Made by a program: the position numbers and the translations under genes
The notes under the pieces: model-generated
Told to the model about the DNA's origin: nothing
The model's database searches: none
The model's input: only the letters and a program-made list of their open reading frames with translations
Shown here: one piece after another, positions 1 through 43,507 of the stretch
Position numbering within the stretch: the stretch's first letter is position 1
Layout: each line of letters opens with the position of its first letter
IMG/VR virus record: IMGVR_UViG_3300033183_000299
Span: 1-43,507 of that record
Direction: 5' to 3' (one strand)
Source of the DNA: a virus
Length of the DNA: 43,507 nucleotides

Positions 1-2
1 CC

Positions 3-197
3 AGAGGCTCGTAAAGCATCAAAACGTTTAATGGCTTGTCTTGCGTGGAAACCAACGGAGTCTTGTCGCGTCTTATGTTTGTCCAGCTCTTCGAGAACCT
101 TGATGGGGACAAACAGGTCATTATTTTCGAACTTCTCGAAACAATCGCTATCCGAAAGAAATACGTTTGTATCGATGATTAAATTTTTCTTGGCCAT
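3..197 (-). CDS. phoH: PIN-domain PhoH-family protein, N-terminal part (runs off the window)
   Basis: Manual translation MAKKNLIIDTNVFLSD...VPIKVLEELDKHK...GFHARQAIKRFD matches the PIN domain of PIN-PhoH proteins; AAGGAG RBS upstream. Confidence 0.8.
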   Translation of the reverse strand, partial: MAKKNLIIDTNVFLSDSDCFEKFENNDLFVPIKVLEELDKHKTRQDSVGFHARQAIKRFDALRAS

Positions 198-237
198 GAG
201 GGCTCCTTTAAGTTTTCATTAGTGAAATTTAATTAGT

Positions 238-477
238 TTACTTCTCTACAATATCAAGGCCCATTTTTGAGATCTTGGACATTGTTGCTATCATTTCTCC
301 CAGTTGAGGGTCCATACCGATCATCCAGCCCATAAGACATGTGTGTGCTAACTCTTCGTTTGAAAAACCAACGTGGGCTGCTTTTTGACATAGTCGCAAC
401 AAGTGATCAAAACACTTGGCAAACTCTGGGTCCTCTTTACATTTTTCAATAATCTTGTCCATCATTTCTTCATTCAT
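238..477 (-). CDS. hypothetical protein
   Basis: 79-aa ORF with AAGGAG RBS, tightly packed between neighbours. Confidence 0.75.
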   Translation of the reverse strand: MNEEMMDKIIEKCKEDPEFAKCFDHLLRLCQKAAHVGFSNEELAHTCLMGWMIGMDPQLGEMIATMSKISKMGLDIVEK

Positions 478-479
478 CT

Positions 480-998
480 TTATCTCCTTAAGAATTTATC
501 CCATTCATTGGGTATTTGTTTATTTCCATGTTTTCTCATCATCCACTCAGCAGACGACCATAAGTTATTACTAGGCAATTGAGGCTCCCGAGATAGCTTC
601 ATGGAGGCTTCCTGAGGTGTTTTGTCGCCCTTTTTTTGATTACAAGGTACGCAACATGTCGTAAGGTTATCCCAGCTTTTAGGGCCCCCTTTTGACTTTG
701 GAATCACATGGTCTAAAGTTAAATGGTGCTTCATAAATTTTCCATTGCAATATTGACATGTGTAATCATCCCTAAAGAAAACTGTTTTTCTAGATGGCTT
801 CACTTGGATACCACCTTTCCTAACATACGACTTCAGCACGATTACTGATGGAAAATAAAAAAGGGCACAAGCCTGAAGAGAATAATTCTCAACGACCTGC
901 GCCCTACCGGAGAACACCAATGAAAAACCTTTATAAGCATCAACAATCTCAATCGGTTGCCATGCTGCATCTAACTTTAAAGTATATAAATTGCTCAC
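480..998 (-). CDS. HNH endonuclease (McrA-like)
   Basis: RDDYTCQYC...LTLDHVIPKSKGG...WDNLTTCCVPCNQKKG. Confidence 0.93.
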   Translation of the reverse strand: MSNLYTLKLDAAWQPIEIVDAYKGFSLVFSGRAQVVENYSLQACALFYFPSVIVLKSYVRKGGIQVKPSRKTVFFRDDYTCQYCNGKFMKHHLTLDHVIPKSKGGPKSWDNLTTCCVPCNQKKGDKTPQEASMKLSREPQLPSNNLWSSAEWMMRKHGNKQIPNEWDKFLRR

Positions 999-1006
999 AT
1001 CACTAA

Positions 1007-1330
1007 CTAGCTCTTAGTCATTAGTTTTGACGCTGCGCCTTCTTGAGGAATTTTAGAATTTGCGGCATCACATAAGGAAAAATTTTCAACAAAAGATTTT
1101 AGTTCTCCAAAAGCCTTCTTAAAATCTGGCTCCATTGTTACTTCTGTTTTTCCACCATGGCCATGAATTGCATGAACCTCTCCAATATTATCATATACTG
1201 TGACTGTTGGATGTTCAGATAACCAAGTGACTGCTACTTTACCATTATCGAATATGAACCCTTGTGCTACTCGACCCGTACCTGAAACACCTGATTCATC
1301 CTCTGTTCTGTTTAAATAAAAAATTTTCAT
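1007..1330 (-). CDS. hypothetical phage protein
   Basis: 107-aa ORF in operon context (DESGVSGTGRVAQG...HGHGG). Confidence 0.75.
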   Translation of the reverse strand: MKIFYLNRTEDESGVSGTGRVAQGFIFDNGKVAVTWLSEHPTVTVYDNIGEVHAIHGHGGKTEVTMEPDFKKAFGELKSFVENFSLCDAANSKIPQEGAASKLMTKS

Positions 1331-1331
1331 A

Positions 1332-1733
1332 TCAAATCCATTCCATATCTTCTGATGATTCTTCTTCGAAAGAGTCTTCCTCTTGCGCCTCTATTGGCTC
1401 GAACTCATCTTCGATTCCACCTAGCTTCTTAAAGTCTTCTTGTACTTTATCATGCATATAAGAAACAAAGCTTAAAACTCCCATTATGCAATCATAAGAG
1501 CTTTCCGACACAGGTTCGAAAGATAAAACTGAATCTTCAATATTAACAATTAAAGACTTTTCTCCACAGTAGTAGATATCAATATTGATATCATCTTCCG
1601 ATTCTGCATCAAACAGTTCCATCTCCATTAAGTAAAAACGTAATCGCTGAGCATAGTATTTTTCTTCTTGCTCTCCTGAGAGCTTTAGATTTATACCGAA
1701 CTCTAGCATACTTGCAAATTTATCCAACGACAT
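1332..1733 (-). CDS. acidic hypothetical protein
   Basis: Start moved to MSLDKF at 1733, behind GAGGAGG. Confidence 0.7.
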   Translation of the reverse strand: MSLDKFASMLEFGINLKLSGEQEEKYYAQRLRFYLMEMELFDAESEDDINIDIYYCGEKSLIVNIEDSVLSFEPVSESSYDCIMGVLSFVSYMHDKVQEDFKKLGGIEDEFEPIEAQEEDSFEEESSEDMEWI

Positions 1734-1909
1734 TATTTTCCTCCTCAAGAAAAGTAGAAAACGAAAAAGCAAAGGATCGATTAACGAAATGACCCTTACC
1801 TCTCCACAAAAGGGAGGAGGACGTAGTGGAACAAGGTAAGAATGATTTCTTCTCCTTATAGTGATCCATTGCTTCTCCGTTTTCAGTGTGTGTTTTGTTG
1901 TGTATATAT

Positions 1910-1938
1910 AATATAACACATCTGAAATGCTTTGTCAA
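1910..1938 (-). promoter_or_regulatory. sigma70-type promoter
   Basis: TTGACA-17 bp-TATATT; no palindromic operator. Confidence 0.75.
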
Positions 1939-2024
1939 GTAAAATATGAAACTTTTTTCAAAAAAGTGAAAACGAAAAAAATCTGGGCATATTTTATATA
2001 TAATATATTATAATAGTATTAGTA

Positions 2025-2345
2025 TTAATAATCTGAATAGTATTTTCTATAAAGAATATTAAATTGATCATATGGTATTCCTAATAGATTAGACATATCT
2101 GTTTTAGTATTACAACATGATCTAGCAAATTTAATACAAGCATCTCTACAGACATTAGGGATAGTATACCATATAGGAAAATTATAAAGCTTTCCATTTG
2201 ATACTTTAGCACTTGATTCAAGTTTTACAGCTATCAACTCTTCTAAAGTTAGGTCTGATATAACATTCAAAGTATCCTCAGTTATTCGACCTTCTTTCTT
2301 CAGAGAAAGAATAAAAGATTTTTTTTTATCATTCTTACTTGACAA
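2025..2345 (-). CDS. hypothetical protein, possible C-terminal HTH
   Basis: 106-aa ORF; KTDMSNLLGIPYDQF resembles an HTH helix-turn. Confidence 0.6.
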   Translation of the reverse strand: MSSKNDKKKSFILSLKKEGRITEDTLNVISDLTLEELIAVKLESSAKVSNGKLYNFPIWYTIPNVCRDACIKFARSCCNTKTDMSNLLGIPYDQFNILYRKYYSDY

Positions 2346-2367
2346 GGCTACCTCAATATGTTATATT
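2339..2367 (+). promoter_or_regulatory. plus-strand (antisense) sigma70-type promoter
   Basis: TTGACA-17 bp-TGnTATATT. Confidence 0.6.
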
Positions 2368-2421
2368 GTTTATATGTGTTGTACTGTTGTGTTTTGTGTG
2401 TATTAAATAATTTTGGAGGAA

Positions 2422-3303
2422 TTATGTTGGATTTTCGATATTCGGAGTTTCTGGAGAACTATCAAGTTCTTGTTCGTATTTGTCTAGCAACAGCTTGATG
2501 TTGTAGAGGCCCCATTTCTTATACATTTCCTGATCTTCAGGATTGTTAAGATCTAAATAGGCTTCTGAGAAATAGCTTTGAACAAGATTGAAGGCATCAA
2601 ACGCTTGGTTTCTACCGGTGGAATCGCCCTCGATACCGGCTCCAAATTCTTCTCTTTCTTTTTCTATATCTTTTTTCTTATCAAAGTCCTTAGCAGCTTG
2701 AGATTTATTGTTTTCAACCTCTTTGTTCTCTTCTTCTTCGAATTCATCTGAGACGACATCATTTTCTTTTTCATCATCAGTAATATCAATATCTAATTCA
2801 TTTAGGATATTTTCCATAATGTTGTCCAAACCACCATCAGCTTCAATATCCGAAGCCATCTCATCAGAGGTCATTTCAGACGGTGGAGCTTCTAGTGAAT
2901 TACTAGAGGTCTCAAAATCAGATGCGACATCTTCTGCTTCCTTACCTTGGGCATTAAGAGCATCCAATTCATCAAATAGTCTAACCATTGCACCAAGGAA
3001 GTGGTTTGAGAAAGACTCTCTCTGAGTTGGGTCTGTTGTTAATTGTTGATATTTTGATCTAATAGATGGCTTGGCTTTCCGAATGGCATCACGCAATTTG
3101 TTGATACCAGTATTTGGATGTGGGTTGGCCATATCCTTTGCTTCATAAAGTGTCTCTAATGTTTGTTGATTCTTGACCTCAGAGATCATTCTTCTTACAT
3201 ATAGTCGAACAGCATGTTCTTCTTGCTGCTCTCGCAGCAAGTTTTTTACAAATGTTTTTTTGATAAACTCTCTTAACAATTTTTCTTGCTGCTTTTGCAT
3301 CAT
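2422..3303 (-). CDS. acidic protein, putative virion internal protein
   Basis: 293 aa, very D/E-rich, repeated (L/I)xE motifs near the N-terminus. Confidence 0.7.
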   Translation of the reverse strand: MMQKQQEKLLREFIKKTFVKNLLREQQEEHAVRLYVRRMISEVKNQQTLETLYEAKDMANPHPNTGINKLRDAIRKAKPSIRSKYQQLTTDPTQRESFSNHFLGAMVRLFDELDALNAQGKEAEDVASDFETSSNSLEAPPSEMTSDEMASDIEADGGLDNIMENILNELDIDITDDEKENDVVSDEFEEEENKEVENNKSQAAKDFDKKKDIEKEREEFGAGIEGDSTGRNQAFDAFNLVQSYFSEAYLDLNNPEDQEMYKKWGLYNIKLLLDKYEQELDSSPETPNIENPT

Positions 3304-4268
3304 TTGATCCTTTTGTTATTTAGAAATACTCTTTTTGCTTTTGCGATTCTCTTAAGTGCTTCTTGTAAAGTGGCTGACTTCCCTTCCTCTTCTGCAGCGG
3401 CTGGTGCGTCACCCTTTGGAGGCTTGGGGTCATTATCGTACTTTTTGCCTTTTTTAGGCATTTTATTTGCTTTCTTTTTGTCAAAGTTGTATTCTTTCTT
3501 TTCATCCAACTCTTCTTCTGATTCTTCTTCGCCTTCGTGGATACGATCTGGCTGATATCTATCTTCGTGACCGGTGAATTTATCAGAGTTTGTGGTTCTA
3601 GGATTCATACGACCTTCTTCGAGCTCATCTTCTTCCTTCATGTATTCTTTGTCTCCACAAGCTTCATCGAGACCATCTTGTTCTTTGAGATCCTTACTCC
3701 CTTTACCATCAATTGCATAATCAGGAACCATTTTTCCTGTTTTTGGATCTTTTACCATGTTCTTTTTGCTCTCAGAGAGGATTCCCCATTTCTTAAGAAG
3801 CAATTTATTCAATTCGTTGTTTTTCCACTCTTTCAAAGACATATTAGTTTTCTCCCCTAATTTTAAGTTATCTTCATACTCTCTCATTAGGCCATTTCCT
3901 TTTTCCATGGCCTCATCTTCAAGAGCTTTCATTTTTTCGTTCTTTAAATAGTATCCTTCACCCATATACCCACCAACGTCTAATCTACCTTCTAAATTTT
4001 GATGATGATGAATCAATTCGTGTGCGATAGATCTCAACATGTCTTTTGGGTGTCTTCCATCTGTGAAAATGTGCACCTCAAGGCTGCTAGGGTCGTAATA
4101 GGCTGTTTTTCCAAGAACATTGGCCTGATTACTAGGGTCTGAGTCAAAAACCATCACAGGAGGCTTCTGGAAGGTTAGTTTTTGATCAAAATAATCATAC
4201 ATTCCATTGATATGTGGTTGCATATCGCTCAAATCTATGTTGGCTGGGTTCTTTATCTTACAAGGCAT
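3300..4268 (-). CDS. HExxH zinc-metallopeptidase-like protein with charged tail
   Basis: MLRSIAHELIHHHQ...E; low-complexity C-terminal half. Confidence 0.7.
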   Translation of the reverse strand: MPCKIKNPANIDLSDMQPHINGMYDYFDQKLTFQKPPVMVFDSDPSNQANVLGKTAYYDPSSLEVHIFTDGRHPKDMLRSIAHELIHHHQNLEGRLDVGGYMGEGYYLKNEKMKALEDEAMEKGNGLMREYEDNLKLGEKTNMSLKEWKNNELNKLLLKKWGILSESKKNMVKDPKTGKMVPDYAIDGKGSKDLKEQDGLDEACGDKEYMKEEDELEEGRMNPRTTNSDKFTGHEDRYQPDRIHEGEEESEEELDEKKEYNFDKKKANKMPKKGKKYDNDPKPPKGDAPAAAEEEGKSATLQEALKRIAKAKRVFLNNKRIK

Positions 4269-4269
4269 G

Positions 4270-4548
4270 CTATAAATAGTCCTGTTTTATGCTTTTTTTA
4301 AGGGAAAAAAGGGGTATAAATTCGTATTCTGAGGCCCCAAAAGGCATGATTTTGGCTATTAAAACGGTATTTTCAAGCCTATTTTCCTCTAAAATCTCCA
4401 ATAAAAGACCCTCTTTCTCCTCGAAAACGGCCGATTCTAGGTCAAAAAGCCAAGATTTCCAAGTTACAATGTCTCCTGGGGCCAAATTTTCGGCTTTTGA
4501 AGCCCCTAAAGACTTAAATTTGGGTGTTTTGAAGATTTTTTTACTCAT
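4270..4548 (-). CDS. small beta-rich (SH3-like) hypothetical protein
   Basis: LAPGDIVTW motif. Confidence 0.6.
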   Translation of the reverse strand: MSKKIFKTPKFKSLGASKAENLAPGDIVTWKSWLFDLESAVFEEKEGLLLEILEENRLENTVLIAKIMPFGASEYEFIPLFSLKKSIKQDYL

Positions 4549-4554
4549 TTTGGC

Positions 4555-4968
4555 TTAATATTCGTAATATTCTTCGGATTCTTCTTCATTTTTGTCCATT
4601 TCAAGTGGAAATTCCCCAATTTCACCCGCCATAGGGTCCATTTCGGGCATTTCTGAGGTCATTTCGGGCACAACTTGGTCATATGCACCCTCTTCCATCC
4701 CATATTCGACATAATGCTTAACAGTTTTGATATAATCAGCTGCTTTTGTGAGTTTTGACTGCACCCAAGCCTCTAATTGAGTCTCATCAGACAGCATTTG
4801 GCTTAATTCTGCTGCATATTCAGCAATATCGGACAATTGACGCTTAGCCATACGTCCTTCGTCATCAATTTCACCATTTGGAAGCAATCCAGTGCCCATT
4901 TGTTGTGGCATACCCATACCACACTCTTCTTTGATGATTTCTAGCAATCTTTTCTTTGATATTTTCAT
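4555..4968 (-). CDS. phage protein with IIKEE leader
   Basis: MKISKKRLLEIIKEE...DDEGRMAKRQL...LEAWVQSKLTKAADYI. Confidence 0.75.
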   Translation of the reverse strand: MKISKKRLLEIIKEECGMGMPQQMGTGLLPNGEIDDEGRMAKRQLSDIAEYAAELSQMLSDETQLEAWVQSKLTKAADYIKTVKHYVEYGMEEGAYDQVVPEMTSEMPEMDPMAGEIGEFPLEMDKNEEESEEYYEY

Positions 4969-4971
4969 TTT

Positions 4972-5112
4972 TCAAACCTCTTTCATGTAAATAAGACTCA
5001 AAAGTGCAATAATTGACCATTCTGGACCTAAAATAACACCAATAGATAACATAAATAGGGCAAACAACCCAGTTTTCAACATTTGAAGCATTGTTTCTTC
5101 TTCATTAAGCAT
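4972..5112 (-). CDS. small membrane protein (46 aa, not in ORF track)
   Basis: MLNEEETMLQMLKTGLFALFMLSIGVILGPEWSIIALLSLIYMKEV; TAATG overlap with the upstream stop. Confidence 0.6.
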   Translation of the reverse strand: MLNEEETMLQMLKTGLFALFMLSIGVILGPEWSIIALLSLIYMKEV

Positions 5113-6323
5113 TATTCACCTCCTCCATCGCCATCTGAGCCATCATACAAGTCGAAATATGGATAATAGCTCCCTACACCTTTATTTTTTTTGCTTCTCC
5201 GGCGTTTTTTTCTCTTTTTACGCTTTTTTTTCTCTTCTACCGTTGATTTAATCTTAATTTTAATTTTTTTGGTAGATTTTTCATCATTTTCCTCCTCTAG
5301 AACACCAAATCCGGGAGGAGCAGACTTGGAACGACTAAAATCCGTGACTCTTTTGAGGCCTTTTGCCCCTGTTGTCTTAGATCCACCTAGTCCAATGATG
5401 CGTCTTTTCTTAATTTTGTGATTTTTGGAGTGAGGTTGTCGAGATTCTATTAATTCTTGTTGCATTTCCAGCATATTCATTACATTTTGAAGGTTTTGAG
5501 TCATATTTCCAGACGCTTTACGGACAACTTCTTCATAATCTCCACAAAAATAGTCAGCAATCTCCCATTGAAGGTTAATTACACCCTCTAATTCTTCTCC
5601 ACTGTAGTCTGTTCGACCAATAAAGTAGTGAGAAGGCTTAGTTATGCCCTTCCACGTGGTCTCTAGAGTGTCTAAAAACTTAACCTCAGTCACTTCTAGA
5701 CCTAGTTCTTCCTTGACTTCTCGATAAAAAGAGAAAGGAGCCTCTTCTCCATGCTCAATATGGCCACCTGGTGCATCCCACTCATATGAATCTGACCTTT
5801 GAGCGATAACTATTTTGCCATCTGAGGTCAAAATTACTCCCTTGGCTATCTCATCACTGTCTTCGATGAGATCCTCAGGGTCCTTTACGACTATTTTAAA
5901 GTCTTTGTGTAGATTTTTGTGAGCTTCGATGGCTTCACGCTCAGCTGGGTCGTCATCATAGTGCAGTGTGGACCCTAATTCATGCAACTTTCGAGCTTTT
6001 GGCTCTCCATCAGTGTAGAAAATGGCGTTAACTTCAATTTTTAGCTTGTCTAAGATGCTGCGAACGGAGCTTTCATCGTCTTCTAGATGTTTTTGTCTAG
6101 ACGTTACGATAAATACAGTCTTGCCTGACCTCTTAAAGCTCTTTATTCTCTTAATTATCTCTTTGTTTACGCCACCAAACTGATAATTTTCAACACCATC
6201 AACGGTTTTGTTTAAAAAAGACTTTACAACTGTATTGTCGAAATCAAATGTTACAACATCGCCATTGCGATTGTCTTTTATTTTTTTAAAATTTTCAAAT
6301 ATCTCTTTCATGGGTACCTCCAT
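5112..6323 (-). CDS. HAD-like phosphatase + Nudix hydrolase fusion with basic tail
   Basis: VVTFDFDNT, IVTSR, K and YDDD HAD motifs; full Nudix box GHIEHGEEAPFSFYREVKEELGL; KKKKRKKRKKRRRSKK tail. Confidence 0.88.
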   Translation of the reverse strand: MEVPMKEIFENFKKIKDNRNGDVVTFDFDNTVVKSFLNKTVDGVENYQFGGVNKEIIKRIKSFKRSGKTVFIVTSRQKHLEDDESSVRSILDKLKIEVNAIFYTDGEPKARKLHELGSTLHYDDDPAEREAIEAHKNLHKDFKIVVKDPEDLIEDSDEIAKGVILTSDGKIVIAQRSDSYEWDAPGGHIEHGEEAPFSFYREVKEELGLEVTEVKFLDTLETTWKGITKPSHYFIGRTDYSGEELEGVINLQWEIADYFCGDYEEVVRKASGNMTQNLQNVMNMLEMQQELIESRQPHSKNHKIKKRRIIGLGGSKTTGAKGLKRVTDFSRSKSAPPGFGVLEEENDEKSTKKIKIKIKSTVEEKKKRKKRKKRRRSKKNKGVGSYYPYFDLYDGSDGDGGGE

Positions 6324-6342
6324 GATACATTATACCATATTT

Positions 6343-6687
6343 TCAACGGTTTTGCAAGATTTTTAATCGGTAAGAGCGAGATTCTGTGAGTTCTTCTTCT
6401 TCTTCCATTACATTTTTTAGACCTTGGTGCTTTGATCTTTCAACGTGACCTTCGTGTTCTTCCTCACCAGAAACTAATTGCTGAACATTTCTTCCTGCGA
6501 GACCTTGGGTCGAATACATCTCATCTAGTTTGTCGCCTTTAAGACGCTGATCCTGCTCTTGTTTTTTGTTGAAAGTGTCGTTACCCTCCGGGTCTCCAAA
6601 CGAAGCTCCATAGCCTTGTATGGCGCCACCAGATACACTAGCAATCTCATCTATAACTTCTTTTTTCTTTTTAATTCTTATTTTCAC
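6343..6687 (-). CDS. hypothetical protein
   Basis: GTG start behind GAGG, overlapping the stop of the upstream ART gene. Confidence 0.65.
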   Translation of the reverse strand: MKIRIKKKKEVIDEIASVSGGAIQGYGASFGDPEGNDTFNKKQEQDQRLKGDKLDEMYSTQGLAGRNVQQLVSGEEEHEGHVERSKHQGLKNVMEEEEELTESRSYRLKILQNR

Positions 6688-7628
6688 TACACTACCTCGT
6701 GTGTGCATGTGAGAGTCAACAAAGCCGTCCTACTCATACCAGATAGATCGTCATTAACAAGGTTGTATTTTTGCTTGTATTCTCTATCTTTTTCTTTCAT
6801 TATTTCAAAGGCTTCAAAAATCTCTTCTTTTGTTTTATATGGCTTAGCATGAAATTGAGATCCAACACCAACAACGCCTTCTGAATAAACAAAATCAACA
6901 TCATCTATGTTTAGTTTTCCCGAGAGGATAACCTCATCTTCGCCTTCAAAATAACTTAATTTCCCAACAGCAAGACCTGCGTCTTCATAATTTTTAATTA
7001 TCATAACGATACAGATTGGCCCCACGTAAGGCTCACCAGAAGATTTCCATGTTTCTTTAGACGCAAAGTTTTTAGCTGTCCTATAATCCCTAGAAGTTGA
7101 TACAGACCTGGTTATATCTAGAAATCCATCATTTATTATTTTCTCAGCCATACCATATGAAACATTATGCAATCCTCTGTAGAGCTCTTGAGAGTAGGAA
7201 CTAGCTCTGTCAAGATCAGCTCTACCTGCAATGTTTGGGTGACTAGTTTTGAAGTAGTCTTTTAGCTCATCCGGATTTGCAGACATTTGGCCAAAGATGG
7301 GCAAGAACTTTTTCGCATTGATATAATCTTGTTTAGTGATCTTGTCATAAGTCTTAAGTCCAATAGAGTGCATGCGTCTGGCATATCTTCCAACAATAGC
7401 ATCCCACCTTTCAGCCTTAGTGTCGTCAAACAAGTCTGGATTTCTAATGGTGTCTGTATTCCCGGAGGTCATTAAGATCATTGACTTCATGATGAGAAGA
7501 AGAGCTTTTTTCTCTTCATCATTGAGTCTCCATTGGATTCTGTCGAAATCCTTTCCATCTCTATTTGCTTCAACTGCTAAGAAACGAGCTATGAACATAG
7601 CTGACTTTTTTACTTCATCTGATATCAT
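6687..7628 (-). CDS. ADP-ribosyltransferase, R-S-E clade (paralog 4)
   Basis: LYRG...VSTS...EGEDEVIL. Confidence 0.8.
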   Translation of the reverse strand: MISDEVKKSAMFIARFLAVEANRDGKDFDRIQWRLNDEEKKALLLIMKSMILMTSGNTDTIRNPDLFDDTKAERWDAIVGRYARRMHSIGLKTYDKITKQDYINAKKFLPIFGQMSANPDELKDYFKTSHPNIAGRADLDRASSYSQELYRGLHNVSYGMAEKIINDGFLDITRSVSTSRDYRTAKNFASKETWKSSGEPYVGPICIVMIIKNYEDAGLAVGKLSYFEGEDEVILSGKLNIDDVDFVYSEGVVGVGSQFHAKPYKTKEEIFEAFEIMKEKDREYKQKYNLVNDDLSGMSRTALLTLTCTHEVV

Positions 7629-7840
7629 TTTCTTTTTTGAGCGTCAATTTGTTGCAAAACTTCGTCTGGAATTTTTTTGCCGGTTGATTGAGAAATCTGC
7701 ATTTGAGACATGATGTCTTCCATGGCGGAGGCCTCAGCTTCTTCCTTCATGACTTGCTCATCCTCAGCTTCCATTTCTGACATAACAGCTTCGAGCTCTT
7801 CTTTGATCAATTGTTTAATTTGTGTTTTTGAAAGTTTCAT
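7625..7840 (-). CDS. small acidic protein with LIKEE leader
   Basis: MKLSKTQIKQLIKEELE; AAGGAG RBS. Confidence 0.8.
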   Translation of the reverse strand: MKLSKTQIKQLIKEELEAVMSEMEAEDEQVMKEEAEASAMEDIMSQMQISQSTGKKIPDEVLQQIDAQKRK

Positions 7841-7891
7841 ATTAATCTCCTTAGATTTGATATAATTAGTCTTATTTGATACAAAAATGAC

Positions 7892-8980
7892 TTAAACTAC
7901 ACGAACTATTGCATTAATGTCGCCATGCTTACCGTAAGGCTTTAGTTTTAGTCTGTGTCCTTTTAGAGGTTCAGCCATATTCCAAGAGTTTCCAACTGTT
8001 ATGATGTATTCTCCTTTCTTGTGAAGATCTCCAAAAAACTTCTTTTGTTCCTCTTCGGATGCATTGTCTACGTAATAAATTAGTCTTCTACTGAGAGATC
8101 TTCGATCTTTAACTGTTCGTTTGACTTGATCAATTCTGCCCATAATCATTCCTTCGCTATCTACGTCAAATCTGGCGGTAGCTAGAGGATCCGTCATTTC
8201 TGTATTTTCCATATCATAGATTTCACAATAAAATATTAAAGTGTAAGATTCTATTTCAGCTTGCCCAGATAAAATGACCTCAGATTCACCAAAATATTTA
8301 CTTAAGTTTTGAGAAATAAACCCTTTCCTGTCTGGGTTAGTGATGCTTAGTAAAGCACGGTGGCCACCCTTCTGATCTTTAAATCCCATGGCTGATCTAT
8401 AGTCGTTTGTTGTCGAGACGCCCCTTGTCATATCCCAAAGACTCTCAGTTTTCATCAAACTCAAAACAGCATCAGCCGGTAGACTATGGAGACCTCTATA
8501 TAAAAATTCATAACCTTCCACTTCATCAGAATTCTTTGAGACTGTTTGGGATATATCGGAGTCAGTAACGCCTGACTTTTTGAAAACAGATAAAACTTCA
8601 TCACTGTCCATACTTGAAGATCCCATCAGAGGCAATAATGATTTAGCGAGACGGTAATGACCTCTTCTCGGAGCCCTAGACATATCAAATCCTACTAATT
8701 CTAAGGCCAACATTGAAGGCTCGGATAGTATTTCTGAGATGGGCTCAGCAAAGTAATCATCATACATCATTGGATTCCTAACTGAGTCTGTATTACCAGA
8801 TGTCAACAAGGTCATAGCTATAATCATGTCGGCAAATGCTTCTTTTTCACCACTTGTCGGTAATGCATTATTTATTATTTTTTCAAATATATCTCCACGC
8901 TCATCTAAAGGTTTTCCTGCATATTTTTGTATGATATTCAAAATTCTCGTTACAGCTAGGGCTACTCTATTTAATTCCAT
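7892..8980 (-). CDS. ADP-ribosyltransferase, R-S-E clade (paralog 3)
   Basis: LYRG...VSTT...GESEVIL. Confidence 0.8.
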   Translation of the reverse strand: MELNRVALAVTRILNIIQKYAGKPLDERGDIFEKIINNALPTSGEKEAFADMIIAMTLLTSGNTDSVRNPMMYDDYFAEPISEILSEPSMLALELVGFDMSRAPRRGHYRLAKSLLPLMGSSSMDSDEVLSVFKKSGVTDSDISQTVSKNSDEVEGYEFLYRGLHSLPADAVLSLMKTESLWDMTRGVSTTNDYRSAMGFKDQKGGHRALLSITNPDRKGFISQNLSKYFGESEVILSGQAEIESYTLIFYCEIYDMENTEMTDPLATARFDVDSEGMIMGRIDQVKRTVKDRRSLSRRLIYYVDNASEEEQKKFFGDLHKKGEYIITVGNSWNMAEPLKGHRLKLKPYGKHGDINAIVRVV

Positions 8981-8990
8981 TTTTTTCTCC

Positions 8991-10097
8991 TTATGATAAC
9001 TTCATTTTCACATTCATAAACCAATTGTCATAAATAAGTTTAGTAAAGTTAAGGTCTGTGTTGTTTGATTTAATTGAAAATCTTTTCTCTAAAAGATTTT
9101 TAAGGAACTCTAATCCATCGACATTATATCTTTCTTTAAACTTTGATTGTTGTTTTTGGCCATCGCTCTTAAATTCAACAGTGCCCTCAAGTAAGGTAAA
9201 TCTTGGCCTTATTTCTAGATAATCCACATAAAACACGTGTCCATCTTCTGTTTCAAGTTTCACTCTATCTTCGCCAAATACTCCATGGAATTGATTAACA
9301 GGCACAATTTTATAATCAATGACTTTGAGAATACCAGCTAGGATAACCTCATCTTCTTTGTGATATTTTGATAAATTATTAAAAAAGAAACCTTTTTTTT
9401 CTTGGTTGTATATCTCAAATAAAATTCTATTTGGATTATTTTTACCTGCGAATTCAGCGGCAACATCAACGTCCATACTGGTTGATACGCCTCTACTAAT
9501 ATCCCATGAACTACCAATTTTAGCAAGACTTAGGATGGCTTCCACGGGCATTGCATGAAATCCACGGTACAGTTTTTCCGGCGTAAAGCCTTCAACATTC
9601 ATTTTCTTTAAAATCGCATTATCATCAGCATTCTTTGTCATCCTATCAATAATATCGCTGGGTAGACCTGAGCCTTTAGATATTATTTTATTTTCAAATT
9701 CCTTAAACGCTGTTGATCCTAAAATGGGCAACATTATCTTGGAATTAATATAGTCATTTTTTGTTATTTTTTGATTAATTTCACTAACAGTCATTATGTT
9801 ATAATTCGTCAAAATATACTTGAGAGAGTCTCCCATGACCCCGCCCCACGTTGAAGTACTACCTGGATTAAAATTGTCAGGATCTCTAACTGTTTTTACA
9901 TTTCCCGAGGTCAACAGCACTCCGGCTTTTAATATTTTCTTAATTCCATTTTTTTCGTTTTCGCTGAGATTCTCTAAGGCATTGCGTATAAGCTTTTTCT
10001 CTTCCTCGGTGGATGACCCACCCATGGGGGAAGAATATTTAGAGTCTAAAATAAAATTAAGAACCCTTGTGATAGCTATTAAATCTTTTCTAATCAT
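8991..10097 (-). CDS. ADP-ribosyltransferase, R-S-E clade (paralog 2)
   Basis: LYRG...VSTS...KEDEVIL. Confidence 0.8.
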   Translation of the reverse strand: MIRKDLIAITRVLNFILDSKYSSPMGGSSTEEEKKLIRNALENLSENEKNGIKKILKAGVLLTSGNVKTVRDPDNFNPGSTSTWGGVMGDSLKYILTNYNIMTVSEINQKITKNDYINSKIMLPILGSTAFKEFENKIISKGSGLPSDIIDRMTKNADDNAILKKMNVEGFTPEKLYRGFHAMPVEAILSLAKIGSSWDISRGVSTSMDVDVAAEFAGKNNPNRILFEIYNQEKKGFFFNNLSKYHKEDEVILAGILKVIDYKIVPVNQFHGVFGEDRVKLETEDGHVFYVDYLEIRPRFTLLEGTVEFKSDGQKQQSKFKERYNVDGLEFLKNLLEKRFSIKSNNTDLNFTKLIYDNWFMNVKMKLS

Positions 10098-10107
10098 GTT
10101 TTAATCC

Positions 10108-11154
10108 TTAAACCAATGTACAATAAACTTTTAATTCCAAATCAGCAATAAGCCCTGGAGCAGCTCCAACATGTGTATAGCATGTTTGTGGGGTATATTT
10201 AGCACCCGATGTTTGAAGTGTGTGGCTTAGAGTACCATCTAAAAGATCTAAAAAGAATTTTTTACTATCCGGAACTGTATCTTTTCCCGCAAGCCCGTAT
10301 CTTGTTATGGATATGATATGTACACTATTGTTGTTGCTGAATATTTCTAATACTGCTGTCGTTTTTTCTCGATGACCATTATCCAACTCAAGCAGACCAT
10401 CACAGACCACTCCGATTGACCATTTATCAATTTTTAAATTACCAGCTAAAATGACTTCAAATTCACTCTCATACATACTAAGTGCGGACGCGAGAAACCC
10501 TACTTGATTGGGGTTATCGATGTTTAAAATTGCACTATTACCGCCCTCAGTAGCAAAATCCTCAGCAGTATTAAGATCCATTGTCGTAGATACAGCTCTA
10601 GTTATATCCCAGATTCCTCCAATATTCATTAAAGACACGATACCACTAACGTCTAAGTGGTGAAGTCCTCTATAGAGTTTTTTTGGAATTTGCATATTAT
10701 CAATTTCAATATCTGATTTGTCTTGAATCGCCTGATCTGAGAACTTAGCCATCTGTTGTCTTATGTAGTCATCGGTTAAACTCGAGCTACCCATTTCTTT
10801 AAGTAGAGTGTGAGCCATTTGATAATCAGCCATAGTAGGCCGAGCATTCACATCTAGTCCAATAGCTTCATAGAACCTCATATAAGGAGTGTTTGTAACC
10901 AAGATTTCCTCTAAAGGCTCAGCTCTATAGGACTCAAAAGAAGAGGGGTCCCTAACGGATTCTACATTCCCAGAAGTCATTAATACCATTGATAGAAATA
11001 CTTTCCTGATGGACTCAATCGCCTCATCGTTCAAGCCAGCTTCAATAAAAATTCTTTTATATCCCTTACCGCTTGTCCTGTACACACGCGAGAATTCTTT
11101 AAAGATCCACTGGATCACTCGCAAGGTTAGCAGTACCTGTTTGTCAATACTCAT
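10108..11154 (-). CDS. ADP-ribosyltransferase, R-S-E clade (paralog 1)
   Basis: LYRG...VSTT...SEFEVIL. Confidence 0.8.
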   Translation of the reverse strand: MSIDKQVLLTLRVIQWIFKEFSRVYRTSGKGYKRIFIEAGLNDEAIESIRKVFLSMVLMTSGNVESVRDPSSFESYRAEPLEEILVTNTPYMRFYEAIGLDVNARPTMADYQMAHTLLKEMGSSSLTDDYIRQQMAKFSDQAIQDKSDIEIDNMQIPKKLYRGLHHLDVSGIVSLMNIGGIWDITRAVSTTMDLNTAEDFATEGGNSAILNIDNPNQVGFLASALSMYESEFEVILAGNLKIDKWSIGVVCDGLLELDNGHREKTTAVLEIFSNNNSVHIISITRYGLAGKDTVPDSKKFFLDLLDGTLSHTLQTSGAKYTPQTCYTHVGAAPGLIADLELKVYCTLV

Positions 11155-11266
11155 GATAGTTCCTCTTTCATTATACTATAAATAGTTCATTTAATTTCGC
11201 GCACCGTATTATTTTCAACTTCAAGCCCTAAAACGCGAAGTTTCCCTAAAAACGGGACACATAGCA

Positions 11267-12769
11267 CTATTCACACTCCCATATCTCATACCAAATATCA
11301 ATGCTATCGCCTTCCTCCGGCGCGTGAGAAGGTTCAAAAGCAATAGAGTTACTCTCGGGTACATACTCCCACCCCTCGGTCACCTCTTGCCCATTAACCC
11401 ACACAGAGATGGTATCTTCTTTGGGGCTAGGATAGTCGAGAACAAAAGCAGAAGCATTGACGATTGCTAAGGCAATGTCCTCCATTTGACTTCCCCAGTC
11501 TTCAGCGCAAATCGACCACCATTGAGTACCATAATAATTAACAAACTCATAGTAACCACCTCCAGCTTGTGCAGAATTGCATCCATTGGGCACATCTCCA
11601 ATAATAGCATAAGGAAGAAACATGCCATAGGGTATGCGACCATCAAAGCTTGTCGCATAATGGCTGTAAGGCATCGGGGAGTGATCCATCTCATCAGATA
11701 AGAAGATAGCAACAAGGTGAGCGCCTTGCCTAAACCAATTTATGTTATTCGCATAAGAGGTCTCGAGCATATGGAGACCCGCCTCGGTTGCGGAACCATG
11801 GTTTCCGACGGATGATATAAGATTTGCGGCATCTAACACAAGATTTGGGTCATTTTGCGTCAATGTTATACCGTTAAGGAAATTAGGGCTATCCGTGGTA
11901 ATGACCGCCATCTTAAAGTTTGGGCCATATTGCATAAACAAGTTTATAAAATTTATTACATTTTGTGCTAATTGATTTTGAGCCCATCTCATTGAGCCTG
12001 AATTGTCTATAACCCATATAATGTCAACATACATGCTATTGCCTTGAATAAGGGACTCGTGCATTGTGGTTGATATCATTACGTCACCCACCGCAGATAT
12101 CGTACGTACTGGCTCCTGAGGGTCGTTTGAAGCCACGTTTAAAGTTAAAGAGTGTGTAGACACTGTTGAAGCAACAAAGTCCGTCCAAAAGGAAATACGA
12201 GCTCCTGGTGCTAGTGTCCATGGGAAGTCACTAAGCGTGCCGTAGTCAACCGTAATTTCTTGGGGTATGCTAGCAAACTGGGAAATGCCTTCGATGTGCA
12301 AATCAAGGTTTCCAACATTTGTAATTTGAAACTCATCCTCTGTTGAGCAGTCTTGTGAAACGGTTCCATAATTCATTTCTGCGGGACTTATTTCGATTAC
12401 TGGTGCATCACCATTCCCTTGAAGCCAAACGCTCGTCATGGGCTCATTATCGCCCTCTAAATACACATCAATATAGCCTTCATTAAACTCATATGTTTTG
12501 GGGTCATATATTACGTCCAAAGCAAGCCACTGTGATGGCTCTACAACAAAACCTGATTCATCAATATAAAAATTTTCCCCAACGATTTCTAATCGATCAA
12601 CGCGAAGCGGGGCGTTGCCGGCATTTGTAAAAATAATTTGTCGTAAGTCAATCTCATGCCCTGATCTTAAATGGCCAAAGTCAATAAAGTCGGGTGCGAT
12701 AATTGGCTCACCAATCTTTTGTTCGTTAATTGAATAATCCTGACAGGACAATAGTAAAGCTAATAACAT
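11267..12769 (-). CDS. lipoprotein with two Ig-like (choice-of-anchor D-like) domains and a vWA domain
   Basis: Lipobox-like LLLSC; two xNxGNxxL Ig repeats; DIIWVIDNSGSM MIDAS motif and LSDE. Confidence 0.75.
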   Translation of the reverse strand: MLLALLLSCQDYSINEQKIGEPIIAPDFIDFGHLRSGHEIDLRQIIFTNAGNAPLRVDRLEIVGENFYIDESGFVVEPSQWLALDVIYDPKTYEFNEGYIDVYLEGDNEPMTSVWLQGNGDAPVIEISPAEMNYGTVSQDCSTEDEFQITNVGNLDLHIEGISQFASIPQEITVDYGTLSDFPWTLAPGARISFWTDFVASTVSTHSLTLNVASNDPQEPVRTISAVGDVMISTTMHESLIQGNSMYVDIIWVIDNSGSMRWAQNQLAQNVINFINLFMQYGPNFKMAVITTDSPNFLNGITLTQNDPNLVLDAANLISSVGNHGSATEAGLHMLETSYANNINWFRQGAHLVAIFLSDEMDHSPMPYSHYATSFDGRIPYGMFLPYAIIGDVPNGCNSAQAGGGYYEFVNYYGTQWWSICAEDWGSQMEDIALAIVNASAFVLDYPSPKEDTISVWVNGQEVTEGWEYVPESNSIAFEPSHAPEEGDSIDIWYEIWECE

Positions 12770-13060
12770 AAAAGTATCTCCTATTCCACTAACTAGTTTT
12801 TGTGGAATCTTAAATTTTTTTTTAGAAAATTTTTGTGAACCCTTGTTTTAGCTCGTGAAATGGGAATTTGCAAATCTGGAAAATTTCCCAGACGATGTTT
12901 GTGTACCTCGCTGCGCTCGTGGGGCTTTTTCGCCGGTTAAGTACTTATTTCATCGCTACGCCCGACCCCGTAGGGGGAGGGGGTGTATCGTTTCGCAACA
13001 ACCGAAAGAATAGAAACAAAAAAACAAAGCCAACGAAAAAGCCAACAAGCGAATACAACA

Positions 13061-13084
13061 AAGCCCCCGATGAACTCGGAGGCC
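13061..13084 (-). terminator. putative intrinsic terminator ending the island transcripts
   Basis: GCCCCCGA-tgaac-TCGGAGGC hairpin followed on the minus strand by a long U-rich tract (13010-13062). Confidence 0.45.
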
Positions 13085-13108
13085 TCGGCCTTGTAGCGTG
13101 TCTCTATG

Positions 13109-14128
13109 TTATCGTCTCCACCGACGTTTGGGAACGTGCTTTGCGAAGAACTCGGACTTGTCTATTGGCTCGGTAGCATCGGCATAGTCGGCACCTAGTG
13201 TTTTGGATAACCACCAATTTGGTAGGTCAATGGACTGGGGAGACATTTGAAAGGTAAGAAACTTATCGTCACCTGGATGGACTAGCACCCTACCACCATG
13301 TAAGGTCGTGCGCCTCGATAGTATAGAGTGTGGGATCCAAGCGACCGTATCGCCTACGATGATTTGGTAGGCTTTCGGATACTTGCCTGTCTCGGTCTTG
13401 TACGATGCCGAACCGTCCAAGTTTATACGACCCCACTGACGTTCCCATTCCACCGATGTTTTAGAGAACTCTTTAAGCCACACCTTGACGGTGGTACGGT
13501 CCCACTCTACACGTTCGGTAAACTCGCACGTATCGGAGATCACTTGCCAATCGTGCTCTTTTGCTTTTGCGTCTACACGCTCCCATTTCTCGGCATTGTA
13601 GTGCTCTTTGCATACTTCTAAACACTCGGTGATTTGGGCGATAACGTCAGTCATATCATAGTCCATGTAAAAGTCGGTAACGTGTAACTTGCCCATACGG
13701 TCGATATGATAGATGGTTCGGGTGTGTTCGTCAATAGCGAAGATCTGTCTAGCCCCGATACGTACGGTGCTATAACCGTTTGAGATAGCCACGTAAAACA
13801 GGGGATGATAGATATGCTTTGATTGCCCACGTGACGTTTCCATGATAAAGTCTCGGTGGATACGGCTATCTAGAATGTAGGACTGAACAAAGTCCAATAC
13901 CTTATTAGTTGGACAGTGTAAGGCACTGAATTTTCGGGGGCTATCGGTGTCTCGGTATTTGCGACCCTTTGTAACAAGGTTGTATACTGATAATACTGGT
14001 TTCATGGGGATCATAGAGGCTCCTATGGTTGCGATGTTTTCGATGGCTTGAAAGGTACAACCTACAACGTAGGCAATTGCGATGATGGTGATGGTGATGA
14101 TGGCGATGATTTCAAGGTCTTTCTTCAT
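13109..14128 (-). CDS. hypothetical protein with N-terminal hydrophobic segment
   Basis: Start MKKDLE behind GGAGA; downstream of an operator-promoter. Confidence 0.7.
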   Translation of the reverse strand: MKKDLEIIAIITITIIAIAYVVGCTFQAIENIATIGASMIPMKPVLSVYNLVTKGRKYRDTDSPRKFSALHCPTNKVLDFVQSYILDSRIHRDFIMETSRGQSKHIYHPLFYVAISNGYSTVRIGARQIFAIDEHTRTIYHIDRMGKLHVTDFYMDYDMTDVIAQITECLEVCKEHYNAEKWERVDAKAKEHDWQVISDTCEFTERVEWDRTTVKVWLKEFSKTSVEWERQWGRINLDGSASYKTETGKYPKAYQIIVGDTVAWIPHSILSRRTTLHGGRVLVHPGDDKFLTFQMSPQSIDLPNWWLSKTLGADYADATEPIDKSEFFAKHVPKRRWRR

Positions 14129-14399
14129 TGGGTCTCCATTGCTGTTGATTATACTATAATATAACATGGTAGCAACCACCTGTCAAATAAAATCTGTTAC
14201 TTTAACGGACAGAAACTGTCCGGGTCTCTACGATTCCGTATCTCTGGGAAGCCTGGAAGGCCTTGGCCTTTTTCGTGGGCAATTGGGAATGTATAGTTAT
14301 GTAAAGTTTTTTGGCACCTGATAGTTATGTTAAGTTTTTTGTAGGATCGCTACAACGTCGGGGCTACCGACGTTATAGAACCATGTCGCTGGAACCGAC

Positions 14400-15059
14400 T
14401 TAATAGGCATCGTTCAATTCACCCATGATATCGTCGGGGATGGTGTCGTCACCGTATTCTGCAAGCAAGCGGTCTGCAAGGCGTTTGGCTTCCTTTCGTT
14501 CCATAGCCAACCGACGTTTGCGTTCTGCCTTGCTTTCTCGATCGAGAGTAACAACGTCCACCACAACATCGGTATAGTCGGAAATGTAAGACATTGGACT
14601 GACCACTCGAACATACTCGTTAGGTTCGAACCGTTCGATAGCATCGACTTTCTCTTGCCATGTCTTTGTAAGTTTATCGGTGCTCTCGGACTTGTAGAGA
14701 CGTTCAATTGTGGCGATGGTGCTATCAATCGATGCGTTCGCACAAGCCGACAACATAGCAACTTTCTCTTGTGCCGTCAAGATGTCTGAACCATCGGCTA
14801 ATTCGTACTCATAGTCGTCATTCCACTGTGTGATCGCTACTCGCATGTTACCATCGGGTGTGTATCCCTTGACTTCTCCCATGCCGTAGGGGGTAGGTAG
14901 GGTAGCACCGATCTTAAATACATAGCCACCTACAAGGTTCTTACGGATACGGATAGGGCGACCGTCGGGATCGATACCATCTACTTTGTAGCCTGCGATA
15001 GTTGTGGGTGTCATGGACTTGATGAATGAGTAAGGTAAAGACTGTGTAGTCATGGGCAA
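14400..15059 (-). CDS. hypothetical protein
   Basis: 219-aa ORF behind an operator-promoter. Confidence 0.75.
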   Translation of the reverse strand: MPMTTQSLPYSFIKSMTPTTIAGYKVDGIDPDGRPIRIRKNLVGGYVFKIGATLPTPYGMGEVKGYTPDGNMRVAITQWNDDYEYELADGSDILTAQEKVAMLSACANASIDSTIATIERLYKSESTDKLTKTWQEKVDAIERFEPNEYVRVVSPMSYISDYTDVVVDVVTLDRESKAERKRRLAMERKEAKRLADRLLAEYGDDTIPDDIMGELNDAY

Positions 15060-15169
15060 TGTCCTTTGAAAGGGTTGTTGTTGAAGATGTTATAAGTGTA
15101 TCATGGTTGGAGAGAGTTGTCAAGTGGAGAAACGGTCAATTTTTGTCCACCTCTCCACAATGCCGAGAA

Positions 15170-15475
15170 TTAGAGCCATTCAGGTGCTTTACCGTCTTTT
15201 AAGAATTGACGATAGGCTGTATTGATACAGTCGTATTTCTCGAATAACTCATCATAATAGCGACTGTATTGGGCAAATCGTTCCTTATTATCGTCTGATG
15301 GATTATAATAGTATTGCATAGCAAGTTCATTCAAGCGGGCTTGAATAGTTGGGAAAGCCATTTGATGGGTGTGCAAGAGTTGTTGAAAGCGTATAAGTGT
15401 CTGACCATATGTAGACATATTCGATCCTGTGTTGAGTGTTGTGTTGACGTGGTGTGAAGATGGTTGTAAGGTCAT
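15170..15475 (-). CDS. hypothetical protein
   Basis: Start moved to MTLQP behind CAGGAG. Confidence 0.6.
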   Translation of the reverse strand: MTLQPSSHHVNTTLNTGSNMSTYGQTLIRFQQLLHTHQMAFPTIQARLNELAMQYYYNPSDDNKERFAQYSRYYDELFEKYDCINTAYRQFLKDGKAPEWL

Positions 15476-15549
15476 TGTTGTCTCCTGTGTTGTTGTTGAT
15501 GTTATCATTGTATCATGGTTGGAAAGGTTTGTCAAGTTCAATTCGGTCA

Positions 15550-15717
15550 TTATTTGTCCGATGGTTTGATTGATAGGGATTGAACGGAATAGTTTGAATA
15601 CATATGGTATGCACGTCTCTTGCAATTGCTAGTTGTATAGGCTTTCATGGTGTGGTTGTGACTCTCTAATTGCCCTTGACGATTGATGATAGTGATACGA
15701 ACGGTGAAGTTACTCAT
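15550..15717 (-). CDS. hypothetical protein (55 aa, not in ORF track)
   Basis: MSNFTVRITIINRQGQ...SDK; own promoter; stop lies inside the next operator. Confidence 0.6.
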   Translation of the reverse strand: MSNFTVRITIINRQGQLESHNHTMKAYTTSNCKRRAYHMYSNYSVQSLSIKPSDK

Positions 15718-16173
15718 TGGATTGTCCTGTGTTGTTGTGAGAGTTAGTATTGTATCATGTTCTCAAAGGTTTGTCAAGTAAAATCTGTTACTTTGCCGGT
15801 CAATTTCTGTCCGTTGCTTCTATGGTGGCGAAGGCCACGGCCTTGTAGAGAGCGCACTTTCTTTTTCGTTGGTATGGATTTGGGGATGGATAGTTATGTA
15901 AAGTTTTTTGGTCTCGTCAAGACTTTTCGTTGGTATGGTAACTTGCTATTCTAGCGTCTGTATGGGCAATTTGGTGTTAGTTCTCTCTAATAAAAGTACG
16001 ACTTTATAATGGGTATCGTCAAGAGCATTTAAGAGCCTTAAATGAGATGTAATAGTTATGTAAAGTTTTTTGCCACTGTATAGTTATGTAAAGTTTCTTG
16101 ATGACCCACGAAAAAGGTATAGGCCTTAAAAGTTGGTATACCTTTTTCATCTTCCATAGGAAGCACCTAACAT

Positions 16174-16374
16174 TTAAGGCTCTGAAACCATAGGTTTCGT
16201 ACCACGTACCCACTCACGTTCTGTGTAAAGACCATCGGTCTCACGTGCCTGATCAAGCATGATCATGTGTACCTTAAAATACGGTACTCCATCCAATTGA
16301 AAACCACGATGTTCAATCTTTGTAACCAATACAAGTCCGAACCGTTGGGTGTTGTAGAGATTGCCTACTTGCAT
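16174..16374 (-). CDS. SH3/KOW-like miniprotein
   Basis: MQVGNLY...FGLVLV. Confidence 0.65.
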   Translation of the reverse strand: MQVGNLYNTQRFGLVLVTKIEHRGFQLDGVPYFKVHMIMLDQARETDGLYTEREWVRGTKPMVSEP

Positions 16375-16550
16375 TGTGTATCCTGTGCTATGGGTGTGTA
16401 TTGGGAACTAAATGATGGGATGTTGATGTAACGTACTTTTCCGTTGGCGAATGAGTGTAAACCTATGCGGTTCTCGGACTTGTAGACGATCATGAATAGT
16501 CCGTCTAGTGCGAAGTGTGTGTATAAATCTCCGAATTCGTGGGTAGTCAT
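16365..16550 (-). CDS. SH3/KOW-like miniprotein
   Basis: HEFGDLY; GGAGA RBS. Confidence 0.65.
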   Translation of the reverse strand: MTTHEFGDLYTHFALDGLFMIVYKSENRIGLHSFANGKVRYINIPSFSSQYTPIAQDTQCK

Positions 16551-16753
16551 AGGGTCTCCGTAAAGGGGTCTAGAAAGGACTTTGGTGGCTTGGGGCGGTA
16601 GTAGGGTAGGGGGGTAGTGTACAAGGGCTTACAAGGGGTGTGAGGTAGGTTTCTGTGGACGTTCCATACCACCACACCTTTCACGCCCATATTTACAAGG
16701 GTATATACACTGGGTACATACAAGATAGTTAGGGGACTGTACAAGGATGGAAA

Positions 16754-17002
16754 CTACCTACCAAATAAATTCTCCAATGCTTGTTGTAGGGGATCACCTT
16801 TTGCCTTGCTAGGTTGGGGCTTTATCTTTGATCTACTGATGAAATCATCGGTGTCCGTTTCTAGGGCTGATAGCAAGACCCAATCGGTTTTATCGACTTG
16901 TGGAAAGTAACACATGCAAAGATAGTCTTTCATCTTCGGGGCTTTGGAAAGGATATAACCTTTACCGTATTCAACGTGGTATACTGTATCAAATTGGTTC
17001 AT
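16754..17002 (-). CDS. SH3-like miniprotein
   Basis: DTVYHVEYGKGYI (VxHxxxGxG motif). Confidence 0.7.
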   Translation of the reverse strand: MNQFDTVYHVEYGKGYILSKAPKMKDYLCMCYFPQVDKTDWVLLSALETDTDDFISRSKIKPQPSKAKGDPLQQALENLFGR

Positions 17003-17022
17003 GGGATCTCCGATGTTGTGGG

Positions 17023-17205
17023 TTATTGGTGTGTACGAATGAGTTGGACTTGATGTACTGGAAAGTTATAGAACTTACCACCTTTTGCTACGGTAACGGT
17101 ATTGCCACCACCAAAGGATACGAAACGATAGGTATTGTTGTTATAAATTGCAATCATGGGGATCTCCGATGTTATGGGTTTAGTCGTTGTTATACTTGTG
17201 TTCAT
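17023..17205 (-). CDS. hypothetical miniprotein
   Basis: ORF with GGAGA RBS before an internal Met; start uncertain. Confidence 0.5.
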   Translation of the reverse strand: MNTSITTTKPITSEIPMIAIYNNNTYRFVSFGGGNTVTVAKGGKFYNFPVHQVQLIRTHQ

Positions 17206-17340
17206 TGTTTAGTAGGTATGGGATATACAGGCTCATAGCCATAAGGTTTACACCGATCATTATAAGGGTATTCATTGGTGTCTCCGATTGATGGGGTTGC
17301 TTTGTTGATGTTATAAGTGTATCATGGTTTGGCTAAAACG

Positions 17341-17598
17341 TCAAGGACAAATTTTGACCGTTCCGTTAAACCATCGTATCTGACGACCTTTGTAGTTGAT
17401 AAACGCATAGTTGTGGTTGCCTGCGGTATCGTATTGTGCCATGAAACTCTCATACACACGATACCATCGCTTGCCACCGTTGATCTGAACCATCTGATCT
17501 GTCGGTATTCTCGAACCAAAACCGTTCTTGTTGATCGCTCGGTCGATTGATGATTGGATTAAAGGGTTTGATCGGGTCTTGGTTATCTTGATATCCAT
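17341..17598 (-). CDS. hypothetical protein
   Basis: Start MDIKIT behind GGAGA; ends VKICP* inside the next operator/-35. Confidence 0.7.
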   Translation of the reverse strand: MDIKITKTRSNPLIQSSIDRAINKNGFGSRIPTDQMVQINGGKRWYRVYESFMAQYDTAGNHNYAFINYKGRQIRWFNGTVKICP

Positions 17599-17697
17599 AG
17601 TGTCTCCAATGTTGTGGTGTTGTTCTGTTGATGTATATAGTGTATCATGAATGAGACCGTTTGTCAAGTGTCCAAACGGTCAATTTCTGTCCGACTG

Positions 17698-17976
17698 TTA
17701 ATGAATGTAAACATGTTCTGTCATGATCTCGCCATTTTGGGAATACAAGGTGATTGACGTACTAGCATGGATCGGCAAACCTGTTGACAGGTCGTCAAAG
17801 CGATACAGTTCCAATATGTAGCCATTATCGAAACGGTATTCAACGCTGTTGTCGGTGGTTCGGGTATGGTCGATGATTGCTTTGGTGTTGTGGAAGATGT
17901 CCATAATGATTGCAACAAGTTGCTTATTGATCTCTTTAATGTCGATGGTGTCTGTATTTTCCATTGATGTCTCCAT
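17698..17976 (-). CDS. hypothetical protein
   Basis: ORF behind an operator-promoter. Confidence 0.7.
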   Translation of the reverse strand: METSMENTDTIDIKEINKQLVAIIMDIFHNTKAIIDHTRTTDNSVEYRFDNGYILELYRFDDLSTGLPIHASTSITLYSQNGEIMTEHVYIH

Positions 17977-18186
17977 TGGATGGGGTTTGTCGTTGTTGAT
18001 GTTTATAGTGTATCATGTTCTCAAAGGTTTGTCAAGTAATAATTGTTACTTTGGCGGACAGTTTTTGACCGTTCTTCTATGGTCTCGGTGGTGCGAGAAT
18101 CGTGGGGAGATTGGATTGGGGTTTCCATTTATAGTTATGTAAAGTTTTTTGGTGGTCTCCGAAACTACCGACATGATAGAAGAATA

Positions 18187-18292
18187 CCCACGATAGAATA
18201 CCAAAGGCATCTATACGTGGGCACGTGTGGGAGATAGTCAAAGACTATCATGTATGGGTGCAAATAGCCTTTGGCTATCATGCCCATACATG
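18187..18292. other. cluster of three hairpins (structured element)
   Basis: CCCACGATAG/CTATACGTGGG; GATAGTC-aaa-GACTATC; CATGTATGGG...CCCATACATG enclosing ATAGCC-ttt-GGCTAT. Confidence 0.55.
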
Positions 18293-18305
18293 GGGGATTG
18301 ATGTA

Positions 18306-18653
18306 TCAATCCAATAGTGTGGTGAGCACGATCTCACACTTGTTCGGGTCATAGGTGGCTTCGCCACTTGCGAGAGCATCTACGAGCCATTTGGCTTCCT
18401 TGCGGGCTTCACGCAAGGTGTCATACTCTACAAATGCGTATGAGTGGATGCTCCCACTCTCCATAGCCATGCGTATGGAATACTTGCGATCTCGCTTGTA
18501 GTTGTGGTCGCTCGTGATGAACACGCAACCACCGAGCATATCACCGATAAGACGTGTGCCGAACATCTTCATGGTGTCTCGGTCGAACCAATGAAAGCCT
18601 TGTTGATAGTTGAATTGACGAAATTGAGAAAGAGATTTGTAATTGCCTAACAT
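18306..18653 (-). CDS. hypothetical phage protein
   Basis: HWFDRDTMKMFGTR...FITS motif; start moved to MLGNY. Confidence 0.7.
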   Translation of the reverse strand: MLGNYKSLSQFRQFNYQQGFHWFDRDTMKMFGTRLIGDMLGGCVFITSDHNYKRDRKYSIRMAMESGSIHSYAFVEYDTLREARKEAKWLVDALASGEATYDPNKCEIVLTTLLD

Positions 18654-18715
18654 GTCGCATCCTGTGGAATAGTTTTGGGGTTGGGGGTAGGGTAGTAGAT
18701 GGGTAGGGTATGTAC

Positions 18716-18736
18716 CCACACCCCTTTGGGGTGGGG
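18716..18736 (-). terminator. GC-rich hairpin after the AAA gene
   Basis: CACCCC-ttt-GGGGTG core; no clear U-tract. Confidence 0.35.
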
Positions 18737-18748
18737 CTTGACTGATGA

Positions 18749-19807
18749 TTAAGACGCGAGAATACGCATAAGGTAGTCTTTTGGCGTGCTACCGTCCGAC
18801 AAAGTAGCCGTATGGATACCATGAGCATTGTGTGCAACTTCCTTGCCTTTCGAGATAACTTGGAAGAACAGCATACCGAGTTCCGATGGTAGCGATACAA
18901 AGTATTCTGCTACGTTGGTCAATTCGGTCTTATCGAGTTTACGGTCGAATACCTTTGACTGCTTGAAACGTTCGATCAATGCGTTGTGATCGTTGATTGA
19001 GAAATCTTTGGTAAGTTTGTGCTTGCCATCTAGGATCTCTTCGACAGTCACGATCTTGTTGTAGTTCTTGACGTAGTCAACAAGGGCGACACCAGCCTCG
19101 AAACCAACGAAACCTGTGGTCAAGTGATACAAGATACCGTTGTTAGCGAGAGCCTTGATATCTTGGTCTCCGATAGTCTTGGACAATCGCTCCCATGAGC
19201 GTCTTGATGGGTAAACCTTGTTAGGCTCGTAGTCATCGTTGTGTTCAAGATGGTTGTGATTATCGTTGATAAAGTCCCAAATGACTTGACTGACGTTGCC
19301 ATCTGCCCATGATAACCAATCTTCTACGGTTGGCTTTACATCGAATACGGTGTAACGGTCAAGTTCTGCGGGATCCATTTCTCCGACTTGATACTGGTCT
19401 CCATGATCTCCACCACCGTTTACACAGGCAAAGATTACAGTGTCGGGGTGCAAGGTGTAGCCTGCAATCTTGCGACTATCACACAACTCAAAGATACCTT
19501 GGCGGACTTCCATTGTGGCACGATCGACTTCATCGAGAAACAGGATTACAGGGTTGTTACAGGCATCGTGCAACCATTCGGGAGCAAGCCATTGAGTGAC
19601 GTTGCCTTCGACTTTTGGGAGACCTAGCAAATCGCCTTCGGTCATTTGAGATGCACGACGTTCGACAACAGGGAGACCCATTTGATCGGCAATCTGATAC
19701 ACGATTGTGGATTTACCGATACCGTGACGACCACGAATAAGGATAGGGAATTTTGCTGAAATTACGGATGGAAGAACAGAGTTTAATACTGAATAAGAAA
19801 TAGCCAT
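18749..19807 (-). CDS. MoxR-like AAA+ ATPase
   Basis: Walker A GRHGIGKS, Walker B ILFLDEVDR, MDPAELDR, PSRRSW. Confidence 0.92.
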   Translation of the reverse strand: MAISYSVLNSVLPSVISAKFPILIRGRHGIGKSTIVYQIADQMGLPVVERRASQMTEGDLLGLPKVEGNVTQWLAPEWLHDACNNPVILFLDEVDRATMEVRQGIFELCDSRKIAGYTLHPDTVIFACVNGGGDHGDQYQVGEMDPAELDRYTVFDVKPTVEDWLSWADGNVSQVIWDFINDNHNHLEHNDDYEPNKVYPSRRSWERLSKTIGDQDIKALANNGILYHLTTGFVGFEAGVALVDYVKNYNKIVTVEEILDGKHKLTKDFSINDHNALIERFKQSKVFDRKLDKTELTNVAEYFVSLPSELGMLFFQVISKGKEVAHNAHGIHTATLSDGSTPKDYLMRILAS

Positions 19808-20035
19808 GATAAATATCCTTTGGATAGAGTAATGAAAGTAGACAGGATTGTCTGATGTAATTAGTGTAACAGGTTAGTGAAAGAAAGTCAAGGACAGAAA
19901 TTGTCCGTTTGAGATAGTGTCGGTAGTTACGGTGGATCGTTCATATTGTCTCCTAAATGGTGATTGGTTATCTCGTTGTTGATGTTTATAGTGTAACACC
20001 TTGATGAAAAAAGTCAAGGACAATTTTTGACCGTT

Positions 20036-20206
20036 TCAGTTTTGATAGGCAAATTCACCGTTAATCTCGACATTGTCATAGTCAATAGATACATTCGCTC
20101 CCATCGCTTGGGCACTGTTAGAACAGTATGCGATAAAACCAAAGGTGGTAGCAAGGATTGAGAAAAGCATGATAAAGCCTATGTGTTCATTGATAAAGTG
20201 TTTCAT
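20036..20206 (-). CDS. small membrane protein (56 aa, not in ORF track)
   Basis: MKHFINEHIGFIMLFSILATTFGFIAYC...; own promoter and GGAGA RBS. Confidence 0.6.
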   Translation of the reverse strand: MKHFINEHIGFIMLFSILATTFGFIAYCSNSAQAMGANVSIDYDNVEINGEFAYQN

Positions 20207-20275
20207 GGTGTCTCCAATGAAAGGGTTGTTTTGTTGATGTTATAAGTGTATCATGGTTTGGCTAAAACGTCAAGG

Positions 20276-20485
20276 TCAAAAATTGTCCGTTAAAGGTTTT
20301 GCGTCTAACATTCCACCAATACCGAATGTTTTATCTTCACCTGTGTCCATGTTATGGGCTTTGATCTTCATCGCCTTGTGGATATAGCAATAAAACGTAT
20401 CGGTGATAGCGATATAGGTTTGATAGCCATTGATAGAATGGGGGAATTTGAATAAGTCGCCTTTGGTCATTGTGAGTAAATCCAT
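20276..20485 (-). CDS. SH3/KOW-like miniprotein
   Basis: MTKGDLF; stop lies in the next operator. Confidence 0.65.
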   Translation of the reverse strand: MDLLTMTKGDLFKFPHSINGYQTYIAITDTFYCYIHKAMKIKAHNMDTGEDKTFGIGGMLDAKPLTDNF

Positions 20486-20566
20486 GTTGTCTCCATGTTT
20501 CGTTGTTGATGTTAGTAGTGTATCATGAATTGAATGATTTGTAAAGGTCAAAAAATGTCCGACTTG

Positions 20567-20938
20567 CTACAATCGGTATTTTCTGCGTGTTGTAGTGTGC
20601 TTCTCGGTAAGGTCTCGATACATTGGATGGGCTTGCAAGGTCTCGTCAGTCATCATCAATAATGCTGGATGATCGGCAATCTCGGATACATAGCCACTAA
20701 CACTGTCCCAATCTCTCGAACGGATGCCGAATGATTTACCTGTGGGGATATGAGTTACGCACCATTCGCCACCATATCGGGATCGGTTTCCATCTTGTAT
20801 CTCTTGGTGCTCTCCCAAAGGTCGGTGGATAGCCATCGGGTACTGTACTACCCCTACGATGTTCTCGATAATTGTGATACCATCACGACTTTGCCATGCT
20901 CGCAAGTTGATAGTGTCTTTTCGGGTCGGTTGTTTCAT
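20567..20938 (-). CDS. hypothetical phage protein
   Basis: WCVTHIPTG motif; own promoter. Confidence 0.75.
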   Translation of the reverse strand: MKQPTRKDTINLRAWQSRDGITIIENIVGVVQYPMAIHRPLGEHQEIQDGNRSRYGGEWCVTHIPTGKSFGIRSRDWDSVSGYVSEIADHPALLMMTDETLQAHPMYRDLTEKHTTTRRKYRL

Positions 20939-20983
20939 GTTGTCTCCATGTTTCGTTGTTGATGTTTATAGTGTATCATGTTC

Positions 20984-21313
20984 TTAATCATTTGTCAAGT
21001 CATCAGGCGGACATTTTTTGACCAAATCTTCTATGTCTCCGTTACCAAAGACCAATTCTAAATGCCATCGGTAGGTACAGAGTTCTAGGGTGGTGGGGTC
21101 TAGTACCACCCAATTTTCGGGCTTTGTCTCATGTAAGATATACATCTTGCCTTTGATCCATACCATGTCGCCCACGTTAAACTCGCCTATGTAGGCACGC
21201 ATGGCGTCATGCTCTCGCTCCATTTGCCCACACGACTTGCATTGTTCATACTCGTGATCCCATTGGTGGGCTTTCTCGGTGGCAAAGCCACATTGACATA
21301 TCATACGTTCCAT
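20984..21313 (-). CDS. Zn-ribbon + SH3-like protein
   Basis: CQCG...CKSCG, then FNVGDMVWI. Confidence 0.7.
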   Translation of the reverse strand: MERMICQCGFATEKAHQWDHEYEQCKSCGQMEREHDAMRAYIGEFNVGDMVWIKGKMYILHETKPENWVVLDPTTLELCTYRWHLELVFGNGDIEDLVKKCPPDDLTND

Positions 21314-21365
21314 AGGTGCTCTCGTAAGGGGTTTTCGGTTAGGTGGTAGGGTGGTAGCACCCCAA

Positions 21366-21390
21366 AGCCCCCAAAAGGGCTTGTGGGGCT
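21366..21390 (-). terminator. GC-rich hairpin after the vWA gene
   Basis: AGCCCC-caaaagggcttgt-GGGGCT inverted repeat. Confidence 0.35.
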
Positions 21391-21400
21391 TGTTAGAGCC

Positions 21401-22636
21401 TTACTTGTCCATAATCAGAATACGTTCGTTTGTGGAAAAGTAGGGGTTCTCTGCGTACTGTGGGGTAGTTACCCACATTCGCTGACACTTGGATGGCTTT
21501 GGTTTCGGTGCTTCTAGATCGGTTAGGATCAGATGACCGTCAAATTCACGTTCATTGACCCACTTGGTCGGTGCGTCGAAGTCCGTTCCACCACACGATA
21601 CACGTTCCCACGTTCGTTTCTTGCCCTTTTTCCATACGAATACATTTTCTTCGGATACTTCGGTGTCGAAAGGAACAACAGTAAACTCGGCATACTTGGA
21701 TAGTGCCGACAGTTCGGAGAAGAACAAGGCAAGCATACCATCGTCAACAGACCCCGATTGGTCGATAGAGATCGCAATCTTTGCCGTTCGGGTCACACGT
21801 TTACCACTGTGGATATACGGAAATCGTTTGTTGATACGTCTTGGTGTGCTACGTTTGTTCGCTCGTTGCGATGTTTTGATAAAGTAACGCAAGACTTTTC
21901 GCCAATCAACCTTTGGTTTGATGAAATCTTGGATAGCCTTTCGGGTGTCTGCACCGATAGTACCCCAACCACGACCAGTTGAGTTGATCTCGTCAACAGC
22001 GTCTTTGACTGCCTGTTTGAGTCGCTCGGTAGCCACGTCTTTGAGAGCCTGTCGTTGTTCTTCTGAAAGGTGATCGCCACCCCAACCACTGTGATCGTCA
22101 AGTGAGTCGGGCAATCCGTTGCCTTGACTACCTTGCCCATCGCCTTGCTGACCGTCACCACCTTGTCCATCGCCATCTTGGGGCTGATTGAATTGTTCAT
22201 CTTCTTTGAGCATTTTGAAGTAGTATTCTGCGGATTGACCGACAGGATAGTCTTGGAAAGGCTCTCGGCTAGGAAAGCAACCTTGTTCGGGCAACTCGTC
22301 CATAAGGTGGGAATTGATCGCAAGATCGGTGGCGATGTTCCACATCTTGGTCATACCACTCGGTGGTAAGCGACCTGTAACATGCTCAAAGATGATGTGG
22401 TAAAACTCGTGTTTTAGGACACCACTGCGTTCTCGTTGAGTAAGTTTCTCGAAGAATTCGGGGTTGTAAACCATCTCGAATTGACCCTGCTCGGTGATAC
22501 GGACACCTGCTGTTGGGACTGACTTGTTGATTGTCTTGTTGATGCGCCTTGAAAGGCTTGCAAAGAAAGGCTCGCTCTCCAACAACCGATAGGTATGGGC
22601 ATTGAGATCGAAAGGGGTTGTTTTATCGTTTGACAT
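21401..22636 (-). CDS. DUF2201-type metallopeptidase + vWA domain protein (MoxR partner)
   Basis: VLKHEFYH, WNIATDLAIN, Q/G linker, IDQSGS MIDAS motif, GGTDF, ILTD. Confidence 0.9.
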   Translation of the reverse strand: MSNDKTTPFDLNAHTYRLLESEPFFASLSRRINKTINKSVPTAGVRITEQGQFEMVYNPEFFEKLTQRERSGVLKHEFYHIIFEHVTGRLPPSGMTKMWNIATDLAINSHLMDELPEQGCFPSREPFQDYPVGQSAEYYFKMLKEDEQFNQPQDGDGQGGDGQQGDGQGSQGNGLPDSLDDHSGWGGDHLSEEQRQALKDVATERLKQAVKDAVDEINSTGRGWGTIGADTRKAIQDFIKPKVDWRKVLRYFIKTSQRANKRSTPRRINKRFPYIHSGKRVTRTAKIAISIDQSGSVDDGMLALFFSELSALSKYAEFTVVPFDTEVSEENVFVWKKGKKRTWERVSCGGTDFDAPTKWVNEREFDGHLILTDLEAPKPKPSKCQRMWVTTPQYAENPYFSTNERILIMDK

Positions 22637-22742
22637 AATGTCTCCGTTGTTGTGGGGTTTCGTTGTTGATGTTTATAGTGTATCATGTTCTCAAAGGTTT
22701 GTCAAGTAAAATCTGTTACTTAAACGGACAGTTTTTGACCGA

Positions 22743-22907
22743 TCATGCTATCTTCTCGAAACTACCGTATGAATACTTGGGGAATGTCTGAACATCACCG
22801 TTATTCCAACGTATGGTCATGTGGTAGTTCTTCGCTCGGATCACAATTCCAACCAATGTAGTGTCCACTTTGTGTCGTACAAGGTCGCCATTTTGGGGGT
22901 TCTTCAT
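22743..22907 (-). CDS. SH3/KOW-like miniprotein (54 aa, not in ORF track)
   Basis: MKNPQNGDLVRHKVDTTLVGIVI...IRWNNG; AGGAGA RBS. Confidence 0.65.
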   Translation of the reverse strand: MKNPQNGDLVRHKVDTTLVGIVIRAKNYHMTIRWNNGDVQTFPKYSYGSFEKIA

Positions 22908-22915
22908 GCTGTCTC

Positions 22916-23257
22916 CTAGTTAAACTCGATTGATCGGTTGATATATAAACCTTCTAGGCATCCCAATTCTTCGTCATCGCCCAATTCTTCTCCTAGACGA
23001 ACAAAGGCAAATTCTTCCCACCGTTCCAACTCTTGAAAGAAAGACAAGGCTTCTTCAATCGCTTTTACTTCGGGGTAATTGGGATACCACTTCACCCAAT
23101 TAAAGTGTATTCTCGCTATGTCTCCGTCTTTTTCGGGCAATTCCCATATTTTAGCCCATTCCGACAGGCTTTCTCGGTGCTTTGCCGATACTTTCATCAT
23201 AAAGTAAGGTAAAAGGTCGTGTGTAAAGATTATGCCGACTTGTGATCTATATCCCAT
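22916..23257 (-). CDS. hypothetical phage protein
   Basis: MGYRSQV...VKWY...FVRLGEE. Confidence 0.8.
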   Translation of the reverse strand: MGYRSQVGIIFTHDLLPYFMMKVSAKHRESLSEWAKIWELPEKDGDIARIHFNWVKWYPNYPEVKAIEEALSFFQELERWEEFAFVRLGEELGDDEELGCLEGLYINRSIEFN

Positions 23258-23336
23258 TGGTGTCTCCGTTGTTGTTTTGTTGATGGTAGTAGTGTATCAT
23301 GGTAGTAGGGATTTGTAAAGGACAAAAAATGTCCGT

Positions 23337-23543
23337 TTAAGAAAGTTTTTCAAAGTGCCATGTGAACATGCCGATAGGTTCGGACATTTTGTATTGGTCT
23401 TTGGTTCTGATGATATCAACCAACCGTATAGGCTCGGTTGGTCGTGTGTATCCATACCCCTTAATCTCGGACACCCCCAGTACCACACAGGTGTACCCAT
23501 GCTGTTTGTGTATCCATAACTCGCCTATCTTCGGTTCTATCAT
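23337..23543 (-). CDS. SH3/KOW-like miniprotein
   Basis: MIEPKIGELWIHK. Confidence 0.65.
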   Translation of the reverse strand: MIEPKIGELWIHKQHGYTCVVLGVSEIKGYGYTRPTEPIRLVDIIRTKDQYKMSEPIGMFTWHFEKLS

Positions 23544-23881
23544 ACTTGCTCCATGAGCCAATCAAGAAATTGTCGGCAATCTTCGGGGGTCACAAAGCCA
23601 GAGTTACCACGCAAACGTGCCATACCAAAGCGAAAGCCGATGCCGATGGTTTTACCGTTGGGGGTGGTGTAGTACCACTCGTTACCATATCCCTTGTAAC
23701 TCTCGTCACCCCAATCGCTCGGCTCTCCCAAAGCAAGCACAAGATCGTCTTGGCAAATGTAAGCCATAAACTCTCTGTAAGGCTCGGTGGTTTCGGGTAG
23801 TAGTTGTTGCTCGTACCATTCATTAAGTAGGTGGTCGATGTTGTGTGTGCCTATTGAGTCGTTGTGTTGTGTGTAATCCAT
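23540..23881 (-). CDS. hypothetical protein
   Basis: Start MDYTQ behind GGAGA. Confidence 0.7.
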   Translation of the reverse strand: MDYTQHNDSIGTHNIDHLLNEWYEQQLLPETTEPYREFMAYICQDDLVLALGEPSDWGDESYKGYGNEWYYTTPNGKTIGIGFRFGMARLRGNSGFVTPEDCRQFLDWLMEQV

Positions 23882-23892
23882 GATTGTCTCCG

Positions 23893-24039
23893 TTATAGGT
23901 GGAATAGGTTGTGTCCCCACTGCCCTGTTATTTCGCCACTGTCGATCCATTTAACAAGCCAACGGTCAATAACCCCGACTTGTCTAACGACAATGCCGAT
24001 CGTTCCATATTTGTCTTTTACAAGGTCTCCGATGTTCAT
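23893..24039 (-). CDS. SH3/KOW-like miniprotein
   Basis: MNIGDLVKDKYGTIGIVV...LVKW. Confidence 0.7.
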   Translation of the reverse strand: MNIGDLVKDKYGTIGIVVRQVGVIDRWLVKWIDSGEITGQWGHNLFHL

Positions 24040-24115
24040 GTTGTCTCCATGTTTCGTTGTTGATGTTATAAGTGTATCATGGCTTGGTTGATTTGTAAAG
24101 GACAAAAACTGTCCG

Positions 24116-24268
24116 TTATGCTATCACCTCGAAAGTTTCAGCCCAATGCCACTTCTCTAAACCGTCTGCCCACCGTATTCTGTACAGATTGTGTAGGTTG
24201 GACTTTTCAAGCACGACACCCACACAGCCATCGAAGGGGGATTGGACTAATGATCCGATCTGTATCAT
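24116..24268 (-). CDS. SH3/KOW-like miniprotein (50 aa, not in ORF track)
   Basis: MIQIGSLVQSPFDGCVGVVL...YRIRWADG; ATGA overlap with the upstream gene. Confidence 0.65.
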   Translation of the reverse strand: MIQIGSLVQSPFDGCVGVVLEKSNLHNLYRIRWADGLEKWHWAETFEVIA

Positions 24269-24597
24269 AACTTACCCTTTGAATTTCCGTTACCACTGTT
24301 CTCTCCAATCTTTGTGAAAGCAACATCATGGACAGACCCACTGCGTTGGTTATTCCAACCTGACCATTGATCCCATCCTTTGCGATAAAGGTCAGCGTCA
24401 TCTTCGTTCTGAAACTTTAAGATTTGGATACAAGCCATCTTACCATCGCCACTAGAAACGGCTCGAACGGTCTCTTTGATCTCGGTGCCCAATTCAAGAA
24501 CACAGTCGGGGCACTCGTTAATCTTACCACCAACACGTCTTTTGATTTGTGAGTTTAGATCGAATGTGTCGTCACAGTGAATACATATCTTGTTCAT
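24265..24597 (-). CDS. Zn-ribbon protein
   Basis: CIHC...ECPDC. Confidence 0.75.
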   Translation of the reverse strand: MNKICIHCDDTFDLNSQIKRRVGGKINECPDCVLELGTEIKETVRAVSSGDGKMACIQILKFQNEDDADLYRKGWDQWSGWNNQRSGSVHDVAFTKIGENSGNGNSKGKL

Positions 24598-24661
24598 GGT
24601 CTCTCCATGTTTGGGGGTTTTCGTTGTTGATGTTAGTAATGTATCCGATTGAGAGAAAAAG

Positions 24662-24919
24662 TCAAGGACAATTTTTGACCGTTATGATCTTGTCTCGACC
24701 CTGTCGGGTAAATGTAAAGGTCATGTCGTTACAGTGTAGGTCTCCACCCTTAAACTCATCCCATAGGCTCTCCACGTCTGTGTTCGTGAGTGCCTGTGAT
24801 ACGGATGAACTCGCTTGCGTAAAGTCATTACAGTCCCCTACCCACCCTTGTTCTCCGTAGTCGTCAGCCAATTCTTTCGCTGTTTTGAGAATGATCTCAA
24901 ACTTTTGTTGTGTATTCAT
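24662..24919 (-). CDS. hypothetical protein
   Basis: Start MNTQQ behind GGAGA; ends VKNCP* in the operator/-35. Confidence 0.7.
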   Translation of the reverse strand: MNTQQKFEIILKTAKELADDYGEQGWVGDCNDFTQASSSVSQALTNTDVESLWDEFKGGDLHCNDMTFTFTRQGRDKIITVKNCP

Positions 24920-25094
24920 GTTTGTCTCCGATGTTGACGATGCCACAGTCTTTTAGGTATCCCTTTTCAAAGGCATCGTGGTTAAAAATATGGTGTCTTG
25001 CGTAGTTGTGGAAGAAACGGACAACCCACTTGCCATCCGTTTCCTGTAAGGCATAACCAGCCCCCACTTTATCGTGAGTTACTAGGTGTATCAT
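24897..25094 (-). CDS. hypothetical miniprotein
   Basis: Start MIHLV behind GGAGAG. Confidence 0.6.
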   Translation of the reverse strand: MIHLVTHDKVGAGYALQETDGKWVVRFFHNYARHHIFNHDAFEKGYLKDCGIVNIGDKHEYTTKV

Positions 25095-25404
25095 TTTTGC
25101 TCTCCACCAAAGGACAAAGTCCATGACGTTGGGCTTCATCAACATTCATCCAGTTAGGTCTAGGGACTTTCTTTTTCGTCAGACGTACATGGTTGCTCGT
25201 TGTTTGCGAGATATAGTGCCCACCACCGTAGGTGTAGTCGTAGACTAGGGTAGCACCTTGTCCGTACCCATCGGGGATATGTTCGGCAATTCGAGTATCG
25301 AATGACCATAGGCTTTGCCCATCGGTTCGCAAAGTTTTTGATTTACATGGTTTCATTTCCATGAAGTTTTGGATGACTGTTTCATCAGTTGTAAAATAAG
25401 ACAT
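25069..25404 (-). CDS. hypothetical phage protein
   Basis: LRTDGQSLWSFDTRIA...SQTTSNHV. Confidence 0.75.
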   Translation of the reverse strand: MSYFTTDETVIQNFMEMKPCKSKTLRTDGQSLWSFDTRIAEHIPDGYGQGATLVYDYTYGGGHYISQTTSNHVRLTKKKVPRPNWMNVDEAQRHGLCPLVESKNDTPSNSR

Positions 25405-25489
25405 ATAATCTCCGTTGTTAGTCTAGTTTGTGTATAGTATTATAACATGTTCTAAAAGGTTTGTCAAGTAATTTCTTTACCTTTGTCGG

Positions 25490-26461
25490 TCATTTTTTGA
25501 CCGACTTGGCATACCACTTGTCTACAAGTCCGACAAAACCTTTGGCTTTTAGTTGTTCATGAGATCGTTTCTTACACACAAACTGCATAGCCTTTGCGTG
25601 GGCTTGGTCGATCCATTCGCTAGCCATAGGCTTTTCGCTAGGCGAGATTACACTGATACTCTGATAGTCAGACCATCCACCCTTTTGCGAAATAAGACCG
25701 TTAATGCCGATTGATTTGATCAAGTCATTATTCAGTGTGATTGTCTGTTGACGACCATCTACGATACATTCGATAACCACGTTCTGTTGTAGTGTGTGAT
25801 CAAGTGTTGATCGCCAACGACTTTGCATTGGCTTGTAGTCAGTGTCGGCACACATGGACAGTTGATCCCAATTGATCTTTGTAACAATACCAGTCTTTTT
25901 GACGATTGTAGCATTTTGACCCCATCCTTGTCTCTCGGTCAAGGACAGCAAAGCACCCTCGCTAATGCCGAGTTCACCGACAAACTTATCGTAAAACTGT
26001 TGTCGCCACTCTCGGTTGGCTTGGATCGCTTTGGCTACAAAGGTTTCCATTGGCGAACAATTTCTACGGTTGTGATCATGAGACCCACAGAAGCCACACT
26101 TGGCTTTGGCTTTGTTCTTACCTTTGGCTTTGGCTAGTGCCTTTCCTTTGGCTACGACTTGCTTGTTGTGGGCTTTCTCGCACTCGGCATACCACTTGCC
26201 CCATTGAGATGGGTGCTTGAACCATTGAGCAGTGCTTGCTTGTGATTTCCAATTATTTTGCCCTTGTGCTTTGGGCTTTGGGCTGTTTGTCCAGTTGTTC
26301 GGATCGGAACAAGGAATGTTAAACTTTTGGAACATAGCCCAGTCGGTGGCGACATGGGGACAGTCGGTAGCACGATGTTCTACATCACCACAATAAGAGC
26401 ATGATGGTTTTGAGTTTCCACTGGAAGTGCCGTTGTCTTGTTGATTGTTGAATATTTGCAT
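25490..26461 (-). CDS. double CCHC zinc-knuckle protein (paralog A)
   Basis: CSYCGDVEHRATDC and CGFCGSHDHNRRNC. Confidence 0.8.
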   Translation of the reverse strand: MQIFNNQQDNGTSSGNSKPSCSYCGDVEHRATDCPHVATDWAMFQKFNIPCSDPNNWTNSPKPKAQGQNNWKSQASTAQWFKHPSQWGKWYAECEKAHNKQVVAKGKALAKAKGKNKAKAKCGFCGSHDHNRRNCSPMETFVAKAIQANREWRQQFYDKFVGELGISEGALLSLTERQGWGQNATIVKKTGIVTKINWDQLSMCADTDYKPMQSRWRSTLDHTLQQNVVIECIVDGRQQTITLNNDLIKSIGINGLISQKGGWSDYQSISVISPSEKPMASEWIDQAHAKAMQFVCKKRSHEQLKAKGFVGLVDKWYAKSVKK

Positions 26462-26554
26462 GGGTTCTCCGTTGCAAAGGGTTGTTGTTTTGTTGATGTT
26501 AGTAGTGTATCATGGTTTGGATAGTTTGTCAAGTAATTTCTTTACCTTTGACGG

Positions 26555-26767
26555 TCAGTTTTTGTCCGTTTCGTCATCAGTACCGATTGGCTCGATGTGT
26601 TTTGTAAGGTGGATTTCTTTCTCGCAAGATACAAAGCCTGTGCGATAGCCTGTAAGCCACAGGATCATCCATGCTTTGTAGCCTGTATGGTTTGGGTGTT
26701 CCACCTTGACGATCCCGATCATGTCGGGATCAATCGTGGATTGTACAAGGTCGCCAACCGTTAGCAT
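26555..26767 (-). CDS. SH3/KOW-like miniprotein
   Basis: MLTVGDLVQS...IGIV...ILWLTG. Confidence 0.7.
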   Translation of the reverse strand: MLTVGDLVQSTIDPDMIGIVKVEHPNHTGYKAWMILWLTGYRTGFVSCEKEIHLTKHIEPIGTDDETDKN

Positions 26768-27690
26768 GGGAGACCTACCGATTTCTTAAACGCATTGATC
26801 TTCTTGTCTTTGTCGGCATGTGGGTAAAAGTCTCTAATGTAAGCACCCAAATACGACCATAAGTCTTGACCCTTGCGTTTCTTCATGACCCAGTCAATCG
26901 GCTCAAACTCGCCATCAAACCACTCTTGGCTCATGATGTTCGGAGCAGGACTGATGATCTCGGTGATTAGCCCATTATCCCAATAGCCATGTGGTTCTTG
27001 GACACCATGTTCTTTGCCGAGATAGTCTCGCTCGTTTCGGCTAACGTCAAAGTGAAACAGTTTTGGACTACCATTTGATTTACCCACAACGACCTTTTGA
27101 CCATCCAATAGAAAGCCCATTCGTAGGTTGGTGCGATAGTCGCTCCATGTGCTTTGTAGGTTCGTTAGAGAGATGGACTTGGGGTCTAACTCGGTCATTA
27201 GAGAAACCTTTGGAACATAGTCGCCTTGCTCTCGGTCATACTGTCGTAGGGATACCAGTGCCCCAGCACCCAACCCCATGCCTTTGATGAAACGGTCGTA
27301 AAAGTCTTGGCGATAAGCCTTGTTGGCTTGCTCGTAAAGGTGCTTAAACTTGGTCATAGACTTACAATTTCTACGGTTGTGGGTTGTCTTACCACAGAAG
27401 CCACACTTTGGTTTCTTGCGTGGTTTTTTAGCCTTTGTCTTTTCGGTTTCACCATAGTATTTCTCGGCTTTGGCTTGACCATATCGGACATACCACTGTT
27501 CTAGGTGGGTGCTACCAGTACCATACCACTGTGTAACTCTCGTCAATAGCGATGTGTCGATCTTGTCGCCACGTTGATCTTGCTCGTAGTGGGCTTTAAG
27601 GGTGGGGCAACGGTTGATACGGTGTCCGTTTTCGTAGCAATAGCCACAGGCAAAGTGAGATTTTTGATTGCGATTTTCATATAGTTTCAT
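26761..27690 (-). CDS. double CCHC zinc-knuckle protein (paralog B)
   Basis: CGYCYENGHRINRC and CGFCGKTTHNRRNC. Confidence 0.8.
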   Translation of the reverse strand: MKLYENRNQKSHFACGYCYENGHRINRCPTLKAHYEQDQRGDKIDTSLLTRVTQWYGTGSTHLEQWYVRYGQAKAEKYYGETEKTKAKKPRKKPKCGFCGKTTHNRRNCKSMTKFKHLYEQANKAYRQDFYDRFIKGMGLGAGALVSLRQYDREQGDYVPKVSLMTELDPKSISLTNLQSTWSDYRTNLRMGFLLDGQKVVVGKSNGSPKLFHFDVSRNERDYLGKEHGVQEPHGYWDNGLITEIISPAPNIMSQEWFDGEFEPIDWVMKKRKGQDLWSYLGAYIRDFYPHADKDKKINAFKKSVGLPC

Positions 27691-27754
27691 GGGTTCTCCA
27701 TTGAGTGGGGTTGTTTTGTTGATGTTAGTAGTGTATCATGGTAGGGGTAGTTTG

Positions 27755-27898
27755 TCAAGTATTGGAACGGTCAGTTTTTGTCCGTTTGTCGTATTTCTCA
27801 TAGATTTCGTTCATCTTCTTTCGGTGGTCTCGGACAATCAGCCAAAGAGCAAGTGCGAAACACACGTCAGATGCGAGTAGTAAGAGTATTGTAGTCAT
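27755..27898 (-). CDS. small membrane protein
   Basis: MTTILLLLASDVCFALALWLIV; start moved. Confidence 0.5.
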   Translation of the reverse strand: MTTILLLLASDVCFALALWLIVRDHRKKMNEIYEKYDKRTKTDRSNT

Positions 27899-27912
27899 TT
27901 GGTCTCCGATGT

Positions 27913-28164
27913 TCATTGTTCTTCTCCGTTGTCTTGGGGGGTATCGGTAGATGGGGCAGGTCGTAGTGTACCGTCTGATAGCATGCGAGTGACGGCTCTT
28001 TGAAACCAACCTTGTAATTTCCACACTTCTCCCGAGTCAACAAGGTGTTGCCATGCTTGAATGTAGGACATGTCGGGGGTTTCATCCATAGCACCCTCGG
28101 CTATCATGGTTGCGTTGTAGAGCATTTCGGCTTTTTGCTTTTTAGTTAGTTTCTTTTTAGTCAT
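27913..28164 (-). CDS. hypothetical phage protein
   Basis: AWQHLVDSGEVWKLQGWFQR. Confidence 0.75.
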   Translation of the reverse strand: MTKKKLTKKQKAEMLYNATMIAEGAMDETPDMSYIQAWQHLVDSGEVWKLQGWFQRAVTRMLSDGTLRPAPSTDTPQDNGEEQ

Positions 28165-28251
28165 TGTTGTCTCCGAGTTTTGTTGTTGATGTTTGTATTG
28201 TATCATGGTAGTAGGGGTTTGACAAGTCAGTATTCGGACAGTTTTTGTCCG

Positions 28252-28458
28252 TTAGTCTATAACCTCGAACCGTTCGGCTACACCATCTTTTGAGATTGTG
28301 AACCGTTGATTTATTCTGTCGGTGCGAGCGAGCCTGTAACCATCTACGATCCGAACACTTTGACCATATTGTCTCCGTATCTTGATGTGTTCCATGACCA
28401 TGAAAGGTACATTGGTTGGGGAACAAATGCCTTTTAGTAGTGTGCCGATGGGTATCAT
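28252..28458 (-). CDS. SH3/KOW-like miniprotein
   Basis: MIPIGTLL; AAGGAG RBS. Confidence 0.65.
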   Translation of the reverse strand: MIPIGTLLKGICSPTNVPFMVMEHIKIRRQYGQSVRIVDGYRLARTDRINQRFTISKDGVAERFEVID

Positions 28459-28637
28459 TTGATCTCCTTTGGTTGTCTGTGTAGTTGTTGTGGGATAAAG
28501 GTCATCGTCAATTTGTTGTTATTGGTGGACATGACTTGGATATGCCGATAGTCTCCGATAATACCGATTACCAATAGTGGGTGGCTACACCATCCCTTGC
28601 CATGTAGCCATACAAGGTCTCCGATTTCATGTTTCAT
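28455..28637 (-). CDS. SH3/KOW-like miniprotein
   Basis: MKHEIGDLVWL. Confidence 0.7.
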   Translation of the reverse strand: MKHEIGDLVWLHGKGWCSHPLLVIGIIGDYRHIQVMSTNNNKLTMTFIPQQLHRQPKEIK

Positions 28638-28714
28638 GTTGTCTCCATGTCTCATTGTTGATGTTAGTAGTGTATCATGTTGAGAGAAAAAAGCAAGGAC
28701 AGAAATTGTCCGTT

Positions 28715-28930
28715 CTATTCTTTTGTCGCTTTGTCGTCATTTGCTTTCTCCATGTTAAAGCCCATAGATGGGCGTTCTTCGGGTTTTTCGTCTTGGGGTA
28801 GGGGTCTAGAACCCATGCCCATCATCATGGCTTTCATGGGGTTCTGTGAGCCTGATAGGGCTATTACTGTAAGGACTTTGTCTACCAGTTCGTCTGATAG
28901 GTCGATTGTTAATTTGATTTGATTACTCAT
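28715..28930 (-). CDS. hypothetical miniprotein
   Basis: 71-aa ORF, AGGAG RBS. Confidence 0.7.
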   Translation of the reverse strand: MSNQIKLTIDLSDELVDKVLTVIALSGSQNPMKAMMMGMGSRPLPQDEKPEERPSMGFNMEKANDDKATKE

Positions 28931-29112
28931 TGTTGTTCTCCTAGTTTGGTTATATCTTCTTTTCCATATCTCAATGTTCTTCCATCGTCAAAAATGCGAA
29001 CGTCACAAGACCAAGTGCCCACATTCACTACGATAGCCATTTTGCCGACATATCGTGAATTAGCAAAGTCACAGTGTCTAATTCTTACAAGGTCTCCGAT
29101 TTCATGTTTCAT
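28927..29112 (-). CDS. KOW/SH3-like miniprotein
   Basis: MKHEIGDLVRI...YVGKMAIVV. Confidence 0.72.
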   Translation of the reverse strand: MKHEIGDLVRIRHCDFANSRYVGKMAIVVNVGTWSCDVRIFDDGRTLRYGKEDITKLGEQQ

Positions 29113-29167
29113 GTTGTCTCCATGTCTCATTGTTGATGTTAGTAGTGTATCATGTTGGTTGAAAAAG

Positions 29168-29368
29168 TCAAGGACAGTTTTTGTCCGTTTGATTTAGTGG
29201 TTCGAGAAACAGGGGTAGTTGAACCCTTTCAGGCCCATCCGACCATCGTACCACGAAGTATTCAGTCATGCCCATCGTTAGATTGGTATGCTTCATTACG
29301 GTTCTCACGATGATACCAACATCTCTTTCATATTTGTGTCTTACAAGGTCTCCGACTTTAAGGTTCAT
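29168..29368 (-). CDS. SH3/KOW-like miniprotein
   Basis: MNLKVGDLVRHK...VGIIV...VRWSDG; ends DKNCP*. Confidence 0.72.
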   Translation of the reverse strand: MNLKVGDLVRHKYERDVGIIVRTVMKHTNLTMGMTEYFVVRWSDGPERVQLPLFLEPLNQTDKNCP

Positions 29369-29376
29369 GCTTTCTC

Positions 29377-29583
29377 CTATGGTTGGGGATGGTAGTTTAT
29401 CTTAAAGTGTTTGCGTGGGTATTCTAGGTGCTTACCTACCCATGTGGGTTCTAGGTCATACCTTATTAGTTTACACCAAACAGATGCATCATCGGTTTCC
29501 ACGACAAGACCCAACATTGTATACTTATGGTTACCTACTAGGTCTCCGACTTGTGGCTCAATGTCTAGTGTTGCGTAAGTCAT
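29377..29583 (-). CDS. SH3/KOW-like miniprotein
   Basis: PQVGDLV...LGLVV. Confidence 0.7.
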   Translation of the reverse strand: MTYATLDIEPQVGDLVGNHKYTMLGLVVETDDASVWCKLIRYDLEPTWVGKHLEYPRKHFKINYHPQP

Positions 29584-29821
29584 TTTCCCCCCTTTTCATC
29601 AGTTTGGCGATCTTCTTCTGTCGCTCCCACTGATCCACTTGTTGTTCTGTTTCTAATACTTTTAATTCTTCTTCATTTAGGGGCACATAGTCCCCATCCG
29701 AGCCTATGAGTAGCCCTGTGTATCTACCGTAGGGGTAGCCTTGCCCTAGATCGTCAACAACGATAGCAAGGTGGTAGTCGCCCTTGAACTCAAATCCTAC
29801 CATATCTCCGACTTTTATCAT
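29558..29821 (-). CDS. SH3/KOW-like protein
   Basis: MIKVGDMV...LAIVV; start moved. Confidence 0.7.
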   Translation of the reverse strand: MIKVGDMVGFEFKGDYHLAIVVDDLGQGYPYGRYTGLLIGSDGDYVPLNEEELKVLETEQQVDQWERQKKIAKLMKRGENDLRNTRH

Positions 29822-29973
29822 ATTATCTCCCATATATAATCGTGTACTTGTGACTTTTCGCATGTATCCAGTAGATACACTCTTATCCAACCATCCCATC
29901 GGGACATGCCGAGAAAGATTGCGTATGTGTCGTATTTTTCTGTATAGATAAGGTCTCCAACTTTGTAATTCAT
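29818..29973 (-). CDS. SH3/KOW-like miniprotein (51 aa, not in ORF track)
   Basis: MNYKVGDLIYTEKYDTYAIFLG...; ATGA overlaps at both ends. Confidence 0.7.
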   Translation of the reverse strand: MNYKVGDLIYTEKYDTYAIFLGMSRWDGWIRVYLLDTCEKSQVHDYIWEII

Positions 29974-30137
29974 GCTATCTTCTCCAAGTTTTTAATGTAA
30001 ATGTGTTGCGTTGAGCCACTTTTCCATCCAGTGATCCAGTGGATTTCCAAAAAATTCAAAACAGGTGGGCGACCAGTCGATGTGACCACACCGAACCATC
30101 CACTCTTGCTACGAACAAGCGATCCTATTTCCATCAT
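29970..30137 (-). CDS. SH3/KOW-like miniprotein
   Basis: MMEIGSLVRSKSGWFGVV...IHW. Confidence 0.7.
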   Translation of the reverse strand: MMEIGSLVRSKSGWFGVVTSTGRPPVLNFLEIHWITGWKSGSTQHIYIKNLEKIA

Positions 30138-30331
30138 AATTTCTCCAAACATTCTTGATTTTTCCATATCCAATCGGTTTGCTGATTGGATAGAAACCAA
30201 CGAACCTTTATCATGTGATACTGTGGGTTTTTACTTGCGTTGTGCTTCTCGGCAACGATGATGCCATGATCTATGATCTCGTTATCGAAGCCGACCAATC
30301 TTATAAGGTCTCCAATTTTTGCGTTTTTCAT
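30134..30331 (-). CDS. SH3/KOW-like miniprotein
   Basis: MKNAKIGDLIRL...HGIIV...KVRW. Confidence 0.72.
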   Translation of the reverse strand: MKNAKIGDLIRLVGFDNEIIDHGIIVAEKHNASKNPQYHMIKVRWFLSNQQTDWIWKNQECLEKL

Positions 30332-30379
30332 GTTATCTCCGTTGTTGATGTTTGTAGTGTATCATGTTGTGGTGAAAAG

Positions 30380-30580
30380 TCAAGGACAGTTTTTGACCGT
30401 TTCTAAAAAGTCTCGGTCGGTTCGGACTTTCTGTTGGTCTTTGAACCAATAGACCCAAACCACGTTGTTGTTTTGATCGCACAGATCGGTGATTATACCA
30501 ACGTCATCCGTTATTCTTCGCCATCCACCGAGAGCCAATGATCCACGCATGGACAGTCTTACTAAATCACCTACAATCAT
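30380..30580 (-). CDS. SH3/KOW-like miniprotein
   Basis: MIVGDLVRL...VGIIT...VYW; ends VKNCP*. Confidence 0.72.
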   Translation of the reverse strand: MIVGDLVRLSMRGSLALGGWRRITDDVGIITDLCDQNNNVVWVYWFKDQQKVRTDRDFLETVKNCP

Positions 30581-30783
30581 GCTCGCTCCTGTCGGACATA
30601 TCCGAGTTTATTTAAAAAGTGTTTGTGTATATCTTCATGGAGATAAAAATGACCACCTTTGATCTTTGCGTTCTGTCGCTTGATCTTGATCCAACCCTCC
30701 GTATCAACCGATACAATCTCATAGGTGATCAATTCGCCATCCTGACGTATTGTCCATGACTTTCCTATCATATTATTACTCAT
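30577..30783 (-). CDS. hypothetical miniprotein
   Basis: ATGA-coupled ORF. Confidence 0.7.
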   Translation of the reverse strand: MSNNMIGKSWTIRQDGELITYEIVSVDTEGWIKIKRQNAKIKGGHFYLHEDIHKHFLNKLGYVRQERA

Positions 30784-30986
30784 GCGTTCTCCTTATTATA
30801 TTCATGTGCATGGACAAACTCTGTCTCATTAAAGTACCATGCCTGCTGATGTGCTATCATAAACACGTTCATGTTTACCATTCGCTCGTTAGGCACACTC
30901 ATTACTATTCCAATCTCGCCTGTGTAGATTGATGTATAGCACGAATGAGCCAATACCACGATGTCTCCAACCTTAAACTTACTCAT
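30780..30986 (-). CDS. SH3/KOW-like miniprotein
   Basis: MSKFKVGDIVV...TGEIGIVM. Confidence 0.72.
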   Translation of the reverse strand: MSKFKVGDIVVLAHSCYTSIYTGEIGIVMSVPNERMVNMNVFMIAHQQAWYFNETEFVHAHEYNKENA

Positions 30987-31099
30987 AATCTCTCCGTTGT
31001 TTGTGTTGTTTTCTTATCGTATCACGTTTGGAATGGTTTGTCAAGTAATTTCTTTAAGTTTCTCGGTCAAAAAATGTCCGTTTGATAGAAAGAGTTTGG

Positions 31100-31389
31100 A
31101 TAGTTATGTAAAGTTTTTTGCTTTTCTATTTGACAAAGCCCCGAAAACGTGTTACATTAGAGGGTAGCGGACAGAAATTGTCCTCTCGATTATTCACAAC
31201 CCTTGAACGGAGATTATGTTAAGTTTTTTTTTGGACTTTGCTTTCATAGTTATGTTAAGTTTTTTGAAACAAGTTGGAGATCGTCTCGAACTAATGGGCT
31301 TCGTTTGTCCGTTGGTCGGTCGGTCTTTTCTTTGTTTTGCTTTCCATAGTTATGTAAAGTTTTTTGTGGATAGTTATGTAAAGTTTTTT
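31100..31389 (+). repeat. 20-bp direct repeat ATAGTTATGT(A/T)AAGTTTTTT, right cluster (5 copies)
   Basis: 31100, 31210 (degenerate), 31246, 31346, 31370. Confidence 0.9.
31130..31184 (+). promoter_or_regulatory. divergent plus-strand promoter with downstream operator
   Basis: TTGACA(31130)-17 bp-TGtTACATT; operator at 31168-31184; GGAG-ATG at 31216. Confidence 0.65.
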
Positions 31390-31417
31390 GGATGCCCACT
31401 TAATCGTTGGTAACCAA

Positions 31418-31717
31418 CTATTTCGTTGGATCGTCTTTATCGTTGGTGTAGCCAAAAAGTCGGTCAAGTGCCTCATAGAACTCGACACCCATCGAGAGAA
31501 CATCGATGTCTGGTTCAATATTTAAATTAAACTCTGGGCACAATAAGAAATGAAAATGAGGATCGAACACGAGGAAGTGATAGTGTTCGGTCTCCAAACA
31601 AAAACAGTAGAAGAACCTATTCTCTCTTATCACTTGGGCTATTAGGTAGCCATATATGTGGCCGCGTTCGTTCACGCCAATGAGGTCGCCCTTCTTAAAA
31701 ACGTAAGCTGAAGACAT
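31418..31717 (-). CDS. hypothetical protein (SH3-like N-terminus)
   Basis: FKKGDLIG. Confidence 0.65.
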   Translation of the reverse strand: MSSAYVFKKGDLIGVNERGHIYGYLIAQVIRENRFFYCFCLETEHYHFLVFDPHFHFLLCPEFNLNIEPDIDVLSMGVEFYEALDRLFGYTNDKDDPTK

Positions 31718-31931
31718 GGAATCCCTCCAAAGTTAGAAGCATGTCTTCCCAGTATTGAACGATAACAATTGTTGTGGCGAACTTTATTAGAACCTCATGG
31801 TCTCCTGTTCGGTGATATTCATCTTCTAATTCCATGCAGTAGTCCCACAAGTCTACGATTATGTCCTCGATGCTATCATACATTGGAGAAGGAGGGACCC
31901 CAGGAGGGGGGTAGGGGGGTAGTAGGCTCAT
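31695..31931 (-). CDS. hypothetical protein, Pro-rich N-terminus
   Basis: ATGA-coupled ORF. Confidence 0.65.
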   Translation of the reverse strand: MSLLPPYPPPGVPPSPMYDSIEDIIVDLWDYCMELEDEYHRTGDHEVLIKFATTIVIVQYWEDMLLTLEGFHVFSLRF

Positions 31932-32155
31932 AATTCTTCTTCCTTGAGAAACTTTATCTTGCCTCTCTCAACAAGCCTCTTTAGAGAGGTCTCGGTCATG
32001 ATGCAAGTTGAGCCATCAGCATATTTTATTTCATAGCTGGTTGTCCAATTGAACAAGGGTTCTTCACTCCATGTCCCAGATGTGATCTCATTGACGATCA
32101 TTCCTAGATTGCCATTGTCCATAATCAGCATGCCAATCAAGGAGCGGCGAGTCAT
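31928..32155 (-). CDS. hypothetical protein
   Basis: ATGA-coupled ORF. Confidence 0.7.
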   Translation of the reverse strand: MTRRSLIGMLIMDNGNLGMIVNEITSGTWSEEPLFNWTTSYEIKYADGSTCIMTETSLKRLVERGKIKFLKEEEL

Positions 32156-32841
32156 TTCCCAAGAACCCCCAGTAGGTACCTTCTAGTATAGTTAAGAGTT
32201 GGACCGATTCTTACAAGATTCGGAATGAGTACAGGAAACCCTGTCGGTTCATCAACGGACACGGCAGATATAACTCCGACAACGTTGCCTTCCTTATTGA
32301 ACACAACTGAGCCGCTCGCACCAGGCCATGCAAAATTATCTATCATCATGAACTGTCCTGAGAATCCGGAGATGCGACCATGTAGTGTTGTGAAGAACTG
32401 GTTGTTGGGTTGTCCGCAATAAAATACTTCTTTGCCTATCTGGATTCGTTTGGAGCTCACATAGTCGATAGGCTTAGTGTACTTGAGTCTTTGCTCAGGC
32501 ACTATGATAGCGATGTCTCTGAAGTAGTCAATGTGTTTGACCACAGCGGAGTAGGAGAACCCGCTTCGCTCAGTTACGAATATCTCATCCATACCGTCTA
32601 TTACGTGAGCCGCGGTAATAATAAAGTATTTGTTTCTTATGTGGAAGTAATTCCCAGATCCAGTTATAGCACCTCCACCACCTGTTGGAAATGCATTAAT
32701 GATAATTGATGATGTATAAGCATTTTTCAATCCACGTTCAGCAAAAGCATATACTTCTGTGTGGTATGAAGAGTCGTAGCCATCGTCACTTGGTTGATCT
32801 GATGGAAGTAGTAATGCTAGTAGTATTGCTAGACGTCCCAT
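32152..32841 (-). CDS. trypsin-like serine protease with signal peptide
   Basis: ITAAHV, RDIAI and PGASGS catalytic-triad motifs. Confidence 0.9.
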   Translation of the reverse strand: MGRLAILLALLLPSDQPSDDGYDSSYHTEVYAFAERGLKNAYTSSIIINAFPTGGGGAITGSGNYFHIRNKYFIITAAHVIDGMDEIFVTERSGFSYSAVVKHIDYFRDIAIIVPEQRLKYTKPIDYVSSKRIQIGKEVFYCGQPNNQFFTTLHGRISGFSGQFMMIDNFAWPGASGSVVFNKEGNVVGVISAVSVDEPTGFPVLIPNLVRIGPTLNYTRRYLLGVLGK

Positions 32842-32892
32842 ATTCTCGGCCTCCTAGAAGTAATTAGAGGCTAAAAATATGTAACGAACATG

Positions 32893-33513
32893 TTACAAAC
32901 GAATTTTTGCTCCAAGCCACATTTCAGAGGCTGCTTCGCGAATATGTTTTTCTAAAAGATGGTGTGGGATCTCCCACTTCAGAGGCATTCGCTCTAAGCC
33001 ATAGTGCGTCATATTAGTCTTCGTCCCATCTCGTGCGGTTTGTTGCACATTGGTGACCTCTTGTTGCTTGATCCAATTCACAGTCATTTCTTCTGTGGAT
33101 AGTCCGCTGTTAACAACTTGTAGCTGGGGATCATACATCGTCATCCTTACTGTGAGTTGGTTGTCGTCAACTGTTACAATGGTCTCGACAAAGTAATGAT
33201 TGTTGTCAAACGCACATTTCATTGGGTCAAGAACATAGTTGCAATCATAGTAGTACTTGATCGTCTTCTTATTATATACTCTAACGTCTTCAAATTCCAT
33301 AAGAACCGGAGAGTATGTCCCTCTGTTATTAAGAACCTTAAAGGAAGTCGAGTAAGCTGACGATAGTGTGAAAGCAAACTCTTCATCAATGACCTGCTCG
33401 ATATTTTGAGTATCTGTTCGGTCGTGTACTCGAATTGGAGCAACATAAAAGTCAAGGGTGTCCGCCTGTGCGAGACCCAGTAGTAGAGCTAGACTACTCG
33501 CGATCATAATCAT
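32893..33513 (-). CDS. secreted hypothetical protein
   Basis: Signal peptide ...LALLLGLAQA-D. Confidence 0.7.
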   Translation of the reverse strand: MIMIASSLALLLGLAQADTLDFYVAPIRVHDRTDTQNIEQVIDEEFAFTLSSAYSTSFKVLNNRGTYSPVLMEFEDVRVYNKKTIKYYYDCNYVLDPMKCAFDNNHYFVETIVTVDDNQLTVRMTMYDPQLQVVNSGLSTEEMTVNWIKQQEVTNVQQTARDGTKTNMTHYGLERMPLKWEIPHHLLEKHIREAASEMWLGAKIRL

Positions 33514-33856
33514 CCTCCAGCCTTACAACGTCGTCTAGGTGGTTTGTTGAGACTTCAGCTAACACAACGTTCGTACCAAGGGTTGCTGAAAATCTGTGAA
33601 TAGTGCCCGGTGTTACATGATAAGTCTCACCTTCGCTTAATTTTAGCACAGAAACACCTCGCCTTCCATGGTCTGAAACAGTAATTTCTAATTCTCCAGA
33701 GATGACAAGGATTGTTTCCTCTTTCTCTTCGTGGTATTGAAGGCTTAATTTGTGACCTTCATTAATGTAAAGAAGCTTGCCGACATAGTCTTTGGTCTCT
33801 GCCCAAATAACTTCCTTGCCCCATGGCTTGATCACTTCTCTTTTTCTATTCATCAT
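33494..33856 (-). CDS. cupin (mannose-6-phosphate isomerase-like)
   Basis: KPWG...LSLQYHEEKEET...HRF...DDVVRLEDDY. Confidence 0.9.
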   Translation of the reverse strand: MMNRKREVIKPWGKEVIWAETKDYVGKLLYINEGHKLSLQYHEEKEETILVISGELEITVSDHGRRGVSVLKLSEGETYHVTPGTIHRFSATLGTNVVLAEVSTNHLDDVVRLEDDYDRE

Positions 33857-34256
33857 CTCTAGCATTTTCGCTCCATCTATATAATTTAAGTGCAAAGCAC
33901 ATTTCTTTTTCATACTCAGACATCTCTATTGTGTATCCATGTTCATTCATAAAATGATACCCTAGATACCAAGCTGTTGCTTCACAGAACATCGTGTCTT
34001 TCGTGTTTTTAAATAGTTCATCCATATCATAAATCACATGACCAACCTCATGAGTCAAGTGCACTATCTTCTGAAATGTAGTTATATTACTACCTAGCTC
34101 TATAATACCAAAAAGTTCCAACTCCTCGACTTCATCATCAGGAGTTGGAACCCAAAAAGAACTAGGTCCGTCACATTCTTCAATGCTCAAATCAAATGAT
34201 GATTCGACCAAGAATATCATTTCGTCTAAAACTTCTCTAAGGTGCTCCTCGCTCAT
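33846..34256 (-). CDS. HExxH metallopeptidase-like protein
   Basis: LTHEVGH...CEATAW; start moved to MSEEHL. Confidence 0.65.
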   Translation of the reverse strand: MSEEHLREVLDEMIFLVESSFDLSIEECDGPSSFWVPTPDDEVEELELFGIIELGSNITTFQKIVHLTHEVGHVIYDMDELFKNTKDTMFCEATAWYLGYHFMNEHGYTIEMSEYEKEMCFALKLYRWSENARDDE

Positions 34257-34488
34257 AGAAGGCGACAAGCTCCGTGTATCCACCGATAAGTTTATCATCC
34301 ACACCTTCCTCCTTTAGTACAACAATAGGTACAGTCTTATGATTGTAAATAGTTTTGTATCTATCCAATAGTGCTGGTGACTGGTCGACGCTACAGTATT
34401 CAAACTGCTCGCCTTTCTGAATGAGTAGGTTCTTCGCCCTTAAACAGAAAGGACATTCGGACCAACAAATAATTTTAAAGTATTTCAT
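34237..34488 (-). CDS. grx: glutaredoxin
   Basis: CPFC, TVP, IGGY. Confidence 0.92.
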   Translation of the reverse strand: MKYFKIICWSECPFCLRAKNLLIQKGEQFEYCSVDQSPALLDRYKTIYNHKTVPIVVLKEEGVDDKLIGGYTELVAFYERGAP

Positions 34489-34757
34489 TAGTCCCTCAAC
34501 AATTGTCTTTTGTTTAATTTCTGCCTTAGCTCTTCTGGTGAACCAATCACAACGACTGACCTTGCCGATACACCTTCCATGATCGTAATTCTACTAAACT
34601 GGACGCCGTCGGTTAGCCCAAGGCTCATAGCCTCATTTAGCAAAGGGCTTGAAGGCTCTCGCCTAATGGTAGTCACTGCCGATGGGCTTACATGGATCTC
34701 ATCCAAGTGAACCCTGTCTCCTTGTGGCTTAAATACTTCAACTAACTTTACTAGCAT
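34488..34757 (-). CDS. hypothetical protein
   Basis: 89-aa ORF, AGGAG RBS. Confidence 0.75.
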   Translation of the reverse strand: MLVKLVEVFKPQGDRVHLDEIHVSPSAVTTIRREPSSPLLNEAMSLGLTDGVQFSRITIMEGVSARSVVVIGSPEELRQKLNKRQLLRD

Positions 34758-34971
34758 GTTCTCTCCTTAAGTGCTTTATGTGTTTTCTGTTTGCTACCCA
34801 CTCTCTACCATCTGATATAAACTTTATAAAGTCTCGATCTCTTTCTTCTTCAGACACAAAGATGCCGACTTCAGGCTCTTGAGTTATTCTAATTGCTGCT
34901 GGGTTGTTGGGTCTCGGTATCATCAAAACCGTCTGTGATGGTATCCACAGCAGATCTCCCGCTTGAAACAT
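34738..34971 (-). CDS. SH3-like hypothetical protein
   Basis: MFQAGDLLW. Confidence 0.7.
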   Translation of the reverse strand: MFQAGDLLWIPSQTVLMIPRPNNPAAIRITQEPEVGIFVSEEERDRDFIKFISDGREWVANRKHIKHLRREHASKVS

Positions 34972-35233
34972 CAGATTCTCCTTGTTTGTATTCTAAATAG
35001 CCAGCTGATATCATGGAGAGATCAGCCAATCTCATATCCACATTGGACATGGTCTGTCTCATCTTCTCCATCAAAGTCAGCGCTGTCTCTATCTCTTGAT
35101 CAGCCAAAGACTGCTCGGTTATCTCAAGTTGTCTTTGGAGATTTCTTACCTTCTCCGAAACGTATGTAAATAAATGATCAATTTCTTCTGGAACTTCTTT
35201 CATTTCAGCTCCGTAACTAATTTTTACTCTCAC
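34889..35233 (-). CDS. coiled-coil hypothetical protein
   Basis: GTG start behind GGAGG. Confidence 0.65.
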   Translation of the reverse strand: MRVKISYGAEMKEVPEEIDHLFTYVSEKVRNLQRQLEITEQSLADQEIETALTLMEKMRQTMSNVDMRLADLSMISAGYLEYKQGESDVSSGRSAVDTITDGFDDTETQQPSSN

Positions 35234-35246
35234 TATTCCTCCGTGA

Positions 35247-35504
35247 TTATAGTAATTCCATAATGGCTTTTGACACAAGACCAACGAAACCCAGTCCTAC
35301 AGACCAGATTACTTTGGACATGCCTTGCTGCCATTGTTCAAGGTCACGAACACGAGCATAGAGACCTGTCTCTGGATTATAGATCGCTTCTTTAATGCTT
35401 TTAAGGTCATCAATCATCTGATCTTGCTTTGTATCCATGTGCTTAATGTTAACAGTAAGCTCCATAAGAGCCTGCTTAATTTCATTAATTTCTTTCTCGC
35501 TCAT
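35247..35504 (-). CDS. coiled-coil protein with C-terminal TM helix
   Basis: VIWSVGLGFVGLV C-terminal hydrophobic segment. Confidence 0.7.
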   Translation of the reverse strand: MSEKEINEIKQALMELTVNIKHMDTKQDQMIDDLKSIKEAIYNPETGLYARVRDLEQWQQGMSKVIWSVGLGFVGLVSKAIMELL

Positions 35505-35545
35505 GTCCGTGATCTCCCATAGTTACGACTTCATACTAAATAGTC

Positions 35546-37117
35546 TTAAACTTTTACAATAGCATGAGATGTCGTAAGTAGTGTGCCTGCTGCCGAAGCG
35601 GCATTTTGCAAAGCACAGCGTGTAACTTTCTTTGGATCAATAATGCCCGCCTCAAATGCGTTCATCATTTTTCTTGTTAAAAAGTTGTAACAGTCGTCAT
35701 CTGAAGAGTTTACAATCTTCTCGATGATAAGATCCTCAGACTCTCCGGCATTGCGAGCCATCATACGTACAGGGGCCTCACAAGCCTTCAGAACGATTTT
35801 CGCACCAAGGTCTTGCTCTTCATTATCTAAAGTGAAATGAAGCCGTCTAGCAAGCTTTAAGAGGCTTACACCACCACCTGCGATCACACCCTCTTCTTGT
35901 GCTGAACGGACAGCTTCAAGGGCATCATCAATGCGATGCTTCTTTTCAATCATTTCTACCTCAGTTGCTGCTCCCACTCTAATAACAGCGATACCAGAAG
36001 CAAGACGAGTAATTCTCTCCTGAAGTCTTTCACATTCTTGAAGGTTTTCTGTTTGCTGGATTTCATTTTTGATCGCAGCAATCCTCGTATCAATCTCCTC
36101 ATAGTCTCCTTTGCCTCCGACAATAGTTGTCCAACCTTTAGTTACATTCAATGACTTTGCTTGACCGAAGTTGTTTAACTTTACTTCTCGCAAAGATAAT
36201 CCATTCTCGCGAGAAATGAATGTTGCTCCAACTGAAGCACACAAATCTTTGAGGATGTTGCGTCGCTCTTCTCCATATCGAGGAGCACGAACGGCGGCGA
36301 TCTTCATCGTCCCCCGAACCGCGTTAGCAATGAGTGCCGCCAACGCTTGACCTTCGACATCCGCTGCGACCATAAGTAAGGGTCGCGAGTCTCTCGCAGC
36401 GATTTCCAATATCGGCATGATTTGATCGACGACTTCAATCTTTTCATCTGTAATGAGAATAAGAGGGTTATCATAATCTACTGTCCCGTTTCGTTCGTTG
36501 TTAATAAATTGGCTAGAAAGATAGCCAGTGTCCATTCTAAAGCCTTCTATGAGGTCGAGAGTGGTTTCCATGCTTCGTGCTTCTTCAACAAGCACAGAGC
36601 CATCCTTGCCCGCTTTATCAACGGCTGTTGAAATGAGAGTTCCAATAGCAAGATCATTGTTGGCTGAGATCATCGCGATGTGCTTGATGTCTTCTGCTGT
36701 TTCAATTGGTCTCGCCATTGCCTCAAGCTCTTCAACGATAACTTCAACCGCAGAGTCAATTCCTCGCTTTAACTCAACAGGTGAGACACCCGATGTAAGA
36801 TAGCGTTGCCCTTCGGTTAAGATTGCTCGAGCCAATACAGTAGAAGTTGTTGTTCCGTCCCCGGCAGTTTCAACTGTTTGCTTTGCCGCTTGCTTAATGA
36901 CTTGTGCTCCAAGGTTTTGGAACGGAGAGTCAAGTTCAATAAAGTTACTGATTGTTACACCGTCCTTGGTCAAGACTGGTGTTCCTTGGTCTTTGTGAAA
37001 CAATGCTACGGTTCGTCCTCGAGGACCGAGAGTTGCCGATACATTGTCCGCCAAAATATTGACTCCCTCAACAATCTCTTGATTGAGAGGGGAGCCTTGT
37101 TTATAATGTTTTTGCAT
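35546..37117 (-). CDS. groEL: phage-encoded GroEL chaperonin
   Basis: TLGPRGR, TKDGVT, AGDGTTT, GGGV, GIIDP; no GGM tail. Confidence 0.97.
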   Translation of the reverse strand: MQKHYKQGSPLNQEIVEGVNILADNVSATLGPRGRTVALFHKDQGTPVLTKDGVTISNFIELDSPFQNLGAQVIKQAAKQTVETAGDGTTTSTVLARAILTEGQRYLTSGVSPVELKRGIDSAVEVIVEELEAMARPIETAEDIKHIAMISANNDLAIGTLISTAVDKAGKDGSVLVEEARSMETTLDLIEGFRMDTGYLSSQFINNERNGTVDYDNPLILITDEKIEVVDQIMPILEIAARDSRPLLMVAADVEGQALAALIANAVRGTMKIAAVRAPRYGEERRNILKDLCASVGATFISRENGLSLREVKLNNFGQAKSLNVTKGWTTIVGGKGDYEEIDTRIAAIKNEIQQTENLQECERLQERITRLASGIAVIRVGAATEVEMIEKKHRIDDALEAVRSAQEEGVIAGGGVSLLKLARRLHFTLDNEEQDLGAKIVLKACEAPVRMMARNAGESEDLIIEKIVNSSDDDCYNFLTRKMMNAFEAGIIDPKKVTRCALQNAASAAGTLLTTSHAIVKV

Positions 37118-37147
37118 GAAGCCTCCATGTGTTAAAAGTTATATTAT

Positions 37148-37176
37148 ATTATAACCTCTTCTGGAGGGTTTGTCAA
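37148..37176 (-). promoter_or_regulatory. consensus sigma70 promoter for groEL
   Basis: TTGACA-17 bp-TATAAT. Confidence 0.8.
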
Positions 37177-37177
37177 G

Positions 37178-38953
37178 TTATTTTTTCAAAGTTTCTTGAA
37201 TTAATTTCTTGAGAAAGTTCGCGGTGATTTCCCCTTCTTTTGATTCCTGAATTTTGGACATCTCCCCTAGCTCTCCAGCAAGAAGATTTTTGGAAACGGT
37301 AAATTTTTCATTAACTTTTGATGCTGCGTCTTGCTTTTTGTTGCTATCCTTAGCCGTACTGCTAAATAAGACAGCAGCAGCTTGCAGTTCTTTAAGGGAG
37401 CGAGTTATTTCTACGATTTTTGTCTCCAAAGATTTAAGCCTTGTTTTTTTTATTTCATTAAACTCACCTAAAGACGGCATCGTCATGGTCGCAACTAGGT
37501 CGCCAAATTCAGTAAAAGTAATTCTAGGCTCTTTTCCTTTCTCAACCTCATAAGATCCTCTAAGACTTTTTCGCAGTTCAGTAGATTTGCCAGATTGCTT
37601 AGCCTTCTCTTTTTCTTTTCTATAATCTTCCAATGTTTTCAAATCTGCTTCAAGTACCTTTAATTTTTTCAGATTGTTGTCATAAGTTGTTTTTTTTCTT
37701 TCCGCTGACTTTTCAGATCCATATTTCTTTTCAAGTTCTTTCAACCTATTTTGCTCTTCGGCGGTTTTGTCTGTTTTTTCCACCAAATCACTATACTCTT
37801 TGAGTTCTGATGTATAATTTTCATTAGATTCCTTCACTCTTTTGATGTATGATTTTAAACTTGAAAAACTGTAAGGTACACCCTTTGTGCTTTTCGTACT
37901 TATCTCTGGCTTAGGAATTTCCGGGGTAGTATCTATAATTTTATCAAGCTGTTGTCCGATTTTAGCTATTGCTGATATATCTTTTGTGTCATATTCAAGA
38001 TCAGTTTGGCCTATGTCTCTTGTAGGCGCAAAAGCAATAGGGTTTTCAAAGTAGTACTTAGTTCCATCTGTAGTCACCAATGCTTTGCTAGACTTTAAAT
38101 CTTCAGCTCCTTTTATTTTAGTTCTCCCTCTTTTGTCTTTATATGTTGATAGCGACATTCCTTTTGTTGCTTCTTCATAATCCTCCTTGGAAAAACGAGT
38201 CATAAAAAACTTAATTTCATTGTAGTCTTTTGTTATTGCAGATTTAACAATGTTTAAAAATCTCATTGGCTCGTCTGTCTTTTGAAAGTGATTATAAACA
38301 GTTGAAAGAGCTTGATAATTGGTACTTTTTTTTGCCATAAATTTAATAGAAAAATTACCTTCTGTTTCAGTATCCGTTATTACATCAGTCCAACCAGAAT
38401 CGCTTCCAATTTTCGCACCCGAAAACAATAATGCTATGAAGCCCTCAGTTAAAAATCCCAAATCTTGTAATCCTGAGGGATCTCGTCCCGTTGCCTGCGA
38501 TAGTATGTCTCCAAACGCATCTAGCACAAAAACATTTCCAACTTCTTGCTCAACGGAGAATCCAGATGTCTTTGAATCAGGAATTAAATCATTCTCCTGT
38601 TCTTTTTGTTTGACTAAGAAATTGGTATAAGTCTCCAAGGCTTCTACTCTTTCTTTCAAAGAAGTTTTTGACAATATTCCAGAGTTTTTAAAAACGTCTC
38701 TGTAGAAGGATGGAATTTTTCGTCCTTCTTTCCCATAGTCTTGTATTTGTACATCTCCAAGAGCGCCTCTGGATTGCGGAATCTCAGCAGTGAAGGTATC
38801 AGCGGGCACGCGGTTCTTTTTCAATAACTTTGGATCTATGGGCGCATCTTCTTCAGAGCCTACCGGACCTAATTGATCCGCTGGGTTGCCCGTTGTTGAA
38901 AATGCTTCTTTGATTATTCTTTTTAAATCATTACCAGTTATCTTCTTGCTCAT
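37178..38953 (-). CDS. large hypothetical protein, possible restriction-endonuclease-like domain, IIKE leader
   Basis: GFLTEGFI...WTDVI...FSIK (E...D...SxK) pattern; coiled-coil C-terminal half. Confidence 0.6.
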   Translation of the reverse strand: MSKKITGNDLKRIIKEAFSTTGNPADQLGPVGSEEDAPIDPKLLKKNRVPADTFTAEIPQSRGALGDVQIQDYGKEGRKIPSFYRDVFKNSGILSKTSLKERVEALETYTNFLVKQKEQENDLIPDSKTSGFSVEQEVGNVFVLDAFGDILSQATGRDPSGLQDLGFLTEGFIALLFSGAKIGSDSGWTDVITDTETEGNFSIKFMAKKSTNYQALSTVYNHFQKTDEPMRFLNIVKSAITKDYNEIKFFMTRFSKEDYEEATKGMSLSTYKDKRGRTKIKGAEDLKSSKALVTTDGTKYYFENPIAFAPTRDIGQTDLEYDTKDISAIAKIGQQLDKIIDTTPEIPKPEISTKSTKGVPYSFSSLKSYIKRVKESNENYTSELKEYSDLVEKTDKTAEEQNRLKELEKKYGSEKSAERKKTTYDNNLKKLKVLEADLKTLEDYRKEKEKAKQSGKSTELRKSLRGSYEVEKGKEPRITFTEFGDLVATMTMPSLGEFNEIKKTRLKSLETKIVEITRSLKELQAAAVLFSSTAKDSNKKQDAASKVNEKFTVSKNLLAGELGEMSKIQESKEGEITANFLKKLIQETLKK

Positions 38954-38954
38954 T

Positions 38955-39842
38955 TTATATCTCCTTTAGAATTTTTTTCAAATCAAGACCAGCACAATCA
39001 ATCTTTCGCTTGGTCAAATGATAATGGCTCACAAAGCCCTCAAATCGCCCGTCAGCAGCTTTTTTGCTAATGGTAGTGTTTGTAGCCTTTGACCTGTCCA
39101 AAGGCGTTTTAAGAGGTATTCCTGTTGCTTTATTTACAGCTCTCATTAAAGCCTTAAGTGCCTCAAGCTGCTCTGGATAGAACCCTGTGAACGGCTTAAG
39201 TCTTTCTCCGTGAACAACAGCATCGCTGATAATTGGTCTCTCGCCCAAACCTTGTCTTACATACCAATCTTGATGCTTTGGATAGTAAGCGTTGGATATC
39301 TCGACACCAAGAGAAAGGTCATTCCATTTCCTTCCTCCGGCATGATATGCCACATCATTCATGTCCATTGTTTGATAAATCGTACCATCGTTGTCGATTA
39401 GGAAATGAACACTTAACCCTCTATTGTTCAGAACATTGTAGCAGGACTGTGACGATAAGCAAACATCCCAATGACATACAAAGAACTTAGGGTCTCGCTT
39501 GTGAGACATCTTCTTAAAACCCTTCTTCATTTTTAATCCTGAACCTTCAAACCATAATTTGACCTTTGGCCATTGAATGTCGAAATACTCAGAGTTATAA
39601 ACAATAAAAGAGTCCTTGTTGCTTTTGCTGTTAGGGCGAAAGCTTTCAATGGACTCTTGTCTGTCTGTATATATTCTCCGATAAGTGCCCGGACCACACA
39701 ACCCATCGGCTGTGAGGCCCTTCGACTTTTGGTATTTCTCAATTGACTGAATTAAATCATCATTAAACTTAGTACAGTTGAACCATGTTGGGTCCCAGCC
39801 TAGCTTTTGAGCTGAGGCTTCATTGTAGAAATACTTATCCAT
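38955..39842 (-). CDS. endolysin: peptidoglycan-binding domain + N-acetylmuramoyl-L-alanine amidase (Amidase_2)
   Basis: YQKSKGLTADGLCGPGT; VCHWD, SVHFLIDNDG, AYHAG, SLGVEI, SH...KIDC. Confidence 0.92.
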   Translation of the reverse strand: MDKYFYNEASAQKLGWDPTWFNCTKFNDDLIQSIEKYQKSKGLTADGLCGPGTYRRIYTDRQESIESFRPNSKSNKDSFIVYNSEYFDIQWPKVKLWFEGSGLKMKKGFKKMSHKRDPKFFVCHWDVCLSSQSCYNVLNNRGLSVHFLIDNDGTIYQTMDMNDVAYHAGGRKWNDLSLGVEISNAYYPKHQDWYVRQGLGERPIISDAVVHGERLKPFTGFYPEQLEALKALMRAVNKATGIPLKTPLDRSKATNTTISKKAADGRFEGFVSHYHLTKRKIDCAGLDLKKILKEI

Positions 39843-39845
39843 GTG

Positions 39846-40553
39846 CTACTCCAAAATTTCGTCAGCAAGTCCTTTTTCAATTGCTTCTTCAGCAGTCAAA
39901 TAGACGTTCACTTTACGATTAATTAGTGTTTGGATCTGTCTTTTGGTCATATTTGTTTCATCAGACAAAGCTTGAATATAAGAGTCTTGAAGACTTACTG
40001 TTTGTTCAAGCTCATTCTGAAGATTATGAATGTCTCCGACTTGACCTCCGTTAACCGCATGGATCATAACTCGGCAATGCTTACCTAACTTACGTTTACC
40101 TTTTGTTCCACTAGCCAACATCAGTGTACCTGCCGACATTACCTTTCCGAGACCAATAGTTTCGATATCGCAAAACTTCTTACAATAGTTGACGACATCA
40201 TAGATACCGAACATCTCGTCTGCTGATCCGCCATAAGTTGAAATGTATAGCTTAATTGGGTCGGCACGCTCTGCGTCTTCGGCTTTCGTTTGTGACAGAA
40301 CCAACAATGCCGAGATTAAATCAGCTGCTCGTTCTTCGGTAACTTCGCCAACGAACATGATTGATCGAGCCTCTGGACTGTCTCCTGCTGCACCTCCGCC
40401 AAGGAGATCCATAAGAGTTAATTGTTGCTCCTGCTCTTCCGAGGTCTCTTCTTCAAGAGATTCTTCCTCTTCCGTTGCTTCGACTTCCTCAACAACTTCC
40501 TCTTTCTTTTTGCCTTTCTTAGACTTCTTTTCTTTCTTACTTAGATTTTGCAT
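39846..40553 (-). CDS. clpP: ClpP-like protease with long charged N-terminal extension
   Basis: LYISTYGGS, GKVMSAG, MIH, YLTAEEAIEKGLAD. Confidence 0.92.
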   Translation of the reverse strand: MQNLSKKEKKSKKGKKKEEVVEEVEATEEEESLEEETSEEQEQQLTLMDLLGGGAAGDSPEARSIMFVGEVTEERAADLISALLVLSQTKAEDAERADPIKLYISTYGGSADEMFGIYDVVNYCKKFCDIETIGLGKVMSAGTLMLASGTKGKRKLGKHCRVMIHAVNGGQVGDIHNLQNELEQTVSLQDSYIQALSDETNMTKRQIQTLINRKVNVYLTAEEAIEKGLADEILE

Positions 40554-40926
40554 ATCTGCTCCTGTATTGTTTTGTAATATAAAGTTTCATTTCTGAAAAG
40601 TTTTTATATCGAATGATATTTGTGTGTGAAGGTGGTATTAACTTTAACACTTCTTTGATTTTTGTGTTTGCGAATTTTTCAAACTCTTGCTCATTTGTCC
40701 TTCGAAGAACCTCGGCTTTAGCATGTCCTATCTTGCCTGCTACGATTATTTGCTCGAGCTGATTGAGGCTTACTTCATAAGCGCTCATCATCAATAGAGC
40801 ATAAGTCAGCATAGCATCTTCAAGAACTGTCGAAGCCTTTAACGCTGAGGATATTACAGTCACAAGGTAAGTGAAAGTGCATCCAATTAAAAAACACAGA
40901 AACATGTTAAGCATACCATTCTCCAA
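40537..40926 (-). CDS. membrane hypothetical protein
   Basis: N-terminal TM segment. Confidence 0.7.
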   Translation of the reverse strand: MENGMLNMFLCFLIGCTFTYLVTVISSALKASTVLEDAMLTYALLMMSAYEVSLNQLEQIIVAGKIGHAKAEVLRRTNEQEFEKFANTKIKEVLKLIPPSHTNIIRYKNFSEMKLYITKQYRSRYAKSK

Positions 40927-40958
40927 TAAAAAAGAGAGACTATCGAAGCCTCTCTTAT

Positions 40959-40987
40959 ATTATAACATGAAACCTATTGGTTGTCAA
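40959..40987 (-). promoter_or_regulatory. consensus sigma70 promoter
   Basis: TTGACA-17 bp-TGtTATAAT. Confidence 0.8.
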
Positions 40988-41006
40988 GTAAAAAAAGTTA
41001 TTTTTT

Positions 41007-41504
41007 TTATCGTCTGCGTGATCCCAAAGCACGGTTCAATTTGGCTTCGTGGAGCTTAGCTTCTTTCAAGCGACGAGCAACTCGTTTTGCGACTTCATTA
41101 ACAACTTCACCTTTGGAAGGAACATAAGAGATACCACGCAAAGCTTCCATGAGTTCTTCTTCACCCATTTCTTCTTCATCTTCCATATCCATTTCGGCGT
41201 CTGCTTCATCGCGCTTTTCCATGTCTTCCAATTCACTCAGTTTGGCTTCAAGTTTAGCGCCGAGGTCGATGATAGATTTGGCTTCTTCGTCGGTCAATTC
41301 AAGATCGCCCTCCATCTCAAGGGCTTCATCTTCACCAGCATCCATTTCCATTTCAGGGGCTTCATCTCCAACAGCATCCATTTCCATTTCTTCCTCTTCC
41401 ATGAGGTCTTCATCACGCTTGTGATACATTTCGTTAATTGGAGCAACGTTCGCCAATTTTTGGAAACGACGAATAGTGCTCTCTTTTAAAAGTTTTTTAG
41501 CCAT
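41007..41504 (-). CDS. acidic protein, putative prohead/internal protein
   Basis: MAKKLLKESTIRRFQKLA; E/D/M-rich. Confidence 0.75.
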   Translation of the reverse strand: MAKKLLKESTIRRFQKLANVAPINEMYHKRDEDLMEEEEMEMDAVGDEAPEMEMDAGEDEALEMEGDLELTDEEAKSIIDLGAKLEAKLSELEDMEKRDEADAEMDMEDEEEMGEEELMEALRGISYVPSKGEVVNEVAKRVARRLKEAKLHEAKLNRALGSRRR

Positions 41505-41580
41505 AGCTTAAATCTCCTTAAGTTTGTAATCTAGATTGTAGTATAAATAGAACATCCGAAAAGAAAACTCCAAACAGCAA

Positions 41581-41913
41581 TTAAATTTCTGGATGTTGCT
41601 CGGAGATGAAGTCAAAGAGAGACTCTATGTCGTCTTCCCCAATTCCCAAGTCAGACAAAATATCATCTGATTTCTCAATATCTTTTTTAAGAATCTTGAC
41701 GTTTCTTTTCGAATGTTTATCGCTTTTAAGTTTGTAAGACTCTAAGAAGTCTAACATCTCTTCTTCATCGTCAATAACTGCCTTGCAGCAAGCACGAAAA
41801 AACTCAGACATCGTCATATTGTGTTTTTCTAAGGATGCCCTAAATCTTATGTGAGTATCCTTGTCGTCATAAAAGTAGACTCTCTTCGCATCTTCGCTTC
41901 GCTTATTAGGCAT
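41581..41913 (-). CDS. putative ribbon-helix-helix DNA-binding protein
   Basis: KRVYFY (strand)...HIRFRASLEKHNMTMSEFFRA. Confidence 0.55.
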   Translation of the reverse strand: MPNKRSEDAKRVYFYDDKDTHIRFRASLEKHNMTMSEFFRACCKAVIDDEEEMLDFLESYKLKSDKHSKRNVKILKKDIEKSDDILSDLGIGEDDIESLFDFISEQHPEI

Positions 41914-41915
41914 AT

Positions 41916-42332
41916 TTATCTCCCTGTTGATCCGTAACCGCCATCTCCACGTTCAGTCTCAGTAAGATCATCAACTTCTTCGAACTCAACTTTAGGATAG
42001 GGCATAATAATTAGTTGACCAACACGATCTCCAATCTTATATTCGCTTTGAGTTGGAGAAAGAGTGTATTTCAACATGATCTCTCCACGATAACCACTGT
42101 CGATTACACCGACACAGTTCGTTAATGTCTGACGGGTTTTGTAAACAGAGGATCTCGGGAATAACAAGCCAACATGCCAGCGTGGAATTTCCACAGCAAG
42201 GCCCGTATGGTAAGTGATGCATCCATGACTTGTACTTACGTTAACCGCGGTCAAGTCAAGCCCGGCATCACCGGGCTTTGCATACTTAGGGATCACTGCA
42301 TCTTCATGCAATTTCTTCACCTTTACTTTCAC
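41916..42332 (-). CDS. dut: dUTPase (trimeric)
   Basis: AGLDL, PRSS, GVIDSGYRGE, RGDGGYGSTG. Confidence 0.97.
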   Translation of the reverse strand: MKVKVKKLHEDAVIPKYAKPGDAGLDLTAVNVSTSHGCITYHTGLAVEIPRWHVGLLFPRSSVYKTRQTLTNCVGVIDSGYRGEIMLKYTLSPTQSEYKIGDRVGQLIIMPYPKVEFEEVDDLTETERGDGGYGSTGR

Positions 42333-42596
42333 TTAGTCCTCCGTAGTTTCGGGAGACTCTGGTTGCTCCTCGACATCTTTTTGCATTGATTTCAAGATAG
42401 CATCAAATTTGGTGTGAGCCATATGAATAGATTGGATGGAACTTTCCATCTGCTCTTTCGTCATTTCTCCTTCAAAGTCTCCGCTCTCATAACTCTCTAG
42501 ATATGCATTATGAAGTTGCGCTAATGAATAAGCAGCCAAGACAAGGTCTCGCTGGTTTAGCAACTCATTTTCCATTTTTTTACCAATTGTTTCCAT
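42333..42596 (-). CDS. hypothetical protein
   Basis: ORF in operon. Confidence 0.7.
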   Translation of the reverse strand: METIGKKMENELLNQRDLVLAAYSLAQLHNAYLESYESGDFEGEMTKEQMESSIQSIHMAHTKFDAILKSMQKDVEEQPESPETTED

Positions 42597-42599
42597 TTT

Positions 42600-42803
42600 T
42601 CACTCCTGTGTTAATTTTATTGTTTCTGCACGCTTAATATAGTCCAAAGCGTGTTGGACATCTGTAAATTTGGTTGTGACGACTCTCCCACAAGCCATAC
42701 CTATTTGGACGCTAACTCCGTTATCTCCGACCCATGAAATGTTATCTACATTAACATGGACTGGGTATGGATTGTATTGTTCTTCAATCAAAATAATTCT
42801 CAT
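42600..42803 (-). CDS. hypothetical protein
   Basis: ORF in operon. Confidence 0.7.
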   Translation of the reverse strand: MRIILIEEQYNPYPVHVNVDNISWVGDNGVSVQIGMACGRVVTTKFTDVQHALDYIKRAETIKLTQE

Positions 42804-42997
42804 TTTGCCTCCAAATATTTAATTGCCTCTTCGGCTTCTGTTATTTGCTTGGTCAGCTTTATTACCTCTTCAACTAAGTCGCTATGTTCCCCGATGCCCG
42901 TAGGTTTGGAGAGATAGACTTCTAGATTAGCTTCGGCTCGAGCCTTTTGAGCTCTAAAATGAAGTAAGGCAGCTTCCAATAGGACTTGGCCTGTCAT
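42800..42997 (-). CDS. hypothetical phage protein
   Basis: YLSKPTGIGEH motif. Confidence 0.75.
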   Translation of the reverse strand: MTGQVLLEAALLHFRAQKARAEANLEVYLSKPTGIGEHSDLVEEVIKLTKQITEAEEAIKYLEAK

Positions 42998-43317
42998 TGT
43001 CCAACTCCTTTGTTCTTAAGTGCCTCGACCATGTCAATCAATGCCGACATGTCCGTGTCGTCTTTTGCGAGGCGATAAGCCTTTACAGCAAGAGAGATCT
43101 CTCCTTTTGTAAGCCAACCATTCTCGACATAGTTTGCCTTAAGGTCACGTTTCTGATCCTTATAGGGTTCCATAGCTTCTTCGATTGCTTTCATACTCTC
43201 GATATAATCAGCCATGTGCTCTTCAGTTGTTTTAGCATCATCCGCTTTCTCAACGATCGCGATCTGATCCATTGGTGTTACTTGGTTAATACCAGATACA
43301 AATTCAAAACCACTCAT
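42994..43317 (-). CDS. putative dsDNA-binding protein (GapR/T4 DsbA-like helical fold)
   Basis: YIESMKAIEE...KRDLKANY...G...AVK pattern. Confidence 0.5.
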   Translation of the reverse strand: MSGFEFVSGINQVTPMDQIAIVEKADDAKTTEEHMADYIESMKAIEEAMEPYKDQKRDLKANYVENGWLTKGEISLAVKAYRLAKDDTDMSALIDMVEALKNKGVGQ

Positions 43318-43346
43318 AATTCCTCCGTTGTTGTTTTGTTTAATAT

Positions 43347-43375
43347 ATTATAACATGTTTTGTGAGACTTGTCAA
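43347..43375 (-). promoter_or_regulatory. consensus sigma70 promoter
   Basis: TTGACA-17 bp-TGtTATAAT. Confidence 0.8.
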
Positions 43376-43507
43376 GTTAAAATTTACGAATTTTATTTCC
43401 AAGTCCAGAAATCAATGCTGGGATATTGTCTTGTTGGATTTTGATCACAGCCTGTGATGACTTGTTTGCTTTTGACTTTCCAATCAGTGCTCCGATACCA
43501 TTGTTTG

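Follow-up and report, generated by a model that had tools for sequence, protein, structure and literature searches.

Organization of the early-gene island

The window, a 43,507-nucleotide stretch covering positions 1 to 43,507 of IMG/VR virus record IMGVR_UViG_3300033183_000299, belongs to a T4-like marine phage whose genome is a circular assembly of 183.9 kb. Within it we found an early-gene island that lacks AGCT, carries an array of promoters and operators, and bears conserved marks at its edges (Table 1). The sigma70 promoters are consensus matches only, and about 20 of those in the island share one direction. Of the 30 places in the genome that match the strong promoter pattern, 19 lie in the island, which makes up 10% of the genome, and 11 lie outside it; the promoter style of the island is common to the rest of the genome. 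The initial annotation had placed the AGCT gap over an operator-promoter island, and this overlap was recovered, with 22 of 22 operator sites lying in 14,207-31,169. It was also noted that the island deviates from the rest of the genome in dinucleotide use, codon use, and GC skew.

Table 1. Coordinates of the features in and around the island (window positions)
Feature	Position	Strand	Basis or remarks
AGCT-free segment (early-gene island)	12854..31705		Word recount
Strictly purged core	14400..31470		Two-change-point fit; 1.8 panel sites/kb vs 35 outside
Co-oriented sigma70-type promoter array and 22 palindromic operator sites	14158..31183	-	Consensus matches
Outward-facing sigma70-type promoter and adjoining operator	31130..31158	+	Also in relative G004
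Distal cis element	12860..12983	-	C5-T-C5 run 12983-12973, GAAATAAGTACTT box 12951, GAGCGNAGCG box 12918, AAATTT..CCAGA box
Proximal C-rich mark CTACTACCCCCCTACCCCCCT	31905..31925	-	Exact match in 17 IMG/VR contigs
Proximal cluster of 5 XerD-arm-like 11-mers, TTATGT(A/T)AAGT	31104..31384	+	Starts 31104, 31214, 31250, 31350, 31374
Distal group of 6 XerD-arm-like 11-mers	14297..18145	+	14297, 14325, 15894, 16056, 16084, 18135
Two small unpurged ORFs	31418..31931	-	Between proximal mark and purge start
AAA_5 (MoxR-type) ATPase	18749..19807	-	In all examined islands covering this part
DUF2201 metallopeptidase-vWA protein, 411 aa, largest island ORF	21401..22636	-	In all examined islands covering this part
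Basic (+17) protein, two CCHC zinc knuckles and SH3-like domain	25490..26461	-	Virus-only family
Zinc-knuckle protein paralogue (+16)	26761..27690	-	
Last island gene, 339 aa, N-terminal hydrophobic helix	13109..14128	-	Confident model; close relatives only

Only three gene families are widely shared among the islands, namely the AAA ATPase, the DUF2201 protein, and the zinc-knuckle protein, for which a fold search returned weak SH3-like hits only. The 339-aa protein had no match in PDB or BFVD at E<=0.001 (best Z 5.3), and its atlas hits stayed below 0.9. In profile and fold searches of the examined proteins, none from the island was found to resemble a known anti-restriction or DNA-transfer protein. 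This included the A1 transfer gene (556 aa), for which none of the five island ORFs above 300 aa gave a hit, and A2 and dmp homologues, which gave no hit among about ten island proteins scanned. No Ocr-like protein was found in the island either; among the small ORFs compared by charge, the most acidic carries -12 over 113 aa, while the charge of Ocr is about -28. Neither a host nor an anti-restriction gene was identified in this analysis, and a host assignment from a terminase hit in a Flavobacteriaceae bin was set aside, as the 4.6-kb contig is probably mis-binned.

Depletion of restriction-type words

The initial annotation had reported consecutive AGCT copies at 12850 and 31706, and 8 copies in the first 1.7 kb, and a recount returned the same positions and number. 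AGCT is missing throughout 12,851-31,705, where 69 sites are expected (log10 P about -30); among the 606 sites genome-wide, the longest run of DNA free of the word measures 18,856 bp and the second longest 1,670 bp. Of two further words thought to be absent, CTNAG is (0 sites; gap 12231-32307), whereas GCNGC occurs at the edges of the segment only (12910 and 31661). The words described as sparse proved to be so (CCGG 3, GGCC 9, GCGC 4, and CGCG 2 in the AGCT-free segment), and GATC was rightly called common, with 101 sites.

We found that the island is depleted in more than 15 restriction-type words besides AGCT, many of which had gone unnoticed before. These include (observed/expected) CTNNAG 0/50, GGNCC 2/42, CCNGG 3/26, GANTC 7/55, GGNNCC 8/48, CCNNGG 5/44, CCTC 14/130, and CCGC 12/50, along with CCTTC, CCAGA, ACTCC, GAAGAC, and CCATGG. 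A panel of 16 words was used to define the strict core (about 14,400-31,470); the stretch from 12.9 to 14.4 kb is leaky for panel words, its residual sites lying mostly in non-coding palindromic stretches.

Codon usage, which the initial annotation had named as a possible cause, does not explain the pattern. In a shuffle preserving both the proteins and island codon use, the observed counts against the shuffled ones were 0 versus 33 for AGCT, 0 versus 29 for CTNAG, and 0 versus 28 for CTNNAG, while outside the island the same words gave 0.9-1.1 in this test. Asymmetric words are scarce on both island strands, and non-coding island DNA is purged as well. The purge operates at the double-strand level, independently of codon use. 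Since it is seen on both strands and extends to non-coding DNA, an RNA-level cause was ruled out.

Lineage-specific purging in relatives

The same block of early genes is purged in more than 10 relatives, with a word set particular to each of them, even within orthologous genes (G002, G004, G005, G011, G013, G017, G018, G019, G001, G009, and L360-L367). Across the AAA and DUF2201 orthologues, CTNAG occurs 0 times in the present phage and 5 times in G002, the proteins being 86-88% identical, and CCTC shows a lineage contrast of 1 versus 20. GATC in these two genes is lost in G009 alone (0 sites, compared with 17 in the present phage). The distant relatives G006 and G010 keep the AAA and DUF2201 genes with no purge detected, G006 also having a C-run mark, and the nearest isolates, Flavobacterium phages immuto 2-6A and Mel-JY01 (46% terminase identity), are without such an island. 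For record G016, which is bounded, only the supplied part was considered.

Conserved marks at the island edges

Both island edges bear conserved, co-oriented C-rich marks, located at about 12.98 and 31.92 kb in the present phage and spaced 19-24 kb apart. The mark-to-mark lengths were 18.9, 19.3, 20.0, 20.1, about 20.5, and 24.0 kb, despite highly variable gene content. The purge halts at the distal mark and begins 250-500 bp inside the proximal mark, beside clustered XerD-arm-like boxes.

The distal element aligns across 13 contigs with differing flanking genes and is also present in G005 and L360/L361. In the present phage the purge terminates at its C-run, and the sites per 500 bp inside versus beyond the element were 0 versus 15 in G011 and 0 versus 23 in L360. 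No Rfam match was found, and the element formed no stable hairpin (z 0.14 and -0.68). Its GAGCGNAGCG box may be akin to plasmid priming sites, a likeness on which a literature search found no paper.

The proximal mark is conserved as DNA amid different gene contexts, and the pooled proximal edge has 15.7 sites/kb outside versus 5.8 inside. The proximal 11-mers differ at a single position from the XerD arm of dif in E. coli or B. subtilis (PMC3025954), and the cluster lies 570-1,070 bp inside the proximal mark in most close relatives. Beyond the proximal and distal groups, no XerD-arm-like 11-mers occur in the 184 kb. Conserved elements are present at both edges, and the one near the far edge is a candidate stop signal. 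The G-rich strand of the marks resembles KOPS, which is a resemblance only; reading it as KOPS (FtsK-orienting) was rejected, as the island enrichment was equalled by control octamers (24 versus 29 and 25).

Terminase type and genome ends

The terminase is of the T4 gp17 type, and both terminase and capsid are T4-like, with best hits to immuto, Mel-JY01, and RM378. In most phages with T4 gp17-type terminases, packaging is by the headful and the ends are random, a situation in which a purge of this kind would be unable to evolve (PMC12455610); a 20-kb terminal repeat can accompany a T4 gp17-like terminase (PMC8407769, PMC13070987). For the AGCT-free segment, the initial annotation had suggested first-injected DNA or a long terminal repeat, and we give the repeat an even chance. 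The purge alone does not predict a repeat, because four known long repeats show no purge comparable to the island; nor is there an island of this kind in three jumbo phages whose repeats, of 20-39 kb, have been mapped.

Among read runs, the best share of the window's words was 0.19, with none holding half. For contigs of relatives in three samples, depth was similar inside and outside the island with no twofold step and no end pile-up, in mixed strains where depth does not equal copy number and where intracellular DNA would look flat even given a repeat. These contigs frequently break inside the island, yet mostly cross both marks, and gave no end signal. A literature search on the termini of immuto and Mel-JY01 found no paper.

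A probable first-entering segment and alternative explanations

We consider it probable that the island is a fixed segment that enters the cell first and is then arrested by an injection stop, which would be the T5 mode of entry in a phage group unrelated to T5. First injection would be the most economical cause of the purge. That restriction enzymes are the purging agent is our inference, and so are the order of entry, the pause, and the existence of an anti-restriction product. The purged words correspond to known Type II sites. The earlier proposal that this segment meets host restriction while the remainder is protected is well supported, if indirectly, by a purge that is double-stranded, codon-independent, lineage-specific, and sharp-edged at conserved cis marks.

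Under this explanation, the DNA from the mark at about 31.9 kb to that at 12.98 kb would enter the cell first and then be held. During the hold it would be exposed to Type II-like restriction enzymes of the host, and the sigma70 RNA polymerase of the host would transcribe it from its co-oriented promoters, about 20 in number. One or more island products would broadly disable restriction, and the other 165 kb would follow once safe. Because the segment would be exposed while held and the rest would enter later, selection would strip, from the island only, each target word that the hosts of the lineage could cut. Entry from the 31.9-kb end is slightly favored, since transcription would then follow the direction of entry, clipping of the first 250-500 bp, which lack promoters, would do no harm, and the complex 12.9-kb element would be the stop.

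A different possibility is that the whole genome enters with order irrelevant, and that a protein coat, or a membrane or protein compartment, shields everything outside the early block, the marks delimiting the part open to host RNA polymerase. We regard this as unlikely. It suits the step-like edges at cis elements and the headful-type terminase, and because some words are avoided genome-wide (AGCT in G017, 0/385 outside its island; TGNCA in the present phage, about 0.35), the protection of the remainder appears to be enzyme-selective. However, no shell or coat protein came to light in the course of the analysis, sigma70-type promoters also occur outside the island, and a shield with limits set by sequence has, to our knowledge, no precedent.

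Continuous, transcription-driven entry from a fixed first end, as in T7, would need neither a pause nor a long repeat, and the purge would then mark the DNA entering before anti-restriction accumulates. The promoters aligned in one direction agree with such entry, as do the residual sites in G000 and G002, which rise toward the 12.9-kb end. Timing should blur the far edge, however, and this edge is all-or-none at the conserved element in G011 and L360/L361, where the sites per 500 bp jump from 0 to 15 and from 0 to 23, respectively, which makes the T7-like course distinctly unlikely.

Very improbable, in our judgment, is a chemical difference, in which the remainder is modified and the island is not, or in which the loss of words serves to evade methylation by the host (and with it methyl-directed nucleases or interference with promoters) and not cleavage. 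Most words purged in the present phage are targets of cytosine methyltransferases, GATC, CATG, and TCGA are retained in its island, a glycosyltransferase and sugar-synthesis cluster lies at 171-181 kb, and DpdA is present in the distant isolate immuto. Against this, no base-modification pathway was recognizable in the genome (DpdA, PurZ, ThyA-type, and C5 methyltransferase were all not found), which has one N6/N4 methyltransferase, and relatives also purge the adenine-type words AATT, TTAA, CATG, and GATC. Searches for the Tet/JBP and HMUDK families gave no match, with controls likewise silent, and are uninformative. We know of no way of modifying a genome except for one block. An origin of the island as foreign DNA, or its purge as a mere consequence of composition or codon use, either of which its deviating dinucleotides, codons, and GC skew might suggest, is already largely refuted by its synteny across the clade, its different purged words in orthologous genes, a purge that outlasts the synonymous shuffle, and a promoter style shared with the whole genome.

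Returning to the first-entering segment, we tentatively suggest that T5-like staged injection may have arisen independently in a widespread clade of marine myophages with T4-type terminases. The terminal segment injected first, of roughly 20 kb, would have C-rich marks and XerD-arm-like boxes as its limits and would encode a broad Type II blocker, allowing the other 165 kb to retain all their sites. The injection stop and restart of T5 and the Type II protection of its later DNA remain open questions (PMC10644984). A second, unrelated clade with sharply mapped edges, conserved cis marks, and three shared gene families offers a short list of testable parts, and it predicts genome ends or stops at two exact places, about 12.98 and 31.92 kb. 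Through the words that each lineage lacks, uncultured phages could be matched with host methylomes, and if the staged-injection reading is true, the missing words of each lineage would reveal the host restriction repertoire. Whole-genome counts overlook restriction avoidance limited to 10% of the genome.

Comparison with known systems

T4-type phages have hyperplastic early regions with repeated promoter cassettes (PeSL), which the island resembles in its small variable genes behind repeated host-type promoters; we know of no description of PeSL regions as site-purged or bounded by end marks. In T5/BF23 (PMC10644984) and in Murciavirus (PMC12455610), sites are lethal only in first-injected DNA. 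With the first-step-transfer DNA of T5/BF23 (PMC10644984, bioRxiv 10.1101/866236) the island shares the exclusion of restriction sites from a single early segment, with sites tolerated in the remaining genome, transcription by host polymerase (predicted from consensus promoter matches in the present phage), and repeat-rich non-coding DNA near the boundary with host-protein boxes, DnaA in T5 and XerD-arm-like here. Unlike T5 (Tequintavirus), the present phage is unrelated, with a T4 gp17-type terminase and T4-like capsid, and is not in the Demerecviridae; its island type is about twice as long (19-24 kb versus 9.6 kb) and has no A1-sized gene, and more than 15 words are purged, whereas T5 first-step DNA is depleted only in CCNGG (3/17) on the same panel, a far shallower purge.

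The leading region of T7-type phages (Ocr; Murciavirus, PMC12455610) likewise has co-oriented host promoters and variable small early genes, with site position deciding sensitivity. It covers a few kb and concerns Type I enzymes, in contrast to about 20 kb, Type II-like words, and a step-like far edge in the present island. The jumbo phages Muenster (PMC8407769), fEgEco12 (PMC13070987), and PA5oct (PMC7318152) differ in that their repeats are unpurged, and their terminases share 29-45% identity with that of the present phage over partial matches. They are similar in having a T4 gp17-like terminase and a segment size of about 20 kb, and PA5oct also in the early genes of the segment, which in that phage lie in the terminal repeat.

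Depletion of restriction-type words

The purge of restriction-type words from the early-gene island (approximately 12,851-31,705 of the marine phage genome G000) was found to be real. There are 606 AGCT sites genome-wide and none between those at 12850 and 31706; this gap spans 18,856 bp, 69 sites were expected in it (log10 P about -30), and the second longest gap anywhere in the genome measures 1,670 bp. The initial annotation had reported this stretch, together with an apparent lack of CTNAG and GCNGC, scarce CCGG, GGCC, GCGC, and CGCG, and common GATC. Counting bore out each of these, with no CTNAG over 12,232-32,306 and no GCNGC over 12,911-31,660. Further depleted words had been overlooked, including CTNNAG (0/50), GGNCC (2/42), CCNGG (3/26), GANTC (7/55), GGNNCC (8/48), CCNNGG (5/44), CCTC (14/130), and CCGC (12/50), as well as CCTTC, CCAGA, ACTCC, and GAAGAC, and palindromic hexamers occurred at 4.9 per kb in the island vs 13.6. 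Most of the purged words correspond to Type II restriction sites, of the AluI, DdeI, Fnu4HI, Sau96I, ScrFI, HpaII, HaeIII, HinfI, NlaIV, BsaJI, MnlI, AciI, BbsI, and NcoI types. Fitting change points to the counts of a panel of 16 words delimited a strict core (1.8 sites/kb vs 35 outside), with 12.9-14.4 kb forming a leaky part of the island.

Synonymous codons were permuted inside the island, holding proteins and local codon use constant. Expected numbers in island coding DNA were 33 for AGCT, 29 for CTNAG, 28 for CTNNAG, and 16 for CCGG, with none observed for any, while all four stood at 0.9-1.1 of expectation in the remainder of the genome. Codon usage, which the initial annotation had named as a possible explanation, thus failed this test. 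Asymmetric words were low on both strands (CCTC 4/41, GAGG 10/73) and the purge extends to 5.6 kb of island outside long ORFs, which rules out an RNA-level cause. The purge is selection on double-stranded DNA words.

It was also noted that six of the nine leftover GGCC sites sit in three AGGCC-N-GGCCT palindromes, which are probably functional and retained against selection. Between 15000 and 21000 the GC skew flips with the gene strand unchanged; the related genome G011 has no such flip.

Gene content and island edges

The window begins a 183,930-bp contig whose ends overlap by 11 bp, restoring an unbroken PIN-PhoH reading frame and so indicating a circular assembly. The terminase and the capsid both resemble those of T4, and among isolates the closest are Flavobacterium phage immuto 2-6A and Mel-JY01 (46% terminase identity). 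Close relatives come from environmental contigs; most of the sequencing runs that contain part of the genome are marine. The island carries about 40 mostly tiny minus-strand genes. Every one of the 22 operator palindromes lies inside it, as do 19 of the 30 strong sigma70-type promoter matches, in agreement with the overlap proposed earlier. Across the islands, the most widely shared genes encode an AAA_5 ATPase, a DUF2201 metallopeptidase-vWA protein, and basic zinc-knuckle/SH3-like proteins, none of which resembled known anti-restriction proteins.

Each edge bears a C-rich element, the two having the same orientation with the C-rich side on the sense strand. The proximal mark is conserved as DNA despite differing gene contexts. 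From this mark inwards, the first 250-500 bp are unpurged; the purge then sets in just short of a cluster of 11-mers that are a single mismatch away from the XerD arm of dif in E. coli or B. subtilis (dif per PMC3025954). Eleven such boxes occur in the genome, all in the island on one strand and grouped towards both its ends. The purge ends at the C-run of the distal element (0 vs 15 sites per 500 bp across it in G011, 0 vs 23 in L360, a stretch from another relative). Mark-to-mark distances were 18.9, 19.3, 20.0, 20.1, about 20.5, and 24.0 kb. Reading the marks' G-rich strand as FtsK-orienting octamers was rejected, control octamers being equally frequent in islands.

Features in and around the island (G000 coordinates unless stated)
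Feature	Coordinates	Remarks
Proximal (upstream) mark	31,925-31,905	21-mer; exact match in 17 public viral contigs
Proximal mark lengthened to tandem CCCTACTA units	G020 46175-46216; G018 near 34263; G011 near 175012	Telomere-like G/C-rich repeat
Distal (downstream) element	12,983-12,860	C5-T-C5 run plus three other boxes; alignment covers 13 contigs with differing neighbour genes
Outward-facing sigma70-type promoter with own operator	31130-31183	Also conserved in G004; would read over XerD-like boxes towards proximal mark
Strict core	14,400-31,470	
AGGCC-N-GGCCT palindromes	13080-13091; 14258-14269; 15832-15843	Intergenic
Paralogues of 50-90 aa	27900-31000	Many; start with MxxGDLV-type motif; proximal part of island
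Four unpurged ORFs of similar size	6687-11154	Immediately outside distal mark; two with weak matches to T4 Alt/Mod ADP-ribosyltransferase family
Sugar gene cluster (L007, L008)	171031-180645	GDP-sugar synthesis, glycosyl-, fucosyl-, acetyl-, sulfotransferase, FkbM

Word sets among relatives

The corresponding block is purged in G001, G002, G004, G005, G009, G011, G013, G017, G018, G019, and L360-L367, each with its own word set: CCGG 3/86, AATT 13/111, and GANTC 2/74 in G011; GANTC 0/59, CCNNGG 0/42, and ACGT 1/25 in G013; CATG 0/71 and TTAA 3/85 in L360; GATC 4/50 in G009. The AAA and DUF2201 orthologues follow these sets, differing between G000 and G002 (CTNAG 0 vs 5, CCTC 1 vs 20) and between G000 and G009 (GATC 17 vs 0). 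This shows that selection on the island is ongoing and specific to each lineage. The distant relatives G006 and G010 keep the AAA/DUF2201 genes with no detectable purge. In two others, G008 (near 98-108 kb) and G009 (149-161.7 kb), GATC is purged around these genes, whereas G000 keeps it.

Some words are missing irrespective of the island. TGNCA is scarce throughout G000 (288 vs about 800 expected, 0.35) and is also depleted in G001, G002, G019, and G020, though not in G005, G011, or G018; this is a second avoidance tier. AGCT was removed genome-wide in G017, G018, and G019 (L293-L306; 0/385, 0/148, and 3/129 outside the island), while GANTC was removed there only from the island. Such genome-wide absences indicate that some enzymes are not blocked by whatever protects the DNA outside the island.

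Proposed staged entry and a possible terminal repeat

The pattern is what would be expected were one tenth of the genome open to many restriction enzymes and the other nine tenths immune, and the step between them falls at conserved cis elements. Staged entry would be the simplest known cause. In T5/BF23 and Murciavirus, sites are lethal only in first-injected DNA (PMC10644984, PMC12455610), and by analogy we moderately favour a fixed first-entering segment whose entry halts at a hard stop. That a coat or compartment shields the remainder is unlikely, and continuous T7-like entry slightly more so. A chemical difference between island and remainder ranks a little lower again: no base-modification pathway able to explain the immunity was found (the searches detected no DpdA, PurZ, ThyA-type enzyme, or C5 methyltransferase), the one methyltransferase being of N6/N4 type. 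Import or composition is very improbable, a single imported block being excluded by the different words purged from orthologous AAA/DUF2201 genes.

Under staged entry, the balance tilts somewhat towards the 31.9-kb end going first, which would match the direction of transcription and account for the unpurged, promoter-less tip. Entry from 12.98 kb would set the XerD-like cluster just ahead of the stop, resembling the placement of T5 DnaA boxes (bioRxiv 10.1101/866236). The island would work like T5 first-step DNA, although the terminase class denies T5-family membership and the T5 transfer gene A1 is absent. Site avoidance in first-entering DNA is already known; a limited open-access literature search found no description of so deep a purge (over 15 words) among marine phages with T4-type terminases, combined with conserved marks at both edges and word sets that differ by lineage.

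Whether the island is a long terminal repeat, as had been suggested, we judge to be about evenly balanced. T4 gp17-like terminases produce 20-kb repeats (PMC8407769, PMC13070987) and the island size is consistent with this, both favouring a repeat. The repeats of fEgEco12, PA5oct, and fENko-Kae01 are unpurged on the word panel, which counts against the purge as proof of one, as does T5, low in the same panel only for CCNGG (3/17).

Follow-up and report, generated by a model that had tools for sequence, protein, structure and literature searches.

A repeated promoter palindrome that fits the Fis motif may couple the onset of infection to host growth in a marine T4-like phage

A single palindrome recurs at the promoters of a cluster of small genes in the phage genome represented by IMG/VR record IMGVR_UViG_3300033183_000299. 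This raises the question of whether the repeat works as an RNA stem-loop or as a protein binding site and, in the latter case, what might read it. The window analyzed here is the 43,507-nt stretch at positions 1 to 43,507 of that record, and motif scans covered the entire 183,930-bp genome.

Distribution and spacing of the palindromes

The palindrome has the consensus CGGWCA-N5-TGWCCK and occurs in 25 copies in this 184-kb genome, all within positions 14206-31184. An exact-pattern scan returned 34 strand matches, equivalent to 23 sites (0.01 expected from shuffled sequences), and scanning all 183,930 bp with a weight matrix added two T-for-C variants (15133 and 21008) and found no site of at least 13 bits outside this interval. 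There is no scatter of copies unrelated to promoters, and 24 of the 25 are upstream of island promoters. The preliminary description of this DNA had claimed that all 24 minus-strand promoters of the island carry the operator and that promoters elsewhere do not. We found it at 24 of 24 such sigma70-type promoters, with every listed position correct, and at none of ~27 strong promoters outside the island (including those at 1915, 37148, 40964, and 43352). Each cassette consists of the palindrome, a -35 box, a 16-17 bp spacer, an extended -10 box, a conserved leader, a GGAG-type Shine-Dalgarno site, and a start codon. The features are listed below; the gap is the distance (bp) from the 15-bp core of the palindrome to the -35 hexamer.

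14158..14222, minus: cassette; palindrome 14206-14222, gap 20, -35 TTGACA, -10 TATATT
15095..15149, minus: cassette; palindrome 15133-15149, first position T, gap 10 (weight-matrix variant)
15507..15560, minus: cassette; palindrome 15544-15560, gap 9, overlaps the upstream ORF end
15749..15813, minus: cassette; palindrome 15797-15813, gap 20
17316..17360, minus: cassette; palindrome 17344-17360, gap 0, abuts -35 TTGACG
17639..17693, minus: cassette; palindrome 17677-17693, gap 10
18007..18071, minus: cassette; palindrome 18055-18071, gap 20
19863..19907, minus: cassette; palindrome 19891-19907, gap 0, abuts -35 TTGACT
19990..20033, minus: cassette; palindrome 20017-20033, gap 0
20245..20289, minus: cassette; palindrome 20273-20289, gap 0
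20517..20561, minus: cassette; palindrome 20545-20561, gap 0, -35 TTTACA
20970..21024, minus: cassette; palindrome 21008-21024, first position T, gap 10 (weight-matrix variant)
22677..22741, minus: cassette; palindrome 22725-22741, gap 20
23291..23335, minus: cassette; palindrome 23319-23335, gap 0
24071..24115, minus: cassette; palindrome 24099-24115, gap 0
24638..24681, minus: cassette; palindrome 24665-24681, gap 0
25439..25503, minus: cassette; palindrome 25487-25503, gap 20, consensus promoter, drives zinc-knuckle gene
26504..26568, minus: cassette; palindrome 26552-26568, gap 20
27730..27784, minus: cassette; palindrome 27768-27784, gap 10
28197..28251, minus: cassette; palindrome 28235-28251, gap 10, drives DUF7417 gene
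28670..28712, minus: cassette; palindrome 28696-28712, gap 0, -35 TTGCTT, short spacer
29144..29187, minus: cassette; palindrome 29171-29187, gap 0
30356..30399, minus: cassette; palindrome 30383-30399, gap 0
31016..31080, minus: first cassette of the island; palindrome 31064-31080, gap 20
31130..31184, plus: general-type promoter 31130-31158 and 25th palindrome 31168-31184, at ~+4 to +20 of the inferred start

The gaps in the 24 cassettes are 0 bp (11 copies), 10 bp (five), 9 bp (one, at 15544), or 20 bp (seven), which are the counts given earlier for a quantized offset. Related IMG/VR phages have the same architecture and the same quantized gaps, with one site cluster of 18-20 kb in each of five genomes. 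Among their sites, excluding those that match the search pattern, the gaps are 0 (22), 7-10 (6), 19-20 (13), 30 (1), and others (6). The spacing is quantized rather than continuous, and places the sites on the same helix face both here and in the relatives. The 9-nt linkers have sequences unrelated to one another, which leaves length as their conserved property; the 20-bp linkers resemble one another. In this genome, a perfect -35 box is found in none of the 11 abutting cassettes compared to 12 of the 13 with other gaps, and the corresponding numbers in the family are 13 of 51 and 17 of 21. Class II activator-dependent promoters likewise have a weaker -35 box where the site abuts it. The 25th copy (31168-31184) differs from the other 24 in being located downstream of a plus-strand promoter, a position like that of a repressor site.

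PeSL-type cassettes with a duplex-like palindrome

The cassette layout is that of the published PeSL (promoter-early stem-loop) type of T4-like phages, described in RB49/phi1, T4/PST, and KVP40/nt-1 (Arbiol et al., 2010, PMC2839356; Comeau et al., 2014, PMC4122927). In both cases, repeated intergenic modules are found in a variable region of small early T4-like genes, an inverted repeat is located just upstream of a sigma70-type promoter that precedes a Shine-Dalgarno site and a start codon (here in all 24 cassettes), and the cassettes are shuffled among relatives. The T4-type core genes for gp32, prohead protease S77, T4 baseplate, gp25, and tail sheath are present, and the island is a hyperplastic small-gene region of this T4-type phage. 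Approximately half of the island genes are unique, gene order is shuffled compared to the relatives, and genes are translocated or missing compared to G002 and four other relatives, as in the cassette-mediated indels and exchanges of PeSL regions. In two relatives (L213 and L216), the same cassettes have an A-rich UP-like element replacing the palindrome. A sigma54-type box found in relatives is absent from this genome.

The published PeSL stems are stable G/C-rich hairpins of variable sequence, one of which was shown to terminate transcription, whereas the palindromes here have a fixed arm sequence, mostly no stable hairpin, a strict A/T center, and a -35 distance quantized by helical turns. 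The two W positions pair in nine and mismatch in 16 of the 25 sites of this genome, and pair in 57 and mismatch in 23 of the family sites, with no covariation in either set (Fisher p 0.09 and 0.28, respectively). Sixteen of the 25 copies have a central mismatch and fold at no better than -1 to -3 kcal/mol, and the other nine reach -6 to -9 kcal/mol. The palindromes do not have the G+C-rich stem and subsequent T run of intrinsic terminators; three of the 25 pass a lenient terminator scan, and the 22 terminator-like matches in the region are no excess over the shuffled mean of 16.8. By folding, covariation, and terminator scan, the stable upstream stem-loop of PeSLs is lacking in most copies, and in related phages the sequence of the palindrome is conserved but its pairing is not. 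The three central base pairs are A/T in all 105 sites (own and family), with equal usage of the A-rich and T-rich orientations. Because the half-sites vary independently and the center is strictly A/T, the palindrome appears to act as duplex DNA recognized by a symmetric dimer rather than as a hairpin. Protein binding by the stem had already been a speculation of the PeSL authors (PMC2839356, PMC4122927).

These patterns make it quite improbable that the palindrome is an ordinary PeSL stem-loop, namely, an element that terminates or attenuates transcription between cassettes and offers homology for their shuffling, with the spacing classes representing three cassette lineages. Anatomy and genomic setting are the same as those of the published PeSLs (PMC2839356, PMC4122927), the palindrome is at or over the stop codon of the upstream gene, and the shuffled islands, unique genes, similar 20-bp linkers, nine more stable copies, and T-rich run after several gap-0 copies all agree with such a role. 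However, a stem-loop would leave unexplained the missing covariation, the mismatched and hardly stable majority of copies, the conservation of sequence rather than pairing, and the constant length of the unrelated 9-nt linkers; it also provides no rationale for the strict A/T center or the ban on G at -8, and some relatives have no hairpin at all. The earlier reading as a dimeric activator site is supported by the symmetric duplex site, the same-face spacing, and the weaker abutting -35 boxes; it is only by inference that one activator would switch on the island.

Candidate readers of the palindrome

The preliminary description had compared the island with CRP/FNR class I and II promoters, which also have a dimeric palindrome at integral helical turns and a weaker -35 box when abutting. 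However, the alignment of the 25 sites gives GGWCA/TGWCC with a 5-bp gap rather than TGTGA/TCACA (6-bp gap) or TTGAT/ATCAA (4-bp gap), such that the half-site layout is 5-5-5 instead of 5-6-5 or 5-4-5, and no CRP-family protein is implied. The palindrome does fit the nucleoid protein Fis, for which high-affinity sites follow G-NN-YA-W5-TR-NN-C with helpful flanking A-tracts (PMC3302801, PMC4784862), TG or CG is best at positions 7-8, and G at 8 is inhibitory (PMC4784862). None of the 105 sites departs from G at -7, C at +7, or the CA/TG steps at +/-3-4. The base at -8 is C in 87 sites, A in 10, T in eight, and G in none, and C does not occur at +8, such that a Y-R step with G7 is the rule and the inhibitory G is absent. 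The relaxed Fis core (G-N13-C, A/T-rich center, Y-R steps at +/-3-4) is found in 105 of 105 sites and the strict form in 60. Across the genome, the strict 15-mer has 16 matches, 11 of which are island palindromes and five are in the other 167 kb, corresponding to a 21-fold enrichment in the island.

The enterobacterial Fis-activated promoters rrnB P1, tyrT, and proP P2 share with these cassettes the G/C-bounded 15-bp core, the Y-R steps at +/-3-4, and the A/T center. Fis sites and palindromes also have in common a pyrimidine at -8, A-rich flanks, and a location upstream of strong promoters on a single helix face. The gap-20 class, with the site directly upstream of an UP-like element, resembles rrn P1, and the abutting class resembles proP P2. 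Classical Fis positions at promoters are -41 and -71, and the inferred palindrome centers of -43, -53, and -63 are near but not equal to these. Natural Fis sites are far more degenerate than the palindromes, 25 of which occupy one 17-kb phage island. In own and family sites, +/-6, +/-4, and +/-3 are invariant and +/-5 is confined to A/T, unlike the degeneracy of Fis sites outside a few determinants, which points to a reader of higher sequence specificity or to some additional constraint. One G or C is present at +/-2 in about half of the sites of this genome. Sequence-based predictions of Fis sites have failed experimentally (PMC2885671), and 434/P22-type repressors also suit A/T-centered 17-bp operators (PMC3711457).

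Searches for a regulator encoded by the phage itself agreed with the earlier remark that the island has no convincing cognate candidate. No match to HTH_8, NinH, HTH_3, RHH_1, or MotA was found in the phage genome, no recognizable regulator is present among 128 small proteins, and Pfam, PHROG, and six-frame searches gave no DNA-binding family. The zinc-knuckle paralogs are also present in relatives that lack the palindrome and were discarded on this ground as candidates for the cognate factor. The 65-aa ORF at 31216-31413 is an unlikely regulator, since it is hydrophobic and overlaps DNA repeats. The DUF7417 protein has a predicted fold of three helices (pLDDT 85), for which Foldseek gave no match and the best VIA-align Z was only 4. 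Elsewhere in the genome, there are weak matches to Myb (47645-47758) and to the histone-like Hc1 (59472-59645).

Based on these comparisons, we tentatively favor, with slightly less than even confidence, an operator for a symmetric DNA-bending activator that is most likely host Fis. A Fis or Fis-like protein of the host is the most likely binder because the sequence has every stated high-affinity determinant and the phage has no recognizable regulator. It is unlikely, but deserves consideration, that a phage-encoded protein of unrecognized fold reads the palindrome, either as an injected activator or as an early feedback regulator or shut-off factor. Phages can make their own Fis-like DNA-bending protein, as exemplified by the Fis mimic NinH of phage lambda (PMC7166090), although neither NinH nor HTH_8 has a match here. 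The 12 positions invariant across diverged relatives, which are more specific than typical Fis sites, argue for such a protein, as do the 25th copy in a classic repressor or autoregulation position and the conserved island proteins that lack functional annotation (DUF7417, two zinc-knuckle paralogs, and a MoxR/VWA pair). Against it are the negative domain searches, the zinc-knuckle family in relatives without the palindrome, the DUF7417 model that resembles no known DNA-binding fold, and the -53 and -63 centers, whose UP-like linker is intact and which are badly placed for repression. Very improbable is a reading with no extra factor, in which the A/T center would serve as an alpha-CTD (UP-like) contact or phased curvature element at -43, -53, or -63 and the G+C arms merely frame it. 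UP subsites are near -42 and -52, where A/T centers coincide with them, plain A-tracts occupy the same place in relatives, and general promoters of this phage have A/T-rich upstream regions; yet the ten invariant G/C-containing arm positions in >100 sites and the equal use of both center orientations would remain unaccounted for.

In the favored reading, the island forms the hyperplastic early arm of a marine T4-like myovirus and is made of PeSL-type cassettes, in each of which a small gene is joined to an upstream element, a sigma70 promoter, a conserved leader, and a ribosome site. Rather than an RNA stem-loop, the upstream element of this lineage would be a duplex operator of 17 bp that binds a symmetric, DNA-bending dimer. 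Assuming a transcription start 7 nt past the -10 box, the operators would be centered near -43, -53, or -63 on the same helix face, and the bound protein could contact the RNA polymerase alpha C-terminal domain or sigma region 4 to activate transcription. With host Fis as the binder, the strength of the immediate-early program would track host growth state. Earlier work interpreted PeSL cassettes as units of terminator plus promoter and as linkers for recombination; in this lineage, the "stem-loop" may instead be a protein operator that unites the hyperplastic early region as one regulon. Newly shuffled genes would then come under regulation immediately, since each cassette brings its own operator. 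If host Fis is the binder, a lytic phage would have a concrete route for sensing the growth state of its host as infection begins, with implications for how marine phages deal with hosts that grow slowly. A wider scenario is possible rather than probable, in which an entire family of marine T4-like phages has its immediate-early island wired to growth-phase Fis by ~25 near-optimal sites per genome in helical register, with full takeover only in growing cells and one oppositely placed site that would act on a divergent promoter in the reverse sense. The preliminary description, correct in its observations and partly supported in its interpretation, had missed the PeSL-type architecture, the Fis-motif fit, and the repressor-like 25th copy.

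Host and database context

To our knowledge, Fis is confined to gamma- and betaproteobacteria. The phage GDP-mannose dehydratase (Gmd) has 58-66% identity to homologs from many phyla, with PVC-group bacteria on top, which is uninformative or mildly contrary for a host Fis. The island has no megablast match among GenBank phages and no Rfam family, and the window has no tRNA. Protein comparison found no close cultured relative; the identity of tail sheath, DnaE, GroEL, and MoxR to their counterparts in cultured phages, which infect many hosts, is only 25-45%. The sequencing runs listed with parts of the island are marine DNA metagenomes only, with no RNA runs. For ribosomal protein S21, all matches in the Atlas are viral clusters.

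Palindromic sites and promoter classes

The source record of the window, which covers its first 43.5 kb, is 183,930 bp long in IMG/VR and is rated complete. This genome has T4-type core genes (gp32, S77 prohead protease, T4 baseplate, gp25, contractile sheath, and PhoH), as well as genes for a DnaE-type polymerase, GroEL, and ribosomal protein S21. No close cultured phage was found, the top protein identities being 25-45%, and fragments of this phage were seen in marine metagenomes only. The phage is an uncultured marine T4-like myovirus.

We found the exact palindrome CGGWCA-N5-TGWCCK at 23 sites, compared with 0.01 expected. The genome-wide motif scan proposed in the preliminary description, run here with a weight matrix, added two variant sites (15133 and 21008) and found no comparable site beyond 14206-31184, a region of small early genes on the minus strand (hereafter the island). 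In each minus-strand cassette (24 of these sites), the palindrome precedes a -35 box, and 16-17 bp separate this box from an extended -10 box; a conserved leader comes next, then a ribosome site of the GGAG type and a small gene. The extended -10 box is mostly TACACT, and TACACT -10 boxes are confined to the island. Measured from the 15-bp core of the palindrome to the -35 box, the gap is 0 bp in 11 cassettes, 9-10 bp in six, and 20 bp in seven; the spacing is thus quantised and exactly matches the 0/10/20 bp classes counted earlier. The middle class has 9-nt linkers of unrelated sequence yet constant length, which argues that the spacing was selected and not merely inherited.

A second promoter class occurs in about 27 uniform copies over the rest of the genome (e.g., 1915, 40964, 43352, and 44175 to 182072). 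These promoters combine an A/T-rich upstream element, a perfect -35 box, and a TG-extended TATAWT or TACATT at -10, and they precede genes for replication, tRNA, and other functions. The palindrome is present at every minus-strand island promoter (24/24) and at none of the second class (0/~27), as had been claimed for promoters inside and outside the island. The association between palindrome and promoter is correct and statistically beyond doubt.

Scanning IMG/VR with the abutting (gap-0) form recovered many contigs, each having several cassettes of like build. Gaps in these relatives were 0 (22 sites), 7-10 (6), 19-20 (13), 24-25 (3), 30 (1), and 42-43 bp (3), counts that omit sites matching the search pattern. 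With a sequence-only model trained on the 25 sites of this genome (own sites), one site cluster of 18-20 kb per genome was found in five of five related genomes.

Proposed duplex operator and mode of action

The cassettes share their architecture with the promoter-early stem-loop (PeSL) cassettes of T4-type phages, but the palindromes did not behave as stem-loops. Each arm holds one A/T position, and the two should covary if pairing is important. Among the own sites, the two positions can pair in nine and are mismatched in 16 (Fisher p 0.09, a tendency against pairing); the 80 non-redundant sites of relatives divide into 57 with and 23 without pairing (p 0.28). Covariation was found in neither set. 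Folding is weak (-1 to -3 kcal/mol) in 16/25 own copies, and a lenient scan classified 3/25 palindromes as terminator-like, with no enrichment of such sites across the region. About nine palindromes overlap the final codons of the upstream gene and keep the motif nonetheless. The three middle positions are A/T in 105/105 sites, and two independent conserved half-sites flank this centre. Judging from sequence, such half-sites around an A/T centre are the signature of a putative symmetric dimeric protein bound to duplex DNA whose central minor groove is compressed. In L213 and L216, two more distant relatives reached via the zinc-knuckle family described below, the same cassettes lack the palindrome and have an A-rich UP-like stretch instead, which argues that the palindrome is interchangeable with a promoter-activating upstream element and not with a terminator.

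If transcription starts 7 nt beyond the -10 box, as inferred here, the site centres lie near -43, -53, and -63. A site at -53 or -63 does not cover the core promoter, a placement that suits activation and not repression. In class II activation, a weak -35 box is typically compensated by the adjacent factor. A perfect -35 box was found in 0/11 promoters with an abutting site vs. 12/13 others in this genome, and in 13/51 vs. 17/21 in the relatives. The 25th palindrome (31168-31184) is the single exception, situated immediately downstream of a general-class promoter on the plus strand, and its position implies that a protein bound there should be repressive. The best reading of the element is a putative operator, set in phase with the promoter, to which a DNA-bending activator would bind; among the named candidates, host Fis leads.

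That promoter, in the stretch 31130-31413 (+), is the only plus-strand one at the island edge. Beyond it lie the palindrome and then, behind a good ribosome site, a phenylalanine-rich 65-codon ORF that overlaps three copies of the 20-mer repeat described below. The stretch may encode a small membrane peptide or give rise to a non-coding RNA that is antisense to upstream genes.

Candidate binding proteins

In the 15-bp core, the half-sites GGWCA and TGWCC enclose five positions that are mostly A/T; the high-affinity sequence of Fis, a host nucleoid and growth-phase protein, is G-NN-YA-W5-TR-NN-C (PMC3302801). According to structural work, direct readout by Fis is limited to G at +/-7; Y-R steps at +/-3-4 and a centre without guanine amino groups are needed, TG or CG is best at positions 7-8, G at 8 is strongly inhibitory, and flanking A-tracts are favourable (PMC4784862, PMC3711457). 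The palindromes satisfy all of these published determinants: G at -7, C at +7, and the CA/TG steps are invariant, G at -8 and C at +8 are absent across 105 sites, and AAA is the usual upstream flank. By our own rough estimate, the chance that a palindrome of like geometry fits the Fis motif is well under 1/100. A strict Fis 15-mer has 16 matches genome-wide, 11 of which are island palindromes. We take the gap-20 class (site, UP-like linker, and promoter) to resemble rrn P1 and the gap-0 class to resemble proP P2. Acting from sites that share one helix face, Fis activates via the alpha C-terminal domain (PMC2885671).

A phage-encoded binder with a novel fold is nevertheless a serious rival, because the Fis motif has low information content, the arms are far more conserved than Fis requires, one G or C occupies +/-2 in half of the own sites, the experimental failure of predicted Fis sites is on record (PMC2885671), and host inference gave no usable signal. 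Six-frame searches of the phage genome gave no match to HTH_8, NinH, HTH_3, RHH_1, or MotA. Nor did Pfam and PHROG scans identify a regulator among 44 proteins of the island and 84 further small proteins, which agrees with the preliminary description as to the island. Two conserved island families were considered in this context:

27913-28164, minus strand: DUF7417 protein, 83 aa, conserved to an unusual degree (126 clusters in marine data, 60-90% identity)
25490-26461 and 26761-27690, minus strand: two zinc-knuckle paralogs, ~310-320 aa, each with two invariant CCHC knuckles and a lysine-rich linker between them

The DUF7417 protein has a confident three-helix prediction, and no structural match was found for the predicted fold. 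The zinc-knuckle paralogs are kept in 5/5 related islands, and relatives that lack the palindrome have them too; they probably bind single-stranded nucleic acids.

Gene content and other features of the islands

Besides a few others, the genes common to the related islands encode a MoxR ATPase, its VWA partner, the two zinc-knuckle paralogs, and the DUF7417 protein. About half of the island genes have no counterpart in related islands, and gene order is shuffled. Such hyperplastic-region behaviour has been described for PeSL cassettes (PMC2839356, PMC4122927). Many island proteins of 50-110 aa (28455-30986 and elsewhere) are paralogs with a common N-terminal IGDLV-type start, and C-terminal codons directly ahead of the palindrome are common to several of them. 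These shared gene ends fit cassette recombination, in which ends stay constant and bodies are swapped.

A second repeat, with no copy elsewhere in the genome, is also restricted to the island:

14293, 14321, 15890, 16052, 16080, 18131, 31100, 31246, 31346, and 31370, plus strand: ten co-oriented, near-identical 20-mers (20 nt each)

Each copy lies upstream of a gap-20 cassette, in a long non-coding gap. Read on the transcribed strand, the 20-mer resembles an A-tract plus a -35-like box, with a TATA-like word almost directly after. Variants occur in the related contigs L081, L065, and L011. In five other relatives (L006, L008, L015, L084, and L219), one sigma70 promoter is preceded, at a distance of ~25 nt, by a perfect -24/-12 box of the sigma54 type (TGGCAC-N5-TTGCA); this genome has none.

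The tetranucleotide AGCT is absent from 12850-31706, where ~70 copies are expected, and its frequency elsewhere in the genome is as expected. In the same interval, CCGG occurs three times vs. 44 expected, and GCGC (4), CGCG (2), and GGCC (9) are likewise strongly depleted. The avoided 4-mers differ among related islands, with GCGC absent from the island of the genome G005 and CCGG from that of G003. This avoidance suggests that island DNA is exposed to host restriction without protection, perhaps through being the first to enter.

Follow-up and report, generated by a model that had tools for sequence, protein, structure and literature searches.

A co-oriented, conserved 20-mer bordering the early genes in an uncultured marine phage: a possible oriented protein-binding array

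Number, orientation and placement of the 20-mer

Large lytic phages must separate their host-takeover genes in time, and the cis-elements responsible are known in few model phages only. In the phage studied here, a short asymmetric repeat recurs in a single orientation within the non-coding gaps of the early block, which raises the question of what kind of site it is. A first-pass annotation of the window (the whole stretch of 43,507 nt that was analysed) had described eleven co-oriented copies at 14293-18150 and 31100-31389. Our motif search of the window with the 20-mer ATAGTTATGTWAAGTTTTTT returned ten matches at ≤ 1 mismatch, all on the + strand, whereas shuffled sequences gave an expectation of 0.02 and 0/100 shuffles reached ten matches. 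The eleventh copy (31210-31229) is degenerate, with four mismatches at the ATAG end and an intact core, TTATGTTAAGTTTTTT, and with it the annotated set is recovered in full and at the same positions. Across the whole 183,930-bp contig, no further copy was found on either strand with up to 4 mismatches; the 20-mer is neither scattered over the genome nor present in reverse, and occupies two zones only. The phage genes are all on the minus strand, and in the gene direction the 20-mer reads CAAAAAACTTWACATAACTAT, with an invariant core, AAAACTTWACATAAYT, that holds two AWAAYT half-sites one helical turn apart. The copies stand singly or in irregular arrays with a spacing of 20 to 160 bp, and the pairs previously described as 24-28 bp apart measure 28, 28 and 24 bp.

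The copies are confined to a few long non-coding gaps of the early block, where each follows a gene end and precedes a strong sigma-70 promoter by 58-131 nt. These distances are variable and no conserved sequence was found between the copies and the downstream promoters, which argues against a classical activator bound at a fixed position. The annotation had placed the copies outside real genes, and this holds: the ORFs that they overlap are + strand ones opposing the all-minus gene order and a single minus-strand ORF of 64 aa (16019-16213), which spans a terminator hairpin.

At the head of the block, the preceding gene ends in a stop codon (31418) followed by a small hairpin, and the copy at 31370-31389 is the first element to come after these; it lies 24 bp from the next copy (31346-31365). 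A conserved spacer of ~80 nt (31266-31345), predicted to fold into a hairpin as + strand RNA and retained by two relatives, where a few of the changes are compensatory, separates these from a T variant of the 20-mer (31246-31265), which is followed by the degenerate copy. Inside the cluster lies a + strand, and therefore antisense, sigma-70-type promoter (TTGACA-17-TACATT, 31130-31158), and a scan of the 25-kb early-block region found no other antisense promoter; its predicted transcript would cross four copies, and an equivalent promoter is present in 4/5 relatives compared. The last head copy (31100-31119) precedes the antisense −35 by 10 nt and, in the gene direction, precedes by 58 nt the −35 of the first early sigma-70 promoter (TTGACA-17-TACGAT, 31016-31044, minus strand), which has a GGACA-N5-TGACC operator upstream. 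In the tail zone, the copy at 18131-18150 lies 113 nt upstream of the promoter at 18035-18007. A pair 28 bp apart comes next, formed by a copy with one mismatch (16080-16099), which an 8-nt gap separates from the intrinsic terminator hairpin before it (about 16108-16143), and the copy at 16052-16071; another copy (15890-15909) precedes the promoter at 15777-15749 by about 110 nt. The last pair consists of a T variant (14321-14340), located after the hairpin that trails the gene ending at 14400, and the copy at 14293-14312, which precedes the promoter at 14186-14158 by about 107 nt.

The early block itself (12851-31705) is free of AGCT, with 0 sites in 18.9 kb vs 62 expected, and has raised G+C, an inverted GC skew and 24 operator-bearing sigma-70 promoters. 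Five copies lie 300-600 bp inside its upstream edge and six in its last 1.4-5.3 kb, where they extend over 4 kb and are interleaved with promoters and genes; the copies had been said to bracket an island, which is roughly right, except that they are placed within the AGCT-free block and not at its edges. Promoters with a long UP-like leader (family D6) carry 20-mer copies in 4/7 cases compared with 0/17 for the other promoters (Fisher estimate, 0.003). The phage runs a T4-like programme on the host RNA polymerase, with sigma-70 early promoters and a gp55-like late sigma. Its early block, where tiny variable genes abound and an early-promoter cassette recurs at each, is the same kind of region as the hyperplastic regions of T4-type phages in which Arbiol et al. 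(2010) reportedly found promoter-early stem-loop (PeSL) cassettes. PeSLs are themselves the promoter cassettes, whereas the 20-mer is distinct from the promoters and accompanies only 4/24 of them. An Rfam search of the early block returned nothing, a megablast of the region matched no cultured close relative, and protein searches for relatives gave identities of at most 45%.

Conservation and variation in related phages

Contigs of relatives were recovered through alignment of the neighbouring peptidase; relatives were also sought via the 99-aa upstream gene, and none were found by that route. Related phages with 25-70% protein identity carry an identical 16-nt core, in about 50 forward and 0 reverse copies, arranged as a main head array of 5-8 copies and a second, tail-zone set. 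In three complete relatives, 17-20 kb separate the two zones. An identical core amid such diverged flanking proteins behaves as a functional site and not as a product of drift, and a sharply defined, strongly conserved oriented site marks the early-block borders in a clade of uncultured marine myoviruses. Among bacterial assemblies, the bins containing the relatives (Pelagibacter, Flavobacteriales, Woesearchaeota, Gammaproteobacteria) are contradictory and unreliable for host assignment.

In a sister lineage, G006 and L045, a constant 7 nt separate the core from another conserved element, which has the sigma-54 promoter form TGGCAC-N5-TTGCW (GG at −24, GC at −12). This element occurs in 13 antisense copies in G006 (about 0.1 expected from a base-composition estimate) and 3 in L045, and none was found in the genome studied here (G000). 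Judged by its sequence, the composite is a fusion of the core to a sigma-54-type element, and the composite units, all pointing the same way, occupy gaps where the early block starts and where it ends. No sigma-54 activator gene was found; an early AAA+ protein was considered and rejected, as it is MoxR-like and paired with a VWA/metallopeptidase protein, and is not of the enhancer-binding type. An equally related phage, G007, has neither a copy of the 20-mer nor the corresponding non-coding gaps, implying that motif and gap together form one accessory module, and no replacement repeat was found in motif-less relatives. This motif-less sibling offers a natural control, beside the other lineage with its composite variant.

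Resemblance to the XerD arm of dif

The first-pass annotation had likened the 20-mer to a lone XerD half-site. The resemblance is real at the sequence level and stronger than had been stated: TTATGTAAAGT is identical to the dif XerD arms of Bordetella, Caulobacter and Geobacter, and TTATGTTAAGT to those of Jannaschia and Rhodoferax (PMC2731167). Both 11-mers align with published arms; every well-conserved arm position (TTATG, A25, A26) is matched and the consensus TTATGTnAAnT is respected, while the arm core occurs in only 0.05-0.5% of random 20-nt windows from these phages. The absence of a conserved XerC arm was also borne out, as the adjoining 10 nt vary from copy to copy (family D9); no full dif, with XerC arm and 6-bp central region, and no CATAA-type arm was found beside the copies. 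In this respect the copies are like XDS sites, where the XerC partner likewise appears to be missing. XerD acts at these dif-like sites in Bacillus and an XDS array makes a boundary there (PMC11840125, PMC11894783); the function of XDS is known only for Smc-ScpAB in Bacillus. Lone arms might, then, recruit host XerD without XerC. Two further observations agree with this: no tyrosine recombinase encoded by the phage was found, and in lineage G006 the phage operator changed but the core did not, which would be expected of a host factor.

Beyond the arm resemblance, nothing further was found that points to XerD, and several observations weaken the case. Conservation runs past the 11-bp arm, with a run of A/T plus G on one side and ATAG on the other, whereas the flanks of dif are unconserved, and the sites differ from dif and XDS in lying on a lytic phage in arrays of up to 8 copies. 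The major variant is 2 positions off the near-invariant gamma-proteobacterial arm TTATGTTAAAT. In G006 and L045, 5/17 copies have TTACG, a change at a position where XerD arms do not vary; every listed dif site has TTATG. G007, although equally related, lacks any copy. Relatives are sometimes binned with Pelagibacter, which is reported to be without Xer/dif, although such binning is unreliable. Moreover, the 20-mer contains what we take to be an exact sigma-28 −35 octamer and a −35-like TTTACA, both of them unused, showing that chance look-alikes of this size do occur. We therefore consider recruitment of host XerD distinctly unlikely, and equally so the broader proposition that a lytic marine phage sets arrays of lone host XerD sites at both borders of its first-expressed DNA. 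If it were so, the bound protein might form a boundary that stalls, blocks or unloads SMC-type extruders or defence complexes, or that tethers or stops entering DNA, and the sister lineage would park the host sigma-54 holoenzyme beside XerD. Such a phage would be the first lytic phage to borrow the chromosome-dimer machinery for a non-recombination purpose.

Proposed oriented binding arrays and competing explanations

We favour, with a probability of roughly 0.4, the explanation that the 20-mer forms site arrays for an asymmetric DNA-binding protein that punctuate the borders of the early block. The copies occur far above chance and in two zones only. The 20-mer would act in cis as a directional site recognised by a single sequence-specific DNA-binding protein, and its two AWAAYT half-sites would suit a dimer arranged head to tail or a protein that has two DNA-binding domains; either layout would explain the directionality of the 20-mer. 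Bound arrays may act as directional punctuation at the entry of the early block and in its last part, setting the block apart from adjacent regions by curbing read-through that enters or leaves it, and may share in the control of the single antisense promoter in the head array. Two observations speak against a boundary function: the spread of the tail copies in G000 makes the 'boundary' loose, and one gap already has a good intrinsic terminator, such that an extra roadblock seems redundant. The anatomy of a binding array fits iterons or packaging or entry signals too, and in this the broader alternatives of the first-pass annotation (entry-stop, iteron and packaging sites) agree with what we found.

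Among these, it is unlikely that the early block is a long terminal repeat or a first-injected segment, as in T5, with the arrays as terminase or injection-stop sites. AGCT is missing from exactly this block, recalling the first-step-transfer DNA of T5, in which untranslated repeats with an injection stop signal are better conserved than genes and carry host DnaA boxes (Davison, bioRxiv 10.1101/866236). The likeness extends further: in both large lytic phages, non-coding repeat blocks stand at two separate places within an early segment poor in restriction sites, exceed the adjacent genes in conservation and resemble the site of a host chromosome-maintenance protein. The separation of the two zones by 17-20 kb would also suit a terminal segment, and the relatives' contigs end just downstream of the head array in 33/65 cases vs upstream in 12/65. 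These breaks are equally explained by a hypervariable early region full of repeated promoters, however, and the contigs of G000, G001 and G002 share one map, circularly permuted and cut at arbitrary points, in which no terminus is visible. G002 and G006 carry arrays yet show no AGCT avoidance, the arrays lie 0.3-5 kb inside the AGCT-free block, and G007 has none. The T5 repeats, moreover, are inverted repeats or palindromes with paired DnaA boxes in a proven terminal repeat, whereas the phage has a single asymmetric 20-mer in direct orientation with no DnaA boxes. We hold it to be just as improbable that the arrays bind a replication initiator of the phage, the head array being an origin activated or primed by the antisense transcript, and a regulatory or handcuffing set in the tail zone. 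As in the iterons of P1 incC/incA, P4 ori/crr and lambda ori, the repeats are direct, co-oriented and asymmetric, of about the 17-22 bp usual for iterons, and form a main array and a distant set; P4 ori/crr and P1 incC/incA have their two iteron sets kilobases apart. The only antisense promoter of the scanned region lies in the head array and reads through AT-rich repeats. The irregular spacing, however, differs from the ~22-bp, two-turn phasing of iterons, and neither an AT-rich unwinding element, an enrichment of DnaA boxes or IHF sites near the arrays, a GC skew inflection at the arrays nor an initiator gene was recognised; the absence of the whole module from G007 is a further difficulty.

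Very unlikely, in our estimation, is a promoter for a phage-modified or phage-encoded polymerase. The length, contiguity and gene orientation of the 20-mer are like those of T7-type promoters, and its 5' half resembles an A-tract plus a −35 (TTTACA). A −10 at sensible spacing and a conserved start region are absent at every copy, however, and despite TTTACA the 20-mer has no pair of sigma-70 hexamers 16-18 bp apart; by eye, the second element at the right spacing was missing for sigma-70, sigma-28, MotA-type and ECF readings alike, and T4-late boxes were not enriched near the arrays. A promoter in as many as 8 tandem copies would be unusual, and the motif is missing from the other 165 kb, home of the middle and late genes. 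Neither a single-subunit, T7-type polymerase nor a multisubunit one with an Rpb1 domain was found in the phage, whose giant ORFs look structural; profile searches with PF00940 and PF00623 gave no match, although PF00940 also missed the control genomes, making this a weak negative. A role at the RNA level, in which the motif would serve as a repeated module for protein binding or pairing in the antisense RNA (~260 nt) of the head array, has an equally slim chance. This RNA (31164-31432) folds much better than shuffles (z = −4.3), with the conserved hairpin between copies, and the CAUAGUUAUG parts of two copies can pair via G-U wobbles, but one head copy lies upstream of the antisense promoter and none of the 6 tail copies has an antisense promoter nearby.

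As for the oriented binding arrays that we prefer, one parallel is Tus-Ter, a polar protein-DNA barrier. Ter is also a non-palindromic site of ~20 bp that is orientation-dependent and placed at domain borders; its sites, however, form two opposed groups whereas the phage 20-mers all point one way, and the sequence similarity is limited to AT-richness. If the binder is a phage protein, it would represent a new regulatory or architectural system. A presence/absence comparison across five genomes, which is a weak test with one motif-less genome and short proteins, gave twelve motif-only genes, none of a recognised DNA-binding family. The genes restricted to motif-bearing genomes include those for a Zn-ribbon protein, a DUF7417 protein and a methylase.

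Distribution of the 20-mer in the phage and its relatives

The window, the initial 43.5 kb of a 183,930-bp IMG/VR contig, comes from an uncultured marine myovirus that has tail sheath and GroEL genes; no close cultured phage was found, the best protein identities being 30-45%. At ≤1 mismatch, the 20-mer pattern gave 10 matches, all on the + strand, where 0.02 would be expected by chance, so the coordinates and single orientation described in the first-pass annotation were borne out. A whole-genome scan at ≤4 mismatches added only a degenerate copy at 31210-31229 and detected no 20-mer on the opposite strand or in the rest of the genome. Since the minus strand holds every credible gene of the window, the constant orientation of the motif is also that of the genes, and its minus-strand reading is CAAAAAACTTWACATAACTAT. 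Two half-sites of the form AWAAYT, 10 bp apart, can be read directly from the sequence of the motif core. The side where a XerC arm would lie has a different sequence in each copy (family D9), confirming that no such arm is conserved.

A clade of marine contigs carrying the motif emerged from exact matching against viral contigs and from a search guided by proteins. In each of two complete relatives (191.7 and 187.4 kb) there are exactly two clusters, both in one orientation and separated by 18-20 kb, one at the beginning and one close to the end of the syntenic early block, with no copy elsewhere; the head cluster is also present in three fragments. Among the ~50 copies gathered, none lies on the opposite strand and the core AA(A/T)ACTTWACATAAYT is invariant, while the flanking proteins are 25-70% identical (genome-wide mean ~50%). 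Neighbors in the tight arrays are spaced by 20-54 bp with no helical phasing. The motif is clustered and co-oriented in this genome and these relatives rather than scattered in both orientations; it is a genuine cis-element, oriented and under strong selection.

A 185-kb phage (G007), as close to the window genome as the motif-bearing relatives are (48% mean identity versus 50-52%), uses the same operator as the window phage, GGACA-N5-TGTCC, has no copy of the motif anywhere in its genome, and has tightly packed genes at the position of the head gap. Because both copies and gap are missing there, the motif and the gap form one accessory module that is not indispensable to genome architecture. 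An Hc1-type histone-H1-like protein (63 aa, PF07432, above the family cut-off; 59460-59651 in the window phage) and an N6/N4 DNA methylase gene (44187-45173) are carried by the window phage and both complete relatives, and neither was found in G007 by tblastn.

Architecture of the early block and the head gap

The copies are enclosed in an early block of 18.9 kb (12851-31705) of raised G+C, the one stretch where GC skew on the + strand is positive. AGCT is absent from it (62 expected), and CCGG, GCGC, CGCG and GGCC are depleted. The AGCT avoidance is restricted to the early block in the window phage, is genome-wide except for a 24-kb gap (77425-101865) in one complete relative (G001), and extends over nearly the whole genome of G007 (48 sites in 185 kb). 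Within the block, conservation is highest, at 65-72% identity to relatives, for the genes of a MoxR-like AAA_5 ATPase (18749-19807, minus strand) and a DUF2201 metallopeptidase/VWA protein (21401-22636, minus strand), which appear to be a MoxR-VWA pair.

Tiny genes in the block are fronted by 24 sense promoters of the TTGACA-17-TAnnnT type, each accompanied by a GGWCA-N5-TGWCC palindrome. Most promoter cassettes directly adjoin the preceding gene, and the 20-mers are confined to the long untranslated gaps. Such a gap opens with the gene stop, which is often accompanied by a hairpin and in one case by a clear intrinsic terminator, and continues with one or two 20-mers, an unconserved spacer, the operator and the promoter; 58 to about 130 nt separate the last 20-mer from the -35 element. 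All four promoters that carry the motif are among the seven of the class that has a long UP-like leader (family D6), and none of the remaining 17 promoters has a copy (Fisher P of 0.003 for the association, by our own estimate).

The head gap (31.0-31.4 kb) contains a sigma-70-type promoter on the + strand (31130-31158), the sole antisense promoter found in a scan of the 25-kb early-block region. It is preceded by one 20-mer, and four more fall inside the predicted transcript, a ~260-nt antisense RNA (31164-31432, +) with a small hairpin at its end. The predicted RNA folds far better than its shuffles (z = -4.3), it contains a hairpin kept in two relatives with a few compensatory changes, and the CAUAGUUAUG parts of two copies can pair by G-U wobbles on the antisense-RNA strand only. 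The conserved spacer between the head copies also holds a near-palindromic 19-mer of the GTTCGAGAC-n-GTCTCCAAC type (31295-31315), shared by two other contigs (L024 and L025), which could serve as a further protein site or belong to the hairpin of the antisense RNA.

In the sister lineage (genome G006 and contig L045), a second conserved element accompanies the 11-nt core TTTACATAACT at a distance of exactly 7 nt. Its antisense-strand reading, TGGCAYG-N4-TTGCA, is, as a sequence, a textbook sigma-54 promoter. G006 has 13 copies in antisense and one in sense, with ~0.1 expected from our composition-based estimate, and L045 has three. These elements form tandem arrays with 48-88 bp spacing, all but one antisense to genes (G006 L054:5320-5520; L096:1243, 4523-4650, 6379-6445 and 8282-8405; L045:4839-5030), and the composite units occupy untranslated gaps where the early block begins and in its final portion. 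The operator-like palindrome of this lineage, GAGAATCATTCTC, seen twice, appears to differ from that of the window phage, yet the motif core is kept; five of the 17 copies, however, read ...ACGTAACT (TTACG variant). A search for a sigma-54 activator gene in the phage of this lineage found none, and the sigma-54-type copies might serve to park holoenzyme or act as antisense promoters.

Candidate functions of the element

The most probable reading of the 20-mer is as a site for an asymmetric, predicted DNA-binding protein that would mark off the early block at its borders. Among early proteins of the phage, a Zn-ribbon protein (24265-24597) and a DUF7417 protein (27913-28206) are the first candidates for this binder. 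That it is a promoter for another polymerase is unlikely because neither a polymerase gene nor a second promoter element was found, and the middle and late genes have no upstream copy. Searches of the phage for a T7-type polymerase, a multisubunit polymerase and a tyrosine recombinase found none, the PF00940 result being a weak negative as that search also had no match in control genomes. A 230-aa protein encoded on the minus strand at 169.5-170.2 kb (L030:1144-1836) hits phrog_234, the family of T4 gp55-type late sigmas, with E = 8e-6, and has a weak Sigma70_r2 match, which indicates that the phage would be transcribed by host RNA polymerase. Its late promoter motif is probably different from TATAAATA because this sequence has no match on the coding strand of the genome. 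Iterons fit the copies in repeat type but not in spacing, and DnaA sites, IHF sites, a skew change and an initiator were all not seen. The AGCT-free block would suit signals for packaging or injection stop in a T5-like terminal repeat, and there is a precedent in T5, whose untranslated repeats are conserved and carry host DnaA boxes (bioRxiv 10.1101/866236). The three complete contigs, however, represent circular permutations of a single gene map, the end and start of the window phage contig falling ~5 kb apart on the other two, so the 'linear' label of the record is uninformative on physical termini. Moreover, the other complete relative (G002) and G006 have arrays but no AGCT avoidance. Contig ends of relatives are in excess just after the head array (33, against 12 before it, of 65), an excess explained equally well by a hypervariable early region full of repeated promoters.

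The first-pass annotation noted that the 20-mer resembles a lone XerD half-site. The resemblance to the arm stood when aligned to published dif sites: TTATGTAAAGT is the XerD arm in Bordetella, Caulobacter and Geobacter, TTATGTTAAGT is that in Jannaschia and Rhodoferax, and ATAGTTATGTAAAC is also common to Paracoccus (PMC2731167), so that two phage 11-mers both match real arms. Mismatches to the gamma-proteobacterial arm TTATGTTAAAT fall at published variable positions, and the arm core occurs in just 0.05-0.5% of random 20-nt windows of these phages. By analogy, the XDS sites, at which XerD acts without XerC and an array forms a boundary according to second-hand accounts (PMC11840125, PMC11894783), would provide a precedent. 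The identification with XerD was nevertheless weakened, since the conserved sequence reaches past the arm while dif flanks vary, the sister lineage tolerates TTACG variants, and G007 manages without the module. In addition, the same 20-mer holds a sigma-28 -35 octamer and a -35-like hexamer, perfect look-alikes that we take to be plainly unused, and the bins of the relatives disagree on the host. On balance, recruitment of host XerD seems an improbable function for the element.

The clade relatives (L135, L140 and others) sit in metagenome-assembled genomes named Candidatus Pelagibacter (one 116-kb contig included), Flavobacteriales, Woesearchaeota and Gammaproteobacteria. They are probably mis-binned phage contigs, and their placement is a possible lead to the host.
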